The notes beneath the pieces are model-generated. The model saw nothing but the letters and a program-made list of their open reading frames with translations. It was not told where the DNA came from and did no database searches. The position numbers were made by a program, and so were the translations under genes. A DNA stretch of 64,000 nucleotides from Botryllus schlosseri (Eukaryota). The stretch is from assembly GCA_051294905.1 (NCBI GenBank), contig CM119372.1, positions 24,740,001 through 24,804,000 of the forward strand, written 5' to 3'. Below, piece after piece: positions 1 to 64,000 of this stretch. Positions within the stretch are counted from its first letter, which is position 1, and each line of letters opens with the position of its first letter.

Positions 1-381
1 GGTTAATTATGTTTTGGATACTTGACGAGATTCAACGGAGTATCTCGGAGTCTGGGATTCAGCTCTTCGGAGTCGGAGGGAGTTTTCCTCAGACACTAAA
101 GTTGTCGGAGGGATTCGGAGTCTCGAAAAGCACTATCCGCTCGTCACTGTATAGTTTCGCAGTCCGCTCGTTCCGCCGTTTAGAGTTTCCTTTCAATTAT
201 GCAATGCAAATGCAAATGCAGACCAATTGTCACCTGATTTGACCTACTATTTCACTTATCGTATGTACGGGATTGTGGACTACCAATATAATCCGATTTC
301 CAATCATGGCATTGGATTCCCGTTCACATGTTCGTTTCTCTGCTAGGTTTGTATAAGTGAAGTTCGCTAATATAAGAGAGA

Positions 382-463
382 GTTGTCGTGGCCGAGTGGT
401 TAAGGCGACAGACTAGAAATCTGTTGGGCTCTGCCCGCGCAGGTTCGAATCCTGCCGACAACG
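382..463 (+). tRNA. tRNA-Ser (anticodon AGA)
   Basis: Acceptor stem GTTGTCG/CGACAAC; A-box TGGCCGAGTGG; anticodon arm ACAGA-CT AGA AA-TCTGT; long variable arm GGGCTCTGCCC; B-box GGTTCGAATCC; discriminator G; TATAAG upstream (352-357, 371-376) and T-run terminator at ~468-476. Confidence 0.97.
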
Positions 464-956
464 CGTATTTTCTTTTCTCATTTCTGAGAACGTTCGACCG
501 CATGTTTGAATAAAATTTTGCAACATATCAAAACTAACAAATTGCTAGCCTCTCAGCATTATTTTCATCTTATATATTACCGAACACTATTTTTCCGTGC
601 TTTTGTTTCGGATTTGGGAATGACGACCAGGAATATCATATTCCAGTTGTTAGTTTCTAGCTCCAAATTGCTCTGCTTCATCCACTAATCAGTGGTTCGA
701 ATCATAATAATCCTCAGATCATATATTTTCATCCGCCCAAGACACACAAAACGTATAATGCGAATACAAGAGAAAAATGCGATGTAATGAACAGACGAAG
801 GATGCCGAAACGGCAAGTTGTGGCCTCGATCCAGCCCGATCTACTGCCCGATTTCACAATGTTAGCCGCAATGTCGATGTCACAATGTTAATGTTCGAAC
901 TTGATTTTTTCGCGTCTGGCATTCTATTTAGATTGCTCTTCCTTTATCTTTTTCGT

Positions 957-1309
957 TTAATTCATTGTTCCGTTCGTCTTCGGGTGCTTCCTATGGGCTT
1001 TTCTGACTTCGTAAGAACTAGCGACACAGGGGAAGAGCAGCTCAGATATAGTCTAACGCAGTTTGCGGTGGTTAATTGAAGGAAGTAATCATTACGCTAT
1101 CTCACCTGAACGTTGTTAGCTGACGATAAAACCGGTGGATCTTCAAATATCAAAATCAACCCAATACGGAAGCTAATTACGACAGAAGTATGCAAGCGAA
1201 AACGGAGGTTACAGACCAGGTGTCGCCAACTCAAAATGGGTCGCGGGCCACTTTCGTAACTTGATAGACGCCCCGGGCCGCATAATTGTAATGTCGAGAT
1301 TGTCGGCAT
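957..1309 (-). CDS. Candidate 3' exons of an unidentified gene (1217-1309, 1106-1140, 957-1052)
   Basis: Three GT-AG bounded segments with compatible phases (1, then 0) and short introns (76 and 53 bp): ..ADNLDITIMRPGASIKLRKWPATHFELATP-D-PPVLSSANNVQ-TISELLFPCVASSYEVRKAHRKHPKTNGTMN*; no recognisable domain. Confidence 0.3.
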
Positions 1310-2037
1310 CTAATATCTGGCACCTGATTAGCTATTGGCAAAGGTGAAAAGGCACTATATTGACTATAACTATATCAATGTAGCGTGTTGTTGTCTAACA
1401 CGCGTGGTACACATTGTTAAAAAGAATCACTGATTCACTGCTTACATTTAATTACGATTAATACAACTCTATCAAATATATGTATTGAGCTTGATGTATA
1501 TTGTGTAGCATACCTCGCACCCGATATCTGACCGCAAGTACTTTACTGCGACATGATGGTGATACGCCGTTTATTTTCTGGCGTCAAGACCGATTGGAGA
1601 TGCTCTGTCGGTCGCGAGCGTACGGCAGATCCATTAGGCTAGTGATTCCCATTTTTTAGTTCAAATTTAGTTCAATAAACCATGCAACCGTCTTGTGCAA
1701 ATATTAACTGTACGCTATAGTGATAAACAACAAAAAATGACCTGTCTTTAAAATAATATCATTCTATTGTTGCAGCAAACAATACGTTCATATTGTTAAA
1801 TTTATTCCACTGGAAGCTTTTCGACTGGCTCTCTTGAGCAGAGATGCCACTGGGATATTTCGGAAAAACCCAGATGTGGAGTCGAAATAAACCCAGAAAA
1901 ACCCAGATCCTATATTTCACTCAAAAGACACGAGATAGCTGTGAAAGTGGAGCCTGATAGTCGTCGAATACACTCATACAGTCATTGAAGCCTTTGATAT
2001 TGAATTTACAACAGTTTATAATACACAGTTTGCTTGG

Positions 2038-2039
<2 letters not shown>

Positions 2040-2071
<32 letters not shown>

Positions 2072-4115
2072 TTTATTTTCATCGAACCAAAATACATAAC
2101 AAACGGCAGTGATGTTGGTACAGAAAATATGCGTGCACAGTATTCGGTATTAGATAGGAATGATCGATAAGACCGTGAAGGTCATCTAGTCTGATCACAC
2201 CAGCATCAAAGAGGTACACTTGACTCTGAACAGTCTGGCTGTAAAAAATGTTTAGTTAAGAAAGGAAAATAGAAAAAAAATCAAACAATGGTAGCAAATG
2301 ATCAATGAAGCAATGTATGGGCGAGGTAGGGCAACAGTGTTAGTGTAACGACAAGAGGTGATCAAGTAGGGCTTTTTTGAATCTATTATAAGGCAATTCA
2401 CGGATATATGGTGGTAATGCATTCCAGATGATAGGTCCCGAGTAGTCGATAGATCTCTTAGTTAGGTTGCTATTGGGTGGGGGTAAGTAGATGTTTCCTT
2501 TAGACGAGGATCTCGTGTAATGGGAATGGATATGTTTAGCAGGTATGAAAAAGTCATAAAACACAGGAGGCAGACTATTGGAAAAATATTTGTGAACAAC
2601 TTTTGATACTTCGAAGCGATATAGTCAGGCCGTGTTATTTTTGGCATTTCAGGAGCCAGATGCCAAAACTGCCAAAAATAAAAATTTGAAAATGCCAAAA
2701 ATAAGCAATTTTTGGCATATGCCAAAAATAAAACGGCCTGCCAAATAGTGTGTTTCGTTCATGGTGTTGTGTTAACAGGACCGCGTTACAAGCGAGAAGA
2801 GCGTTTGTGAAAGGCAGGTTTCTTAATCTGGGTCCAGCCCACCCATTAGGGGTGAAAGCATGGTGTCATAAATGGTGTGGGCACAGCGAGATTGAACGGC
2901 TGACTGCATTTGGTTTACGTCATACTTTCCATTTGTCCAAAGGCAATTTGACCGGCTTGTCGAGCGCTAAATTTGATAGAACAGGTATCAATGAGAAGCT
3001 GCCGCAGTACTGATTATTAAAATATAAATTATATTCTGCTCATGGAACTGGAACCCCCAAAATCAACCACGATTTTTGCATTGTGATCGAGTTGAACATT
3101 GTGACGCAACAAACTGTCTGGCTATTTCTGAGCTGAATAGTCTCGTTTTTTCCAGACAGTCTTGTTGCGTAAACGTTCTTAAACAATAAGCTAACCTTCC
3201 CAGGACTCTTCCATGCGAGTTTGTAATATTAAAGCCACCTGAAGTGAATATATCAGTAGACTGAAGGAAAAATGATAGTCGGGCTACTAAATAGAATGTG
3301 TTGAGAGACAGCACAGGAAACTCCTGGAAAAGGATCGGGAAAACAATTCTTTCCGCGACGAGATCGATGGCACTGGCGAAGTGATCTCTTTTCATGATGC
3401 ATGGAAGCCGGTTCGGCCCTCCAACGATTTTTAAGCTCTGAAAACCTTTTGTGGATGACTGGCAACATTCTTTCCCTCAGCGGCTACTGTTGAAGCCGAT
3501 ATTTCCCAGATTCTCTGGGCGAGAAAAGAATTTAGGAGAAACTTAGCTGACCTGAGTTTGGAAGCACTGTTACAGTGCAAACGATTTAAGTCTATTCAAC
3601 AGCTGTAACAATCAGCTGTTGAGCGTGTTTGTTAGGCTTTTCTTTCTTTTTTTTTGCTTATTGGCACCGATTCCGATGAATACTGCACATTTTATGGTTT
3701 CGATTGATATTATTAACCTATGAAATCGTTAGGTTTTTTCTTCTTCCTATTGTTTGTTAGCACTGATTATAAGTGGATGCTGCACATTTTGTGGTGTCTT
3801 TTGACAAACTAGCCCAAATAAAGCGTTTTTGTGACTAATTCGAGGCTGAAACTATCTATTTAGAGGACGATGCCAAAACTGCCAAAAATAAAAATCGAAA
3901 AATGCCAAAAATAAGTTATTTTTGGCAGTTTTGGCATATGCCAAAAATAACACGGCCTGGATATAGTTCATCAACTCGCAAAATTCGATGCTTACGGTAG
4001 TAAGGCGATAAATTGGTACGTAATGGTACAGATGAGATCAGCCGTATCGCACGGTTTTGCAGGGTTCGAATTCTGCACAAAAATGTTGTGCATGCATTTC
4101 CCCATACTACGATTC
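2040..4115 (-). mobile_element. 3' fragment of a CR1/L2-group LINE, split by a MITE
   Basis: RT C-terminal motifs IVVWGNACTTFLCRIRTLQNRAIRLI (~4030-4110) and HSHYTR..YSGPIIWNALP..FKKAL (2340-2560); 3' UTR with AATAAA (TTTATT 2072-2077) ending in a (GA)n tail at 2040-2068. Confidence 0.75.
2626..3959. mobile_element. hAT-type MITE (CAGGCCGTGTTATTTTTGGCA TIR)
   Basis: Perfect TIRs; TSD GATATAGT at 2618-2625 and 3960-3967; subterminal TGCCAAAA repeats. Confidence 0.9.
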
Positions 4116-5115
4116 CATCATAGTGTCCTATATGGTGTCGACACAAGCAAATTGCACGGTTCAATGAAATTGTATCACGTCACAGTTTCCATTTGGCTAC
4201 AGGCAATTTGACGGTGATTTTTGACCGACTTGCCGAGCATTAAATTTGATGAATCGGGTATCAATCGAAAGCTGACGCTGTACTGCTTGCGAAAATATAA
4301 ATTTTATTCCGCTCATGGCCCTGGAACCCCCACAATCTGCCCCAAATTATTCATTGTCGAGTAGATTGGCAGTGTGACGCAACAATGATGTCTGGCGAAA
4401 CGAGAGACTAGCTCAAGAGCAAGGATGCGGCCGAGCGGCGAGAGTGGGATCAGCTGACGTCGCGGCAATAGCAATGTGCAAACGCACCACAGAGAAACGC
4501 TGCGCTGTTGATACTTTTTCTATGCGTTTCGGTACAAGCGAGCACACACAAGCCTTCCCTTGACTTGTAAGGGTAGAACTGGGTCCACGGAATGTATTAG
4601 GGCCCTACCAATTTTCGCGCAATATCCTTCAGCTGATAGAGATATGTAGGCTACGTCTAAGTAGTCTACATTGGATATGTCAGATTATTATGATATCGAT
4701 TGCCTTAGTCGTCCTACATGAACATGACTTTCTGCGACCTGGAAGTTACCATTCAATGAAGCTCCATCGCATCAAGCCGAGGTCTCTCATTTTAGTAGTG
4801 AACTAGATTCTCAACACTCTGTCGTTGCAATAACAGCAAAATCCATCGACAATGGCAAACTGAAGTGCATGCATTTTACGATATTGCGATCATACTAATC
4901 TAATAATTAATTTTCGATCGTAAAACTGACCTGGCGAACTGGATATTGAAAAAAAAAACAGATTTCAAGGATAAAAACCCAGAAACCCAGGTGATGCTAA
5001 AAAAAACAGTTCTGGGTGAAAAAACCCAGGAGTGGCATCTCTGCTATTGAGTAGTGAACGCCAGTAAATGAGGTTAACCATGCAGCTGTAAAACAGCCGA
5101 ATGACAAAACAACAC

Positions 5116-5600
5116 TAATGGAAGATTCCCAGCGTGTAGAGATGTTCCTTCTGGCGGCAGAGGATCGGCTTTTGCAGCTTTATAATGGTTGATTCAAGGA
5201 CCTTTAAATGAAAAAGAGAACGATCACGAGCAACTATGGAAAACTGATTGATATTGTAATGTTTTGCACACTCTGGGTGTTTCAATAGGTGCTGTCCGAT
5301 GGCAGAATTACATGCTGTTACTTGGTCATAATCATGCATGGTAACTAAGAGACTGTGATGATGAAGCAGACATGTCATCACCCTGCGAATTCCTAATTTG
5401 ACGTGGGACGTGCTGACGAATTCTTTGTTGCAAGCGTTGAGATATGCGACCCACATACCGACTGACCTCATTTGCTGGCGTTCACTGCTGAAGAGAGCCA
5501 GTCGAAAAGCTTCCAGTGGAATAAATTTAACAATATGAACGTATTGTTTGCTGCAATATTGAAGTTCTGTACTTCGAAAAGCCCATTCTATTGTTGTTCT
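5116..5600 (-). mobile_element. Penelope-like retroelement 3' fragment (GIY-YIG endonuclease) with inverted pseudo-LTR
   Basis: Frameshifted RYVGRISQRLQQRIRQHVP and SAIGQHLLKHPEC..FSIVARDRSLFHLKVLE..I...KPILCRQKE, typical of the PLE GIY-YIG C-terminus; 5461-5556 is an inverted copy of the downstream repeat (5052-5075 plus ~1767-1838). Confidence 0.8.
5474..5520 (+). ncRNA. Minimal type I hammerhead ribozyme, family 1 (Penelope pLTR)
   Basis: Stem I TTCACTG/CAGTGGA; core CTGAAGA (5488-5494); stem II GA-GCCAG-TC; GAA; palindromic stem III AAGCTT; cleavage-site C at 5513; upstream CTGGC complementary to loop II GCCAG. Confidence 0.8.
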
Positions 5601-5676
5601 GGAATATTTGAAGAGCTTATTACTGGAGGTACAGAACTTCGATATACAATTGCATAGAATATTCATATTGAAATGA

Positions 5677-5720
5677 ACCCGAACATTTTCGGCTGACACT
5701 CATCAGGGGTAATCGTCAGC
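5677..5720 (-). ncRNA. Minimal type I hammerhead ribozyme, family 2
   Basis: Minus strand reads GCTGAC-GATT-ACCC-CTGATGA-GTGTCAGCC-GAA-AATGTT-C-GGGT; lies within a ~140-bp repeat (~5620-5760) also present at ~8841-8935, 16280-16360 and 56329-56591. Confidence 0.7.
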
Positions 5721-7262
5721 AACTAGTAGAAAATTTGAAAGAACATTGTATATCAACACTCGTCACTCGTATCACAAAATATGACGCCACCAGCATGAAA
5801 TTTCGAATGAGAGAGCGTTCAATGTACTATTTTAGGTGGTACACGAACTTCCTCTGTTGACAGAGTTTGGGTTGGTGTATTTTGATCAAAGTCGACTCCA
5901 AGGCACACAAATGGAAGTGTGAACGGCAGTCGAACCGAAACTACCTCGTAATATTCCTAATTTAAGAATAACATAAAGACAGACAGACTGTTTTATTGAA
6001 CAAAATTGCAATAAAAATATAATACATGTTGCAGCGATACTATAGAATGTAAACGATAAGCGATACGATCCTTAGGGATTCCCGCAGATCATCCAGTCAG
6101 CTGCATTGATGGAGTACTAATTAAGCATTTTCAATTCGAGACCCGCGTCATAAATAAATTTAAAAAAAAAATAGGTTGGTAACCATATTGCAAATTTAGA
6201 GGTTTTGCAGACCACCGATTGATAACCACTGCATTGTGTCGACCATGACTTGCTAATTGCTAGTATGGATGAGGTGGTTTCAGTCTCATCGTCATGTCGT
6301 TTTTTTTGTGAGCACGCTGTTAGTAATGTCAAAGCCATTTTATAGCGAAGAATGGTGATACTGAAAGTGAGGCAATGATTCTTTGGGAAAACGATAAAGA
6401 TTTTAAAAATAAAATATTTCAAGCATTTGGAAATACAATAATGATATATATTTTCCGAAATCTGAAACCAGGTCGCAGGCCGCGTGTTGGTGAGCCCTGA
6501 TACAGACATAGGGTTAACAGGAAACAGAGATGGTCCGTTGCAATAAGTAGTTCTACTTTTTCGGAGAACTCAAGTGGGTTTTGCTGTGATTGCGAATTCA
6601 GACCACATCTACTTCTACTTAACAATTTCCTGTTTTTTTTTTTATGCAAAAGTATAGATCTAGTCTAGAATATCTGGACACCTTGGGATTGATTGCAAAT
6701 GATTGCTGATATACGAACTCAAATCAATACTAACAAAGCACATGCGTAATCGCCAGCACTGCACCATTTGGCAAAATTATCCATTTGATACACGTTCAAA
6801 TCAGTCCAATACTCGAATCATCATTCATCATTGACAGGGGCAAAATGAAATTGTACAATATTCATCGTACCAGGACCTATTGATCGCAATGACGTTCAAT
6901 AAATCACTTTATAGTAGGGACGCGTACAGGTACATCGCACATTGTGACAATGTTGTGGGTTGATCATGACTTCACAAATAAGTTATTTCCACTAACGTTC
7001 GTCGGTTTTGTACCTATACTGTTTGTTTTGTATGCTTCGATACGGTTTCACGGCTTCCGCAGTGGAAAATAGCATCGAAACTATAAATCCCGTTGTTAAA
7101 TAATCAACTTCCAGTGGCGGGTAGAATATATAATTCCAGTATTGGAAAAAAAATCATGTTTTACAACTGGACTCGAATCATTAAAATTAATACTCGATTC
7201 AGATTTGGAGACGTTCAGCAACTCTACTAGCGATGAGAATAAATTACTATGAATGGCCGGGA

Positions 7263-7836
7263 TAGGGTTGCTTTTAAAACAAAATTTAATTAAAAATAAA
7301 CATGCCTAAAACAAGGCACTTCTTTAAAACATGTTTTTTATTTTTTTTTAAGCCATGACGTTACGAATATTTGATTGTAATGTTACTGTGGATTAGCATT
7401 GAGCATTGACAATTGAAAATATAGGGTAAATAATAAATATGGCTCCTTCGTCGAAACGGGCTTCCGACCACTGTCATGAACAGACCAAAAATATCTTTAA
7501 CCAGGACTACATCGCCTATACGTAGCATTTTTACGTTTGGCGGTCATCATCATCGGAACAGCCATTCCGTACCAATGATCTGTATCTACATGCTAAAACT
7601 GTTGTACCGACGACGATTTCGAGGGTTCCAGCCACACCACATCGTTAACGTCGACTATTTTGGATGCAAATCGTCCGTAGGCTCATGCTGCATGTTTTTC
7701 GGACGTGTTTACTCAATTATAGCATAATTAGACAACGTTTGAAATTTTTTTTTTAAAGGCATTTGTTTAAAACACTGTTTAGAACATGTTTTAAGCAAAA
7801 TGTCTTAAACCGCCGTTTGTTTTAAATGCAACCCTA
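7263..7836. mobile_element. hAT-type MITE (TAGGGTTGC TIR, TTTTAAAAC-rich ends)
   Basis: TAGGGTTGC...GCAACCCTA; same family at 25309-25727, 34243-34696, 50005-50537; TSD degenerate in this copy. Confidence 0.75.
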
Positions 7837-8001
7837 ACAGGGAAATGTTCAGCAATTCCGAATAGACGCGGAGAATCGCATGCCACGTCAACGCGAATAG
7901 TTTTACCCGAATGCGTGATCATAGAGTCTTAAAGGGGTGTGGACACAGTGCAGTTGTCTGTCTCACCTTGAATTGGACTTGGTATTATTATCCCGATATA
8001 C

Positions 8002-9419
8002 CAGTGGTTCTCAACCTTTTTGGCTTCGCGGACCCCTTTTTACCGTCACGGACCCTTGCGGACCCCCTCAAGTTTTTGTTCAATTTTGGCTCCATGATGG
8101 TGCAACCTTCATCTGTCTTGTGCAAATATGAGCTGTAGGCTCGTGATAAACAGCAAAATCATGATTTGTCTTGAAAATAACATCATACTATTTATGTATA
8201 TGTATGCTGCTGTATTTCTTGAAGTAGCCTACGTGGTCGTGTCTTGAAAATCCGCGTCTTCGTTTTGATATGAACGAGGAGAGCCGAAAACCATTTCCGC
8301 AAAGATAGATGAAGGCTAAGGCAGTATTAACGCATAACGCTTCCGACGATACTTTTGGTGTGATCGCAACATTTATGGCACCAAAATGAAGAAACATATA
8401 TTTTATGAACATATCACGTCCAGCATCTAGCGCAGGAACGGGCAACATACGGACAGCGGGCGTGATTCGGCCCGCAGAGAGTTTCTACCGTCAAAGTGAA
8501 ATCCTAATCTAATATAGTATAGACAAATTTTATGCGCCAAATAATGGAACCAAGTTTTCCAACCTGAGAAAGACTGTCATGAAACGACTTGTTCTGTCCG
8601 GGTTCACATATATATTTACGAGCAAACATTTTCGACCATGAACAATTGAACATTAACAAAACAAGGCTGCATACCAATATAACTGGTGATATAAATTTCC
8701 GGGTTGAAGCGCAATGCTTTGATAGCAACGAAACACTCCTTGTTCATCAAAAAATCAGCTTTGTCGATAGGGCATCCGCAATAAGAATGCGCTAAATCTG
8801 ATAGCCGAGCTTTAAGAGCAGGTATACCATCGTTTGATTTATGACGAGTGTCAGCCGAAAATATTCCGAGTTCATTTCAATATGAATATACCATTCAATT
8901 GTATATCGAAGTTCTGTACCTCCAAGAAGCTGTTCAATGAGTGGTTATGTATATCACAGGATAAAATGGATTTCGTGGCGAGGTTTCAATCCCTGCATTG
9001 GGACAAATTAGGGAAATACTTCGGAAATTTTTATTTCAAACGACTGTTCACTAATTTGATGAGACTGACAACTTCAAGTCGAGAAGACATTACGAAGCCA
9101 CCCTGATTGACGTTACTATCTCCATATTTTTATTTTGTCAACAAACCCCAACAAAACGTCTCTAAACAGCAATATGTTTGTATCAGCAGGTTATTGGAAA
9201 ATTGGCAATGAAAATGAATTTCCACACTACGATAGTTCATGTCAGACGAATATTATGATGATGAGTCATATGAGGTTTTAGCAGTTGTGGTGCGAAACTG
9301 CTTCATGCTTTCTCAAATTAAAAAAATAAATAAAAATTACGTTATCAACCATTTTAAAAATTTAGAGGTCTTGCGGACCCCCTGAAATTGCTTCGCGGAC
9401 CCCCGGTTGAGAACCGCTG
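8002..9419. mobile_element. hAT (Buster/Charlie-like) non-autonomous element
   Basis: TIR CAGTGGTTCTCAACC / GGTTGAGAACCGCTG; TSD CGATATAC on both sides; related inverted copy at 38688-39780. Confidence 0.9.
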
Positions 9420-10492
9420 CGATATACTATTGCCCAGCTATCGTTTACGCAATACATGCCATGACATCATTCTATGCTTTGTCGAATACTTAACGCGAGA
9501 GCTGCGAAATACTTGCAGACTCATTTATAACGGCTACCCTAAGAACGTCTTATTCTCTCTAAATATACTTCGTGTTTGAGTAAACATCTGTGGATTGAAG
9601 AACTCGCAAACCTCAGTACAGGACTTCCAGGTTATGTAGCCACCAAGGCTAACATGATATCGGTCAGCTCCTTTTTTACTAGTCCCTCCCCTTTTACAAG
9701 TCCCTCTACTGTTGCACAGGGAAATCAAACGGCTCACTGCGTTTTTACGTCATTCTTTCCATTTGACAAAAGACAATTTTACGGTCCGACATGCCTAGCG
9801 CTAAATTTGGTAAACATGTATCAATCGGCAGCTGCGCGCCGCTGCCGTACGGAATTATATTGTATTATTGCTGTATTAAGGAATTATAAATTTTCTTCGA
9901 TCATGACCCCCTCACAATCAGCTTTAAATATCGCATGTATTACTATGGCAATAGTCATTCCTGGAGCGTATATGCAGTATACTAGCCAGTCTTCAGGATT
10001 ACCGGACCACGACCTAACATCGACCTCGCCCTCTGCCACACGCCACCTCATTTTGTCGTTTGCGTCTTATATTCTCTGCATTATTTGTCAGTGAGTGTGC
10101 ATGCCTCTTATTTACTTAGCCTAGGCCCTAGGCTAAGGTGGGTGTCTGATCTTAAAGGCTATACTCCAAGTTGTTTCGACACCTTCCAATCTTTTCATTG
10201 TATCGCAGTCTTGTGATGTTTTGACAAGATGAAAATATTAATAAACCTGATTGATTGATTGATTGATTGATTGATATCTGAAAGCATTCATTTATGGTAG
10301 ACTTTATGAGAATACCGCAATACAGGCTACATTTACAGAGAGCTAACACATAAATTCATATTTGAAGCTTGTTTTTTTATAAAGAATATGAAAGTGCGTG
10401 GCGCTATTATGGATAGTGGATACATATGTATATGTCAAATATGCAGGATCCCTGAACGTGGTGCATGTGGATCATTTTTTTGCCCTCATCCG

Positions 10493-13400
10493 TTATTTCT
10501 TCTTTTGCTTTGGTTGGTCAGGATGAGACTTCGTTTTCGTGAGATATTTCGGTACGTAGCTTTGAAAAGGATGCAGCTCTTTCCAAGTCTTCGTTACATA
10601 TGTAAGATCAGGATCGGCGGATTTGTAAACTGTCCAGTCGACCGACGGCTCGATTAGCGATCTTCCACCTATAGTTGATAACGATCAATTCTGTAATTGG
10701 GAGCGTACAGACACAGCGGGGGAACGTGTCTTAGTTTCAGCTGTTCCTTCAGCCGTTCAACAGAATTCCATGCATCAAGGGTGTGCAACGTAGGACCCGC
10801 ATACCCGCATTGAAAAAGATGTGCGGCCGGCGAAAAGGTTTTCACGATTTCGCGTGAATCCTTGCGCAGGGGTCATGAAATATAGTTTGCTAATTGCGCA
10901 TGATATTACAAGTTTGATATGAGTTCAAGTGAAGTAATAGTAGGGCCAGAACAACACTGAAATAATTAAAGTAGGCCTGTGTTGACTTTGCATATAAACA
11001 TTCTGTTTTCGATAACATTATGAAAAGTTTCGTGCTTGGCGCGATTTGCTTTCAGATATTCACGGCCGCTATTGTCCTTGTAAAACATAAAGCTTGAATA
11101 ATCGCAGTCTACCATCAATACAATAATAATAATAGAAAAATTCGGAATATCTAATGCAGGTCGATTACACTGGTAAACCCGGTTTTTGTTGACTTTGATC
11201 AGACAATTGATTTCGACCAACTTTTGGTCGCTGAACTCAAATATGACTTCCGTTTTTCTCTATTGCGTCAAGTTTTTTGGGTAGGCACCCACCCCATTGT
11301 CTCATAATCCACATAAAAGTACTACTTTTGATATTTTGTGTTTATTGTATAAAACGTTTCAAAAACCACAGGCAGTCAAAAGTTAACCAATGGACTTCAA
11401 ATAAACATTGGCACTGCTTTATTTGGTTGATTTAAAGCAGGGGTGGGCAAACTTTTGGGCTCGCGGGCCACATTCAACATCTAAATCCATTTGCGGGCCG
11501 CACTATATTAAATTGAGGTTATTAGCTAAAAGGAAATATTGTCATTTAATCATATAGCAGTGGTTTTTATTAGACACTTTATGATAGTGAAAAATTTCCC
11601 GACCTCCTTTATCGTGATATCACAAAATATCCAAGAGAGGTATCAGAATGTTAGCAATCTCAATGGATAGTTTGATAGCATTGAAGGTTATGGCTGTAGA
11701 CGAGAGAATTATCAAATATGTAATATGGAGAATAGACAGAGCAATGACCATGAACTGGAGGCAAATCGCGCGGAGCGAGAAAAATAATGTCAGTTTAGTG
11801 CGGCTTCGCGCCTCCTTTCAGATGCTTCCACGCCCCCCAGTGGATGGTCCTTATGAGTAACCAGTTTGTAAAGAAAAACACTCGTGGACCGAGCATTCAA
11901 CATCTAAATCCATTCGCCTGTCGCACTATATAAAATTGGGATTATAAACCAAAACGCAATATCGGTATTTTATTATATAGTGAGGATGTGGAATTTAAAT
12001 ATTTTTTATTTAAAACCAACCAACCATTGATTTGATGATATGGTACACGCGTCAGAAGTATTGGATGGATTTCATAAGCTGCTGGTCAACCTCAATATAA
12101 CCAATTTTCAAAACTAGGGATGAAAGTCGGTTGTCTAAGAACAAGATGGAGATTTGAATCTGTGAGCAATGATCTGTTTACAGATTTGCTTATTCTACTT
12201 TTGGTTCAACTCCAGGACTCACAATGCTGACAGCGTCATAACCATGTTAGCTTCAAATACGCTATATATAGATTTTATAAATATAAATACTTCTGCACAT
12301 ACAGAGAACGAATCTACCAACCACACGCGCGAATCGGTTTTTCCACGTACAGCACTAAAAATAATAAGCTTGCTGGAGTGGCCAATTTAAAATGTAAAGT
12401 CATTTCAATACGTTTCTCGAGCCTTTCGCGGGCCGCACAAAACGGTATCGCGGGCCGTAGTTTGCCCACCCCTGATTTAAACTGATATTGCTTCTGCAGG
12501 ACAAATAAAGTGCGAGTTTCAGGGTCCAAATTTACGCTATTAACTCATAATTCTGTGGGTTGTCTGGTTTGATTTTCGATTATCGAGCTTATAGGAGTTT
12601 CAAGGTATACACTGGATAATCTGAATGGGGCATTGGTCCTATATAGCTGATAGTAAATGTAATGTTTATTTTACTTGTTATATCCTGCAGTTTGCATCGT
12701 ATATGTCTCTGAAATATCCTCGGATGACCAAAAATGGATGACATTATCGACCTAGATCGATACCAGTACCTTTTTTCCTAATAATTCAATTGACCCCTTG
12801 GCTATTTAACTCATTATATGATAAGAGTGAGGATTTCTATATGGTATAGAAAAGTAATATGGCTAAATTCGTGAAAATTTGCCTATTTTGGGCATACGTC
12901 GTAGAGCAGAAATTTGACGTGATGAAAAAAACAGCGGTATATTTAGAATCAACGTACCAAAATTAGCCCAAATCAAGTGCAAAATCAAAGTCTGCAATTA
13001 TTTCGTTCAAAATTGTTACCCGATGTTATATTTAGATTTCCCGGGCTTTCCCTGTTACCAATGTTCCCTCTAAGCTGCGCACGTGCGCAATTGCGCAGTG
13101 CTGACCAGACATGGGGTAATCGCGATTAGTAATCGTAATCGATTACGACGATTACAGCATTTTGAAGTAATCGTAATCGCAATCGATTACATTCGAAAAA
13201 ATTACGAAGTAATCGTAATCGACTACTTTCCATATCTAATCGATTTTTTTGTGAAAGAACGATTACTTTTTATTGGTACACGGACTATCACATTGACTGA
13301 ACAGTCGTGCACAAGTAAGCGATATTATACCTGGTTAGTGATAACACAAACGTCTGATTTTCAAACGCCACTGCTCATTATTACGTCAGAAGTATTGGCT

Positions 13401-16400
13401 TTGCTCGAAATTGCGTAATAAGTGTTCACACATAGTAAATAGATATTAGAATTGGATGTACTTGTACATTGTAGTGTGATTGTAAGAGCACCCGAAATGC
13501 TACATATCTGGCTATCATTACCAGAGATGCCACTCCTGGGTTTTTCCACCCATATCTGGGTTTTTCGAGCATCACCTGGGTTTCTGGGTTTTTGTGCTTG
13601 AAATCTGGGTTTTTTTCAACATCATGTTTGTCAGGTCAATTTTACGGCGCAAAATTGATTATTAGCTTAGTAAGATCTTATAATATCGAAGGATTCTACT
13701 GTGATTGAGTCTAAAGAGACCCATTTACTATTAAAATGAGAGGTCTTGGCGTGATGAGAGAGCTTAATCGAATACTGACTACTAGGTCGTAGAAAGTCGT
13801 TTTCACAAGGCAACTCTGGAGCATTTGTTTTGCAATTCAAAACGATTTAGGACTTGAATGCTAGCGCTGCAACAAATTCGTTGTGTGTCAGTAAATAGTA
13901 TGTACCTGCTGTAAAGTATGCAACTAATGCACATGGAAAGACCAAATGTTGATCTAACTAATTTACCATGTTGACATCAGAGTATATTCACTTTCAACAG
14001 GGACACTCAAAGAGACGGGTTGGGCACCCGGGCAAGTTATTCAGAGGGAGAGGGGTTTGTCAAATTCAAATGTACCCTTAATTTCACGATCTGGCAGTTT
14101 CTTCTTTGACTAAACATCACAGATAAAAGTGCTTGTCCCAGGTTTAATGAATCGAAAGCTATTCTTAATCTATCTGGTCAGCTCACAGTCACTGGAACTA
14201 CCCTAAAATCATCCTCATCATAGATGGGAATTAGTATTGTGACAAACATTACGAATATATAATAAACTACGTATTGACCCCCCCCCCTCTATACCGAATG
14301 CCCGTAGCAATGTATCGAGAGGAAAGCATCATATTTCGATGGATTTGCTCATTTAACTGAGCAAAATGTATAGTATGAAAATGAACAGTTGGGATTTCAA
14401 TATCAAGGGCTAAAACTTCTTCTATGCCCGTATAACTGTCATTGATGACTCTCAGTCACTGTTTTGCAGCTATGTCATATAAATTTGAGTGAAATATAGG
14501 ATCTGGGTTTTTCTGGGTTTTTTCAACGTCCAAATCTGGGGTTTTCCAAAATATCTCAGTGGCATCTCTGATCATTACCCTCGAAACACCACTACCTCGC
14601 ATCAGGACAATATTCACCACTTTGCCTGGTTTCGAATAGTAACTTATCTATTGATATTTGGTTATGCTGAGGTAAACGCAATTTGACCGTTGCTGCTTGG
14701 CGAGCTGTAGGCATATGTAGCCTACGTGTACGTGCGTACACCTGACAAAGATTTTTAGTTCTGTGCTCGACAAATGATATATTAAGATTTCAACAACGAA
14801 GCAATGCAAACTGCTGCTACATATCATAACCGAGCCGTTCTTCGCCGTTTCTCGTAACCGCAGCAAGCACTTTCTGTATTCAGTGGAAGGCAGGATTTAT
14901 GCTCATTTTATCTTATTCTCCTATGACTATACTTGAAACGGGAGCCAATCGTTATTTCGCAATTCTTTACTCAACACTTGGACCTGGTGCCATAGCAATC
15001 CGCTTATACACCATGTTAGCGTGGGATCAGGACCAAAACAGCAATTCGTCCCCCACTACAAACGTTGGTCTTACGCCTTCATAGGGTGGTTAATTTTAAA
15101 GTTGATGACGGAATTTCGTCAATAATATTGGTAATTGCATTATGTTACTATACATTTTAACCCTCTCTCAGCCCCGATGGTCAGATTTACCAGTAGAGCC
15201 GGGGACACATGATTCATAATTATATCATCTGCTATGTTGTTATTATTACTTTATTTCAGTGGTTCCCAACCTGTGGTACGCGTAGGCTACCACTAGTGGT
15301 ACGCAAAGGTCTTCCAGGTGGTACGCGAGTAGATTCTGTTTTTTTTTTCGATCGAAGGCTAAGGTACGTCCGTGGCAAAGTACGTCGAAGAAACGAAAAC
15401 GACTTGTGGCGCCCATGCATGACTTTCGATGCGCTGTGAGCAAACGGATGCCACGCATCGACCAGCTAGTGGAAAATAAACATATGCAGCCATCGCATTA
15501 AATGAATTGACTTTTGTTGTTTGTTAATGTTATTTCATTATGTTTTTCTTCTTGTAACTGGTGGTGAAAAGACAATTCCATGCATCACATCAACCCTGGC
15601 TGATAATGACTAATTTAATGGAATTTCTTATTACACCTCGCATATGGGACTGGGCATAATGATTCGAGTACTCGAATCTGAATCGAGTATTAATTTTAAT
15701 GATTCGAGTCGAGTAGTAAAAGGCGATTTTCTCGAGTACTGGAATTATACGCTCCTCACCACTAAAAGCTAATTTATCAACGAGGATTATAGTTCGATAC
15801 TACTTTTCACTGTTGAAGCCATGAAACCTTGACATGCCGTACCGTAGCATACAATACATGTAGTACAACGCTACGACCGTTACTGGGAATAACACGATTC
15901 TGAATTCATGATCATTCCACAACATTGTCACCAAGTGCAATGAAATCGGTATGGTCCAGAAAATACCTAAGTATCTTCAATGTGATGAATAACGGGCATT
16001 ATATTCTTTGCAGTGGTATTAAAGGTACATTTTGTACTTTGACATACTGCATTCGGTTATGACGTCACGATGAGTGATACTCGATTACTCGACACGAAGC
16101 AGAATGCGCGATTCAGAATCGAATCCCCGGGTTCTCAATTTTGCCCAGCCCTACTCGCATAGGTATAATACGTGATTATGACGTCATAGATGGTGGATGT
16201 AGGGTAGGTGGTAACCGAGCACTGCATAAAACCTCGAAATCGTAAGTGGGTGAAAAAAGGTTGGGAACCACTGCTTTATTTGAACAGCTTCTTGGAGGTA
16301 CAGAACCTTAATATACAGTTGAATAGTATATTCATATTGAAATGAATATACTATTCAATTATACTTTATTGTGTGTTGTTAATTCGCGACCTCCAGTCTG

Positions 16401-18158
16401 TTATAAAATCAAAAGATATTGTAGTCGCCCAATCGTGGCAGACTAAAAGAAAAACTTTCGTAAGACGCAAACACAAATTGTCATGTCTTCATTACTCTGT
16501 GAGTGCCTGGGGTGGCGCTTCTATTGTGGGGCTCAGTTTGGAAGGATAGGGCTATTCGTCACGCCCACCAAGCATTGCTGTATTGATAATGGACACATAC
16601 CACGGTCTTTTTTTGGTAACACACTTCGTGAAGTCGCATATTGGCCGAAAGTGCATACGTCTTTTGGAGTATCGTGGCGCGGTAATGACCGGGACCGAAA
16701 TGCCTATTCCTATCAATTATGCGTGCTTTTTTTCTTGAGGGAGAGGGGTTTGCACTTCAAAATCAAGCTATCTACAGAGATACTAAATCACGAAACTCGA
16801 CAAAAATTTTAGAGTTAATTAAATTTATCTAAAATAATTTTTATGTTGATTTACGAAAAAACTCCTCTTCGAGCTCGTTCCCCATTTCGTTGAGTTTGGG
16901 GTGCGGAAGTTACGAACCTGGCAAGAACCCAAATCGTTGGGTGCGATAAATCGTCCTCTATAAAGTTGACAGTTGAGCAATGGGTACATTATGACGTGAC
17001 AAGCAAATGGCGTATAATTTATAAAGAAATTTGTCATCTCCTTATGCCTTTTCATCGCAATCCTTATATTGTCTTCAATATATCTTCTAAGATTAGTTCT
17101 AAGAAGCAAAATGAATGTAATCGTGATTACTTTTACAATGTAATCGTAATCGTAATCGACTACTTCCTGATTTTACTGTAATCGTAATCGTAATCGTAAT
17201 CGCGTGATTCAGAAGTAATCGCAATCGCAATCGATTACATTCATGAAGTAATCACCCCATGTCTGGTGCTGACACGCTCTCTGCGCACAGAAAATCTAAG
17301 CTGCGCACACAAAATCCGAAGTGATGACCTTTTTTAGTCGTTACGCACTGTTGTCCAAGGGGCCGCGCAGTGAGTTGGTGAGTGCGCGTAGACTCGTCAA
17401 GAATTAGAGGGAACATTGCCTGTTACATACCATGTCTTTCTCTGAAAATGCTCAACTCTTGGGAAGTGTGACTCGGTGACGTAAGTTCACTGTCTGAATT
17501 GAAAACGAAGAGTCCTTGTAATGTTTCTATTATCTCTAATTTCGACACACGACAAACGTATTATACGTGTCAGGACAGTCAGTAGGGTGTAATTAGTGGG
17601 TGCAATTAGTGCGGGTTCGCTGTATGTATTTAGCGACCATGTATCGTTGTTTAGAATTCGAGATCTTCTCATATTAGACTGGCATAGCGTTACCAATTGG
17701 ATAATGCTGAGAGATTTTATGAACAAAAGAAATCTATCCTCGAGTACGGAAAAAACTATGTTTTCGTTCATATCAATTCACTTGAAGTCACAGAAAACAG
17801 GCATACTTCAAGGAAGCCCCTACATATTTTTGCCAACCGTGTGATCCAGATTTATAGCTGCCCCGAGTTGGCACGTAAGGTACTCCTCTCCCCAAGTTGG
17901 GTTATATATGTCAGATATATGAACAATCAACATACAGAAGATTTAGATCGTGGAATTCCACGATCGATTAATGTCACAACGTCAACTCCATTCGTTCAGG
18001 TCTGCTCAATAAAACGCCATTTCAAAACATATTTTAGGGTAACGGCAAATGGTGATTACCTGCTTTTCCATCTTTTCGCTTGAATTTCAATTGAATGCTA
18101 TTCACGTCGATTTCCGAAGAAACGTTATCTCCAAAATCTTCACTTATATAGGTGGATT
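10493..18158 (-). CDS. Candidate exons of a second unidentified gene (18060-18158, 17431-17493, 10493-10668)
   Basis: Non-repeat islands with AG/GT borders, all phase 1: ESTYISEDFGDNVSSEIDVNSIQLKFKRKDGKA / DSELTSPSHTSQELSIFRERH / GGRSLIEPSVDWTVYKSADPDLTYVTKTWKELHPFQSYVPKYLTKTKSHPDQPKQKKK*; no homology recognised. Confidence 0.3.
11438..12474. mobile_element. hAT (Buster/Charlie-like) MITE
   Basis: TIR CAGGGGTGGGCAAACT / AGTTTGCCCACCCCTG; GCGGGCCGCA subterminal motifs; TSD ATTTAAAG/ATTTAAAC. Confidence 0.88.
13522..14570. mobile_element. hAT MITE (CAGAGATGCCACT family)
   Basis: Perfect TIRs; TSD ATCATTAC at 13514-13521 and 14571-14578. Confidence 0.9.
15257..16273. mobile_element. hAT (Buster-like) MITE containing a further MITE
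   Basis: TIR CAGTGGTTCCCAACC / GGTTGGGAACCACTG; TSD CTTTATTT. Confidence 0.9.
15645..16153. mobile_element. hAT MITE (TAGGGCTGGGCA TIR), innermost element of nest 1
   Basis: TGGGACTGGGCA...TGCCCAGCCCTA; TSD CTCGCATA at 15637-15644 and 16154-16161. Confidence 0.82.
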
Positions 18159-18492
18159 CTGCGTTCAAATTGAGTAACATTTAGGAAATGTAATATCTAA
18201 AACGCTTGAAAGACATATGTTGGAGGAACTCGAATATGACTCTGATAGGCCTACTGCGTTTCATAAATCATACATAATTAACAAATGATCTAATAACTAT
18301 GACAATATCTCGGTCAGATGAGAATTTAAATGAGTGCCTCTCGAAATATGTCATTGTAATTGACATTCTTCGTGTTTATCCCAGACGGGTTCGTGGTAAC
18401 TAACCATTGGGACTCCGAAACATACTGAGCAAGATAACGACATCGCATGCATACATGGAGTAATCGCGATTAGTAATCGTAATCGATTACGA

Positions 18493-19185
18493 CAGTGGTT
18501 CCCAACCGGGGGGGAATTCCCCCCTTGGGGGGAATTTTGAAATTTTTAGGGGGGAATCTGGCTTTGGCACTGTATCGGAAGATACACTGGGTTTACAAGG
18601 TTTTTAGATTTTTATGGTATAGAACTGTTAAGTAGAAAATAGTTCTTAAGAATTCTATGTTTCTTTGGCGGATTTCAAGCTAGGTGTATAGGCCTATGTT
18701 TAAATGCCTTCCGTAGATATTACACCCCATGATAAATGAAGGCTCACGAGACGATTTTGTTCGGCCCGCGACAGCCTCTCGACCAAATTACTACTAAGCA
18801 GGAAAACGTCAAGCCGAATTCAGCAAGAAGGCTGCAAGTGAAATTGTTTAAATTTTTGAGCCAACAGATGAACTAACATGAAAAACATACCAAATTCATC
18901 GATTCAACTCAAGTCCATAGCAAGCGAACTTATTGATTTATTTCTCGTCAGCGGCTACATGACCGGTCAAATTTAACTGTACTTTACCAAAGTTTAGTGC
19001 GATCCGCATTCGACATAGTTCGGACATATCTGAATATGTTTGGCCATTCATTGCTCAGTCAAAAACAGGTTTCGCGTTAAAAAGCACATTTTTTTAGTCA
19101 CAGGCAACTTTTTCATAGGGGGGGAATTTTAGCTCAAATATTGGCCAAGGGGGGAACGAGACAAAAAAGGTTGCGGGAACCACTG
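18493..19185. mobile_element. hAT (Buster-like) MITE
   Basis: CAGTGGTTCCC...GGGAACCACTG; GGGGGGAATT motifs; TSD GATTACGA. Confidence 0.88.
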
Positions 19186-19512
19186 GATTACGACGATTAC
19201 TGCATTTTCAAGTAATCGTAATCGCAATCGATTACATTCGAAAAAATTCCGAAGTAATCGTAATCGACTACTTCCCATATCTAATCGATTTCTTTGTAAA
19301 AGGACGATTACTTTTCATTTGTACAAGGACTATGACATAAACTGAACATTCGTGAACAAGGACGAGATATTATACCAGGTTCGTGATAGCACAAACGTCT
19401 GATTTTCAAATGCCATTGCTCATTATTACGTCAGAAGTAGACTATTAGCTTGCTGGTCATTGCGTAAGAAGTATCCACAGTAAATAGATATTCGATTGTA
19501 CGTACATTAGTG

Positions 19513-21219
19513 CAGTGCTCTTCAACCTTTTTCGACGTGGTACACCCTTTTAACGTTTGCTCAAAACTCGTACACCCCTGTTCATTAGGGGTCTTCAAAC
19601 ATGACTATTCTTCTCAAATCGTACTGGCTACTTGATAAAATTGTTAAGTTACCTAACTTAAGCCTACACACCAAATTTGGTTCAATTCCAACTAGTAGCG
19701 GCCTTGGTACGGGAGAGGAAAGTTTCTATTTACTATACAAAAATAAATAACGAAAAATTTGAAATTTTTCTGTTCACCCTATGAAAGTATTAGGTTGTCT
19801 ATAAAAACTATGTTCTTCAAATTTGGTTCAATTCCGACCAATAGAAGCGGAGTTATTGCCGTCAAAAAAATTGGATTTGAATAAAATAGTATTTGGTCAC
19901 AGAGTCGCAGCCAGTTAGGCAGCCCGCCACGCAAATTTAGGCTTACCATATTTTGGAAATCTAAAAAGAGGACACTTTTTCAGAAATTTGAGACTTGCAA
20001 AACCGGAGAAGAATTCTAAAAAACCGGTGAATTTTTCCCACTTGGTGATCGGTTGACTGAAATAAAAGGTCGTCTTTCCGCTCAGAGCTCAAAATACCGT
20101 TTTTCTCTCCGCATTGCTAGGTGCATGACTAAAAAAAAGGTCAACGTTTCACTCAGAGCTAAAATCACAGTTTTTCACTCCGAAATACCCGCCGGAGCGT
20201 CACTTCTGTGCTGATTTACGGCGTATCACTCGCAATTTGCACTAAATCTGACCTGAATTTTCAAAAAAGAGGACAAAATCTCAAAAAAAGGGGACAAAAG
20301 GGCGTCCTCCGAGGACACTTTCAAAAAAGTCAAAAAAGAAGACAAATCCTCTTAAAAGAGGACGTATGGTAACCCTACGCAAATTGGAATTTATTTCGTG
20401 TCAGAGCAAAAACAGCATGATATAACGAACGATAATCAACCTAAATGTAACAGTATTGGGGGGAGAGTAGGTAAAGCTAGTGCTGCAGAAACGGTAATTC
20501 AGATCAGCGATGATAGCAGGCGCACCAGCCTACTGCGCATCAGGCCTGCCACACACCACACAGAGTCGATAGTAGCACATGGGCTGCAAGAGATGTCAGT
20601 GACCTCAGAATCGTATGCCGCTACACACAGTCCATTGTCGCTAATTTACATCACTTATAACAAAATACTAAATTGCTAATGTGTGGCGAAAGATTGGACA
20701 TACAGTCGGCATTTTAAAACAAAAGGGTTTCGATTTCAATGTGGAAGCTGTTTCGACCCTGGCTGGCTACGTCACTTCATTTATGTGCATTGCGGTATTT
20801 ATTAGCGTCGGGTAGGAAGCACAGATTCAAAAAGTCTGAGCTATCGCGGCGGTTTCCTCAAAAATCCCTAAAATACAAATGACTAGCTGAAAACATGTTT
20901 GTTAACTGCATACTTTACAACACCAAACGGAACCATTGGTCTATTGCCGACGGCTAAATGAAGAGAAGAAATATTTGCTTATGACATCACAATCAAGCGG
21001 TGTACAGTATTACACTTGAGATAACATTGTACCATATTGCTCGTTAACCTGTGCGTCAACCCGTCTGTACTGACCTACAAACCTGCATTTGTGATAGCTA
21101 GCCATCGGCTCATTGTTACTCGGATCTGGTACACCCCTGTACACCCCATCCGAGTGGTACACCCTTTGCAAATTCTGGTACACCCTAGGGAGTACGACCA
21201 CCCCGGTTGAAGAGCACTG
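19513..21219. mobile_element. hAT (Buster-like) non-autonomous element
   Basis: TIR CAGTGCTCTTCAACC / GGTTGAAGAGCACTG; GTACACCC motifs; TSD CATTAGTG. Confidence 0.9.
19938..20377. mobile_element. hAT MITE (TAGGGTTACCATA TIR)
   Basis: TAGGCTTACCATA / TATGGTAACCCTA; AAAAGAGGAC repeats; TSD CGCAAATT. Confidence 0.87.
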
Positions 21220-21388
21220 CATTAGTGTGATTGTAAGAACACGTTCCACACGGCAGTACCTCGCAGCATGATAATTAATCACATCTCTGCCTAGTTTAAA
21301 ATATTAACTTGTGTATTGATGTTTGGTTATGCTTAAACGCAGTTTGACCGTTGCTCCTTGGCGAGCAGTAGGCCTATGTAGTACGTAC

Positions 21389-24300
21389 CAGACATGGGGT
21401 GATTACTTCATGAATGTAATCGATTGCGATTACGATTACTTCGGAATCACGGGATTACGATTACGATTACAGCAAAATCAGGAAGTAGTCGATTACGATA
21501 ACGATTACATTGGAAAAGTAATCACGATTACTCACGATTACATTTATTTTGCTTCTTAAAACTAATCTCGGAAGATATATTGAAGACAATATAAGGTTGC
21601 GATGAAAAGGCCTAATGAGATTACAACTTTCTTTATAAATGATACGTCATTTGGTTGTTACGTCACAATTCACCCATTCCGCCCTTGTAGGGGACGATTT
21701 ATCGCACCCAACGCATTGCATTCTTGCCAGGCTCGTAACCGCTGCTCCCCCATCTCACCAATGGGTTGAGAGCGAGCTCGAAAGGCACTCAAAAGTATTT
21801 CGCAAATCAACAGAGAGTATTTTTGAGAGATTAAATTAACTTTAAAATTTTCTTCGAGTGTCTCTAGAATGACGCTAGAATGTCTCTAAAATGTATCTAT
21901 ATAGCTTTTTGAAATGCATACCTCTCCCGCTCAAGAACAAAGCATGCATAAATTATAGGTATAGGCATTTCGGTCCCAATCATTACCGCGCCACGAGACA
22001 CCAAAAGATATATGCAGTTTCGGCCAACATGCGACTTTACACGAAATGTGCTACCAAAGCAACACCCTTACCGAAACATTGGGTATGTAGCCTATCCATT
22101 GTCAATAGCAGCGGTGGGTGGGCGTGACCAATAATCATGTCCTTCCAATCTGATCCCCACAATACAAATGCCATCCGGGGCACCCACAGAGGAATGAAGA
22201 CATGACAATTTGTGTGTGCGTCTCACGAAAGTTTTTCCTTTAGTCTGCTACGTTTGGGCAACTACAATATCTTTTGATTATATAACAGACGGTAGGTCAC
22301 GAATTAACAGCAGAATAAAGTACTTATAACAACACACCAGATGTTATTATTATGAATTACGTGCCCCCAGCTCTACAGGTAAATCTGACCATCGGGGCTG
22401 AGAGAGGATTAAAAATAAATTGTAACATCACGCAATAACCAATATTATTGACGAAATTCAGTCATCAAATTGAAAATTGACCACCCTATCGGGATCAACG
22501 TTTGGAGTGGGGGACGAATTACTGTTTTAGTTCAGATGCTAGCCACAACCCACGCTAACATGGTGTATAAGAGGACTTACATGACGGCAGGTCCAAATGT
22601 TGAGTAAAGAATTGCGAAATAACGATTGACGCCCGTTTGAAGTAGAGTCATACGAGAATAAGATAAAGTGATATAAAATTCTGCCGTCACTTGATGACAG
22701 ATATTGCTTGATGCTGTTACGAGAAACGGCAAAGAACGGCTCGGTTATGATATATATCAGCAGTTGTTCATTTTTAATACTTCAGTTCAGTTTATTAATA
22801 AAAATTCATCATTTCAAAACACCACAAGAATGCGATTCAATGTAAAGATAGGAAGGTGTCGTAACGACTTGGAGAAGTCTTGGGGATCAGACACCCACCC
22901 TTCGTTGTGGAAATCGTAATGTTATGTTTCATTTGACGAGTACAAATTTCAAATATTTGTCCGATGTACGTACCTATGCCTACTGCTCGCCAAGCAGCAA
23001 CGGTCAAACTGCGTTTAACTACGCATAACCAAACATCAATACATCCGTTACTATTTGAAACTACAGGCAGAGTGGTGATTATTATCCTGCTGCGATGTAG
23101 TGACGTTTCGAAGGTATTGATAACCAGATATACAGCATGTCGGGTGTTCTTACAATCACTATCGTTATCGATCACATTCGATGCACTACGAAGTACAAAT
23201 CGAATATCTATTTACTAGGGATGGTGCGAACCCCTGAAAGGTTCAGGTTCGTGTGAACGCGAACCTTTTTGAAAGGTTCTGTGTGAACGCGAACGTGAAC
23301 CTTGTGACGTCACATTGCCAATTCCAACCCTACATGTCAGTGAAGTGATATGTTAATTTACACATATATACCTAGTGACGACTCAGGTCACATTATACCA
23401 CAATACTGAAGTACATGCTGACTTTTTAAACGTCACATAATGTATCTACTGGAGCAATCAAATGCTGTAATAATCCCTTACAATCAGTATCTTCCGTCGC
23501 TTTGCTGACAATTTCGTCGAGGAATTGCAAGGGAATGTAAGCTTACGCCTTAACGACCGAGGCCGGAACGGACAATGTATTCGGCGTCGGACTATTGAGC
23601 AGATGGATCCCCGAAAGCCTGCTTGATTTTTTATATTAGACAACGACCTATTTTTTTTATATCAATTTCAATAATTGGTTGAATAAGCATCAGTCGCTGA
23701 CTACGTTCATGGGCTGTATTTCGTTCTTGATGTCATGCGATTGCGGCGGGTCAAGCTTACAGCAGAGAGTCATTAAATATTCACAACCGAAAAGCTGAAA
23801 ATTTCAAGCAAACCTTTGTAACACAGCAAACAAATTTTTTGGTATTGGCAAGGTGTATGCTCGTTTAGTGTTGATTTTTTATGCTACCAGCGTCTCGCAT
23901 AGAGTGGTCTGCAGTTGAAATGCAAAGAATTCAAACCAATGATGTAATAATGACGTGATAAATTGTAATACATGAAAAAGGTTCACACTGCAGAACCTAC
24001 CAAAGTTCGTTTGTGAACGTGAACCTCTAAATTTCGAAGGTTCAGACACAGAACGCGAACGTGAACCTCACGCTCACACCATCCCTACTATTTACTAGTG
24101 TAGATACTTAGCCTACGCATTGACGAACAAACTAATACTTCTGACGTAATAATGAGCAGTGGCGTTTAAAAATCATACGTTTCTGCTATCACTAGCCTGG
24201 CATAATATCTCTCTCCTGTTCAGTGTTCACGAATGTTTAGTTTATGTGATTGCCCTTGTACAAATACTAAGTAATCGTTGTTTCACAAAGAAATCGATTA

Positions 24301-24437
24301 GATATGTGAAGTAGTCGATTACGATTAAGATTACTTCCGAATTTATTCGAATGTAATCGATTGCGATTACGATTACTTGAAAATGCTGTAATCGTCGTAA
24401 TCGATTACGATTACTAATCGCGATTACCCCATGTCTA
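21389..24437 (-). mobile_element. (GTAATC)n hAT element copy 3, inserted inverted inside copy 2
   Basis: CAGACATGGGGT / ACCCCATGTCTA; TSD GTACGTAC; internal sequence is the reverse complement of copies 1 and 2. Confidence 0.88.
23216..24087. mobile_element. hAT MITE (TAGGGATGGTG TIR)
   Basis: TAGGGATGGTG / CACCATCCCTA; GAACGCGAAC repeats; TSD CTATTTAC. Confidence 0.88.
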
Positions 24438-25308
24438 GTACGTACGTACACCGGACAAAGATTTGAAATTTTGTACTCGCCAAATAAAACATTACGGTTT
24501 CCACAACGAAGCAAAATCAACAGCTGCTGATATATATCATAACCGAGATGTTTTGCCGTTTCTCGTAACGGCAGCTTGCAGTACATTATCTGTATTAAGT
24601 TGAAGGCAGAATTTTATGTTCTCTTCGTCTTATTCTCATATGACTCTACTTGAAACGGGTGCCAATCGTTATTTCACAATTCTTTATTCAACATTGGGAC
24701 CTGCCGCCATAGCCATATATATCATGTTAGCGCGTGGGTTGCAGCTAGAATCAGGACCAAAACAGCAATTCGTCCCCCAGTCCAAACGTTGGCCTTTGGC
24801 CCCCATGGGGTGATATTTTCAAGTTGAAGACTGAATTTCGTCAATAATATTGGTAATTGCATTATAATATTATTAATTTTCAATCCTCTCTCTGCCCCCG
24901 ATGGTCAGATTTACCTATAGAATTGGGGGCACGTAATTCATCATTATAACGTCTGGTATCTTGTTAAAATTACTTTAGTGTATGTTGTTAATTCGTGACC
25001 TCCGGTCTGTTTTATAATCAAACGATGTTGTTGTATCCAAAGCGTATAGCAGACTAAATGAAATACTTTCTTGAGACGCACACACAAATGTTCATGTCTT
25101 TAATGCTCTGTGGGTCCCCGGGTGGCATTTGCATTGTGGGCTCAGATTGGAAGGACCGAACTATTAGTCACGCCCACCCAGTGCGGATATTGACAATGGA
25201 CACATACCCTAAGTTTCGGCCACGCTCTTTCTTAAGTGGCACACTTCGTGAAGTCGCGTGTTGGTCGAGACAGTAATGACAGGAACCTAAATGCCTATTA
25301 CTATAAAT

Positions 25309-25727
25309 TAGGGTTGCGCTTAAAACAAAAATCAATTTAAAGCAAACATGTTTAAAACAAGGCCCGTGTTTAAAACATGTTTTTTTTTTGTTTTTTTTGT
25401 TTTTTAAGCCATGACTTCACCAATGTGGATTGACGTTGACAAATTGAAAATATAGGGTAAATAGAGCTCCTTTGACGAAATATTTGTACTATAACTGTTG
25501 AACCGACTTGAGGGGTTCCAACCATCCCATATCGATTTACGTCGGCTAAATCGGGTGGTAATTGTCCGGTCCATAGACTCATACAACATGTTTTTGGAAA
25601 GCATTTACACAATTATGGCATAATTTTACAATTTATATAAACACAATTTAGTTTTTTTTTTAAAACCTACTTAAAACATGTTTTGAACAAAGTGTTTAAA
25701 CAACGACTTGTTTTAAATGCAACCCTA
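25309..25727. mobile_element. hAT MITE (TAGGGTTGC family)
   Basis: TIRs present; TSD CTATAAAT/CTATATAT. Confidence 0.85.
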
Positions 25728-27361
25728 CTATATATTATGTATGCTTCTTTTGTTGAGGGGGAGACGTATGCATTAAAAATTCAAGCTTATCTAAAGAGAA
25801 TTTTCAAGTCAATAAATCTCTCGAAAATACTTTATAATTTATGTTGGTTTACGAAATACTTTTGAGTCCCCTTCGAGCTCGCTCCTCACCCTATTGGGAA
25901 ATTTGGGGTGCGGCAGTCATGGACCTGGCAAGAATGCAAATCGTTGGGTGCGATAAATCGTCCTCTACAAAAATGGGCAATGTGTATATTATGACGTAAC
26001 AAGCAAATCACGCATCTTTGTTAAAGGAAAGTAGGCCTTTTCAGCGCAATCCATATATTGTGTTCCAATATAACTTCTAAGATGCAAAATCAATGTAATC
26101 GTAGGTAATCGTGATTACTTTTCCAATGTAATTGTAATCGTAATCGACTACTTCCTGATTTTGCTGTAATCGTAATCGCATCATTCAGAAGTAATCGTAA
26201 TCGCAATCGACTACATTCATGAAGTAATCACCGCGTGTCTGATCGCATGCCGTTTACGGTCAATATGGCTCAGGAATCAGTAGCATACGACACTCATTTC
26301 TACTCGTATTATCACGACTTATATTGGCATTCAATACGGCTACTATTTCTTTATAATTCCTATTTACGTTGCGACTTGCAAGGTTAAATCGCGAAATTGT
26401 CATATTCTTCCATCAGTCAATTTTAACAGGATGCAAGAGCACGGATCGCTCTATGAAGTGTAATGGAGGACCACGACTGTGGAATAGTATATCGCCGGCA
26501 GTCCATTTGAAATTGCCTACACTCAAATCAAAATAAAAGCACATTTTGCTAAATAAATACAAGTGTGTGCGTGTGAACTCGAGATTATACCGAACCACGA
26601 TCAGACAAGCTATATTCGCCTGCCGACACATGACACATATATGTCATTTTTATTTTGTCTCCTGTTACTTTTAATTCAGTCGACTGACTTTTAGGGTGTT
26701 TGATTGATAGACTACTCCAAGTCTTTTCGACTCCTTTTTTAACAGGTTCATTGCACTTAGCGGTTGCACGTTACCTGCGCGCGCTACGTTACTCTCTTAT
26801 AGTTATTTCTTTGAGTTATAGTAATGTTATGATTGTGATAGCTTACATAGTCAGGCTGTGAATTAGTTATAGGCTTAGTTAAGGATAGCACTTTGGATTG
26901 TGCGAATAAAAACATTGCTAATAATCTATGGATTTTGATGATACCGTATCGTTGGGCGTTTACCATGGTATTGCTTTACTGTCTATCCTTAATTGTGAAT
27001 TATCATTAATCAAGTCTGCCATATGTCAAGTGCAGTTCTAAAAAGGTAGGGTTCAGGGATCAGTTCAGTAGTAGGCCTACGCATCCTACTGTCTGGCGCC
27101 CGTGCGATAAAAGCGACTTGTTGGGCCTGATCCCACGAAATTAGAACTTGTATTGGTGGTAGGCTGACGACTCAAAACGCACTTTAAATAGCACGGGCCA
27201 CTTTCACCATATTGTTTTGTTGTAGGTGTTAAAGTTAAGCGGATCTATGGCGACAAGGAGCCTAGATAGACTTCCAACATACATGAAGGGAGTCGAACTC
27301 GCGACCCATCGAAGTGTTAAAGTTGAAACTAACGATATCGTCAATGAACCTACGATATCCT

Positions 27362-30300
27362 TGTTATGTTCTTGATCTTGTTTGAACAATAACTCAATAC
27401 GACGAGGTTGCAATACGAAATCAGTATATTTTACAGCAGTATGACTTTAAGGCAGCGACACGATCCAGAGTACAGATAAAGGAAAAGACCACGAGAGAAC
27501 AGAACACAGGGTATAAATACGAAGCACGACACACGAAGAAATAATGATTGGCGGTAATTACTAATCCTAGACAAATAAGAGTGAAACGATACCAACGTAA
27601 AAACACGAACATAACAGTCCTCCCCTGTAAGTTAAAGGGTGCAGGGCGATTCACGTTGGCCGGTAGAAATCAGTTTGTCTCCTATTTCTAACGGGGTAAC
27701 GTCTACCCGACGTACGAGCAGGACTAGCTGCAGGACGTTGTGCCCTATTACGAACCAATGGTTGCTCAGCTTGCGACTGTTGAGGCTGAGCAACTTCCTG
27801 TGTGGCTGTATCATTACTTGTGGAAATCAAGCGTGGCTGGAGTTGGTTTTTGTGCCTTCTCCAATACCCATGATCTGTTTTTATAATGTACACAACACGC
27901 CCCAGTATTTCCGTCACCACGCCAGCAACCCACTTTGGTCCGCTTCGGTAACTGCGAGCGTAAACCGAGGAACCAATCTCGAAATGAGTGACTGATTGTC
28001 TAGGCGTAACGGGTTTCGATTTGTCGAAGGGCGAGCACAAACTTAACAAATTGCGCGGCTGTCGACCATGTAAAATCTCGGCAGGCGTTTTCCAGTCTAT
28101 GCCCGGGTGCGGTGCACATCGGTACGTAGCGAGAAGTGTTTGGAGCGCGAAGTTGAGATCTTTTCCCCCGTCGCAATTTTTTATTAATCCAGCTTTTAAA
28201 GTCTGGACGAATCGCTCCGCTTCCCCGTTCGAGGCAGGGTGAAAAGACGGTGATACGATATGGCTGATTGCCTAATTAGAGCAAAACGTATCGAATTCAT
28301 TCGACGTGAATTGCGGCCCGCCATCCGTAACAATTGTTATGGGCAAGCCTTCAATAGAGAAGACTTCCCTCAAAGCGTTGACCACACACAAGGTTGTGGT
28401 AGAACCGACATTCATTACTTCAACGAAAGGATATTTTGAATGCGCATCGACGATGACAAGAAACATTTTATTGTTTATTGGACCTGCGAAGTCCAAGTGA
28501 ATCCGTTCAAAGCTTTCAGACGTTTTGGGCCATTCGCGATACCGACGATCAGGCGCTTTCATTACTTTGCGGCAAGCGTCGCAACTCTTAACGAGATTTT
28601 CAATGTCGCGATTAATGGAAGGCCATGCGATGTAACGTCGAGCCATCTGCTTCATTTTCGCGATACCCCAATGTCCTTCGTGCAACAATGATAAGACTCG
28701 CGAGCGAAGTGACTGCGGAATTACTACGCGCTGAAAACCATCAATATTGAGCATGACTATGTCTTCGTGCAGAGAAAGCGAATGTTTGCGAGTCGAAAAC
28801 CAAGAAAAATCATCAATGTGCGTCTTTGGATTCCAATTACCATGAGTGACAGATAATTTTACTAGTTTCATGGTTTTGTCCTTCAGCGTCGCGTCGCGAA
28901 TTTCATTGCGAGTTAACGGTAAGCCATCGAATGCCATATTAATAGCGTGAACGATCTCAGCGTTTTCACGAATTTCCCGTTCGTCAAACTCAGGGTCTGG
29001 ACCCTTTGGTAGGCGAGATGAACCGTCGGCGTTTCCGTGCTGATTAGTCGGTTTATAGCGAATATCGTATTGGTAAGCCATGAGCGTTAGTGCCCATCGC
29101 TGCAAGCGTTGCGCTGTAATCACGGGAATTTTCTTGTCTGGCGAGAAAATAGCTAAAAGCGGTTTGTGGTCCGTTACGAGCGTAAATTTTCTACCATACA
29201 AGAATTGACGAAATTTAGTGACTCCGTAAATGATTGACAGAGCTTCCTTCTCTATTTGAGAGTAGGATTTTTGCGAATCGGAAAGTGTTTTCGATGCGTG
29301 CGCGATCGGTCTCTCTTCGCCATTGTGCTCGATTGAGAGGACAGCGCCGATTCCGAATTGAGAAGCATCAGTTGACAAAATGAGCTGCTTGTTTACATCA
29401 TAATGAGCTAACTGCGTAGCGTCGATTACGTCGTTTGAGAATGCGAAAAGCTGCATCACAGTCCGCATTCCAAATGAATTCCGCGTCTTTTTGAAGAAGA
29501 CGGTACAAGGCAGCGGCTTTATTCGTGAAATTAGGAATAAACGCGCGATAATAATTGACTTTGCCCAGGAATGCCTGTAGCTGGCGAACATCCTGAGGTT
29601 TAGGCAACTGTTTGATTGCTTCAACGGATTTGTGAGACGGGCGTTTGCCGTCCTTGTCTATTATATGACCAAGGTACTCGATACTACTTTTGAAAAATTC
29701 ACATTTCGCGAAGTTGACGGTGAAACCGTACTCGGTGAGGCGCTCAAAGAGTAGCGATAAGTTGCGAAAATGATCGCGTTCATCAATGCCAGTAACGATT
29801 ATGTCATCGATAAAACTAGCAACACCGGGTAAGCCGGCGATCATGGCATCAATACAACGTTGAAAATTTGCGGGACTAGATGCGACTCCGAAACACATGC
29901 GTCGATAACGGAAAAGACCGAATTGCGTGTTTATGACACACAAATTCTTCGCATCATCATCTAATTCTAGCTGAAAATAAGCATCGGCAAGATCAATTTT
30001 CGTAAAAATGCAACCACCCTGTAACTTGTGAAGAATTTCATCTAAAGAGGGCAGGGGATGTTGATCTATCTGAATCTGTTGATTCAATGCTTTGAAGTCA
30101 CCACAAATGCGTACTGATCCATTTGATTTAGTGACGGCAACAATTGGCGCTGCCCAATCACTGTAATTGATTGTTTCGAGGATACCTTGATTGACTAATC
30201 TATCCAATTCGGTTTGAACAGCGATTTGCCTTGCGAAAGGCAAAGGGCGTGGCTTGTTGAATACGGGCTTGGCATTAGGTTTCAAGTGAATTGTCACCTT

Positions 30301-32121
30301 TGTCTTGGTGCATCGTCCTAATACATTAGAGAAAACGGAGGGAAATTTGGACTTAAAAGATACCAATTTGTCGTTCGAATCAGAAATGTCAATAGTATTA
30401 CAAGATTGCGATTTGACCATCTGCGAGGAAATTGCATCCAAAGCAGACGTTCCCTTAGCGGTCATGGAGAAAGCATCGCTCCAATCGAGACCAAAAATGT
30501 TTTGCCCACGGTGTTCGTCGAGAACCACCAATTTTAAGCCAACTTGAACTTCAGAACCCACCTGCACAGTTGCAGTGCAAATACCTTTCACTTTCAGTGG
30601 CTTGTCGCCGTACGCTACGAAAGAGCAATGGTATGCTGAGAGTTTCGGAGAGCCCAAAGTTTTGTACCCAGTCAATCCCACCATGGCGGAGGGTGCACCA
30701 GTGTCCCACTGTGTCGGCAACGGAATGCCGTTGATGCTGGAGTTGATCCAGAGCTGGTTTCCCACGCGTCGATATAGTTGATCGATGTCGAAGGAGAGGA
30801 GTGGCACTGAGCAGAAATTGACGGATGTGACCTGTTGTGTGACACTAGGTTTGGTAGACATGCACACAGGTTTGATATGACCTTTACGACCACATTTCTG
30901 ACATACTGCATGTCGATATTGACAGTCTTTTCTCTGGTGATCGATGAAACAGCGGCTGCAGGATTTCAGTCTTTCCGTGAAGTTGCCTTGGTTGGATTTG
31001 GAAGGTTTTTTCCCCTTCTGATAACTTCCCGTCATCTTGTTGACGACGGAAGTGCCTTTACCGCTACTCTCGCCTTGGATAACCCTATCAGTTTCCAGCG
31101 TTCTCACGTATGTTGCGGCTACTTTGAGAACGTCGTCAAGGGATGGATTGGTTTGTGTTAGACAATGCCGTCTCACATCCGCGTGCGGCGTTTCTTTAAT
31201 GATGAGATCGCGCATTAGCTCATCAACGCAGCTTTGATCACAGCCATCTCTTGAGCACGTGAAGTTGCAATCCTTGGAGATTCCGCGTAGAGTTGCGATC
31301 CAATCAGCGTATGACTGTCCCGGCTGCATTTTGCAATTGTAAAATTCGTACCTGGCTGCTTGCACATGAATTGAATCCTTGAAGTGTGTGGACAACTTCT
31401 CAGTCAACGCATCGAAGGTTTGCGCACTGACATCAGCAGCACCAAACAAATTACGTAGGAGCGAGTACGTTTCAGGTCCAACCCATGAGAGTAGACACGC
31501 TCTTTTCTTCTCCATGTTGGAAATGCCGTATATTGCTAGGTGATGGTTAAATCGCTGAAGATATTGGTCCCATTTCTCCTTTGATTTTGCGAACGAATCA
31601 AACTTGGGAGCGGTAGCTTCAGATGTTGACATACCGGGACTCAACCTCTGCGCTAATTGCGCCATTTCTTCTTTATGCTGTGCGCGTTGTTGGTCCAGAT
31701 CTTCTGTGCCGAGCATTTTGCTGCTCCAGCTGATCTTTTTGATTTGCGATTGTTTCATGTAGACTCGCCATCATTGCCTGCTGCTTCTCGAGCAGCTTCA
31801 ATATACCTGAATCCATGCTTAATATTCGTCGCAGAAATAACTTTGAATCCGACCTCTGACACCAATTGTTATGTTCTTGATCTTGTTTGAACAATAACTC
31901 AATACGACGAGGTTGCAATACGAAATCAGTATATTTTACAGCAGTATGACTTTAAGGCAGCGACACGATCCAGAGTACAGATGAACGAAAAGACCACGAG
32001 AGAACAGAACACAGGGTATAAATACGAAGCACGACACACGAAGAAATAATGATTGGCGGTAATTACTAATCCTAGACAAATAAGAGTGAAACGATACCAA
32101 CGTAAATACACGAACATAACA
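27362..32121 (-). mobile_element. Full-length Ty3/Gypsy (Mag-like) LTR retrotransposon, copy A
   Basis: 255-bp TG...CA LTRs at 31867-32121 (5') and 27362-27616 (3'), 3 mismatches seen; TSD ATCCT; PBS TGGTGTCAGAGGT; PPT AGGGGAGGA; gag-PR-RT-RH-IN order. Confidence 0.97.
27651..31816 (-). pseudogene. Disrupted gag-pol of copy A
   Basis: Versus copy B: 2-bp deletion in early gag (~31703), 2-bp deletion at ~29435, TTG>TAG stop at 28272-28274; DTGA, FIDD, TDAS, HHCC and DDE motifs retained. Confidence 0.92.
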
Positions 32122-32514
32122 ATCCTATTGATACAGTTGCAGATATTGCGAAACTGCATTCAGCCGGTCTGTAAATGTGTTCAAAATAAAAAATTATAAA
32201 ATAAACCACTCCTTCGCCTACTCACTGCTCTGAACCGATCCGACAACAGAATCAACTGTGAATAGCGATTCTGACAACTTTATCGGCAGGAAGGTATTCT
32301 TTGGAAATTTCGCCTGAATTTGGTAGCTCTTGGGATAGCGCTGCATTTCTACCTTCTTCGACAGACTATTCGTTTTCAAAAACGATATATTCACAAATTT
32401 CGACAAACGCGTTTCCATATAATATTGTGACGTTATAATGATTCTCGTAAAGCAATCGCAACTTGTGTCAAGAGTTCTGTATTTGTACCAATAGTAACTT
32501 AAATGAGTATTTAT

Positions 32515-32731
32515 TCACTCCGCTATAAAGAATCCTGAGAATGTTGTTGATGGCGACTGAAAGCCTTTGAGCGAGCCGGAATACGTTTGCAGCCACACTT
32601 CGTCCCCGGGATTTAGTGAGAGGACCACGGAGTTCGAAGATTGACTCTTGTCGTAGTAGCCCTTGCCGCTGTATTCCATACGTATCGAGATTGTTGATAC
32701 CCCATTGTGTATGAGTGCGGCGTGAACGAAC
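32515..32731 (-). CDS. Terminal exon, gC1q domain C-half
   Basis: FVHAALIHNG...SQSSNSVVLSLNPGDEVWLQ...TTFSGFFIAE* (C1q signature GDEVW and STFSGF); acceptor tttcag; AATAAA overlaps the TGA (32510-32515). Confidence 0.93.
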
Positions 32732-35700
32732 CTGAAATATATATACGCTCTAAGACAGTGCTTCCCGACCTTTTTCAGTTCACGACCTACTTTTATTGCA
32801 AGTTTTATTGCGCAATCCACTATGAGATATTATTACCCAATAATAAAAATATAAACGCGTTTGTCGCAACTTGAGATACCGATATCCCATACCTGTTTTG
32901 TTTCGACATCGTTACGAAGAACGCATAATGTCCCGGGAACTCTGCGGTAAACTTTCCGCTCGAAACGTCGTATCTTCGGCCGCGGTTTGAAAAGATCCTA
33001 TCAAATGTAACTGGACCACAGCATTTGAATGTTGTCACGAGTCCCACGCTAAACGCCGCCTGAAGCAGTATAATAGGATGCATTATATATTTGAAAAGTG
33101 TTCAGGCATATTCGAAGCAAGCGCCGAGCTGGTTCTGTTAGTCATTGAATATAAATATGAATATATCACAAATTAACACGGTACGGTTGGTTTTCATAAG
33201 CTATACTTGTATGTTGCTTTTGGCGATTTCTACTCTGCCATGAAGATGGATACCAGCTCATATATAGTTCTCGCATCGAAAAAAACTTCATCACTTTTCG
33301 AGTGTTATCAGTTGGCCTATCTCTGATCTCAAGTGGGCGAGGTAAAGGCCTATATGTGGATTATATACACAGAGGTGGTCACCAACAACGTACTTCCTCT
33401 TAATCCGAGTACTGAGATAGTTTTTGTATACTTGCAGTCCATACTCAAATGGTTGTGTTGTAAGAATATTTTAGATTCTGCTTAGCAGTTTTTTTGGCAA
33501 AATCACTAACTTTTTACACTTCAGATTATTTAAAGTAGAAAGTAGCGTTGTGATATGCTCGCATCGCTTTTATGAGTGAAATTGTCACAACAACTAGCGG
33601 ATAGAGTTAAATATAGTTTTGTAAATTGTACCTATCTATTTGTAGTGTCATTGGTCATTTTGAGTTAGTCGCGATCATGTACACTGCAATTTCGAAAGTA
33701 ATGACTCGATTAACCCTATTTTCAGATCTACGATTTCTACTTTAAGTAATTTTCACATTTGTTTAAAATCCCAACTATGACTGATTTGACCAATGACCAC
33801 CTCTTCGTATACTGTCACCGCTGATTACCGAGATTCTGACAGTTATAGATTTCTTGTCTGATAAGCCTATAATTACCTTACTTTGAAAGCACTGGGATGT
33901 CTGAATATTATTATAACGACGAGTAACAGCAATACTACAAACAGAACATGGACGATATGAAAATTGATGAAAATTGGGTAAGGTATTTATCAGAGATGGA
34001 TTTTTCTGTGGGAAAATTAGTAATAAAGTTGACATACAGCCAGTTCTTGAAAACCCGTGCAGAATAAACAAATAGGAATGTCAGTCCCACCTGTCCGCTA
34101 GCCGAAAAACGTGTTGTGGGATTTGTTTCGTTTCCGATTCCGCGAGCGGAATTTCGCATGTCTTCCACGAGATCAGTCACGTCGACCACTTCCTTATTTC
34201 TATTCTGTGCGCTGCTTGCGTATCTGACAATATGCATGCAATTAGGGTTGCATTTAAAACAAACGTTGCTTTAAAACACTTTGTTTATAACATGTTTTAA
34301 ACAGTGTTTTAAAAAAGGGCCTTTCTAAAAAAAATTGTGTTATTAGGTTGTAAAATTATGCCATTTTGTGTATATACTTTACAAAAAACATGTTGTATGA
34401 GCCTACGGACAATTACCACCCGATGTAGCCGACGTATATCGATATGGGATGGTTAGAACTCTCAAAATAGTCGGTTAAACAACAATAGTAGGCTACATAT
34501 ATATTTCGTCAAAGGAGCTATTTTTACCCTATATTTTCAATTATCCATGCCAATCCACTATGACGTCACAATGGAATATTCGTGACGCCATGGCTTTAAA
34601 AAAGCAAAAAAAAAAACAATAAAAACATGTTTTAAATTAGGGCCTTGTTTTAAATATGTTTGTTTTGAATTGATTTTTGTATTAAATGCAACCCTACATG
34701 CAATGGGAGACTGTCTTTAGTAAAGAGACAATGAGTTTTGGCCGTCAACTACACTCATATATCCAAACAAATATAAAATCATCCAAAATCAGTTTTAAAA
34801 GCATGTAAATACTATAAATTGGGATTATCAATTTAATGAATCTTGACTCCAATACAGTTAAATGGAATGTAGATCTACCGTTGAAAATCACAATGAGCAT
34901 GTCACTCATCACTGAAATTACTGTCCCAGAGTGTATAGCTCATTACATGTGACCAATGGAAGAATTTAATGATGTGCGGTTGTGTGAACGGAATGAGTGA
35001 AGCAGCGCGAGCCTGAACCTAAATCGATTATATCTGCCAATCGATCGCCCAGAGCTATCTCGTCGGTGTCGATAGTTGGCCAACTCTGTTTCATATAACC
35101 AAGCCACAGCATTCAATTCTACAATTGGTGAACCTTTAGCAAATACTATAAAGCGTGCCTTTATCCAATTAAAGCCATGGCATACAAATAGTCTATCATG
35201 TCGTATTCGGGGTGTAGAGCTCATTAGATATTAAGTCGACAACAACAAACGCCAGTTTTCCGCTTGAAAAAGTGGTGAATAAGGTCGACGCAAAACTAAA
35301 AAATTAAGGAATCAAAATTATAACTGTGGTATTGTTGGTGGTTCTATTATTTTTATGCGCTCAGGACACACAATATACGATGCGATGTAACGAACAGAAT
35401 GTCTAAATGACCATGTAGGTCTCCAATCCGCCCCCTCAGCCTAAGGCCCGATGTACCGTGTACGATATATATCTTATTTTTAGGCTTCCGTGTTCTTTTT
35501 ATTATCTTATTTGAAATCGTCCTTGGTCGAGAACCGGGCTTTTTTTGTAAGTGGGTGCAGCGAGGCAGGAGAGAGGCATCCACCGTCAATGGCGCTGGAA
35601 CGCCAACTCGACCACATATAGTAGCATTTGGGAAAGCGAAAGCTCGCCGCTCAGGGTATACTCAGAGTGCTAGGGTGCCGCGAATTATTTTCCCTTTAAG

Positions 35701-38700
35701 AGGGTGCCGCTGTGTTAAAAGGGTTGACAGCCACTGATGTAGCACAAGGCTGCGCAGTCGCACGTTGGCGGTTACGACATTTCTGTGAAATGGTGATTGA
35801 CGCGCAGCATTGTCATGAAACGCTATGATGAAGACATGGTCGCAAAATACCAAACTATCTTTAATGAATTGTAACTGGTATTAGTTTGTTTGTGGTTTCA
35901 TAAAGGTTACACATTTTGAATTTCCCAAGTCAGTCATACTGGTATGGCGCCATAATAAGTGGTACTCGAAAACTCGACTCTATTCGAAGCCTATAGTGCT
36001 TGATATACGGATCAGAATCACACATGTACTCAATTTTTCTCGGCCCTAGAGCTATTAGTCCAAAACTTATCCTCCACCTTCTCCGCCTAGATCCGGAATC
36101 TTGGAATTCGTTAAAATCGTCTTCATAATATTCGCCAGACCCCGCGTAAGTATCACTTTCTGGCAACTTGCCGGGAAAGAGCCGACTGTCGTCTTCAGGA
36201 AAACCATACTCTGTTTTTAAAAAAATTGTAGTTATTTAGTCATATATAGCCAGTGCTCTTCAACCAAATTGGTACACCCGTCAAAAACAAACACGGGGTA
36301 TCGTCACCACAGGTGTAACATAATTAGTCTCAGTGCGACCTACCGTGAAATAAACTGATATCCTGTTCAATGTTTTATTGTTATTTTCAAACAGGTTTCG
36401 GGGAAATTTGTCAGAAATGTAAAAGACTCAACAACTGGAATACGGATTCAAACTTTTCGTAAGATACCTCATATGTATACTATGCTACTATAATACTATA
36501 CTATGTGCTCTTTTTGACATGACGATAAGTGCGGGGGTCAGGGGGCGCAAGTTTTTTGACCATCGCCAAGGGCGGCGCATGTCAACAAAGGTTGAGAACC
36601 GCTGGCTTAGATGGAGCGCACTGGGATGTACCAGACGCCGCATTACAATAGGCAGATGACAAGCCATCAATATTAATATAATATAATATCAATAAGCAAT
36701 TTCATGCTTCAGAACAGACAGCTGGATGTATAATGCACATTGCACATAGCGCATGTTTGTCTCAGGAGTACTGTGCGCACTACGCAACTTGTAAATTACA
36801 TTCTATTTGTGATGTCATAAGCAACTGTGTTCTTAATATAATTTAATCGTTTGGAGTAGAAGAGGGTCGAGTTAATGTGTGTTCAGCTTGCGACTTCTGC
36901 AATTAAATAAATGTTAATTTAATTTAAACCTGCAGTTTTTACTTGTATAGTTGATTGCCGCAGCATAAATAATTATCGACGTACATAAGTACATAAGTTT
37001 ATCTAGAAAGCCAGTGTTCACCCGGAAAATACAAATAAAAGGCATGTACTGTACAACGAATTAAAAGACGAGGGAGGTTGGTTGGTTGGCGAGGTCGGTA
37101 TGTGGGGAAGGGGGCACGATGGGTCAAAAACACATCTTAGTTATAAATTTATATAGAATCCACAAATACCAATGAACTATAGCAAAGCGATGAATTAACA
37201 TTAAACGCACATTTTCAAAGAAATATAATTTGAAAAAATATCAGCAGAGCTATTTGAAAAAGTGCCCTTTTTGTCCCATTGTGCACCATAAACGGGGCAC
37301 AGCGTGGCTGGCGGCAGGGGAAATTGTACAGCATTAACAATAACACTGCATAATTTAGCAAGAGACTGAGAACTGCTGAAGAAAACGATGCATCAGATGA
37401 TGCCTTTTCTAGTTAAAACAAAATTCTCTGCGATACAAACCGTTGCTTTCCCCGTCATCTTCGGCGGTGGGCTGCTCTGACCAGATTGGATCAATCGTAG
37501 GAATAGTGGATTCTTCATTGTGGAAAAAACGTGTATTATCAGCAAAAGTTCACGCAGTACATTTGAATACACATGAGTCAATATACCGTATTCAGAATCT
37601 GGCGGAAATTGTACGCCAGCACCCGATGTGAACTGAATGTACAGTAAGGTATTGTTCAGTTCTTCCAATCGTTCTTGATTTTCACCTACTGCGATGTTGG
37701 TCTCTTCGATGATCTTGAAAATGGTTAATGATATTACTACTATTATTACTATTAGTAGGCTAATCAAACGCATTGGCACCTATATAGCCATTTAGGCAGT
37801 GCACACCGCGATATGCTAGTGATTATTTTGAAAACGAGTATACAGAATGATGATCGCTTCGTGACTTTCTTCAGGAACTCATCCATGGTCTATCATCTAT
37901 GCAAAGTGATGAGGCTATATATCATTGATAATTATATAAACCTTGTTCACGAAGTCCAAATTTGTCGTGGTTCGAATAAAATGGTTGGAAGTGTTCCGTT
38001 TCATCAAATCCAAGTCTTGACGAAGTCTCCTCAAAACATTGTTGGATGTATCGAACGCAGCCTGTTAACGCAGCGAATAGGTCGTTTTATACCTCTGAAG
38101 AAATGGTTCTTAACCTTCACTAAGCTGCATAACACGTACGCCAATCAGCAAGCCTTCGCTGAATCCCGAATTTTCCATTCATTTAATCATAAAAAACCAA
38201 AATCTACCACAAAATGCATCTAATTTCAGATCTAATACATTACTATAGATTTCTAGTGCACTAAATGAGCTGAGCACCAACAGAACCAGTATATATGATT
38301 TTCACACACAATGAAAACATTATAATGAATAGTCATTGCAATCACTGCGACTTCTGTTGTTCCCTTTCAGATACCATAGTACAGAAGCACACGACGTATC
38401 ACCAGTCACCACCACCACCACAACAACAACAACAACAACAACAACAACCAGAATTCGCATACTAGTCGGACATATGTACCAGCAACCTATGATGTCCAAG
38501 ACGGGCGTATGATCATAAACTGTATGTATGACTAAAGTGTGTGTCTTGACGTCCATGGAACACCGGTTAAGAACCACTGCCCTATATTGATTGCATTGAA
38601 CAGTATAAAAGGCGTTGAATGTATGTTGCAATTCGGTATGTTCCCAGCCTGGAGGTCGGACGCCTAAGTGATACATATACTATATGGCAGCGGTTCTCAA

Positions 38701-41700
38701 ATTTACAAAATGGTTAATAATCTAATTTGTATTTTTTTTTAATTAGGGAAATCACGAGGCAATTTCGCTTCATTAGTGGTAAAACTCCAGGACTCACATC
38801 AACAGAATGTCCGTCTGAGATGAACTATCCTACTGTGTAAACTCATTTTATTTGCTAAATTGCCAATAGCACAGGGATATCAACATATCGCTGTTTAGAG
38901 ATGTTTTGTTGGGGATCGTGGAAAAATAAAATCTTGTAGTAGTAAGGTCAATCACGATGACTTCAAAATGTTTGCAGAAATCCATTTTTTCCTGTGATAC
39001 ATAACCACTATTGCAGATAACCACTATTCCATGATATATTCAAGATGGGCTGCTAGATAAAAATGACCTAACTCAGTGGTTCGCAAACTGGGGGGGGGGG
39101 GGGGTGAAAGCATCTGTAGGGGTCGCGAAACTGCGATCAACTGAAAAAAAATTCGCGCTGGGCGCGATTTACCTTTAATTCATAGTTATTTATATTTAGG
39201 AATTCTCTCATCCATAGTCACTCATGACCTTCCATATCATCAAACGATCGGTTGGGATTGCCAGCATATGGTTGAATTTTGTGATAAGACGATAAGGGGG
39301 CACGAAATTTTCACTATCATAAAGGGGGGCTTGTCTAAAATAGTTTGAGAACCACTGATCCTAACTGGACGTTATATGTTCATTAAAAAATCTGTTTCTC
39401 AATTTTGGTGCCATATTTGTTGCGATCATTCCCAGTTGTGTCGTCAGAAGCATAACGCGTGGTTATCATATTCATAAGGCAGTCACTCGTTCATATCATA
39501 ATCGAAGGCACGAATTTTCAATACACCGCGTATTTGAAAAAAATGCAGTTTCTGTACTCATGTTTAAAGTCTACCCAATTTCTACATAAATAGCATGATG
39601 CTATTTTCGAGAATTATCGTTTTGTTGTTATTTATCACTAGCCTGGAGTTACTATTTGCGCAAGACATATGACGATTGCGCAACAATTGAGATAAAATTG
39701 AACTGCACGATGAGCGGGTCCGCGGGCGTCCGTGACGGTCCAAAAGGGGTCCGGGAAGACAAAAAGGTTGAGAACCACTGCTTGATACAACCAATTGGAG
39801 ACAGATTTGTATATGTTTGTCGAAGTTGAACAACACTCGAATGTAGCACGACTAATTCCATTACTTGGCTGAATTTAATGTAAGTATGGCGACGAACAAC
39901 ATGTTGTACAGCAGCGGTTCTCAAACTTTTTTAGATGAGCCCACCTTTATGATAGTGAAAAGCTTCGCTCCCCCCCCCCCCCATATCGTCATATCACAAA
40001 ATGCTAGCAATCCCAACGGATAGTTTGACGGCATGGAAGGTTATGACTGTTGATGAGAGAATTATGAAATATGAAATTCGGACTATACACAGAGCAACAC
40101 ATATAAATTGAAGTTAAATCGCGCCCAGCGCGGAAAAACAATTCAGTTCACCGCACCTTCGCGCCCCCCTTCAGGGACTTTCACGCCCCCAGTTTGAGAA
40201 CCACTGTTGTACAGTATTGTGATGTAGGCATACAATTATAGATATCCTATGGCTATGCGATACACATTCATATATATGAATGTATATTAGTTTGTTTGTA
40301 GAACAGTCAGATGTCCTGCGCAGTGTAGCCTACTGGGTTTAACCGCCGAATATATTCGCTATCGGAAGTATATTCAGAAATTATTACCTAATCATTGATA
40401 GGGCACAGCATAGGAAGGCATTTACGTAGGCCTATATAGTATAGGCATATATTGCGTATTGTTGCAGCGTACAACAAAATATCACATTTTCAAAATGAAT
40501 TACTGGTGTTCGTGCCACACTGCTAAGGTTCTTATTGACCCATAATACGTCGAAGTGTCAAATGCAAAAATAATTGACATTGTCAGTTAAAATAGTTTCA
40601 AGTTGAAGTAAACCACGGAAACTCGAAAATGTAAAAATCTACGCAGGATGATTTCTTAGGACCAACCAAGAAATTTGTCAGCAAAGTAGACACCGCATCG
40701 AATTTCCCTTGGAAAGTGTAGTTCATATCCAAAAGAGAAACCTCCAGGTCTAGCACTGACTCGCTGAGTGAAGTGACGCGCTGTACAAAGGATGAAATGT
40801 AATTTTGTTCGGTGTCAAACGATAAGCAGTAACACCTCGCGTTCCTGCGCTAACAGTGTAATGCGATTGTCCTGTCGTAGTATGTAAGTCAAGATTTGCT
40901 CCGTGGTGTTGTAATTGTAGTCAATATCTTTTCGCAATTCATGAATTTCCGCTTCGATATCCGATAGGTTTTTACCCGAGGACGAGCGGTGCTTCAGAAA
41001 GACGAACGCGCGGAAAAACCGCAATTTCTGCATTTGCTCTGTACGAAACGATTCCAGCGATATAAATAGGTTACATGCATGTGCTAATACGCAGGCCCTT
41101 CATGTGCACAAATAATATATTGGTTGACACGTGCCGGTGCATATCGAGTTTTTTTAAATATAGGTTGAAATTAATTCGTGACTAATATGTTATCTTACCG
41201 CAACGACCCCGGGATGAAAAATATATGGATAATCGCCTATTCTACACACAAGTCTCGCCATATAGCGGTAGAGGTGGTTAGTAACGAAGCACCTCGAACG
41301 AAGTTCTGCCTTTTCGGAGTATACTCATGTAGGTTTTGGCTACTTGCACTACTTACTCAAGTGCTGGTTATGTTGTTAGATTACTTCTATTTCCACTTAA
41401 CAGTTTTCAGTTTTAGGCAAAACCATTGGCCGGTATAACATTTACTTTTCCCTTATGTGGAAATCACTACTTGTACTTCTACATGAGTATCAACGATGTC
41501 TATTTGATTGTCAGTGCTTGAGTACAAACGCTGACTATACTTTGACCACCTCTAGGCCTAGAATACCTGGAAATCGCTACTTTTATTTGTACTTGAATAC
41601 GAACGACCACTAATTGGATACTTTTACTAGACTACGAACGATGGCTATCAATGGTGACTACTTGTACCTCCACAGTTTAGTGGGTAGGCCTATAGAAGTA

Positions 41701-44700
41701 CCCGACTCCCATAAGCAGGCGCATTTATTCGAATGCATATGCAAGGCCGTAGATTTAGTCGCTGGCATCCAAATATTCGGCCACGTCATCAGTTCAAACC
41801 AACAAATATTACACTTAACCTATCTATTCGTATAGCAATTGCCTTACGACAAAGCTTGCCTTTCAATAGCTTTCTTGAATCGTTGATATGCTGCAAAACA
41901 TCTTCCGCTATAAACCCAGCGCTTTCCAAATTAGAAACTCTGCTTCCCAACAGAGCCGTGCCGTTTTTGCTAGTTTCTAGGCATTCTTTAATCTGTTCAA
42001 ACGGGTATCATAATTTGCGAGTTATTCCATATTCTAATCTGCTCAACCTTCTCTGATGTCAACTTCTCAGCACGGTCGATACGTTCTTCTACAATTCGTA
42101 CGGCTGTAGCGTAGTCGTCTCTTGTCAAGTATTTCGAATTCATGTGCTGCACTATTTGATTTAAACGGTTGACATCTGTAAAACGTAGGATATTACGGTC
42201 AGGTTATGATTTATATAGCCTGTCACTGTCTTGTCCAAACAGGAATGACTTGCCTGATTTCATCTCAGAAAACTGATGAATTGTGTTCGCCAGTACATCC
42301 AGCTGATTCTCGATTCGTTTGTTCAACGCAACTTCCAACCTGCAATACGTCTGACGCAAGTAATACACAGCAGGCTGATAATTTAATCCGCAATTGTCGA
42401 GTTACTTTATTTTATAAGCGCCGTTCGAGCCGTTGAAGTACATTGTTGGAGAATCAGGTGCATTGCTCTCCAATATTTCGGTTTCGATATGACTTGATCC
42501 TGACCTAACCGTCGATTCCTCCCGTATTTCAGATACTTCTTCCCTACTTTCCTGTAAGTGGAATGCATGAGATAGTTTTTCGTAGGTTGTTCTGCAATTT
42601 CTATAACTTGTATTTCCAGCTATACACAGTCATATTTTCGTCAAATATCGGTGACAGGGAGGTCCAAACCAGGAAACATAGACCGCCGCTACCGGCGACT
42701 CGATTTTGTGCTGCCGTGAGCACTACTAGCAGTTGTTAAACCATAGTGTCCTATATGGTGTGGACACAAGCAAATCTCACGGCTCAGTGAAATTGGTTCA
42801 CGTCATACTTTCCATTTGGCTTAAGGCAATTTGACGGCAATTTTGACCGGCTTGCCGAGCATCAAATTTGATAAAACGGGTATCAATTGAAAGCTGCCGC
42901 TGTACCGATTACGAAAATATAAATTTTATTTTGCTCGTGGCTAAGAAACCCCCATAGTCAGCCTTAAATTTTTCATTGTTATGTATAATGGCGTATAGTG
43001 ACGCAACAATGCAGTCTGGTGAAACGAGAGCGTAGCTCATGAATAAATGATGCAAACATATCTAAAAACTACTTTCAACATTGCATAATCGAAAGCGTAA
43101 AAACTGTGTAGTGTTAGCCAGGGTTGTAACCAAGTCACAAGGCTCCCAGTCACAAGTCATTCTCACTTTTATAGTTTTGACTCGAGTCAAGTCGAGTCAT
43201 TTTCAATTCACCACCGAGTCAAGTCCGAGTCCAAGTCATTGAACAGAGAGTCGAGTCCGAGTCATTGTATTATGACTCGCGTTCGAGTTCAAATCATTGT
43301 GTTGACTGCTCAGTTTCCAGATAAAGTCTTGTTAAACCCACTTTCTATATTTCTGTTTGGTGATATCGAATGGTTCGCATTTATAATATACTAATCTTCT
43401 TCGCTTTTAGCAGATTTTGGTCGCATTTCCAGGTACCAGTACCAATGGACGAAATCTCAATAGTGCGGTTCTTCGAAATTATAGTGAAATGTCGGTCTTG
43501 GCCGTCTGAGTCTCGAGTCATATGACTTGGTTCGAGTCATGCGCAATGACTCGATTCCAAGTCGATTCAATACACAGATTGACTCGAGTCATTACAACCC
43601 TGGTGTTAGGTAAAAATGTAGAAGTGGAAGTACTTTAAAGCATAACCACTTCAGTGAGCGGTGTAAATAGACATAGTCTACTTGTTTACCCCGAGAAAGT
43701 AGAGAGAGGTATTTTGTTACCGAGCACCTCTGAGAGTAAGTAGCTATATTAGAGTAAGGCATGGATAATACATGGACTGATGGTTTTATTTTATTTCTGG
43801 AGTTCTGACTCGGAAACGGATAAGGCCGGATCCGGATGGGAGCTGGATTTGTACATATTCTGATACAGTCGGAGTACTAGGGAGTAGTGTGCGGGATTTA
43901 TCCAGATCCGGGATGGATAATATTAGGAATATTTTATTTTTGACCGAAGCGGGATTGCATTTTGAAGAAACAGGGTCGGAATCAAACTAGGGAATTTGTC
44001 GATATGGCCCGCGCTATAGTAGCTAGCAACGATAGCTGCCTGGTACAAGACTCAACTGGGACCTTAGGTGGACCTACTTTCCCGATGGGGTGCATCTGCC
44101 GGTCGATTTTATCACAGATAATATAGAAGTTGGAAGTGTACAGAGGAGCATCGGAAGGCGAGAACTATGTGCTGGCAGCTCCGCGATAATGAAGTATGAC
44201 AAGGATTGATGCACTATCGCAAGAAACGGGTTATAAAGAAGTAACAATTGACATGCTTGGACTATGTGGTTGGTGATTGTCACTTTCAAATCATGGCAGC
44301 TCTGGTTGAATATTGTAGGATGAACCTTGTATAATTACTATGATGATGCAAATGATGGTATGAATACTTCCTCAATCGTGGCATGTGCAGGTCAACCGAA
44401 GCAAACTTACCATGGTTCCCCACATCACTATATTGGCGGAATTACCTTGTGACAACAGGAATCGAGTGAATCTTTAATCGCTTGAAGTTCTCGATTAGCA
44501 TCCCAAGAGCTATTTACTTCATGGACAATTTCATACAGCTCTCCAAGCTTGATCTTTGCTATCTATGAAAACGATCAGGTAATGCTTCATGTACCTTTTC
44601 CACAAACGAAATAGAGAGTAATTGTGGAATGCAATATTTCTAAACTGAAGTACATTTATTATTGGCAATAGATCAGGTGTAACTCACATGATTATGAATA

Positions 44701-47700
44701 CCATGAAGACATATCCAAGAATGCCGCTGTTGACAGTTTTCGAATCGCATATGAAATCGATAAGTGTAAAATTAGAGCGGGGCGAAATCGAACCTGGCTC
44801 ATTCGATTCTGAGTCGAGCTTTGAGTCCAGTGTTCGAGTATAGCATTCATTAGACGCCATAAGAGTACGAACAAATTTGAAAGTTCTAATAGGTACCATA
44901 ATTGTGGCCACAAGGAAGATAATGACATTTACAATAATTTTATACCTCCTCGCTACGATCATTTCATCTCGCTTTGCTACTGTCGCGGGATGATCACACA
45001 TATGGATGTGAATTGAATACGCACCACTAAATATTCGTGAACTTTTGCTGAGTATGATGATATGATATGACCAATCGAGTTTTTAGGGCTGTCACGATGA
45101 GAAGAAAGTATTGAAAATATAATTCTCTTTGACAAAAACTGTTATGTTCGTGTATTTACGTTGGTATCGTTTCACTCTTATTTGTCTAGGATTAGTAATT
45201 ACCGCCAATCATTATTTCTTCGTGTGTCGTGCTTCGTATTTATACCCTGTGTTCTGTTCTCTCGTGGTCTTTTCATTTAACTGCACTCTGGATCGTGTCG
45301 CTGCCGTAAAGTTATTCTGCTGATAATATACTGATTCTGTATTGCAACCTCGTCGCATTGAGTTATTGTTCAAACGAGATCAAGAACATAACAATTGGTG
45401 TCAGAAGTCGGATTCAAAGTTATTTCTGCGACGAATATTAAGCATGGATTCAGGTATATTGAAGCTGCTCGAGAAGCAGCAGGCAATGATGGCGAGTCTA
45501 CATGAAACAATGGCAAATCAAAAAGATCAGCTGGAGCAGCAAAATGCTCGGCACAGAGAAGATCTGGACCAACAACGCGCACAGCATAAAGAAGAAATGG
45601 CGCAATTAGCGCAGAGGTTGAGTCCCGGTACGTCAACATCTGAAGCTACCGCTCCCAAGTTTGATTCGTTCGCAAAATCAAAGGAGAAATGGGACCAATA
45701 TCTTCAGCGATTCAACCATCACCTAGCAATATACGGCATTTCCAACATGGAGAAGAAAAGAGCGTGTCTATTCTCATGGGTTGGACCTGAAACGTACTCG
45801 CTCCTACGTAATTTGTTTGGTGCTGCTGATGTCAGTGCGCAAACCTTCAATGCGTTGACTGAGAAGTTGTCCACACACTTCAAGGATTCAATTCATGTGC
45901 AAGCAGCCAGGTACGAATTTTACAATTGCAAAATGCAGCCGGGACAGTCATACGCTGATTGGATCGCAACTCTCACGGAATCTCCAAGGATTGCAACTTC
46001 ACATGCTCAAGAGATGGCTGTGATCAAAGCTACGTTGATGAGCTAATGCGCGATCTCATCATTAAAGAAACGCCGCACGCGGATGTGAGACGGCATTGTC
46101 TAACACAAACCAATCCATCCCTTGACGACGTTCTCGAAGTAGCCGCAACATACGTGAGAACGCTGGAAACTGATAGGGTTATCCAAGGCGAGAGTAGCGG
46201 TAAAGACAAGATGACGGGAAGTTATCAGAAGGGGAAAAAACCTTCCAAATCCAACCAAGGCAACTTCCTGGAAAGACTGAAATCTTGCAGCCGCTGTTTC
46301 ATCGATCACCAGAGAAAAGACTGTCAATATCGACATGCAGTATGTCAGAAATGTGGTCGTAAAGGTCATATCAAACCTGTGTGCATGTCTACCAAACCTA
46401 GTATCACGCAACAGGTCACATCCGTCAATTTCTGCTCAGTGCCACTCCTCTCCTTCGACATCGATCAACTATATCGACGCGTAGGAAACCAGCTCTGGAT
46501 CAACTCCAGCATCAACGGCATTCCGTTGCCGACACAGTGGGACACTGGTGCACCCTCCGCCATGGTGGGATTGACTGGGTACAAAACTTTGGGCTCTCCG
46601 AAACTCTCAGCATACCATTGCTCTTTCGTAGCGTACGGCGACAAGCCACTGAAAGTGAAAGGTATTTGCACTGTAACCGTGCAGGTGGGTTCTGAAGATC
46701 GAGTTGGCTTAAAATTGGTAGTTCTCGACGAACACCGTGGGCAAAACATTTTTGGTCTCGATTGGAGCGATGCTTTCTCCATGACCACTGAGGGAACGTC
46801 TGCTTTGGATGCAATTTCCTCGCAGATGGTCAAATCGCAATCATGTAATACTATTGACATTTCTGATTCGAACGACAAATTGGTATCTTTTCAGTCCAAA
46901 TTTCCCTCCGTTTTCTCTAATGTATTAGGACGATGCACCAAGACAAAGGTGACGATTCACTTGAAACCTAATGCCAAGCCCGTATTCAACAAGCCACGCC
47001 CTTTGCCTTTTGCAAGGCAAATCGCTGTTCAAACCGAATTGAATAGATTAGTCAATCAAGGTATTCTCGAACCAATCAATTACAGTGATTGGGCAGCACC
47101 AATTGTTGCCGTCACTAAATCAAATGGATCAGTACGCATTTGTGGTGACTTCAAAGCATTGAATCAACAAATTCAGATAGATCAACATCCCCTGCCCTCC
47201 TTGGATGAAATTCTTCACAAGTTACAGGGTGGTTGTATATTCACGAAAATTGATCTTGCCGATGCTTATTTTCAGCTAGAATTAGATGATGATGCGAAGA
47301 ATTTGTGTGTCATAAACACGCAATTCGGTCTTTTCCGTTATCGACGCATGTGTTTCGGAGTCGCATCTAGTCCCGCAAATTTTCAACGTTGTATTGATGC
47401 CATGATCGCCGGCTTACCCGGTGTTGCTAGTTTTATCGATGACATAATCGTTACTGGCATTGATGAACGCGATCATTTTCGCAACTTATCGCTACTCTTT
47501 GAGCGCCTCACCGAGTACGGTTTCACCGTCAACTTCGCGAAATGTGAATTTTTCAAAAGTAGTATCGAGTACCTTGGTCATATAATAGACAAGGACGGCA
47601 AACGCCCGTCTCACAAATCCGTTGAAGCAATCAAACAGTTGCCTAAACCTCAGGATGTTCGCCAGCTACAGGCATTCCTGGGCAAAGTCAATTATTATCG

Positions 47701-50700
47701 CGCGTTTATTCCTAATTTCACGAATAAAGCCGCTGCCTTGTACCGTCTTCTTCAAAAAGACGCGAAATTCATTTGGAATGCAGACTGCGACGCAGCTTTT
47801 CGCATTCTCAAAAACGACGTAATCGACGCTACGCAGTTAGCTCATTATGATGTAAACAAGCAGCTCATTTTGTCAACTGATGCTTCTCAATTCGGAATCG
47901 GCGCTGTCCTCTCAATCGAGCACAATGGCGAAGAGAGACCGATCGCGCACGCATCGAAAACACTTTCTGATTCGCAAAAATCCTACTCTCAAATCGAGAA
48001 GGAAGCTCTGTCAATCATTTACGGAGTCACTAAATTTCGTCAATTCTTGTATGGTAGAAAATTTACGCTCGTAACGGACCACAAACCGCTTTTAGCTATT
48101 TTCTCGCCAGACAAGAAAATTCCCGTGATTACAGCGCAACGCTTACAGCGATGGGCACTAACGCTCATGGCTTACCAATACGATATTCGCTATAAACCGA
48201 CTAATCAGCACGGAAACGCCGACGGTTTATCTCGTCTACCAAAGGGTCCAGACCCTGAGTTTGACGAACTGGAAATTCGTGAAAACGCGGAGATCGTTCA
48301 CGCTATTAATATGGCATTCGATGGCTTACCGTTAACTCGCAATGAAATTCGCGACGCGACGCTGAAGGACAAAACCATGAAACTAGTAAAATTATCTGTC
48401 ACTCATGGTAATTGGAATCCAAAGACGCACATTGATGATTTTTCTTGGTTTTCGACTCGAAAACATTCGCTTTCTCTGCACGAAGACATAGTCATGCTCA
48501 ATATTGATGGTTTTCAGCGCGTAGTAATTCCGCAGTCACTTCGCTCGCGAGTCTTATCATTGTTGCACGAAGGACATTGGGGTATCGCGAAAATGAAGCA
48601 GATGGCTCGACGTTACATCGCATGGCCTTCCATTAATCGCGACATTGAAAATCTCGTCAAGAGTTGCGACGCTTGCCGTAAGGTCATGAAAGCGCCTGAT
48701 CGTCAGTACCGCGAATGGCCTAAAACTTCTGAAAGCTTTGAACGAATTCACTTGGATTTCGCAGGTCCACTAAACAACAAGATGTTTCTTGTCATCGTCG
48801 ATGCGCATTCGAAATATCCTTTCGTTAAAGTAATGAATGTCGGATCTACCACAACCTTGTGTGTGGTCAACGCTTTGAGGGAAGTCTTCTCTATTGAAGG
48901 CTTGCCCATAACAATTGTTACGGATGGCGGACCGCAATTCACGTCGAATGAATTCGATACGTTTTGCTCTAATTTGGCAATCAGCCATATCGTATCACCG
49001 TCTTTTCACCCTGCCTCGAACGGGGAAGCGGAGCGATTCGTCCAGACTTTAAAAGCTGGATTAATAAAAAATTGCGACGGGGGAAAAGATCTCAACTTCG
49101 CGCTCCAAACACTTCTCGCTACGTACCGATGTGCACCGCACCCGGGCATAGACTGGAAAACGCCTGCCGATATTTTACATGGTCGACAGCCGCGCAATTT
49201 GTTAAGTTTGTGCTCGCCCTTCGACAAATCGAAACCCGTTACGCCTAGACAATCAGTCACTCATTTCGAGATTGGTTCCTCGGTTTACGCTCGCAGTTAC
49301 CGAAGCGGACCAAAGTGGGTTGCTGGCGTGGTGACGGAAATACTGGGGCGTGTTGTGTACATTATAAAAACAGATCATGGGCATTGGAGAAGGCACAAAA
49401 ACCAACTCCAGCCACGCTTGATTTCCACAAGTAATGATACAGCCACACAGGAAGTTGCTCAGCCTCAACAGTCGCAAGCTGAGCAACCATTGGTTCGTAA
49501 TAGGGCACAACGTCCTGCAGCTAGTCCTGCTCGTACGTCGGGTAGACGTTACCCCGTTAGAAATAGGAGACAAACTGATTTCTACCGGCCAACGTGAATC
49601 GCCCTGCACCCTTTAACTTACAGGGGAGGACTGTTATGTTCGTGTATTTACGTTGGTATCGTTTCACTCTTATTTGTCTAGGATTAGTAATTACCGCCAA
49701 TCATTATTTCTTCGTGTGTCGTGCTTCGTATTTATACCCTGTGTTCTGTTCTCTCGTGGTCTTTTCATTTAACTGCACTCTGGATCGTGTCGCTGCCGTA
49801 AAGTTATTCTGCTGATAATATACTGATTCTGTATTGCAACCTCGTCGCATTGAGTTATTGTTCAAACAAGATCAAGAACATAACAAAAACCTGTTGGCGC
49901 CAAGAGCGTGACAAACCAACACTTACTTACATCACTATATATACTCCACTCGAATGATCGCAATTGATTCTCGAATCGTTGTGCCCGCAGTCCCGTGCTA
50001 ATACTAGGATTGCATTTAAAACAAAATTCAATTGAGGAGAAACATGTTTTACGCATGTTTTTTCAGTCATGACGTCACGAATATTCAATTGTGACGTGAT
50101 AGTGGAGTGACATTAACACTTGAAAATACAAGGTAAATACAACTCTTTTGAGGAAATGGGCTTCCAACCCCTGTCTTATACGGACCAGAAATATCTTCAA
50201 CTAGGGCTACATTATCTTGCAGCTTTTTTACGGTCGGCGGCCATCATCATCAGAACATTCATTCCGTACCAATGATGTATATCTATGTACTATAGGCCTA
50301 GCTGTTGAACCAACTATTTGGAGGGTTTGAACCATCCCATATGGTCGGCTATATCCGGATGGTAATCGTCCGTTGCCTAATACAACATGTTTTTTGGAAA
50401 GGATTTTACACAGTTATGGCATAACTATACAGCCGTAAAAAAATGTTTTGATAAAAAAGGCATATGTTTAAAGCACTGTTCAAAACATGTTTTAAACAAA
50501 GTGTTTTAAACAAACATTTGTTTTAAATGCAGCCCTAGCTAATACGCGTAGAAGCCGATCGAATATATTATCCGGTAAAAATCTGCAATCACCTTGGCAT
50601 TGTCCCTGATAACAGCGTTTCCGTTCTGCAGTTCTTCGACATTTTTACGAACTATTGCGCTTGTATTTTGTACCTCATTGATTTCAGTAAGAATACGCTG

Positions 50701-53700
50701 AGAGTTTTCGCGTAGCCACAAAATTGATGAACCGTGATCGTTGCTTCTGTGACGTAGATATTGATGTTTCAACACCCGTGAGAAAGTACAGATGTTGCCA
50801 TGTGTCAGAAATATCACCTTGATATTGCTAAGTTGATACTTTGATTCAAAGCCGATAGATTGGTCTTGACAGATTTCAATTCAATGCGCGCTTCTTGACC
50901 TTCAGTAGATATGTCAGATATCACACCCGAGAGTCTACGTTCTTGCTTCTCAAGTCTGTAAAAAACAAACAATGTCAAGACCAGTATACGTAGCCAGAAA
51001 CCACTCATCAATTCTATCAGTAAAACTGCTGAATTATCATGATGGTAATTTTGCGATAATGTTATTTCTATAAATACAAGTACAGTTTCTGGGTTAACTT
51101 ATGGAAAAGTTCAAATATGTACCATAGTTCCGACCACAAAGAAAATAATGCCAATTACACTTGACAAAAAATGTTTTATTTTCAGTGGACTTGGTTCATC
51201 ACTACTCAAAAATGTCGCGTCCCCGCATGCGCAGGAGCGCAGCATCATGCTACATTTTGGAGGCTATAAAATAAGGCCAATCGAAGTTTCAAAGCTTGAA
51301 TGGCAGAGGGTGTAGATACCGTAATACATGCAACTAAAATAGTTCTTCGTGGAAAGAGCTGTACGATTTCTGCACACCGAAAATACCAACTCCCACGACT
51401 CAACTAGAATCATTACAGTAAATACTCGACGCCGATTGGAGAACTCCCCCGGTGCCTGGCTCAAGTATTAATATGACTTGAAGTAGACTAGCTGTCTTCC
51501 CTACGCATGTCATAATTACATATATGATACATTGCAGTCTGCAAGGCAATCGACATTCAAGATTCAAGTCGCGTTTAATCAGGGTTGTTACCAAGTCACA
51601 AGGCTCCGAGTCACAAGTCAATCTCACTTTTATAGTTTTTACTCGAATCAAGTCGAGTCATTTTTATTTCACCGTCGAGTCAAGTCCGAGTCCAAGTCAG
51701 CGAGCGGAGGGTCGAGTCCGATTCATGGTAATGTGACTCGAGTCCTAGTCAAAGTCATTGTGTTTACGGCTCAGTTTCCAGTTAAAGTCTTGTTTAAACC
51801 CCGTTTGAAAACTGTTTTGTGATATCGGACGGTTCACATTTATAATATACTAATTTTTCTCACTTTTAACAGTTTCTGGTCGCATTTATAGTATCGCTAC
51901 CAATAGATGAAATACCAATAGTGTGGTTGCTTTACTATTTTTCGAAATTACAATGAAATGTCAGCCTTGGCCACCTCAGTCTCGAGTCCAAGTCGAGTCA
52001 TTACACAGATTGACTCGAGTCGAGTAATGACTCAAGTCATTACAACCCTGCGTTTAACGCTATGTTTAATTCCTTAAAATGATCGTCACGAAAAGAAAAC
52101 GCTTTTGTACTTTCTCATTTCTAATTTAGACTGTTATACGGAATTGGTCGCATCGAAATCATGAAATAGATTTCCTTAAACCATTAGTGGCAACTTTTCT
52201 AACTTAACTAAAGTATATGACGGGCAGCTCCGCAGGTAGAAAATCTTCCGCAAGGATAACACTTAACACAGTGGTTCTCAACCGGTGTGCCGCGGCACAC
52301 TAGTGTGCCAATTGGACTGCTCAGGTGTGCCGCGAGCAAATTATGTCGAAGTATAACAAAAATCCCAATTATGAGTGGGTCATTGTTGGTTTTCTATTGA
52401 ATTTACCCGACCAAGACACGCGATACGCAAACCGATGCAGTGAACGGTATCTCAATCTAGTATTTCAATTTGGCATCCCCATGAGGTCATGGATTGGGTC
52501 TTTCTCTGGGCTTTTTATTGCAGTAAAGACGCTCTGAGCACAGCAACGTATAGGGGCGGAGAATCTAATAAATCTGCAACGCTTTGTAACTTGCTACTGC
52601 ACTGCCATGAATCAAACTGGGGCCTCCGCCGTCAGTGATGGGTGTGATATGCTAGTTTGCCCACATAGTAGCATTTAGGACGGTGATAACTAAACTCGGG
52701 TAATTGGACCGTGATATTGAGGTGTGGCCGAAGTGTTCACCTTTTACTTGTCTCCCATCAGAACCGTAGACAGAACAGGGACATGACGCAGGTTGATGAC
52801 CTTTTTATGTTTCTATTTGTAGTCGTATTCTTGCCATGTCTTCGTCATCGATGATTATTTTACACCATGCTGATATTACATATTTTGATTCCTGAGATGC
52901 CAACTTATAGCACGGCCCACTTTTTGTAAGACACTGCTTTTGCAGATCGGAGGACAAGTAGGAGCCTACACAAATCTCCAAAACCTAGAAAGGCATTCTC
53001 ACCATCGAGAAATGAACTCATTTGAAAGTGATGTTCACGTTTAAAAATTAGAATTGCTATCATAGCCATTCACATTGCGATTGTTATGTAGGCCTAGCGT
53101 GCCAGCGCTGCAGGTAAAACGTAGGCTCAATGCGCAATGTTATGTTGCAGGCGACAAATTCGAGAATTGAGAAGTAAAGTTGATCAAATTATATCAGTTA
53201 CAAATTTCCCCGCCGCTGAGGTTTATTATCCCGATTTGTTGGAACTACAATTGAACTGCGGGTGGCTGCCAGTAACACTATTGTGGTATAGCCTACTATC
53301 CTAACAGGTGCTATTACACGATCTGCGTTGAAATGCGTTTGGCATCCATGTATATTGTATAATACACCTCTACGCCTCTGTATTTGTTAGTGGCGATCGT
53401 GATTGGACTCTTCGATACGACGGTTAATTACATCGACAGTGCGGTAGTGGGCAGACTTTATTGTCAAGTCAATCTTATGAAATTAAGCTGAACCTGAAGT
53501 TTAAACGAGATCTCAGCTGGCCAGTTATGTGGTAACAGAGGTAATAGCTGATAATTCAAAACCTCACACGGAAACGAAGAAAGCTCTTCTTCCGGCCTGC
53601 AATAAAATTGTAAAAAAATGTTTGGGAAGAATTAAAAACGATTCCCATGTCAAATGATAGACGTTTTGTGGCATGTCCGCAGAGATAAAAGAAAACTTAA

Positions 53701-56700
53701 GCAGAGGAAAGCCTACTTGAGTGCTCCGAAAAGGTAACAGTGCTTCGTCAGTGACCACCTCTGTATGATTATGGTTGCTGCTATACGCATTCTGGTAGTT
53801 TGCCTGTGGTGTAAGCCAAAAGAGTTCTGAACCACTGTGGTAGTGTGCCGCGAACTATTTTTAATTTTCAAAGTGTGCCGCGAGGTCAAAAAGGTTGAGA
53901 ACCACTGACTTAACATATCTATTGTGACGTGGTGAGCCAATACAAAGTCACAATGTCTGGGTCTGGCCAAATATTCGCCACCGGATGCCCAAATTACCAT
54001 CATCCTGTCCATTGACAGAATAGTGCAAGCATATATGTGTTTGAGTTTAATTAAAACCTGTTTGGCCACCTACAGCATGCTTACATTGATTTTCATCCTC
54101 TTTTCAAAGATAAGGACACATCTTTTGAATGAGAGCGGTATGGCGACGCAGTATCTATACAATACACGGTATGTCTACAAAAAAATTTAATATATGTGTA
54201 AATTGTCAAAGAATTACACATTGCTAATGATCAATATCCGAATTCATCAAAATTTGTAAAATACGATCCAACAAATTATATGATGAGTTATCGAGAGTTT
54301 GTTGTATGATATTGTTACTAAGTCATGCCAGATGCCACGGGAATGTTTTACGGATGTTTTACGAAAAACACTGAGATATTTCAATTTGATGCTTATGGTA
54401 TACTCTCTTTGTAAAAATATATAACTCTGGACTTAGCAACCGAGGTCTACGGTATATGAGGATGATTGATTTCTTACACTTCCTACTTCGCTAAACATGA
54501 AATATTTGTCGTATGTGTTCTTGTGACAGAACATCAACCCTAATGTACGTGATATGATGAAAACTAAACTAAAATTTTCTATATGGTATATGGCAGGGGT
54601 GGCCAACCTGTGGCCGTACGGCCGTATGCGGCCGTAGAAGGTATTTTGTCCGGCCGTGCGCACGTAATTCAATCAGTATGTGTTGGCGGCCGTCGACATG
54701 CAATTTGAATTTACGAATTCAGTCCCGGTTTCTCGGGAGATTTTAATTATTCTTGAAATTTTCTTCGGCCTGCGCGCGATTCAATGTGACGTCATTTTCT
54801 ATTTAATATAGTAGCGCCCTTTGCAATCTGATCCCCACAGTACAGATGCCAACATCAGAGGGAAATGATGCGCCTCATAGAAATACCAACTCGAAATCGT
54901 GTGCTCCTCGCTATACCGACAACCCTGAAGGGATGTCAAGAAATTACAGCATGCAACAAGTGACTAATAACAATTGGCCCAGCCGAAGATGCATCATCAT
55001 TTATAATTTACCCTAAATTTTCGAAAAAAACTCCATTAACTATATCGGTGAGTCAGATCACGTGTGCTGAGAAGGGACAAATGTTTGATAGTAATATGTA
55101 AAACTACTAATATTAATAACGAAATTCATCAGAGAATCTGAAAAAAATTTAGCGCTTCGCGGGACTGTCCACAATCCGATAGCGTGACTCGCGATTTCGG
55201 TGCGTATAGTAGGCGTGTATGACTAAATAGATTAGTCCAAAGTGTACCGGAAATGGACATAGACCTTTTAACATGGGTATTTGGCGTCCAGCGAGTTCAT
55301 TGCGACTACGCCCTGGAATGCGGCCGTAGGCTACATGAGTGGTCGAAATGCGGCCGTGAATGGCAAAAAGGTTGGTCACCCCTGGTATATGGTGAGCCTG
55401 TGGCATGATAATAATCTTTCAGTTTTAGAAGTATGAAAAACGAAGGATTTGATGGACGCTATTACTCACTTTCTACGGGTTTCATTTCTCAAAGACTGGT
55501 TCGCTCTTACTAGCTGTCTCATTTTGCCTCGTAATGCGATGTTTGTGTATCTTACATTGCGCAGCATATTCGACAGTGCGCCTATGGTCGCTTTATTCAA
55601 GGCAACCCCTTCCTCCAATGATTCCATCCTGGAGCTCTGAGTTGTATTCATCTCACCAACGACGTCCAGTATACCTGCCAAAGCGCGGAAGAAAATCGAG
55701 CTATTCTTGAATAATTATATTCAAATCATCTATAAAAGTTCATTTCGATATGCGTGAAAATGTATATATATATTAGGGTTGTTCAAAAATATATTTTTTC
55801 AGATTTTCGCGGCTATAATTGTTAGGTTGGCTAAAAAACGTTGCACACCAAATTTGACTCTATTCCGACTAGTAGAAGCGAAACTATTAGAGTCGGAAAA
55901 ATTTGAATTTTTAATTACAAATTTTACTGTCTACCACATCGGATTATGCAGTAGTCTAATAAAACGGTACACAGCAAATTTGGCTAAATTTCAACTGGTA
56001 GAAGCGAAGGATTTGAAAAAAATGATATTTATTGTGGGTAATCCAACAATTTAATGAAAAACTCGAATAGATTCAAGTCTACGAGCTGGATTGAGTCAAA
56101 TTTGTTTTTTTTTTATAGTTTTCATACATAACTTTCAATTTAATGGGTTAGCCAGTCAAATTTGAAAAAAAAACATATTAAATTAAAAATTTTCAAACTC
56201 TATTAGCTTCACTTCTAATCATTGGAATTGATCCAAATTTGAAGTCCAACGTTTTTTTAGTAAACCTAACAATTTTAGCTAATAACCGCAAAAATCTGAA
56301 ACAAAAAGTTTTTGAACAATCCTAATATTTGAAGAGCTTCTTGGAGGTACAGACCTTCAATATACAATTGAATAGTATATTTACATTGAAATGAACCCGA
56401 ATATTTTCGGCTGACACTCGTCAGGGGTAATCGTCAGCATCTAGTATAGAATTGGAAAGAACATTTTATACATTGTAATACGATTGTTGATATACAATGT
56501 TCTTTCCAATTCTCTACTAGTTGCTGACGATTACCCCTGACGAGTGTCAGCCGAAAATATTCGGGTTCATTTTATTATGAATATACTATTTAATCCTAAT
56601 ATATCTAAATTATATATTGCTTCATATGCGCGTCGGTGTTCGTGCAATTCATAATATTTACTGACTTCCCGTCCTTGTCCAATAATTATATGTCTTTGGC

Positions 56701-59700
56701 GCGATCACATATATTTGGATGTAGGCCTACCGTGCATTAATACATAGCAGTAACAATAGCTCAGTGGTTTCACCGATAGTCTCGAAGACCAGAAGTCGTT
56801 CGGCTGTAGTCTTCACAATTTTGAAAATTGCATTCACCTGCTATACCTGCATTAACTTGCGGTATCACTTTGGCAACTACCCCATTTTGCAATCTTGAGA
56901 GAAATTCGTCACTATTCACTTGGTCAGACACTGAGATGATCTCATCACGCACATTGCGAATATCTCCTGTGGTGCGTTCTGACTGTAAACGAAATATGTA
57001 TCCTGCGTTTGACGTTTATGGCGTATAATTATGCTTTATACCAAAATATCGACTCGCCGCTTCAAGCTCCTCTGCTGTTGTAGCGAGTATTTATGAAAAC
57101 CGTTGATTCTTGTGTGCATTTTGTTAATGATTTTACGATACCTCGGAAACGTGGCATTGAGTCGAACCACGACGTTTGCAATGTCTTCATAGTTCCATAT
57201 CTAAATAGAAACTTTATTCTATGTATGACTTCTCGCGGTAACGCCAGTGTTTGTGTCATAAAGCACCGTTACACGAAAGATTCAGTGTTTATATTTATCA
57301 AATTTGAATTGTATAGAGAGTTACTACCGTACCGCTCGACAGGCTCTCGAATACGTGTTATTCGGGGTACGCGTACCTCGGTTAGGATACGCTTCCATAA
57401 AGGCAGCTAGCGGTGCTTATGAGCCTACACCGTATCGTTGTATAAATACATGAAACCCTATAGGATCTGGACAGTGATATTCAATCAATACCAGGCATTG
57501 CTCTGAAATCTTACTTCCCCTCCGATGCTGAAATTACTTGATGTTGTTCTTTTCCTGTTACGTCGTCGGTGCGCTGCAATATGTTGAGATTGTTCACACA
57601 TGGATATCAACGTGATATGTTAGTCAATTATTAGGCTTACTGGTAAAATCGGTTGCAGGGGCGGTCGCGGTTATGGATTTCGTTGGCCGGCTGCCGGCAT
57701 GTCTGTCCGGGGTCATGAATGCAGTTTCTTCGCTTGTTAAAAAATCTTCTGGATCTCTGCCTTCAGTAACAATAGAGGATATTGTACTATTGTAGTAAAA
57801 TTCGACAAGGTCATATATGTGGAAGTTTTGTGCTCGTATTGCGCTGATTATAATTGTATCCAGTACAGCCATATCAGAGGTCGGGAACCTATGGCTCGCG
57901 AGCCATATATGGCTCTTTGGCAAATATTTATAATTTTGTACAGAATTGATCAATATTGCATCGACTTGTTAGTAACTTTTCATCACAGCCAGAATAATTA
58001 TTCTCGTGGCAGTATGAACATTAGCGCTGTTCAAAAATAACTTTTTTTCCCGGATTCCAGCCATTCACTGATTAAATTGTCAGGTTACCATAAAAAACGC
58101 TGCACACCAAATTTGGTTCAATTCTAACAAGTATAGGACTCCGCAGATCCAATTAAAACTTTTAATTTATTAGGGAAAATTTATAAAAAAAATTTAAAAT
58201 TTTTCTGCCAACCCCATGAAATTGTTGAGCTGTCTTCAAAGACAATGCAAAACAAATTTGAGTCAATTCCGATCAGTAAGAAGTGGAGTTATGTCAGTTT
58301 TTCGATGATAATCCTCGGATTATCCTTGATCGGTAGATAATCGGAGGAATATCAACTAAAAACTCACATAACTCCGCTTCTACTGGTCGGAATTGACTCA
58401 AATTTGTTTTGAGTATAGTATAGTACAGTATATAGCACAGTGGTCGGGAACCTTTTTTGTATGAAGAGCCATATTGGCCCTATTTTTTCCATCTCAACTT
58501 CCAAAGAGCCATACATGTCCATAAAATGTTACGTCACAATCGAAAATTCGTGACGTCGTGGTAGCACTAATTCGAACGCACTACATGGAATTCTTCGTGT
58601 GCGCCATATTTCGTCTGTAAAAACTGGTATTTATTGTTCGAAAATAAAACTCGAAACGAGAGGTAAAGCACAGACGGGCAAAGCCTCAACATTGATAACG
58701 CAATTCATCGTAAGTAGCTTAGAATTTATTATAACCGATATTAATCGAATGTGACTGTCACACTGATTCCGAAAATCTAAATACCTATCGACTTCTTAAT
58801 TCTCAAAGTATTCGGCGGTAATATAACGTTGCGCTACACGCATACATTTTATCGCCAGTACTACACAGAGCTATACTTACCAATCAAGAACGTGGATTGC
58901 TATGGCATTGTTTGTAATTCGAGTTTGTAATTGTGAATTTCACATCCACAACAGTTCATTTCGCGTTTTGAAATGGGCGTCGCCATATCTGCTATGCTCT
59001 TTGATTAATCAACGTATCGCACAATTCAAGATTTCGAGTCGGGTGCATAGAATTCGCGAGTGATATTGGCCGCCGGTGTGACAGTATCTTAAATTTGATG
59101 ATTTTGAAAATAGGGGGTCCGAGCCTCTAAACCTGAAGACGGCATTGTCTTTACCTCTCAAAGACATGGTTATACTGTCACGAGAATAATTATTCTGGTC
59201 GTGATGAAAATTTAACAACAAGTCGTTGCAATATTGATCAATTCAGTACAAAAATGAATATTTGGCAAAGAGCCATATCTTATACCCAAAAGAGCCATAT
59301 ATGGCTCGCGAGGTATAATATATATAGTACATAGTATATTTATCAAGTATGCTTAGGACTCCGATACCGTAGTTGACAAAGCTACAATTACAAGATGTTA
59401 ATACAGACATCATACTAGACTAGACAATCGATATCCCAAAATATTTGTCATTTTGTTCGAAATTCGCTTGTGCTCCTTTTATCGGTTAAGATAAGATAAA
59501 AAATCGATTGAAAGATATTCATCGAGTTGGTGGTTAGTGGTTTTAGAATTGATGTAATAGGCAACGTGAGAAGGGAATACAGACCTCCTTAGTGACCTGT
59601 GCCGGGTATCGCGATAAGCAGCTAATGTTCGAGGTATGCTAACAATAAGTTTAGTGTTCCATTCGATGTGCAATTGTGCATCTCCGTATAATCGGTATTG

Positions 59701-61874
59701 GTCCGCGCAATCGTAAATTTCATTGCTTCACTTGGTTGTCAAATAATCCATCTATACATAGAGTTGCATAAAACATTTGCTTATATATTCATATATTTCC
59801 AGATTATCAAAAGAATGATGTTTCTGGAGTATGCTGCTGCCGCTGAAGCGACAAAATGAAAATTATTTAGATACACCGTTGTTTTGCCACACAGTTCTAT
59901 ACATGGGTCATTCCAAGATAAGTCATTAACCACGGAACCCGTAAAGTATTCGTGTTAATATAGCATAAACGTAGGGGTGGTCAAAGTGTTGTCTCAAGTA
60001 CTCAAAGAACTAGAAATAACGCCGCGAAATCTTATTGTGAAAATGAAAGGTATTAAAGGACTGAACAAAATAATTTAAAAAGTGGATTTTGTAGAGGGGT
60101 TATACTTTTAGTGGTTAATCGGATGTGGCTACTTTCAAAATTTCAAGATGGATCTTTTCGACGAACGTAAATTGACTAATGACACTACCAATAGCTGCAA
60201 TGTTCGAAAATAGATTCGGTTATCGTGATACATGGGCTGTTTTACGCGGCTATCAATTTCACTGCAAAAGTGGAAGTACGCCGTTTCTGACCACCTCTCC
60301 GTGCATAACGCTTATTCATTGATAACTGCGAAGATTTGTGCGCCGCTCTACGATATCGCCTTTTAATGCTATGGCCATTTGAAGTTCGGACGATACGTGG
60401 TCAGTGGTCACTGTTCAGTGCTCAGTTATGCGTGAAATTGTCTCGATTTTAACCATCGAAATGTGAAAGCTCCGCAATGAAATAATTTACAGAGTTTCAA
60501 TTTTGAATTGTCCGTATCCTCGAAATGTACCGTGTCCTTACGTATATTAAATTCTTCCATATGAAAATTCGTCTCAAAGTAATTCATCACCGTCCATCGA
60601 AATTGGGGGTACGATTATAAAACATGAATACCGTGGTGAATACCGATGATGTCTATTTGCTCCAACTAATTGAAGGCATTCATAAATATCTATCTCATAT
60701 AGCCCACAATAAATCACTGGGCCATAGGAAGGTCTGTGCTACGAAATTGCTGTCGGTTTTGGGGTATCTTAAGGCTGCTGAACCTACAAAAATATGGATT
60801 TTGCGAATCTGGTCTAATCTTTCAGATTTCAGTCGTTCTGTAAAAAAATAATCCACTATAAATGTTCAAGTTTTGATGTGAGTGCTCTCCTTACGCTACA
60901 AAAGCGTTTTGAAAATGCAGAATTCCGTCATTGTATAATCAGAGTGTGTCATTACCTAGTACCTCCATGAATTCCGCGTAATGAAATTAGTCCTACCATA
61001 TTGTGTTACAATATTCAAAATCCATTTATGCATGGACGAAATTCGTTTGAGATAAGCTTCACTCAGCAGAGTCTAATAATTGAATATTAACAATCTTTCA
61101 TTAACTTTGATACGAAACTTTCAAATTTCGAAAATTCAAATCGAGGTTAGTTCCACGCACAACATTAATTGAGATATCGCAGATGGCTCAAGTATTCATA
61201 GTCCACTCATAGATCCTTCTTTTCAGGAGATTATAATGTCGTATGCTAATTCAGCATCTCCAAATTAGATAGCAACTGTTGAAATACCTTAAACTTTTGA
61301 AAAAAAAAGTTGTTTTTGGCCAGTATAAATTTAGTCCATGATATGACCAAATTCTGAAATAATGCTTTGCTTCAAAGCGTTCCTACGTCATATATCCATA
61401 ATTCGTTTTTAAGATACAGTTATCACTCATGCTTAAACCGAGTATTTGTATGCCCGTTAAAACATGTATTTGCTATGCTAATAATTTATGGGCTACATCC
61501 ACACCTCTGGAACGTGATTGTAACTGCCCAACAATCGCTTCTAGTTTGCTGAATCGCTTCTCAGTAGCTCGTTTCCATTTTTCGTGAGATTTCACTTTGG
61601 CGTTTGTTTTCCGCAGTGAGATTGTTAGCTCGCTCACCCTTCTCTGTAGGAGTAACATCTTATTGCTGAGGTAGGTGCTCCTTCGTCTGGAACGACTCTG
61701 CCATTGAAAAATAATCACGATAGCTGATGTTCAAATTGACTACATCACAAGAATGCAAATTTAACCCACAACACGTTGAACTGGTTTGACTGCGACACGC
61801 CTTTTCCCGCATGATAGGCATCGTTTCCATCTGGGCCTCTGTTCCAATTTAGCCAATTCAAGTCTTAATTTGGT
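32515..61874 (-). CDS. Multi-exon coiled-coil protein with C-terminal gC1q domain (EMILIN/multimerin-like); 5' end not located
   Basis: Exon chain read by eye, phase-compatible except at the 36-kb donor: 61770-61874, 61505-61697, 60784-60837, 57641-57760, 57515-57573, 57042-57200, 56838/47-56982, 55470-55674, 50818-50955, 50593-50746, 44446-44562, 42406-42551, 42254-42339, 42048-42175, ~41860-41992, 40836-41038, 40694-40780, 37942-38061, 37587-37713, ~36078-36210 (donor unresolved), 34947-35085, 34091-34223, 32893-33059, 32515-32731; heptad-rich peptides with many N-x-S/T sites; other exons may be missed. Confidence 0.7.
32893..33059 (-). CDS. Exon, gC1q domain N-half
   Basis: AAFSVGL...PVTFDRIFSNRGRRYDVSSGKFTAEFPGHYAFFV (C1q AF..FD...N.G..YD...G.F....PG.Y.F pattern); phase-2 join to the terminal exon. 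Confidence 0.93.
34243..34696. mobile_element. hAT MITE (TAGGGTTGC family), intronic
   Basis: TAGGGTTGCATTTAA TIRs; TSD CATGCAAT. Confidence 0.9.
38688..39780. mobile_element. Buster-like hAT element (family of 8002-9419, inverted) with nested MITE 39074-39357
   Basis: CAGCGGTTCTCAA...TTGAGAACCACTG; internal similarity to 8002-9419; outer TSD not clear. Confidence 0.7.
39912..40206. mobile_element. Buster-like hAT MITE
   Basis: CAGCGGTTCTCAAACT / AGTTTGAGAACCACTG; TSD TTGTACAG; inverted relative of 39074-39357. Confidence 0.9.
42741..43040 (+). repeat. ~300-bp dispersed repeat, unclassified
   Basis: CATAGTGTCCTATATGGTGT...CTTTCCATTTG...GGCAATTTGAC...GTGACGCAACAA; copies at ~2860-3150, ~4118-4420, ~9700-9930. 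Confidence 0.75.
43119..43602. mobile_element. hAT MITE (CAGGGTTGTAA TIR, GAGTC repeats)
   Basis: TIRs; TSD GTGTTAGC/GTGTTAGG; second copy at 51580-52050. Confidence 0.88.
45140..49885 (+). mobile_element. Full-length Ty3/Gypsy (Mag-like) LTR retrotransposon, copy B (intronic, antisense to host gene)
   Basis: 254-bp LTRs at 45140-45393 and 49632-49885, 1 mismatch seen; TSD AAAAC; PBS TGGTGTCAGAAGT (tRNA-Leu 3' end) from 45396; PPT AGGGGAGGA at 49622-49630. Confidence 0.98.
45444..49597 (+). CDS. Gag-Pol polyprotein of copy B with one frameshift (~45973)
   Basis: Gag from MDSG.. (45444); two CCHC knuckles; protease DTGA; RT FIDD; RNase H TDAS/EKEAL/TDHKPL; integrase HHCC plus D,D(35)E; frame open 45959-49597; net 1-bp loss at ~45973 and 15-bp in-frame deletion at ~46207 versus copy A. 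Confidence 0.93.
50005..50537. mobile_element. hAT MITE (TAGGGTTGC family)
   Basis: TAGGATTGCATTTAAAAC / GTTTTAAATGCAGCCCTA; TSD GCTAATAC. Confidence 0.88.
51580..52050. mobile_element. hAT MITE (CAGGGTTGT family)
   Basis: Homologous to 43119-43602; TSD CGTTTAAT/CGTTTAAC. Confidence 0.88.
52269..53907. mobile_element. Buster-like hAT non-autonomous element
   Basis: TIR CAGTGGTTCTCAACC / GGTTGAGAACCACTG; GTGTGCCGCG motifs; TSD ACTTAACA. Confidence 0.9.
54594..55384. mobile_element. Buster-like hAT MITE
   Basis: CAGGGGTGGCCAACC / GGTTGGTCACCCCTG; CGGCCGT motifs; TSD GTATATGG. Confidence 0.9.
55774..56324. mobile_element. MITE with long imperfect TIRs (TAGGGTTGTTCAAAA)
   Basis: TAGGGTTGTTCAAAA...TTTTGAACAATCCTA with an extended imperfect inverted repeat; adjacent to a (TA)n tract. 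Confidence 0.7.
56395..56438 (-). ncRNA. Minimal type I hammerhead ribozyme, family 2 (sense to host pre-mRNA)
   Basis: GCTGAC-GATT-ACCC-CTGACGA-GTGTCAGCC-GAA-AATATT-C-GGGT on the minus strand. Confidence 0.75.
56523..56566 (+). ncRNA. Minimal type I hammerhead ribozyme, family 2
   Basis: Stem I ACCC/GGGT; core CTGACGA 56537-56543; GAA 56553-56555; palindromic stem III AATATT; cleavage C 56562; upstream GCTGAC complementary to GTCAGC in loop II. Confidence 0.75.
57874..59314. mobile_element. Buster-like hAT remnants (CAGAGGTCGGGAACC at 57874, CAGTGGTCGGGAACC at 58438)
   Basis: GAGCCATA motifs; 57890-58010 is inverted-homologous to ~59180-59312; ends and TSD incomplete. Confidence 0.6.
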
Positions 61875-61935
61875 CTGTAAGTAAAAACACTAGTTTACTT
61901 GAAATCTACTTTATATTTTGGCGTAGCTGTGACAG

Positions 61936-63285
61936 CAGGGCTTTGAAGCCGGAGCTAGAGCAAGGAGCCGTGCATTTTCAGCTGAACCGGAGATGGGACC
62001 GGAGCTGTATATCAATTTGCGAAGTGGAGTCGGAGCCCGAGCTGGAGCCGGTTGTTTGAAAAGTAGCTCCGCTTCCTATGTATTTCACGAGATGCTATGC
62101 TACTACTATTGACTGAATTCACGTTATTTGACGGTAATTGTTCGCCAATATTAGAAATGTTGCCTCGTTGGCACTACGTTTTCTAACTAGCCATGTTCAA
62201 TGTCCATGTCCATGTCCAATTGTCCATACATAGTCGCCAAACTTGGGTAGGCTAGATATGCCGCGACTTTCTCCGTAATTACTGTATTGTGGGTATTCGT
62301 CATGCCCGCAATTTCGTCATCAGCGCAGCACCGATGACCGTGACCGTATAATTGTGCGGTTCGAAAAGTAATGATCGCTATGCATTTCACAAGACGGGAT
62401 TGATGCATATGAGTGAAATTCGACAGTGTGTTATTTTTTATTTAATTAAATTTCATTCGAGCGCATAATCGTTTACTTCTGTAACGATTTGCGAACGTAA
62501 ATAGGGAAATGCATCGAAGCAGCGCACAACACCATTTTAGTCCGCGGACGATGGTCGCGCTGCGAGCTTGTCAACATGTCAATGCGACGTCTGGACTACC
62601 TTGTGTTGTATATAAAAACACGAGTTCTTACAGGGCAGCAATTAGTGATTGGATGCGCGCTTTCCAGTTTGTAATCATAATTTTTGTGTATTCATTCTTG
62701 TCTGCTTGATGCACTCGTATTGTTGAATTGTCGCTCATTGTCATTTGAAAGCACGTATCGTTTAACTTGGTACTGGCACAGTGCATTGTGCACTTGTACA
62801 CTGTGATGCAGTGGCAGCAGTGCACTGAGCTGAATTAAGTGACCAATTACCGATGCAACACCAGATTCTCAGTGGCACTATTTCTAAGTTTATTCGATTC
62901 GTTTGAAGGGAACTTCATATATTCCTATGAGCCTGATCGACACCGGACGGACTGGTAACGAGCGCACCAATATCGAATTTCCAACCGTTGGCTGATTGAC
63001 TGAAAACGGATTTCTAATGAGAAGGTCGGTACATGCGCTCATATTGCTCTTGGTGCAGTTACACTTGCATAATCGCACTATTTCAAATTTCAATATTATA
63101 TTCGACTGTATGGCTTGATATTATCGAGCACAGTGCCGGCATTAAAACGTCACATCAGTAATTATCACATCACATCGTTGTTACCGACTACTGACTGAAC
63201 CATCCAATAGTTTTCGGAGCCGGAGCTGGACCGACTTTATGATAGAACAGAGCTCCGGAGCTGGAGCTGGAGCTGGAGCAGTTTG
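61936..63285. mobile_element. Probable hAT non-autonomous element with (GGAGCC/GGAGCT)n subterminal arrays
   Basis: Starts CAGGGCTTTGAAGCCGGAGC; GGAGCT/GGAGCC arrays at 61947-62050 and 63215-63280; right TIR not found. Confidence 0.55.
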
Positions 63286-64000
63286 AAATTTACACTCAAC
63301 TGCTGTGAGGCACATTACGCGTTAAAAGGTATTCCACGGCCTTTGATATTGATAACAGAAGATAGACTAACAATTTGACAGTTGAATCACATAGTGCCCA
63401 ATGTCATCCAATCGCTGGCGGTCGCATGTAATACTGGTGGTGATATATTTTCATCCAAATCCCGTTAAGCCACATGCTTTTAATAATTTTATAAGACCCT
63501 GTAGGCCTGTACTCACATATCGAAGAGATACCTATAGTACATTACACACTTGGCCTCGAATCCTAGAATCGGCCTCGGTCGCACTCAAACTGACAGTCCG
63601 TCAGGTTTAATTAGTGACAATATTGGAGAATTCTGGCACTAAGGAGTCACTCGAATTTCATATCGATTGATGAGTCACCAAGATAAGCCATTGATGCATG
63701 GTGTGTCGTCTCGGCTGTACCGCAAGTCAGCCCGAAATCTATATACCAGACAATGTAATCTATAGTATGCGTCTGGAATAACAGCTGTTGTCTGGAACAT
63801 GAGCTGATGTTCAACTGCGTGATAGTTGATTCCATTTGCTGTGGAAGTTATTACCTGCGTGTGAACTGTGATGCAACTTGATCTATGGAGGGATATATGC
63901 ACCGAATGAACAAGAACGATCTATCTCCTTCTTCTGACCCAACTATCCATGCACCCATATAAGATAAACGGATTTATTACTTTAAAACACAAGTCCGCTC

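Follow-up and report, generated by a model that had tools for sequence, protein, structure and literature searches.

We identified four minimal type I hammerhead motifs in a 64,000-nt window of the Botryllus schlosseri genome (contig CM119372.1, positions 24,740,001 to 24,804,000 of the forward strand). One belongs to a first sequence family (F1), represented in the window by this single copy only, and three belong to a second family (F2); they lie at 5474-5720 and 56395-56566. Our favored reading, to which we assign a probability of roughly 78%, is that they are minimal type I hammerheads in the pseudo-LTRs carried by Penelope-like retroelements (PLEs) with a C-terminal endonuclease and that their helix II is knotted with the 5′ leader. 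An earlier note on this DNA had described two families of distinct sequence, and its account of stem I, the 9-nt domain II and the core (CUGANGA ... GAAA ... UH) agrees with the window sequence. The range 5474-56566, which it had given as one unit, is not a single feature: the ~50 kb separating the two loci is unrelated DNA.

The F1 motif occupies 5474-5520 on the plus strand. It begins with the 5′ extension GCTGGC (5474-5479) and a one-nucleotide linker, G (5480), followed by the 5′ strand of stem I, TTCACTG (5481-5487), the core segment CTGAAGA (CUGAAGA in RNA, 5488-5494) and domain II (5495-5503), which consists of G, A, GCCAGT and C. Next come GAAA (5504-5507) and the palindrome AAGCUU (5507-5512), of which AGCT and T follow the GAAA, and then C17 (5513). 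The predicted cut lies at 5513/5514, ahead of the 3′ strand of stem I, CAGTGGA (5514-5520).

Two of the F2 copies are on the minus strand, at 5677-5720 (extension 5720-5715, core start 5706) and 56395-56438 (extension 56438-56433, core start 56424), and the third is on the plus strand at 56523-56566 (extension 56523-56528, core 56537-56543, domain II 56544-56552, 3′ strand of stem I 56563-56566). All three follow the sequence GCTGAC (extension), GATT, ACCC, CTGAYGA, G, T, GTCAGC, C, GAAA, ATAT, T, C, GGGT. The palindromes previously pointed out, AAGCTT in F1 and AATATT in F2, are present except in the F2 copy with its core at 5706, in which the stem III palindrome is broken (AATGTT). The bare hammerhead core pattern occurs in the window at chance level, with one match versus 1.79 expected.

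The four window copies, and all of the families described below, contain the type I hammerhead core (C3-U4-G5-A6-N7-G8-A9 ... G12-A13-A14, A15.1-U16.1 and H17). The hairpin stem II of type I hammerheads is absent from them: only the G10.1-C11.1 pair can form, and the other 7-8 nt have no self-pairing. We propose that, instead of a hairpin, G10.1-C11.1 closes a 7-nt loop and that six of the seven loop nucleotides pair with a 6-mer located 5′ of the stem I strand. In F1, the complementarity of extension and loop that had been given as CTGGC/GCCAG is real, and its length is corrected here to 6 bp counting a G·U pair (GCUGGC/GCCAGU); other genomic copies carry ACUGGC, which makes every pair Watson-Crick. 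The duplex energies of the pseudoknot range from -4.1 to -8.8 kcal/mol.

In the geometry we have in mind, this 6-bp helix and G10.1-C11.1 would stack into one helix II of 7 bp, with the 10.x strand contributed by the 5′ leader. A single bridging nucleotide would span the deep groove, like loop 1 of H-type pseudoknots, and a linker of 1-5 nt would join the far ends of helix II and stem I. Fast hammerheads need a tether between stems I and II, and with this geometry the pseudoknot would provide both helix II and the tether.

Stem III would be reduced to the pair A15.1-U16.1, closing a 4-nt loop and making AAGCUU or AAUAUU a 6-nt palindrome. A real helix III would need two motifs joined by their palindromes, which is also the case for other hammerheads of PLEs and amphibians. 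Dimeric hammerheads, associated with the names of Forster (1988) and Lunse (2017), are reportedly two motifs pairing through stem III, with activity that depends on the dimer. For the motifs described here it is the palindromes that suggest dimer competence, and their duplex energies are -4.3 kcal/mol for AAGCUU and -0.2 kcal/mol for AAUAUU.

Collecting copies of both families genome-wide, a check called for by the earlier note, established that both are abundant. Across the 496-Mb genome, an F2 30-mer (at most 2 mismatches) returned 4916 + 4822 = 9,738 matches and an F1 31-mer returned 164 + 157 = 321, each compared to 0 + 0 for the reversed-pattern control. Patterns that placed no constraint on the upstream strand yielded five further sequence types, F3, F4 and F5 in the B. 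schlosseri genome and M1 and M2 in metagenome contigs, each of which carries its own complementary upstream 6-mer (5 bp in F5). Extension and loop strand are ACUAAC and GUUAGU in F3 (396 matches versus 2 in the control), GCCGAC and GUUGGC in F4, which turned up in a search for a longer domain II, GUGCC and GGCAC in F5, which came from a search with a UUGAAAA core, UCUGAC and GUCAGA in M1, and UGACGC and GCGUCA in M2. M2 and a variant at locus L078 are represented by one copy each.

All families share a common plan of G10.1, one bridging nucleotide, a 6-nt strand and C11.1, with the complementary 6-mer 8-10 nt upstream of the core. The bridging nucleotide (A, U or C) is exactly one in every family, and linker plus stem I measure 8 nt in F1-F5 and M1. 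AAGCUU is the palindrome of F1, F3, F4, M1 and M2, and AAUAUU that of F2; F5 has AAGUCUU, which is palindromic apart from its center. The F5 core is the compensated U3/A8 form, which also occurs in Fig. S3 of Cervera and De la Peña 2014 (PMC4209133).

The UUGAAAA-core search was noisy (1,376 matches versus 688 in the control), and F5 accounts for 4 of the 100 matches listed. A frequent repeat from this search, TTGAAAATGCGACCAGAAAC, is not a hammerhead, having no stem I. When an A-U closing pair was sought, we obtained 29 matches versus 11 in the control, with A10.1-U11.1 found only in a small F2 subfamily; requiring a non-G at loop position 2 gave 321 matches, essentially all of them decayed F2 or F3 copies, and no new family. 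A longer, hairpin-capable domain II in the same format gave 78 matches versus 27 in the control, mostly F2 with small insertions together with F4, and no family of the hairpin type.

The covarying pseudoknot that had been suggested as common to F1 and F2 is supported, and the pattern extends to the five further sequence types. In an alignment of 15 hand-chosen sequences covering all helices, 95.6% of pseudoknot cells are paired and changes on both sides occur at five of the six pairs, compared to 23-38% pairing in slid controls. Stem I, which is 4-7 bp long, is 75.2% paired on the same alignment, with both-side changes across families at five of seven pairs. None of 500 shuffles of this alignment reached the observed covariation score. 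In a second hand-chosen alignment, of 17 sequences, the 1-nt insertions that F4 and F5 carry are wrongly placed downstream of the loop, and therefore only the pseudoknot was counted on it; 94.1% of cells are paired, again with both-side changes at five of six pairs, versus 18-35% in the slid controls. Swapping extension and loop between families lowers the number of Watson-Crick pairs from 5-6 to 1-5.

For background we used matches in viral contigs, all 70 of which are chance-like; 6/6 pairing at the right distance is seen in one of them. The metagenome gave 121 matches, 105 of them far enough from a contig end. Among these, 93 have a stem I of at least 4 bp, and 89 of the 93 show 6/6 pairing, mostly as copies of M1.

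We considered whether the complementarity might simply be inherited from a chance inverted repeat in one ancestor, with the double changes reflecting chance or hitch-hiking in master copies and no structural selection. F1-F4 and M1 have four of the six pairs in common, as this explanation would have it, and the F2 copies show no excess of compensated doubles: at pair 4, 3,781 are unchanged, single changes number 33 in the loop strand and 33 in the extension, and 1 is a compensated double versus 0.29 expected, which is not above expectation. The F2 copies thus decay as if neutral, so that support for the pseudoknot comes only from differences between families, and because the families are related, independent compensatory events are few. 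An F2 subfamily making up about one fifth of the 100 matches listed in the search for a non-G at loop position 2, judged by eye, carries a C·C mismatch at pair 6 and often A·C at pair 1, which indicates that elements have multiplied and spread with only 4-5 bp. Against a purely inherited repeat, four of six pairs are different in M2 and several in F5, and complementarity is kept in all of them. Pair 1 is seen as A-U, G-C, U-A and G·U; linker, bridging nucleotide and stem I vary freely in sequence, whereas pairing and spacing are kept; and a 6-mer of this kind arises by chance at the 1-in-70 rate given above. We therefore judge an origin by inheritance and chance to be quite improbable.

The PLE context of the motifs is likewise established. 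ORFs of F1 and F2 match RVT_1 (2e-15 for F1, 2e-8 to 9e-8 for F2), and F4 adjoins a related ORF. F3 forms tandem 2,778-bp units, identical copies in which both the 853-aa ORF and the motif are intact. As is characteristic of PLE pseudo-LTRs, the motifs occur with an ORF encoding RT and GIY-YIG and in tandem or inverted copies. In the window, an ATG at 5535-5537 (plus strand) stands in the conserved AACAATATGAA context, 21 nt past the predicted F1 cut. The equivalent ATG starts the RT ORF in intact F3 units, 19 nt past the cut (locus L039, with the ATG at 1076 and the hammerhead core at 1031).

These F3 units also bear on the suggestion that the motifs are decayed relics of canonical PLE hammerheads with a hairpin helix II, no longer able to fold or cut. 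Most copies are indeed dead retro-copies, one of those in the window lacks an intact palindrome, and published PLE minimal hammerheads are described as poor cleavers in vitro in the available portions of PMC4209133. The identical tandem F3 units with their intact ORFs and motifs speak against decay, as does the exact 30-nt stretch, from extension to loop, common to 3,781 F2 copies. Moreover, the search for a longer domain II remained near background, which argues that the 9-10-nt form is the propagated form and not a deletion product. We find it very improbable that the motifs are such relics.

If the knotted hammerheads cleave, they would cut read-through or tandem PLE transcripts 14-21 nt before the start codon of the ORF, and nearly the entire ribozyme would be retained at the 3′ end of the upstream RNA. 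The same arrangement could serve a different purpose: the helix may be real and conserved and yet have a non-catalytic role where the PLE RNA ends at its 3′ side, as a structure for RT recognition or priming or as a fold that silences single (non-tandem) motifs. The whole ribozyme lies directly 3′ of the ORF and is retained in 5′-truncated copies, and PLE reverse transcription begins near the RNA 3′ end, with cleavage unneeded for insertion in vitro (PMC11167929, available portions). When folded by nested-structure programs, several family members have a minimum-energy structure that contains the 6-bp helix and lacks stem I.

RNA reads at locus L233, which carries F1, F2 and F3, are in keeping with such a role but carry little weight in either direction. 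No pile-up of read starts or ends was listed at its four predicted cut sites (near 220, 488, 8577 and 8687) at a depth of 30-70, with raw RNA reads from one bulk run and two single-cell runs, plus one contig run, covering both strands of the F2 region. We note that 99% of the bulk reads fit this locus only partly because they derive from other copies and that the F3 copy is truncated ~45 nt past the motif. In the accessible part of their paper, Frangieh et al. (PMC11167929) likewise report that RNA-seq ends were lacking at the hammerhead site of a PLE. Nevertheless, stems I and III can form together with the helix without topological conflict, the core stays unpaired, and the helix occupies the position of the experimentally validated stem I/II pseudoknot in other hammerheads (PMC3088659, available portions). 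The catalytic core is kept alongside the helix in every family, including the compensated U3-A8 variant of F5. For these reasons, we consider a non-catalytic role unlikely and favor a knotted hammerhead that would be able to cleave.

Whether this form is already catalogued was a question raised by the earlier note, and comparison with Rfam and with published PLE tables indicates that it is undetected by Rfam 15 and absent from the 56 motifs in Fig. S3 of PMC4209133. With Rfam 15, the whole window gave no hammerhead match, either at the gathering score or with E as high as 10. On 321 nt, the Hammerhead_1 model aligned to F1 at 5482-5519 with 16.6 bits (gathering score 34, E=0.32), and there was no match to F2 (321 nt), F3, F4, M1 or M2 (RF00163, clan CL00010).

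The closest relatives are the minimal hammerheads of Cervera and De la Peña 2014 (PMC4209133), which, in the available text and figures, share the PLE pseudo-LTR location, the type I topology, the CUGANGA/GAAA core and G10.1-C11.1, as well as a 1-pair helix III with a palindrome implying dimer action, a short helix I and thousands of copies per genome. However, in Fig. S3 each of the 56 motifs forms helix II as a hairpin, 3-8 bp long and capped by a loop of its own, and in most of them an extra nucleotide separates A9 from G10.1; neither feature occurs in any of our seven sequence types. In the B. schlosseri and metagenome form, domain II is 9-10 nt without a hairpin, G10.1 directly follows A9, and the strand that it pairs with is found upstream, ahead of stem I. 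The word pseudoknot is absent from the available text of PMC4209133, which describes a Schistosoma mansoni construct with a shortened 5′ end that showed no clear difference.

A pseudoknot of this kind is known from the ribozyme of Perreault 2011. According to the available portions of PMC3088659, the segment after 10.1 pairs with sequence bordering the 5′ strand of stem I, the pseudoknot having 6 bp and stem II 1 bp; deletion, mutation and rescue showed that the pseudoknot is needed for fast cleavage, and pseudoknots occur in all three hammerhead types. The hallmark of that ribozyme, a covarying Watson-Crick helix that links the sides of stems I and II, is found here at 94-96% pairing versus 18-38% in slid controls. 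The Perreault ribozyme differs in being type II, bacterial or phage-associated and monomeric with a normal stem III, whereas the PLE form is type I, with its tail closed onto C11.1, stem I open, a dimer-type stem III and an animal retroelement as carrier. The Perreault pseudoknot, joining loop I to the tail after stem II, is a circular permutation of the contact in the PLE form.

The type-SGC permuted hammerheads (PMC10085705, available portions) resemble the PLE form in that strands of stem I and stem II are joined by a linker of ~3 nt and an extra helix holds both, a design indicating that the core can accept stems assembled from segments that are not neighbors. In type-SGC the conserved blocks themselves are permuted, whereas the PLE form keeps the type I order with only the 10.x strand displaced.

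Our search of the open literature, with subscription papers outside its scope, found no description of a PLE hammerhead with a leader/loop II pseudoknot. Small PLE-associated hammerhead variants with a very short palindromic stem III and dimer cleavage were reportedly described by Lunse, Weinberg and Breaker in 2017. As far as their description goes, these variants share the PLE association, the short palindromic stem III and the dimer mechanism. Within the open literature, and with the 2017 variants compared by description, the type I PLE hammerhead with a pseudoknot appears to be an undescribed variant of a known ribozyme.

A covarying pseudoknot bears on what the very many PLE hammerheads do and on why they are weakly active in vitro; reviews summarize them as poor catalysts, and in the available text of the review PMC7761336 they are without tertiary loop-loop contacts. 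Current tools under-count the knotted form: Rfam covariance models miss it, and published descriptors demand a helix II hairpin. We tentatively raise the possibility, doubtful at present, of at least one widespread lineage, in B. schlosseri and in an unrelated metagenome-borne eukaryote, in which the 10.x strand moved to the 5′ leader and produced a self-tethered knotted ribozyme that escapes Rfam and hairpin-based RNAmotif descriptors. If so, PLEs scored as core-only or hammerhead-free may carry working knotted hammerheads, and leader-containing constructs may cleave fast at physiological Mg2+. Elements with only a hammerhead core that fit no stem-loop descriptor are mentioned by Craig et al. 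2021 (PMC8557442, available portions). The location of the predicted cut relative to the start codon also invites comparison with ribozymes in retrotransposons and RNA viruses for which, in the available part of PMC13725137, a role in promoting translation initiation is reported.

The surroundings of the motifs in the window consist of element fragments. Two F2 pseudo-LTR fragments form a head-to-head inverted pair at 56367-56594, with 104-nt arms that are 92% complementary and a 20-nt gap. This is the usual inverted arrangement of 5′-truncated PLEs; inverted 5′-truncated and tandem copies are described in the accessible text of PMC8557442. A match to the plant miRNA MIR6027 (RF04199) at 56397-56564, with 60.8 bits versus a gathering score of 95, is an artefact of this pair, which amounts to a long hairpin. 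A third F2 post-hammerhead segment at 16254-16346 (plus strand), with no adjoining hammerhead motif, is a truncated PLE fragment. Between the F1 motif and its neighboring F2 copy, at 5538-5676, short 5′ portions of an F1 (plus) and an F2 (minus) element lie tail to tail, their related post-hammerhead sequences forming an inverted repeat. Hairpin-type miRNA models also match in this stretch, at 5554-5648.

Scanning the window for CUGANGA and CGAAA separated by 5-14 nt revealed four hammerhead-like motifs, which pattern and sequence together place at 5474-5520 (+) for family F1 and at 5720-5677 (−, core at 5706), 56438-56395 (−) and 56523-56566 (+) for family F2. Each contains the hammerhead core, a domain II in which a G10.1-C11.1 pair encloses 7 nt, a stem I of 4 or 7 bp, and a stem III consisting of a single A15.1-U16.1 pair with a 4-nt loop, followed by the H17 nucleotide. 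The stem III region is a 6-nt palindrome, AAGCUU in F1 and AAUAUU in F2. The earlier note's description of the two families (core, domain II, stems and palindromes) is accurate with three corrections. Both families are present in the window, but F1 is represented by one copy only; the F2 palindrome AATATT is as described but is broken in the 5706 (−) copy, which reads AATGTT; and the single span 5474..56566 does not stand, the 50 kb separating the two loci being unrelated to the motifs.

Both families were counted in the B. schlosseri genome (495.5 Mb, 219 contigs), whose GC near 0.40 and tRNA-Ser gene are eukaryote-like. A 30-mer of F2 searched with at most 2 mismatches matched at 9,738 sites, and a 31-mer of F1 at 321; the reversed-pattern control gave 0 matches in each case. 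RVT_1 ORFs lie directly upstream of F1 and F2 copies, which are often accompanied by an inverted 5′-truncated partner; a third family, F3, is arranged as tandem units of 2,778 bp, and 56367-56594 is a head-to-head pair of F2 fragments in a PLE-like arrangement. Tandem or inverted, 5′-truncated arrangements are described for Penelope-like elements (PLEs) in the text of PMC8557442. Based on these RVT_1 ORFs, tandem units and inverted truncated partners, we conclude that the window motifs are PLE pseudo-LTR hammerheads, a kind already known from the text of PMC4209133. The inverted F2 pair forms a long hairpin and for that reason produces a match to the plant miRNA MIR6027 (RF04199) at 56397-56564 (−) (60.8 bits, E=1.2e-10, gathering score 95), which we rejected as a spurious long-hairpin artefact. 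Head-to-head PLE ends can mimic miRNA precursors in this way, and such regions yield transcripts from both strands.

In F1 and F2, the 6 nt preceding C11.1 (the loop strand) are complementary to a 6-mer beginning 14 nt upstream of the core (the extension), pairing as GCUGGC/GCCAGU in the F1 window copy (extension ACUGGC in other copies) and as GCUGAC/GUCAGC in F2. Only one full compensation separates the two families. Therefore, we sought further families with descriptors that leave the upstream strand free; in the metagenome, a pattern constrained solely at the core, the 9-nt spacing and AAGCUU matched 121 stretches. In the genome, F3 pairs ACUAAC with A GUUAGU (linker G, 7-bp stem I, AAGCUU; 396 matches vs 2 in the control). 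F4 pairs GCCGAC with U GUUGGC U, or GCUGAC with GUCAGC in a variant (78 matches vs 27 in the control; at least 10 rows, counted by eye), and a PLE ORF adjoins it. F5, with the U3-A8 core variant, pairs GUGCC with GGCAC over 5 bp (4 among the 100 matches listed). The metagenome contributed M1 (about 100 copies), which pairs UCUGAC with GUCAGA after a U or C and has linker GAU and stem I AUCCC/GGGAU; M2 (one copy), which pairs UGACGC with U GCGUCA, four of the six pairs differing; and the variant L078 (one copy), which pairs UCUGAC with GUUGGA, two of the pairs being wobbles. In every type, the gap between G10.1 and the loop strand is spanned by a single nucleotide, which is A, U or C, and the 6-mer lies 8 nt from the core except in M2 (9 nt) and L078 (10 nt). 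The observation behind the earlier note is confirmed, and these changes on both sides of the helix support its interpretation of a shared, covarying, pseudoknotted architecture, with hammerhead activity predicted.

An A-U closing-pair search of the genome also found a small F2 subfamily (about 14 of 29 rows) in which A10.1-U11.1 replaces G10.1-C11.1; as the two nucleotides were replaced jointly, compensation also preserves the pair that closes domain II. The M2 motif is followed directly on its 3′ side, at 99-145 (−) of its carrier sequence L136, by a hairpin similar to the stem-loop of histone 3′ UTRs as modelled in RF00032 (27.7 bits, E=1.5e-4, under the gathering score of 34).

We aligned 15 sequences with all helices annotated; the rows were hand-chosen, the families are related, M2 and L078 are single copies, and 95.6% of pseudoknot cells are paired, with both-side changes in 5 of 6 pairs. 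For stem I, a helix beyond doubt, the corresponding value is 75.2%. Sliding the partner by 1-3 columns left 23-38% paired, and none of 500 shuffles reached the observed covariation score. Counting the pseudoknot alone in 17 sequences gave 94.1% paired, both-side changes again in 5/6 pairs, and 18-35% on sliding. When extensions and loops were swapped between families, Watson-Crick pairs fell from 5-6 to 1-5. As a chance background we used matches in viral contigs (n=70), of which 1 pairs at 6/6 with the correct spacing and 2 have a stem I of at least 4 bp. Among 105 analysable metagenome matches, 93 have such a stem I; 89 of these pair at 6/6, which are not independent because most are M1 copies, 2 pair at 5/6, and 2 are chance matches.

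The copies of F2 show neutral decay among themselves: at pair 4, 3,781 copies are unchanged, 33 are changed on the loop side only and 33 on the extension side only, with 1 compensated double against 0.29 expected. The covariation signal therefore comes from between-family differences only, and its lack within F2 is as expected for dead-on-arrival retro-copies. An F2 subfamily in which pair 6 is C.C and pair 1 is often A.C makes up about a fifth of the 100 matches listed (by eye) and has multiplied nonetheless.

The loop strand runs straight into C11.1, so the 6-bp helix could stack on G10.1-C11.1; helix II would then be 7 bp long, with the upstream 6-mer as its 10.x strand. In H-type pseudoknots, loop 1 crosses the deep groove; the bridging nucleotide would do likewise in the 6-bp helix. 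A linker of 1-5 nt would tie together the distal ends of helix II and stem I, a joint predicted to coincide with the point of loop-loop contact in natural hammerheads. Through stem III, one motif would pair with another, the mechanism also proposed for other PLE hammerheads. An RNA beginning 14-21 nt upstream of the conserved AAUAUGAA start context would then be released by cleavage after H17, and the upstream RNA would keep the ribozyme at its 3′ end. Calculated energies are −4.1 to −8.8 kcal/mol for the pseudoknot duplexes, and −4.3 (AAGCUU) and −0.2 kcal/mol (AAUAUU) for the stem III palindromes alone. In nested folding of F2 and F4 monomers, including window 5554-5648, a competing 5-bp hairpin, CCGAA/UUCGG, is predicted that would sequester G12-A14 and the cleavage site and may represent an inactive monomer state.

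RNA reads on L233 (C1:19461700-19471600), a genomic locus with F1, F2 and F3 motifs, indicate that F2 is transcribed on both strands. Reads did not pile up at their beginnings or ends at the predicted cut sites of this locus, where the read fit was poor, 99% of bulk RNA reads matching only partly; a published PLE study reports no such RNA ends either and describes cleavage as dispensable for insertion in vitro (PMC11167929). RNA reads and a contig show GT..AG splicing at joints 734-2432 and 2598-5189 of the locus; the F2 copies near 5025-5136 therefore lie inside introns of a host transcript or next to them.

Published PLE hammerheads differ in domain II. In Cervera and De la Pena 2014, helix II is a 3-8-bp hairpin in all 56 representative PLE min-hammerheads (PMC4209133 supplementary Fig S3), mostly with one extra nucleotide before G10.1, and the main text does not use the word pseudoknot. 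Similarly, all Hydra and Chlamys PLE hammerheads in supplementary File S2 of Craig et al. 2021 have a stem II of 3-9 bp (PMC8557442), and that article's text mentions some elements whose hammerhead core matches no stem-loop descriptor. At least one nematode Naiad consensus in the same supplement, annotated as core-only, shows by eye a CUGACGA...GAAA core, a roughly 5-bp stem II and about 12 nt in a long loop II complementary to a stretch immediately before the core, a further apparent pairing of leader and loop II. The text of a 2020 review by De la Pena describes helix III or tertiary loop-loop interactions as missing in PLE hammerheads (PMC7761336). Perreault et al. 2011 (PMC3088659) showed all three hammerhead types to include pseudoknots that link the stem I side to the stem II side, and the B. 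schlosseri motif would be a type I circular permutation of that contact. In the literature searched we found no description of a PLE hammerhead with a leader/loop II pseudoknot, and, relative to the publications compared above, a PLE dimer-type hammerhead with a pseudoknot-built helix II may be a new combination. Lunse et al. 2017 reportedly found very many small dimeric PLE hammerheads, and their abstract is said to give contact between loop II and the nucleotides preceding stem I as a general feature of earlier hammerheads.

A search of the entire window against Rfam gave no hammerhead match, either at the gathering score or with E values up to 10. Within a stretch of 321 nt, F1 reached 16.6 bits with Hammerhead_1 (gathering score 34) and F2 had no match, pointing to PLE hammerheads with a pseudoknot-built helix II as a blind spot of detection tools. 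Such a helix II would also make the cause of the apparent catalytic weakness of PLE hammerheads directly testable.

Within the 50 kb between the hammerhead loci are two copies of a roughly 4.7-kb element (27361-32126 and 45138-49886), 13 kb apart in opposite orientation, 96-99% identical across aligned segments and each flanked by LTR-like direct repeats of about 260 bp. At 382-463 (+) lies a tRNA gene with a long variable arm (Rfam 64.3 bits), read as tRNA-Ser with anticodon AGA.

Follow-up and report, generated by a model that had tools for sequence, protein, structure and literature searches.

The window analysed here is the whole 64,000-nucleotide stretch of the Botryllus schlosseri contig CM119372.1 (positions 24,740,001 to 24,804,000). 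Near 56 kb, an intron of an expressed minus-strand gene holds an older MITE-like repeat, and this repeat is interrupted by a 263-bp insertion made of two inverted arms of a Penelope-like element (PLE). The insertion is enclosed by a target-site duplication (TSD) of 11 bp, and a hammerhead-type motif is present in each arm. The features, in window coordinates, are the following.

55470..55674, minus strand: downstream host exon, to the extent of the RNA contig (X6 contig)
55675..56837, minus strand: host intron holding the MITE-like repeat and the insertion (GT-AG; X6 contig)
55770..56328, no strand assigned: older MITE-like repeat with terminal inverted repeats, the insertion target (other copies 69-75% identical)
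56318..56328, plus strand: left TSD copy, 11 bp, within the right terminal repeat of the MITE
56329..56470, minus strand: tail-bearing arm, a 5'-truncated PLE 3' end, reference 2551-2692 (BLAST to the full-length unit L093)
56329..56367, minus strand: 39-nt PLE tail, on this arm only, within the first codons of the PLE ORF
56395..56438, minus strand: hammerhead motif copy 1, type I minimal (cut predicted from the consensus between 56399 and 56398)
56471..56472, no strand assigned: head-to-head junction, two non-reference bases (same junction at one other locus, L176)
56473..56591, plus strand: tail-less arm, a 5'-truncated PLE 3' end, reference 2533 to ~2651-2654
56523..56566, plus strand: hammerhead motif copy 2, type I minimal (predicted cut after 56562)
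56592..56602, plus strand: right TSD copy, 11 bp
56838..56982, minus strand: upstream host exon (X6 contig, in-frame join)

The host intron is defined by a spliced contig of run X6, which joins 56836-56982 to 55470-55672 and holds exons at 61.5-61.7, 57.0-57.2, 56.84-56.98 and 55.47-55.67 kb. The intron boundaries (55675-56837, minus strand) are GT-AG and the exons join in frame, and the tail-bearing (minus) arm of the insertion is sense in the host pre-mRNA. The earlier note had placed the insertion in an intron of a C1q gene; the intron and its expressed minus-strand gene are confirmed, and the C1q label is plausible. A Pfam scan of 145 frames gave C1q hits at 32518-33101 on the minus strand, ~23 kb downstream of these exons, and minus-strand open frames occur in between. 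No transcript joining the studied exons to the C1q exons was seen, and homolog searches with the two exons, aimed at a link to the C1q domain, found nothing. The chain of minus-strand open frames at 32518-61700, coiled-coil-like by eye, ends in two C1q exons and is possibly one long gene.

The target of the insertion is the right terminal inverted repeat of the ~560-bp MITE-like repeat. When the insert is removed in silico, the right end of the MITE matches its left end, and the terminal motif is found without the insert in three of the six other MITE copies examined. Because these insert-less MITE ends match, the duplication behaves as a true TSD. The MITE-like repeat itself has 3,258 first-look candidates in the genome, the best other copies being 69-75% identical.

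Identical 11-mers at 56318-56328 and 56592-56602 flank the 263-bp insert, in agreement with the TSD claimed by the earlier note. The claim of two identical 44-nt hammerhead-type motifs in inverted arms of ~100 bp is equally borne out: the inverted arms (56367-56470 and 56491-56594) are 104 nt long and 92% complementary, and contain a perfect inverted block of 51 nt (56389-56439 and 56522-56572) that includes the 44-nt motif. Aligned with a 2,692-bp PLE unit, the insert runs from 2692 to 2551 on the minus strand, continues through two extra bases, and then runs from 2533 to ~2651-2654 on the plus strand. One arm thus ends at the PLE tail and the other 39 nt earlier, at an inner end. With the 3' end of this unit, which has an open 848-aa frame, the arms share 95-98% identity. 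The insert had been described as ORF-less, and this is true of the insert itself but not of its origin, since the arms correspond to the 3' UTR and the first codons of the PLE ORF. At 7 of 96 sites the two arms differ, and the 51-nt core is spared throughout (post hoc P 0.004). Because of these differences the insert is taken to be an older copy.

That the structure is an assembly artefact, a chimeric inversion, has a next to negligible probability. Among the contigs listed none crosses the hairpin centre, as an artefact would allow, but the arms differ at those seven sites and end at two distinct biological sites, and the TSD encloses the whole insert. Contigs of run X5, from another sample and study, enter the insert from both unique flanks by 22 and 16 nt, overlaps that fall below the 31-letter bridging threshold, and dozens of like structures with differing junctions exist. 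The X5 contigs also suggest that the insert is common to another sample; no empty allele was present among the joints listed.

The source element was reached from a second copy in the window by following the sequence upstream, via coding sequence of RT and GIY-YIG type, to a tandem array on contig C16 with a 2,692-bp period, which forms a pseudo-LTR-type arrangement. Its unit has an open 848-aa RT and GIY-YIG frame with a Pfam match to RVT_1, and DKG, YVDD and GIY-YIG-type motifs were read by eye. The GIY-YIG domain was unscored by Pfam on the family's own ORF; PF01541, presumably the GIY-YIG domain family, is carried by 2 of 120 homologs among those listed. The motif that passages of PMC8557442 give for the Penelope/Poseidon clade was recognized by eye in the PLE ORF. 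The ribozyme sits directly 5' of the PLE start codon, and the final 56 nt of the tail-bearing end already belong to the ORF, as its first codons. The family displays the features of endonuclease-bearing (EN+) PLEs, namely tandem or pseudo-LTR copies, an inverted 5'-truncated copy, a one-sided tail of 39 nt and a TSD. The earlier suggestion that the insert is PLE-derived therefore holds, both arms being 3' ends of a young Penelope/Poseidon-type element. The 35-nt ribozyme core has 3,327 exact copies in the genome, against 0 for the reversed control, and the insert matched at least 84 places in the 40 candidates scored out of 1,669.

The array on C16 (L093 and L094, G000:C16:20,948,000-20,961,000) is very young, with open frames and units that are 99.9-100% identical. 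Its inverted left part is broken by another sequence, and a similar break is found in L097 at reference 2187/2196. The second copy in the window (5597-5927, minus strand) is a solo, 90% identical, with the tail end; it lies tail to tail with a diverged PLE-like 3' end at 5472-5582 on the plus strand (70%).

The 44-nt motif contains the full hammerhead core with a 4-bp stem I, a stem II of one G-C pair (G10.1-C11.1) closing a 7-nt loop, and a stem III that is a 2-bp palindrome. Core, G10.1-C11.1 pair, short stem I and palindromic stem III are those of a type I minimal hammerhead, and loop II can pair with the 5' flank in 7 of 7 positions. Pseudoknotted hammerhead variants with a short stem III have reportedly been described, by Lunse et al. 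in 2017. No Rfam hammerhead match to the motif was obtained at the gathering score or at E up to 10, and the ribozyme call therefore rests on motif and context; minimal hammerhead variants were set by custom descriptors according to part of the text of PMC4209133. The hammerhead of the diverged PLE-like sequence, a motif at window 5465-5515, retains the pairings of stem I and loop II as well as the stem III palindrome through compensatory changes (one example). Among the reads listed none ends at the predicted ribozyme cut, and 5' truncations of the arms do not pile up at the cut site (1/27).

According to computed folds, the antisense arm would sequester the predicted sense ribozyme, as the earlier note had supposed and as is thermodynamically expected: the sense core pairs with the antisense arm at a mean probability of 0.996, and the arm duplex is at -98.7 kcal/mol versus -10.5 kcal/mol for the motif folded alone. 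The hairpin is predicted to be stable on both strands (-163.7 and -154.5 kcal/mol).

The insertion pattern of the family was assessed in an unbiased sample consisting of the 100 exact matches to the core that come first on contig C1, all of which were fetched, yielding 85 insertions. Tail/no-tail head-to-head pairs account for 37 of the 85, a share that is over-represented as either arm of a pair can match; they span 119-3,026 bp, and 14 are of 350 bp or less. The remainder comprises 20 tail-end solos, 21 inner-site solos, one ambiguous solo and six others, and tail/tail or inner/inner pairs are absent from the 85. An antisense arm is lacking in 42 of the 85. A mixed set of 91 pairs contains 83 tail/no-tail, 3 inner/inner, 2 tail/tail and 3 ambiguous pairs, the like-ended ones being mostly old or of uncertain ends. 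The 5' ends of solos, inspected by eye in 47 rows, showed at most one tiny hidden second arm. TSDs of 12-13 nt are found in 14 of 19 young pairs and abut both 3' ends, and copies containing the ORF are bounded by the same ends and TSD lengths as the short ones.

Either arm of a pair may be the longer one. Of the 37 pairs, 19 have the longer arm on the tail-less side and 18 on the tail side; this comparison was not taken from loci chosen for their likeness to the insert (59 versus 22 in the mixed set). In some young copies whose TSDs are intact, the tail-less arm exceeds the tail arm by 186-825 nt. Arm lengths lie within 30 nt of each other in 16 of the 37 pairs, against 4.4 expected (0 of 20,000 permutations). 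The two arms of an insertion also share a haplotype, with a divergence of 0.28% within insertions (35 of 12,663 sites, 29 young pairs) versus 1.15% between them; in L100, 19 variants are common to both arms and none is discordant. L027 and L131, judged to be segmental duplicates, were left out of the haplotype comparison, L131 being kept among the 37 pairs. Fifteen young junctions were scored without inserted bases, and 11 of them show microhomology of 2-4 nt, against ~17% expected; the count is rough in that a mutation near a junction scores as inserted bases.

The earlier note had considered the insert a non-autonomous, retrozyme-like mobile unit, i.e. a short hairpin transcribed and re-inserted whole by the PLE protein, and this is quite improbable. 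Such mobility would account for the locus L176, 19.7 Mb away in unrelated flanks, whose breakpoints and two non-reference junction bases are identical to those of the insert. Hairpins with a spacer of 65-95 nt, as in this insert, number 62 (35 loci were examined for breakpoints), among 114 pairs three breakpoint combinations are seen 3-4 times each, and passages of PMC3846280 indicate that Penelope pLTRs can mobilise sequence in trans. However, only two loci in the genome match the junction pattern of the insert, and they have no private variant in common beyond it. At L189 the junction sequence of L188 and L190, which neighbours that of the insert, is found with the tail on the opposite arm; this junction therefore seems to have arisen repeatedly and independently, at a hot spot of microhomology, although one round of copying as a unit may still lie behind L176. 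Sizes form a continuum between 119 and 3,026 bp, with arm lengths reaching near full-ORF size; 103 of the 114 breakpoint pairs are distinct, and the same ends and TSD lengths bound the ORF-containing copies, so that a separate non-autonomous unit is not supported. TSDs of their own, which the earlier note expected of such a unit, are indeed found on short copies, but also on every size class. An initial impression that the junction was unique, from a 33-nt pattern that with one mismatch hit the window only, was discarded when a shorter pattern found L176.

The back-to-back structure and the dual opposite-strand hammerheads are already in print. Passages of Craig et al. 2021 (PMC8557442) describe an adjacent inverted 5'-truncated copy and a one-sided tail of 30-40 bp as typical of PLEs, of an origin left undefined there; Arkhipova et al. 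2013 (PMC3846280), in part of their text, document pLTRs in inverted orientation that carry a tail and a TSD, and antisense self-priming is what they propose. A section of Cervera and De la Pena 2014 (PMC4209133) reports pairs of minimal hammerheads, 100-700 bp apart and on opposite strands, and finds the single motif inactive. As far as excerpts of PMC2377424, PMC3846280, PMC8557442 and PMC11167929 describe EN+ PLEs (D. virilis Penelope, A. vaga Pen2a, Anolis PAc), they resemble the Botryllus family in an ORF of ~840 aa with RT and C-terminal GIY-YIG, in tandem arrays, 5' truncation, inverted 5'-truncated copy and TSD, and in a one-sided tail of 30-40 nt and a ribozyme adjoining the ORF start. 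Unlike in these elements, the insert is minimal, with two arms of ~120-140 nt without the ORF body, and the Botryllus family is very abundant and young; its TSD peak is at 12-13 nt, versus 8-10 in A. vaga in the same excerpts. The Cercyon PLEs of Schistosoma, as covered by parts of PMC4209133, have the same dual arrangement of type I motifs with short helix I and palindromic short helix III, but a helix II of 7-8 bp, whereas here it is one G-C pair with a 7-nt loop that can form a pseudoknot with the 5' flank.

Metazoan non-LTR retrozymes, according to sections of bioRxiv 10.64898/2026.07.22.740005, are likewise small and non-coding, with a type I hammerhead and a relation to PLE pLTRs. Their units are repeated head to tail in tandem and are thought to yield circular RNA, in contrast to the head-to-head insert with its variable breakpoints and PLE priming ends. 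A tandem non-LTR retrozyme is thus ruled out by the arrangement of the arms. In L1 twin priming, both target nicks prime on one RNA and an inversion results inside the TSD, the inverted piece being upstream, non-overlapping sequence. In the Botryllus insertions, on the other hand, the starts of the two arms are no more than 39 nt apart and the arms overlap completely, giving a hairpin.

The insert is best explained, with a probability of about 0.86, as one retrotransposition event of a young endonuclease-bearing Penelope/Poseidon-type PLE, in which two 5'-truncated cDNA arms were left head to head as a dead-on-arrival by-product that has no function itself. Its anatomy and the comparison with the family establish its identity as a PLE by-product; it is the shortest form of the known back-to-back PLE insertion and not a new kind of mobile ribozyme element. 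The mechanism is deduced from finished insertions, and dual priming followed by joining, taken on its own, stands at about even odds. In this scheme the RT-EN protein would nick both target strands, 11-13 bp apart; priming would start from one 3'-OH at the outer start site (the tail end) and from the other at the inner site, 39 nt further upstream, with a single template molecule or a single source transcript serving both. Microhomology might then join the resulting cDNAs at their 3' ends, or, alternatively, the longer cDNA may fold back and its copy anneal to the other primed cDNA. An anole PLE protein cuts and extends both strands in vitro, and its RT starts at two sites bounding the tail, according to portions of Frangieh et al. 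2024 (PMC11167929). Since the ribozyme adjoins both start sites upstream, a double insertion with arms longer than ~110 nt carries two inverted hammerheads, and as the antisense comes first on either strand, each predicted ribozyme would be sequestered. The double ribozyme and its sequestration follow from the geometry of insertion, and no selection is needed.

The same PLE debris may also have arisen from a single priming event with fold-back or self-priming, the tail asymmetry coming from later endonuclease resolution. This reading, considered rather unlikely, accounts for the shared haplotype of the arms, for the excess of near-equal arms and for the junction microhomology. Fold-back from the tail predicts, however, a longer tail arm, which is true of about half of the 37 pairs (18), and it does not fit the much longer tail-less arms (by 186-825 nt) of young copies with intact TSDs, nor the solos, which end at either site about equally (20 versus 21). 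As the arms are of one haplotype and either of them can be longer, priming at two nicks is favoured over a single fold-back. Part of the length and haplotype pattern could stem from material lost later at the centre of the hairpin, or from conversion of one arm by the other, and the identical junction at the unlinked L176 must be explained as recurrence if it formed de novo. That the insert's own arm differences all lie outside the core also fits simple neutral decay poorly.

In its full form, the dual-priming model would have every double insertion use the outer RT site at one nick and the inner site at the other on a single template, the 39-nt offset providing the overlap for joining, so that the tail would be a device for second-end attachment and the hairpin a routine product. 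This is a tentative proposal, held at a little under even odds. No dual-priming model for PLEs was found in the literature searched, of which subscription papers were mostly outside the scope. Taken alone, the locus is unremarkable intronic debris of a retrotransposon, and its value lies in the statistics of the family, which, with thousands of young copies, intact ORFs and a pair of sharply defined 3' ends, allows the formation of the PLE inverted repeat and one-sided tail to be tested. No special function has to be invoked for inverted ribozyme pairs bounded by TSDs in such genomes, and these should not be classed as new retrozymes.

A role for the host, with the hairpin kept for its benefit or harmlessness by silencing an intronic ribozyme and feeding ADAR or Dicer, is very improbable. 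The predicted stability of the hairpin on both strands and the core pairing probability of 0.996 are consistent with such a role, as are the apparent presence of the insert in another sample and the lower frequency of arm differences in the core (8.8% versus 11.7%, 27 pairs, P 0.018). This core bias is, however, small and open to ascertainment, and may reflect ascertainment, base composition or repair between arms; identical cores occur in 4 of 27 other pairs. The insertion mechanism by itself produces the geometry, an antisense arm is missing from half of the insertions of the family, and lone minimal PLE hammerheads are inactive or protein-dependent in passages of PMC4209133 and PMC11167929. 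The earlier argument that the insertion is tolerated owing to sequestration is therefore unneeded. Reads over the insert come from the whole family (in run X23 the depth is ~104 per strand, versus <1 on the flanking bins), so none could be assigned to the locus for editing or small RNA. Set against the other transitions, A>G counts over the stretch do not exceed those of the DNA-like run X5, and no sign that the hairpin serves the host was found.

Several neighbouring structures were observed in the family and in the window. At L170:1100-2010, a head-to-head pair lies inside the ribozyme of an older copy, its TSD being ribozyme sequence, and is followed by six to seven 77-bp tandem units that extend from the 3' half of the ribozyme to the tail. 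The head-to-head junction of L174 (G000:C1:22,181,665) contains a stretch of ~56 nt in which short words repeat, apparently a product of slippage. At L091:1949-2386, about ten tandem copies of a 44-bp ORF piece occur at the 5' truncation point, which suggests repeated template slippage. Two LTR-retrotransposon-like elements with gag, RT, RNase H and integrase frames and near-identical terminal repeats are found in the window at ~27,600-32,150 (minus strand) and ~45,100-49,850 (plus strand), the second lying between the studied exons and the C1q exons. A tRNA gene with a long variable arm (Rfam RF00005) is located at 382-463 on the plus strand.
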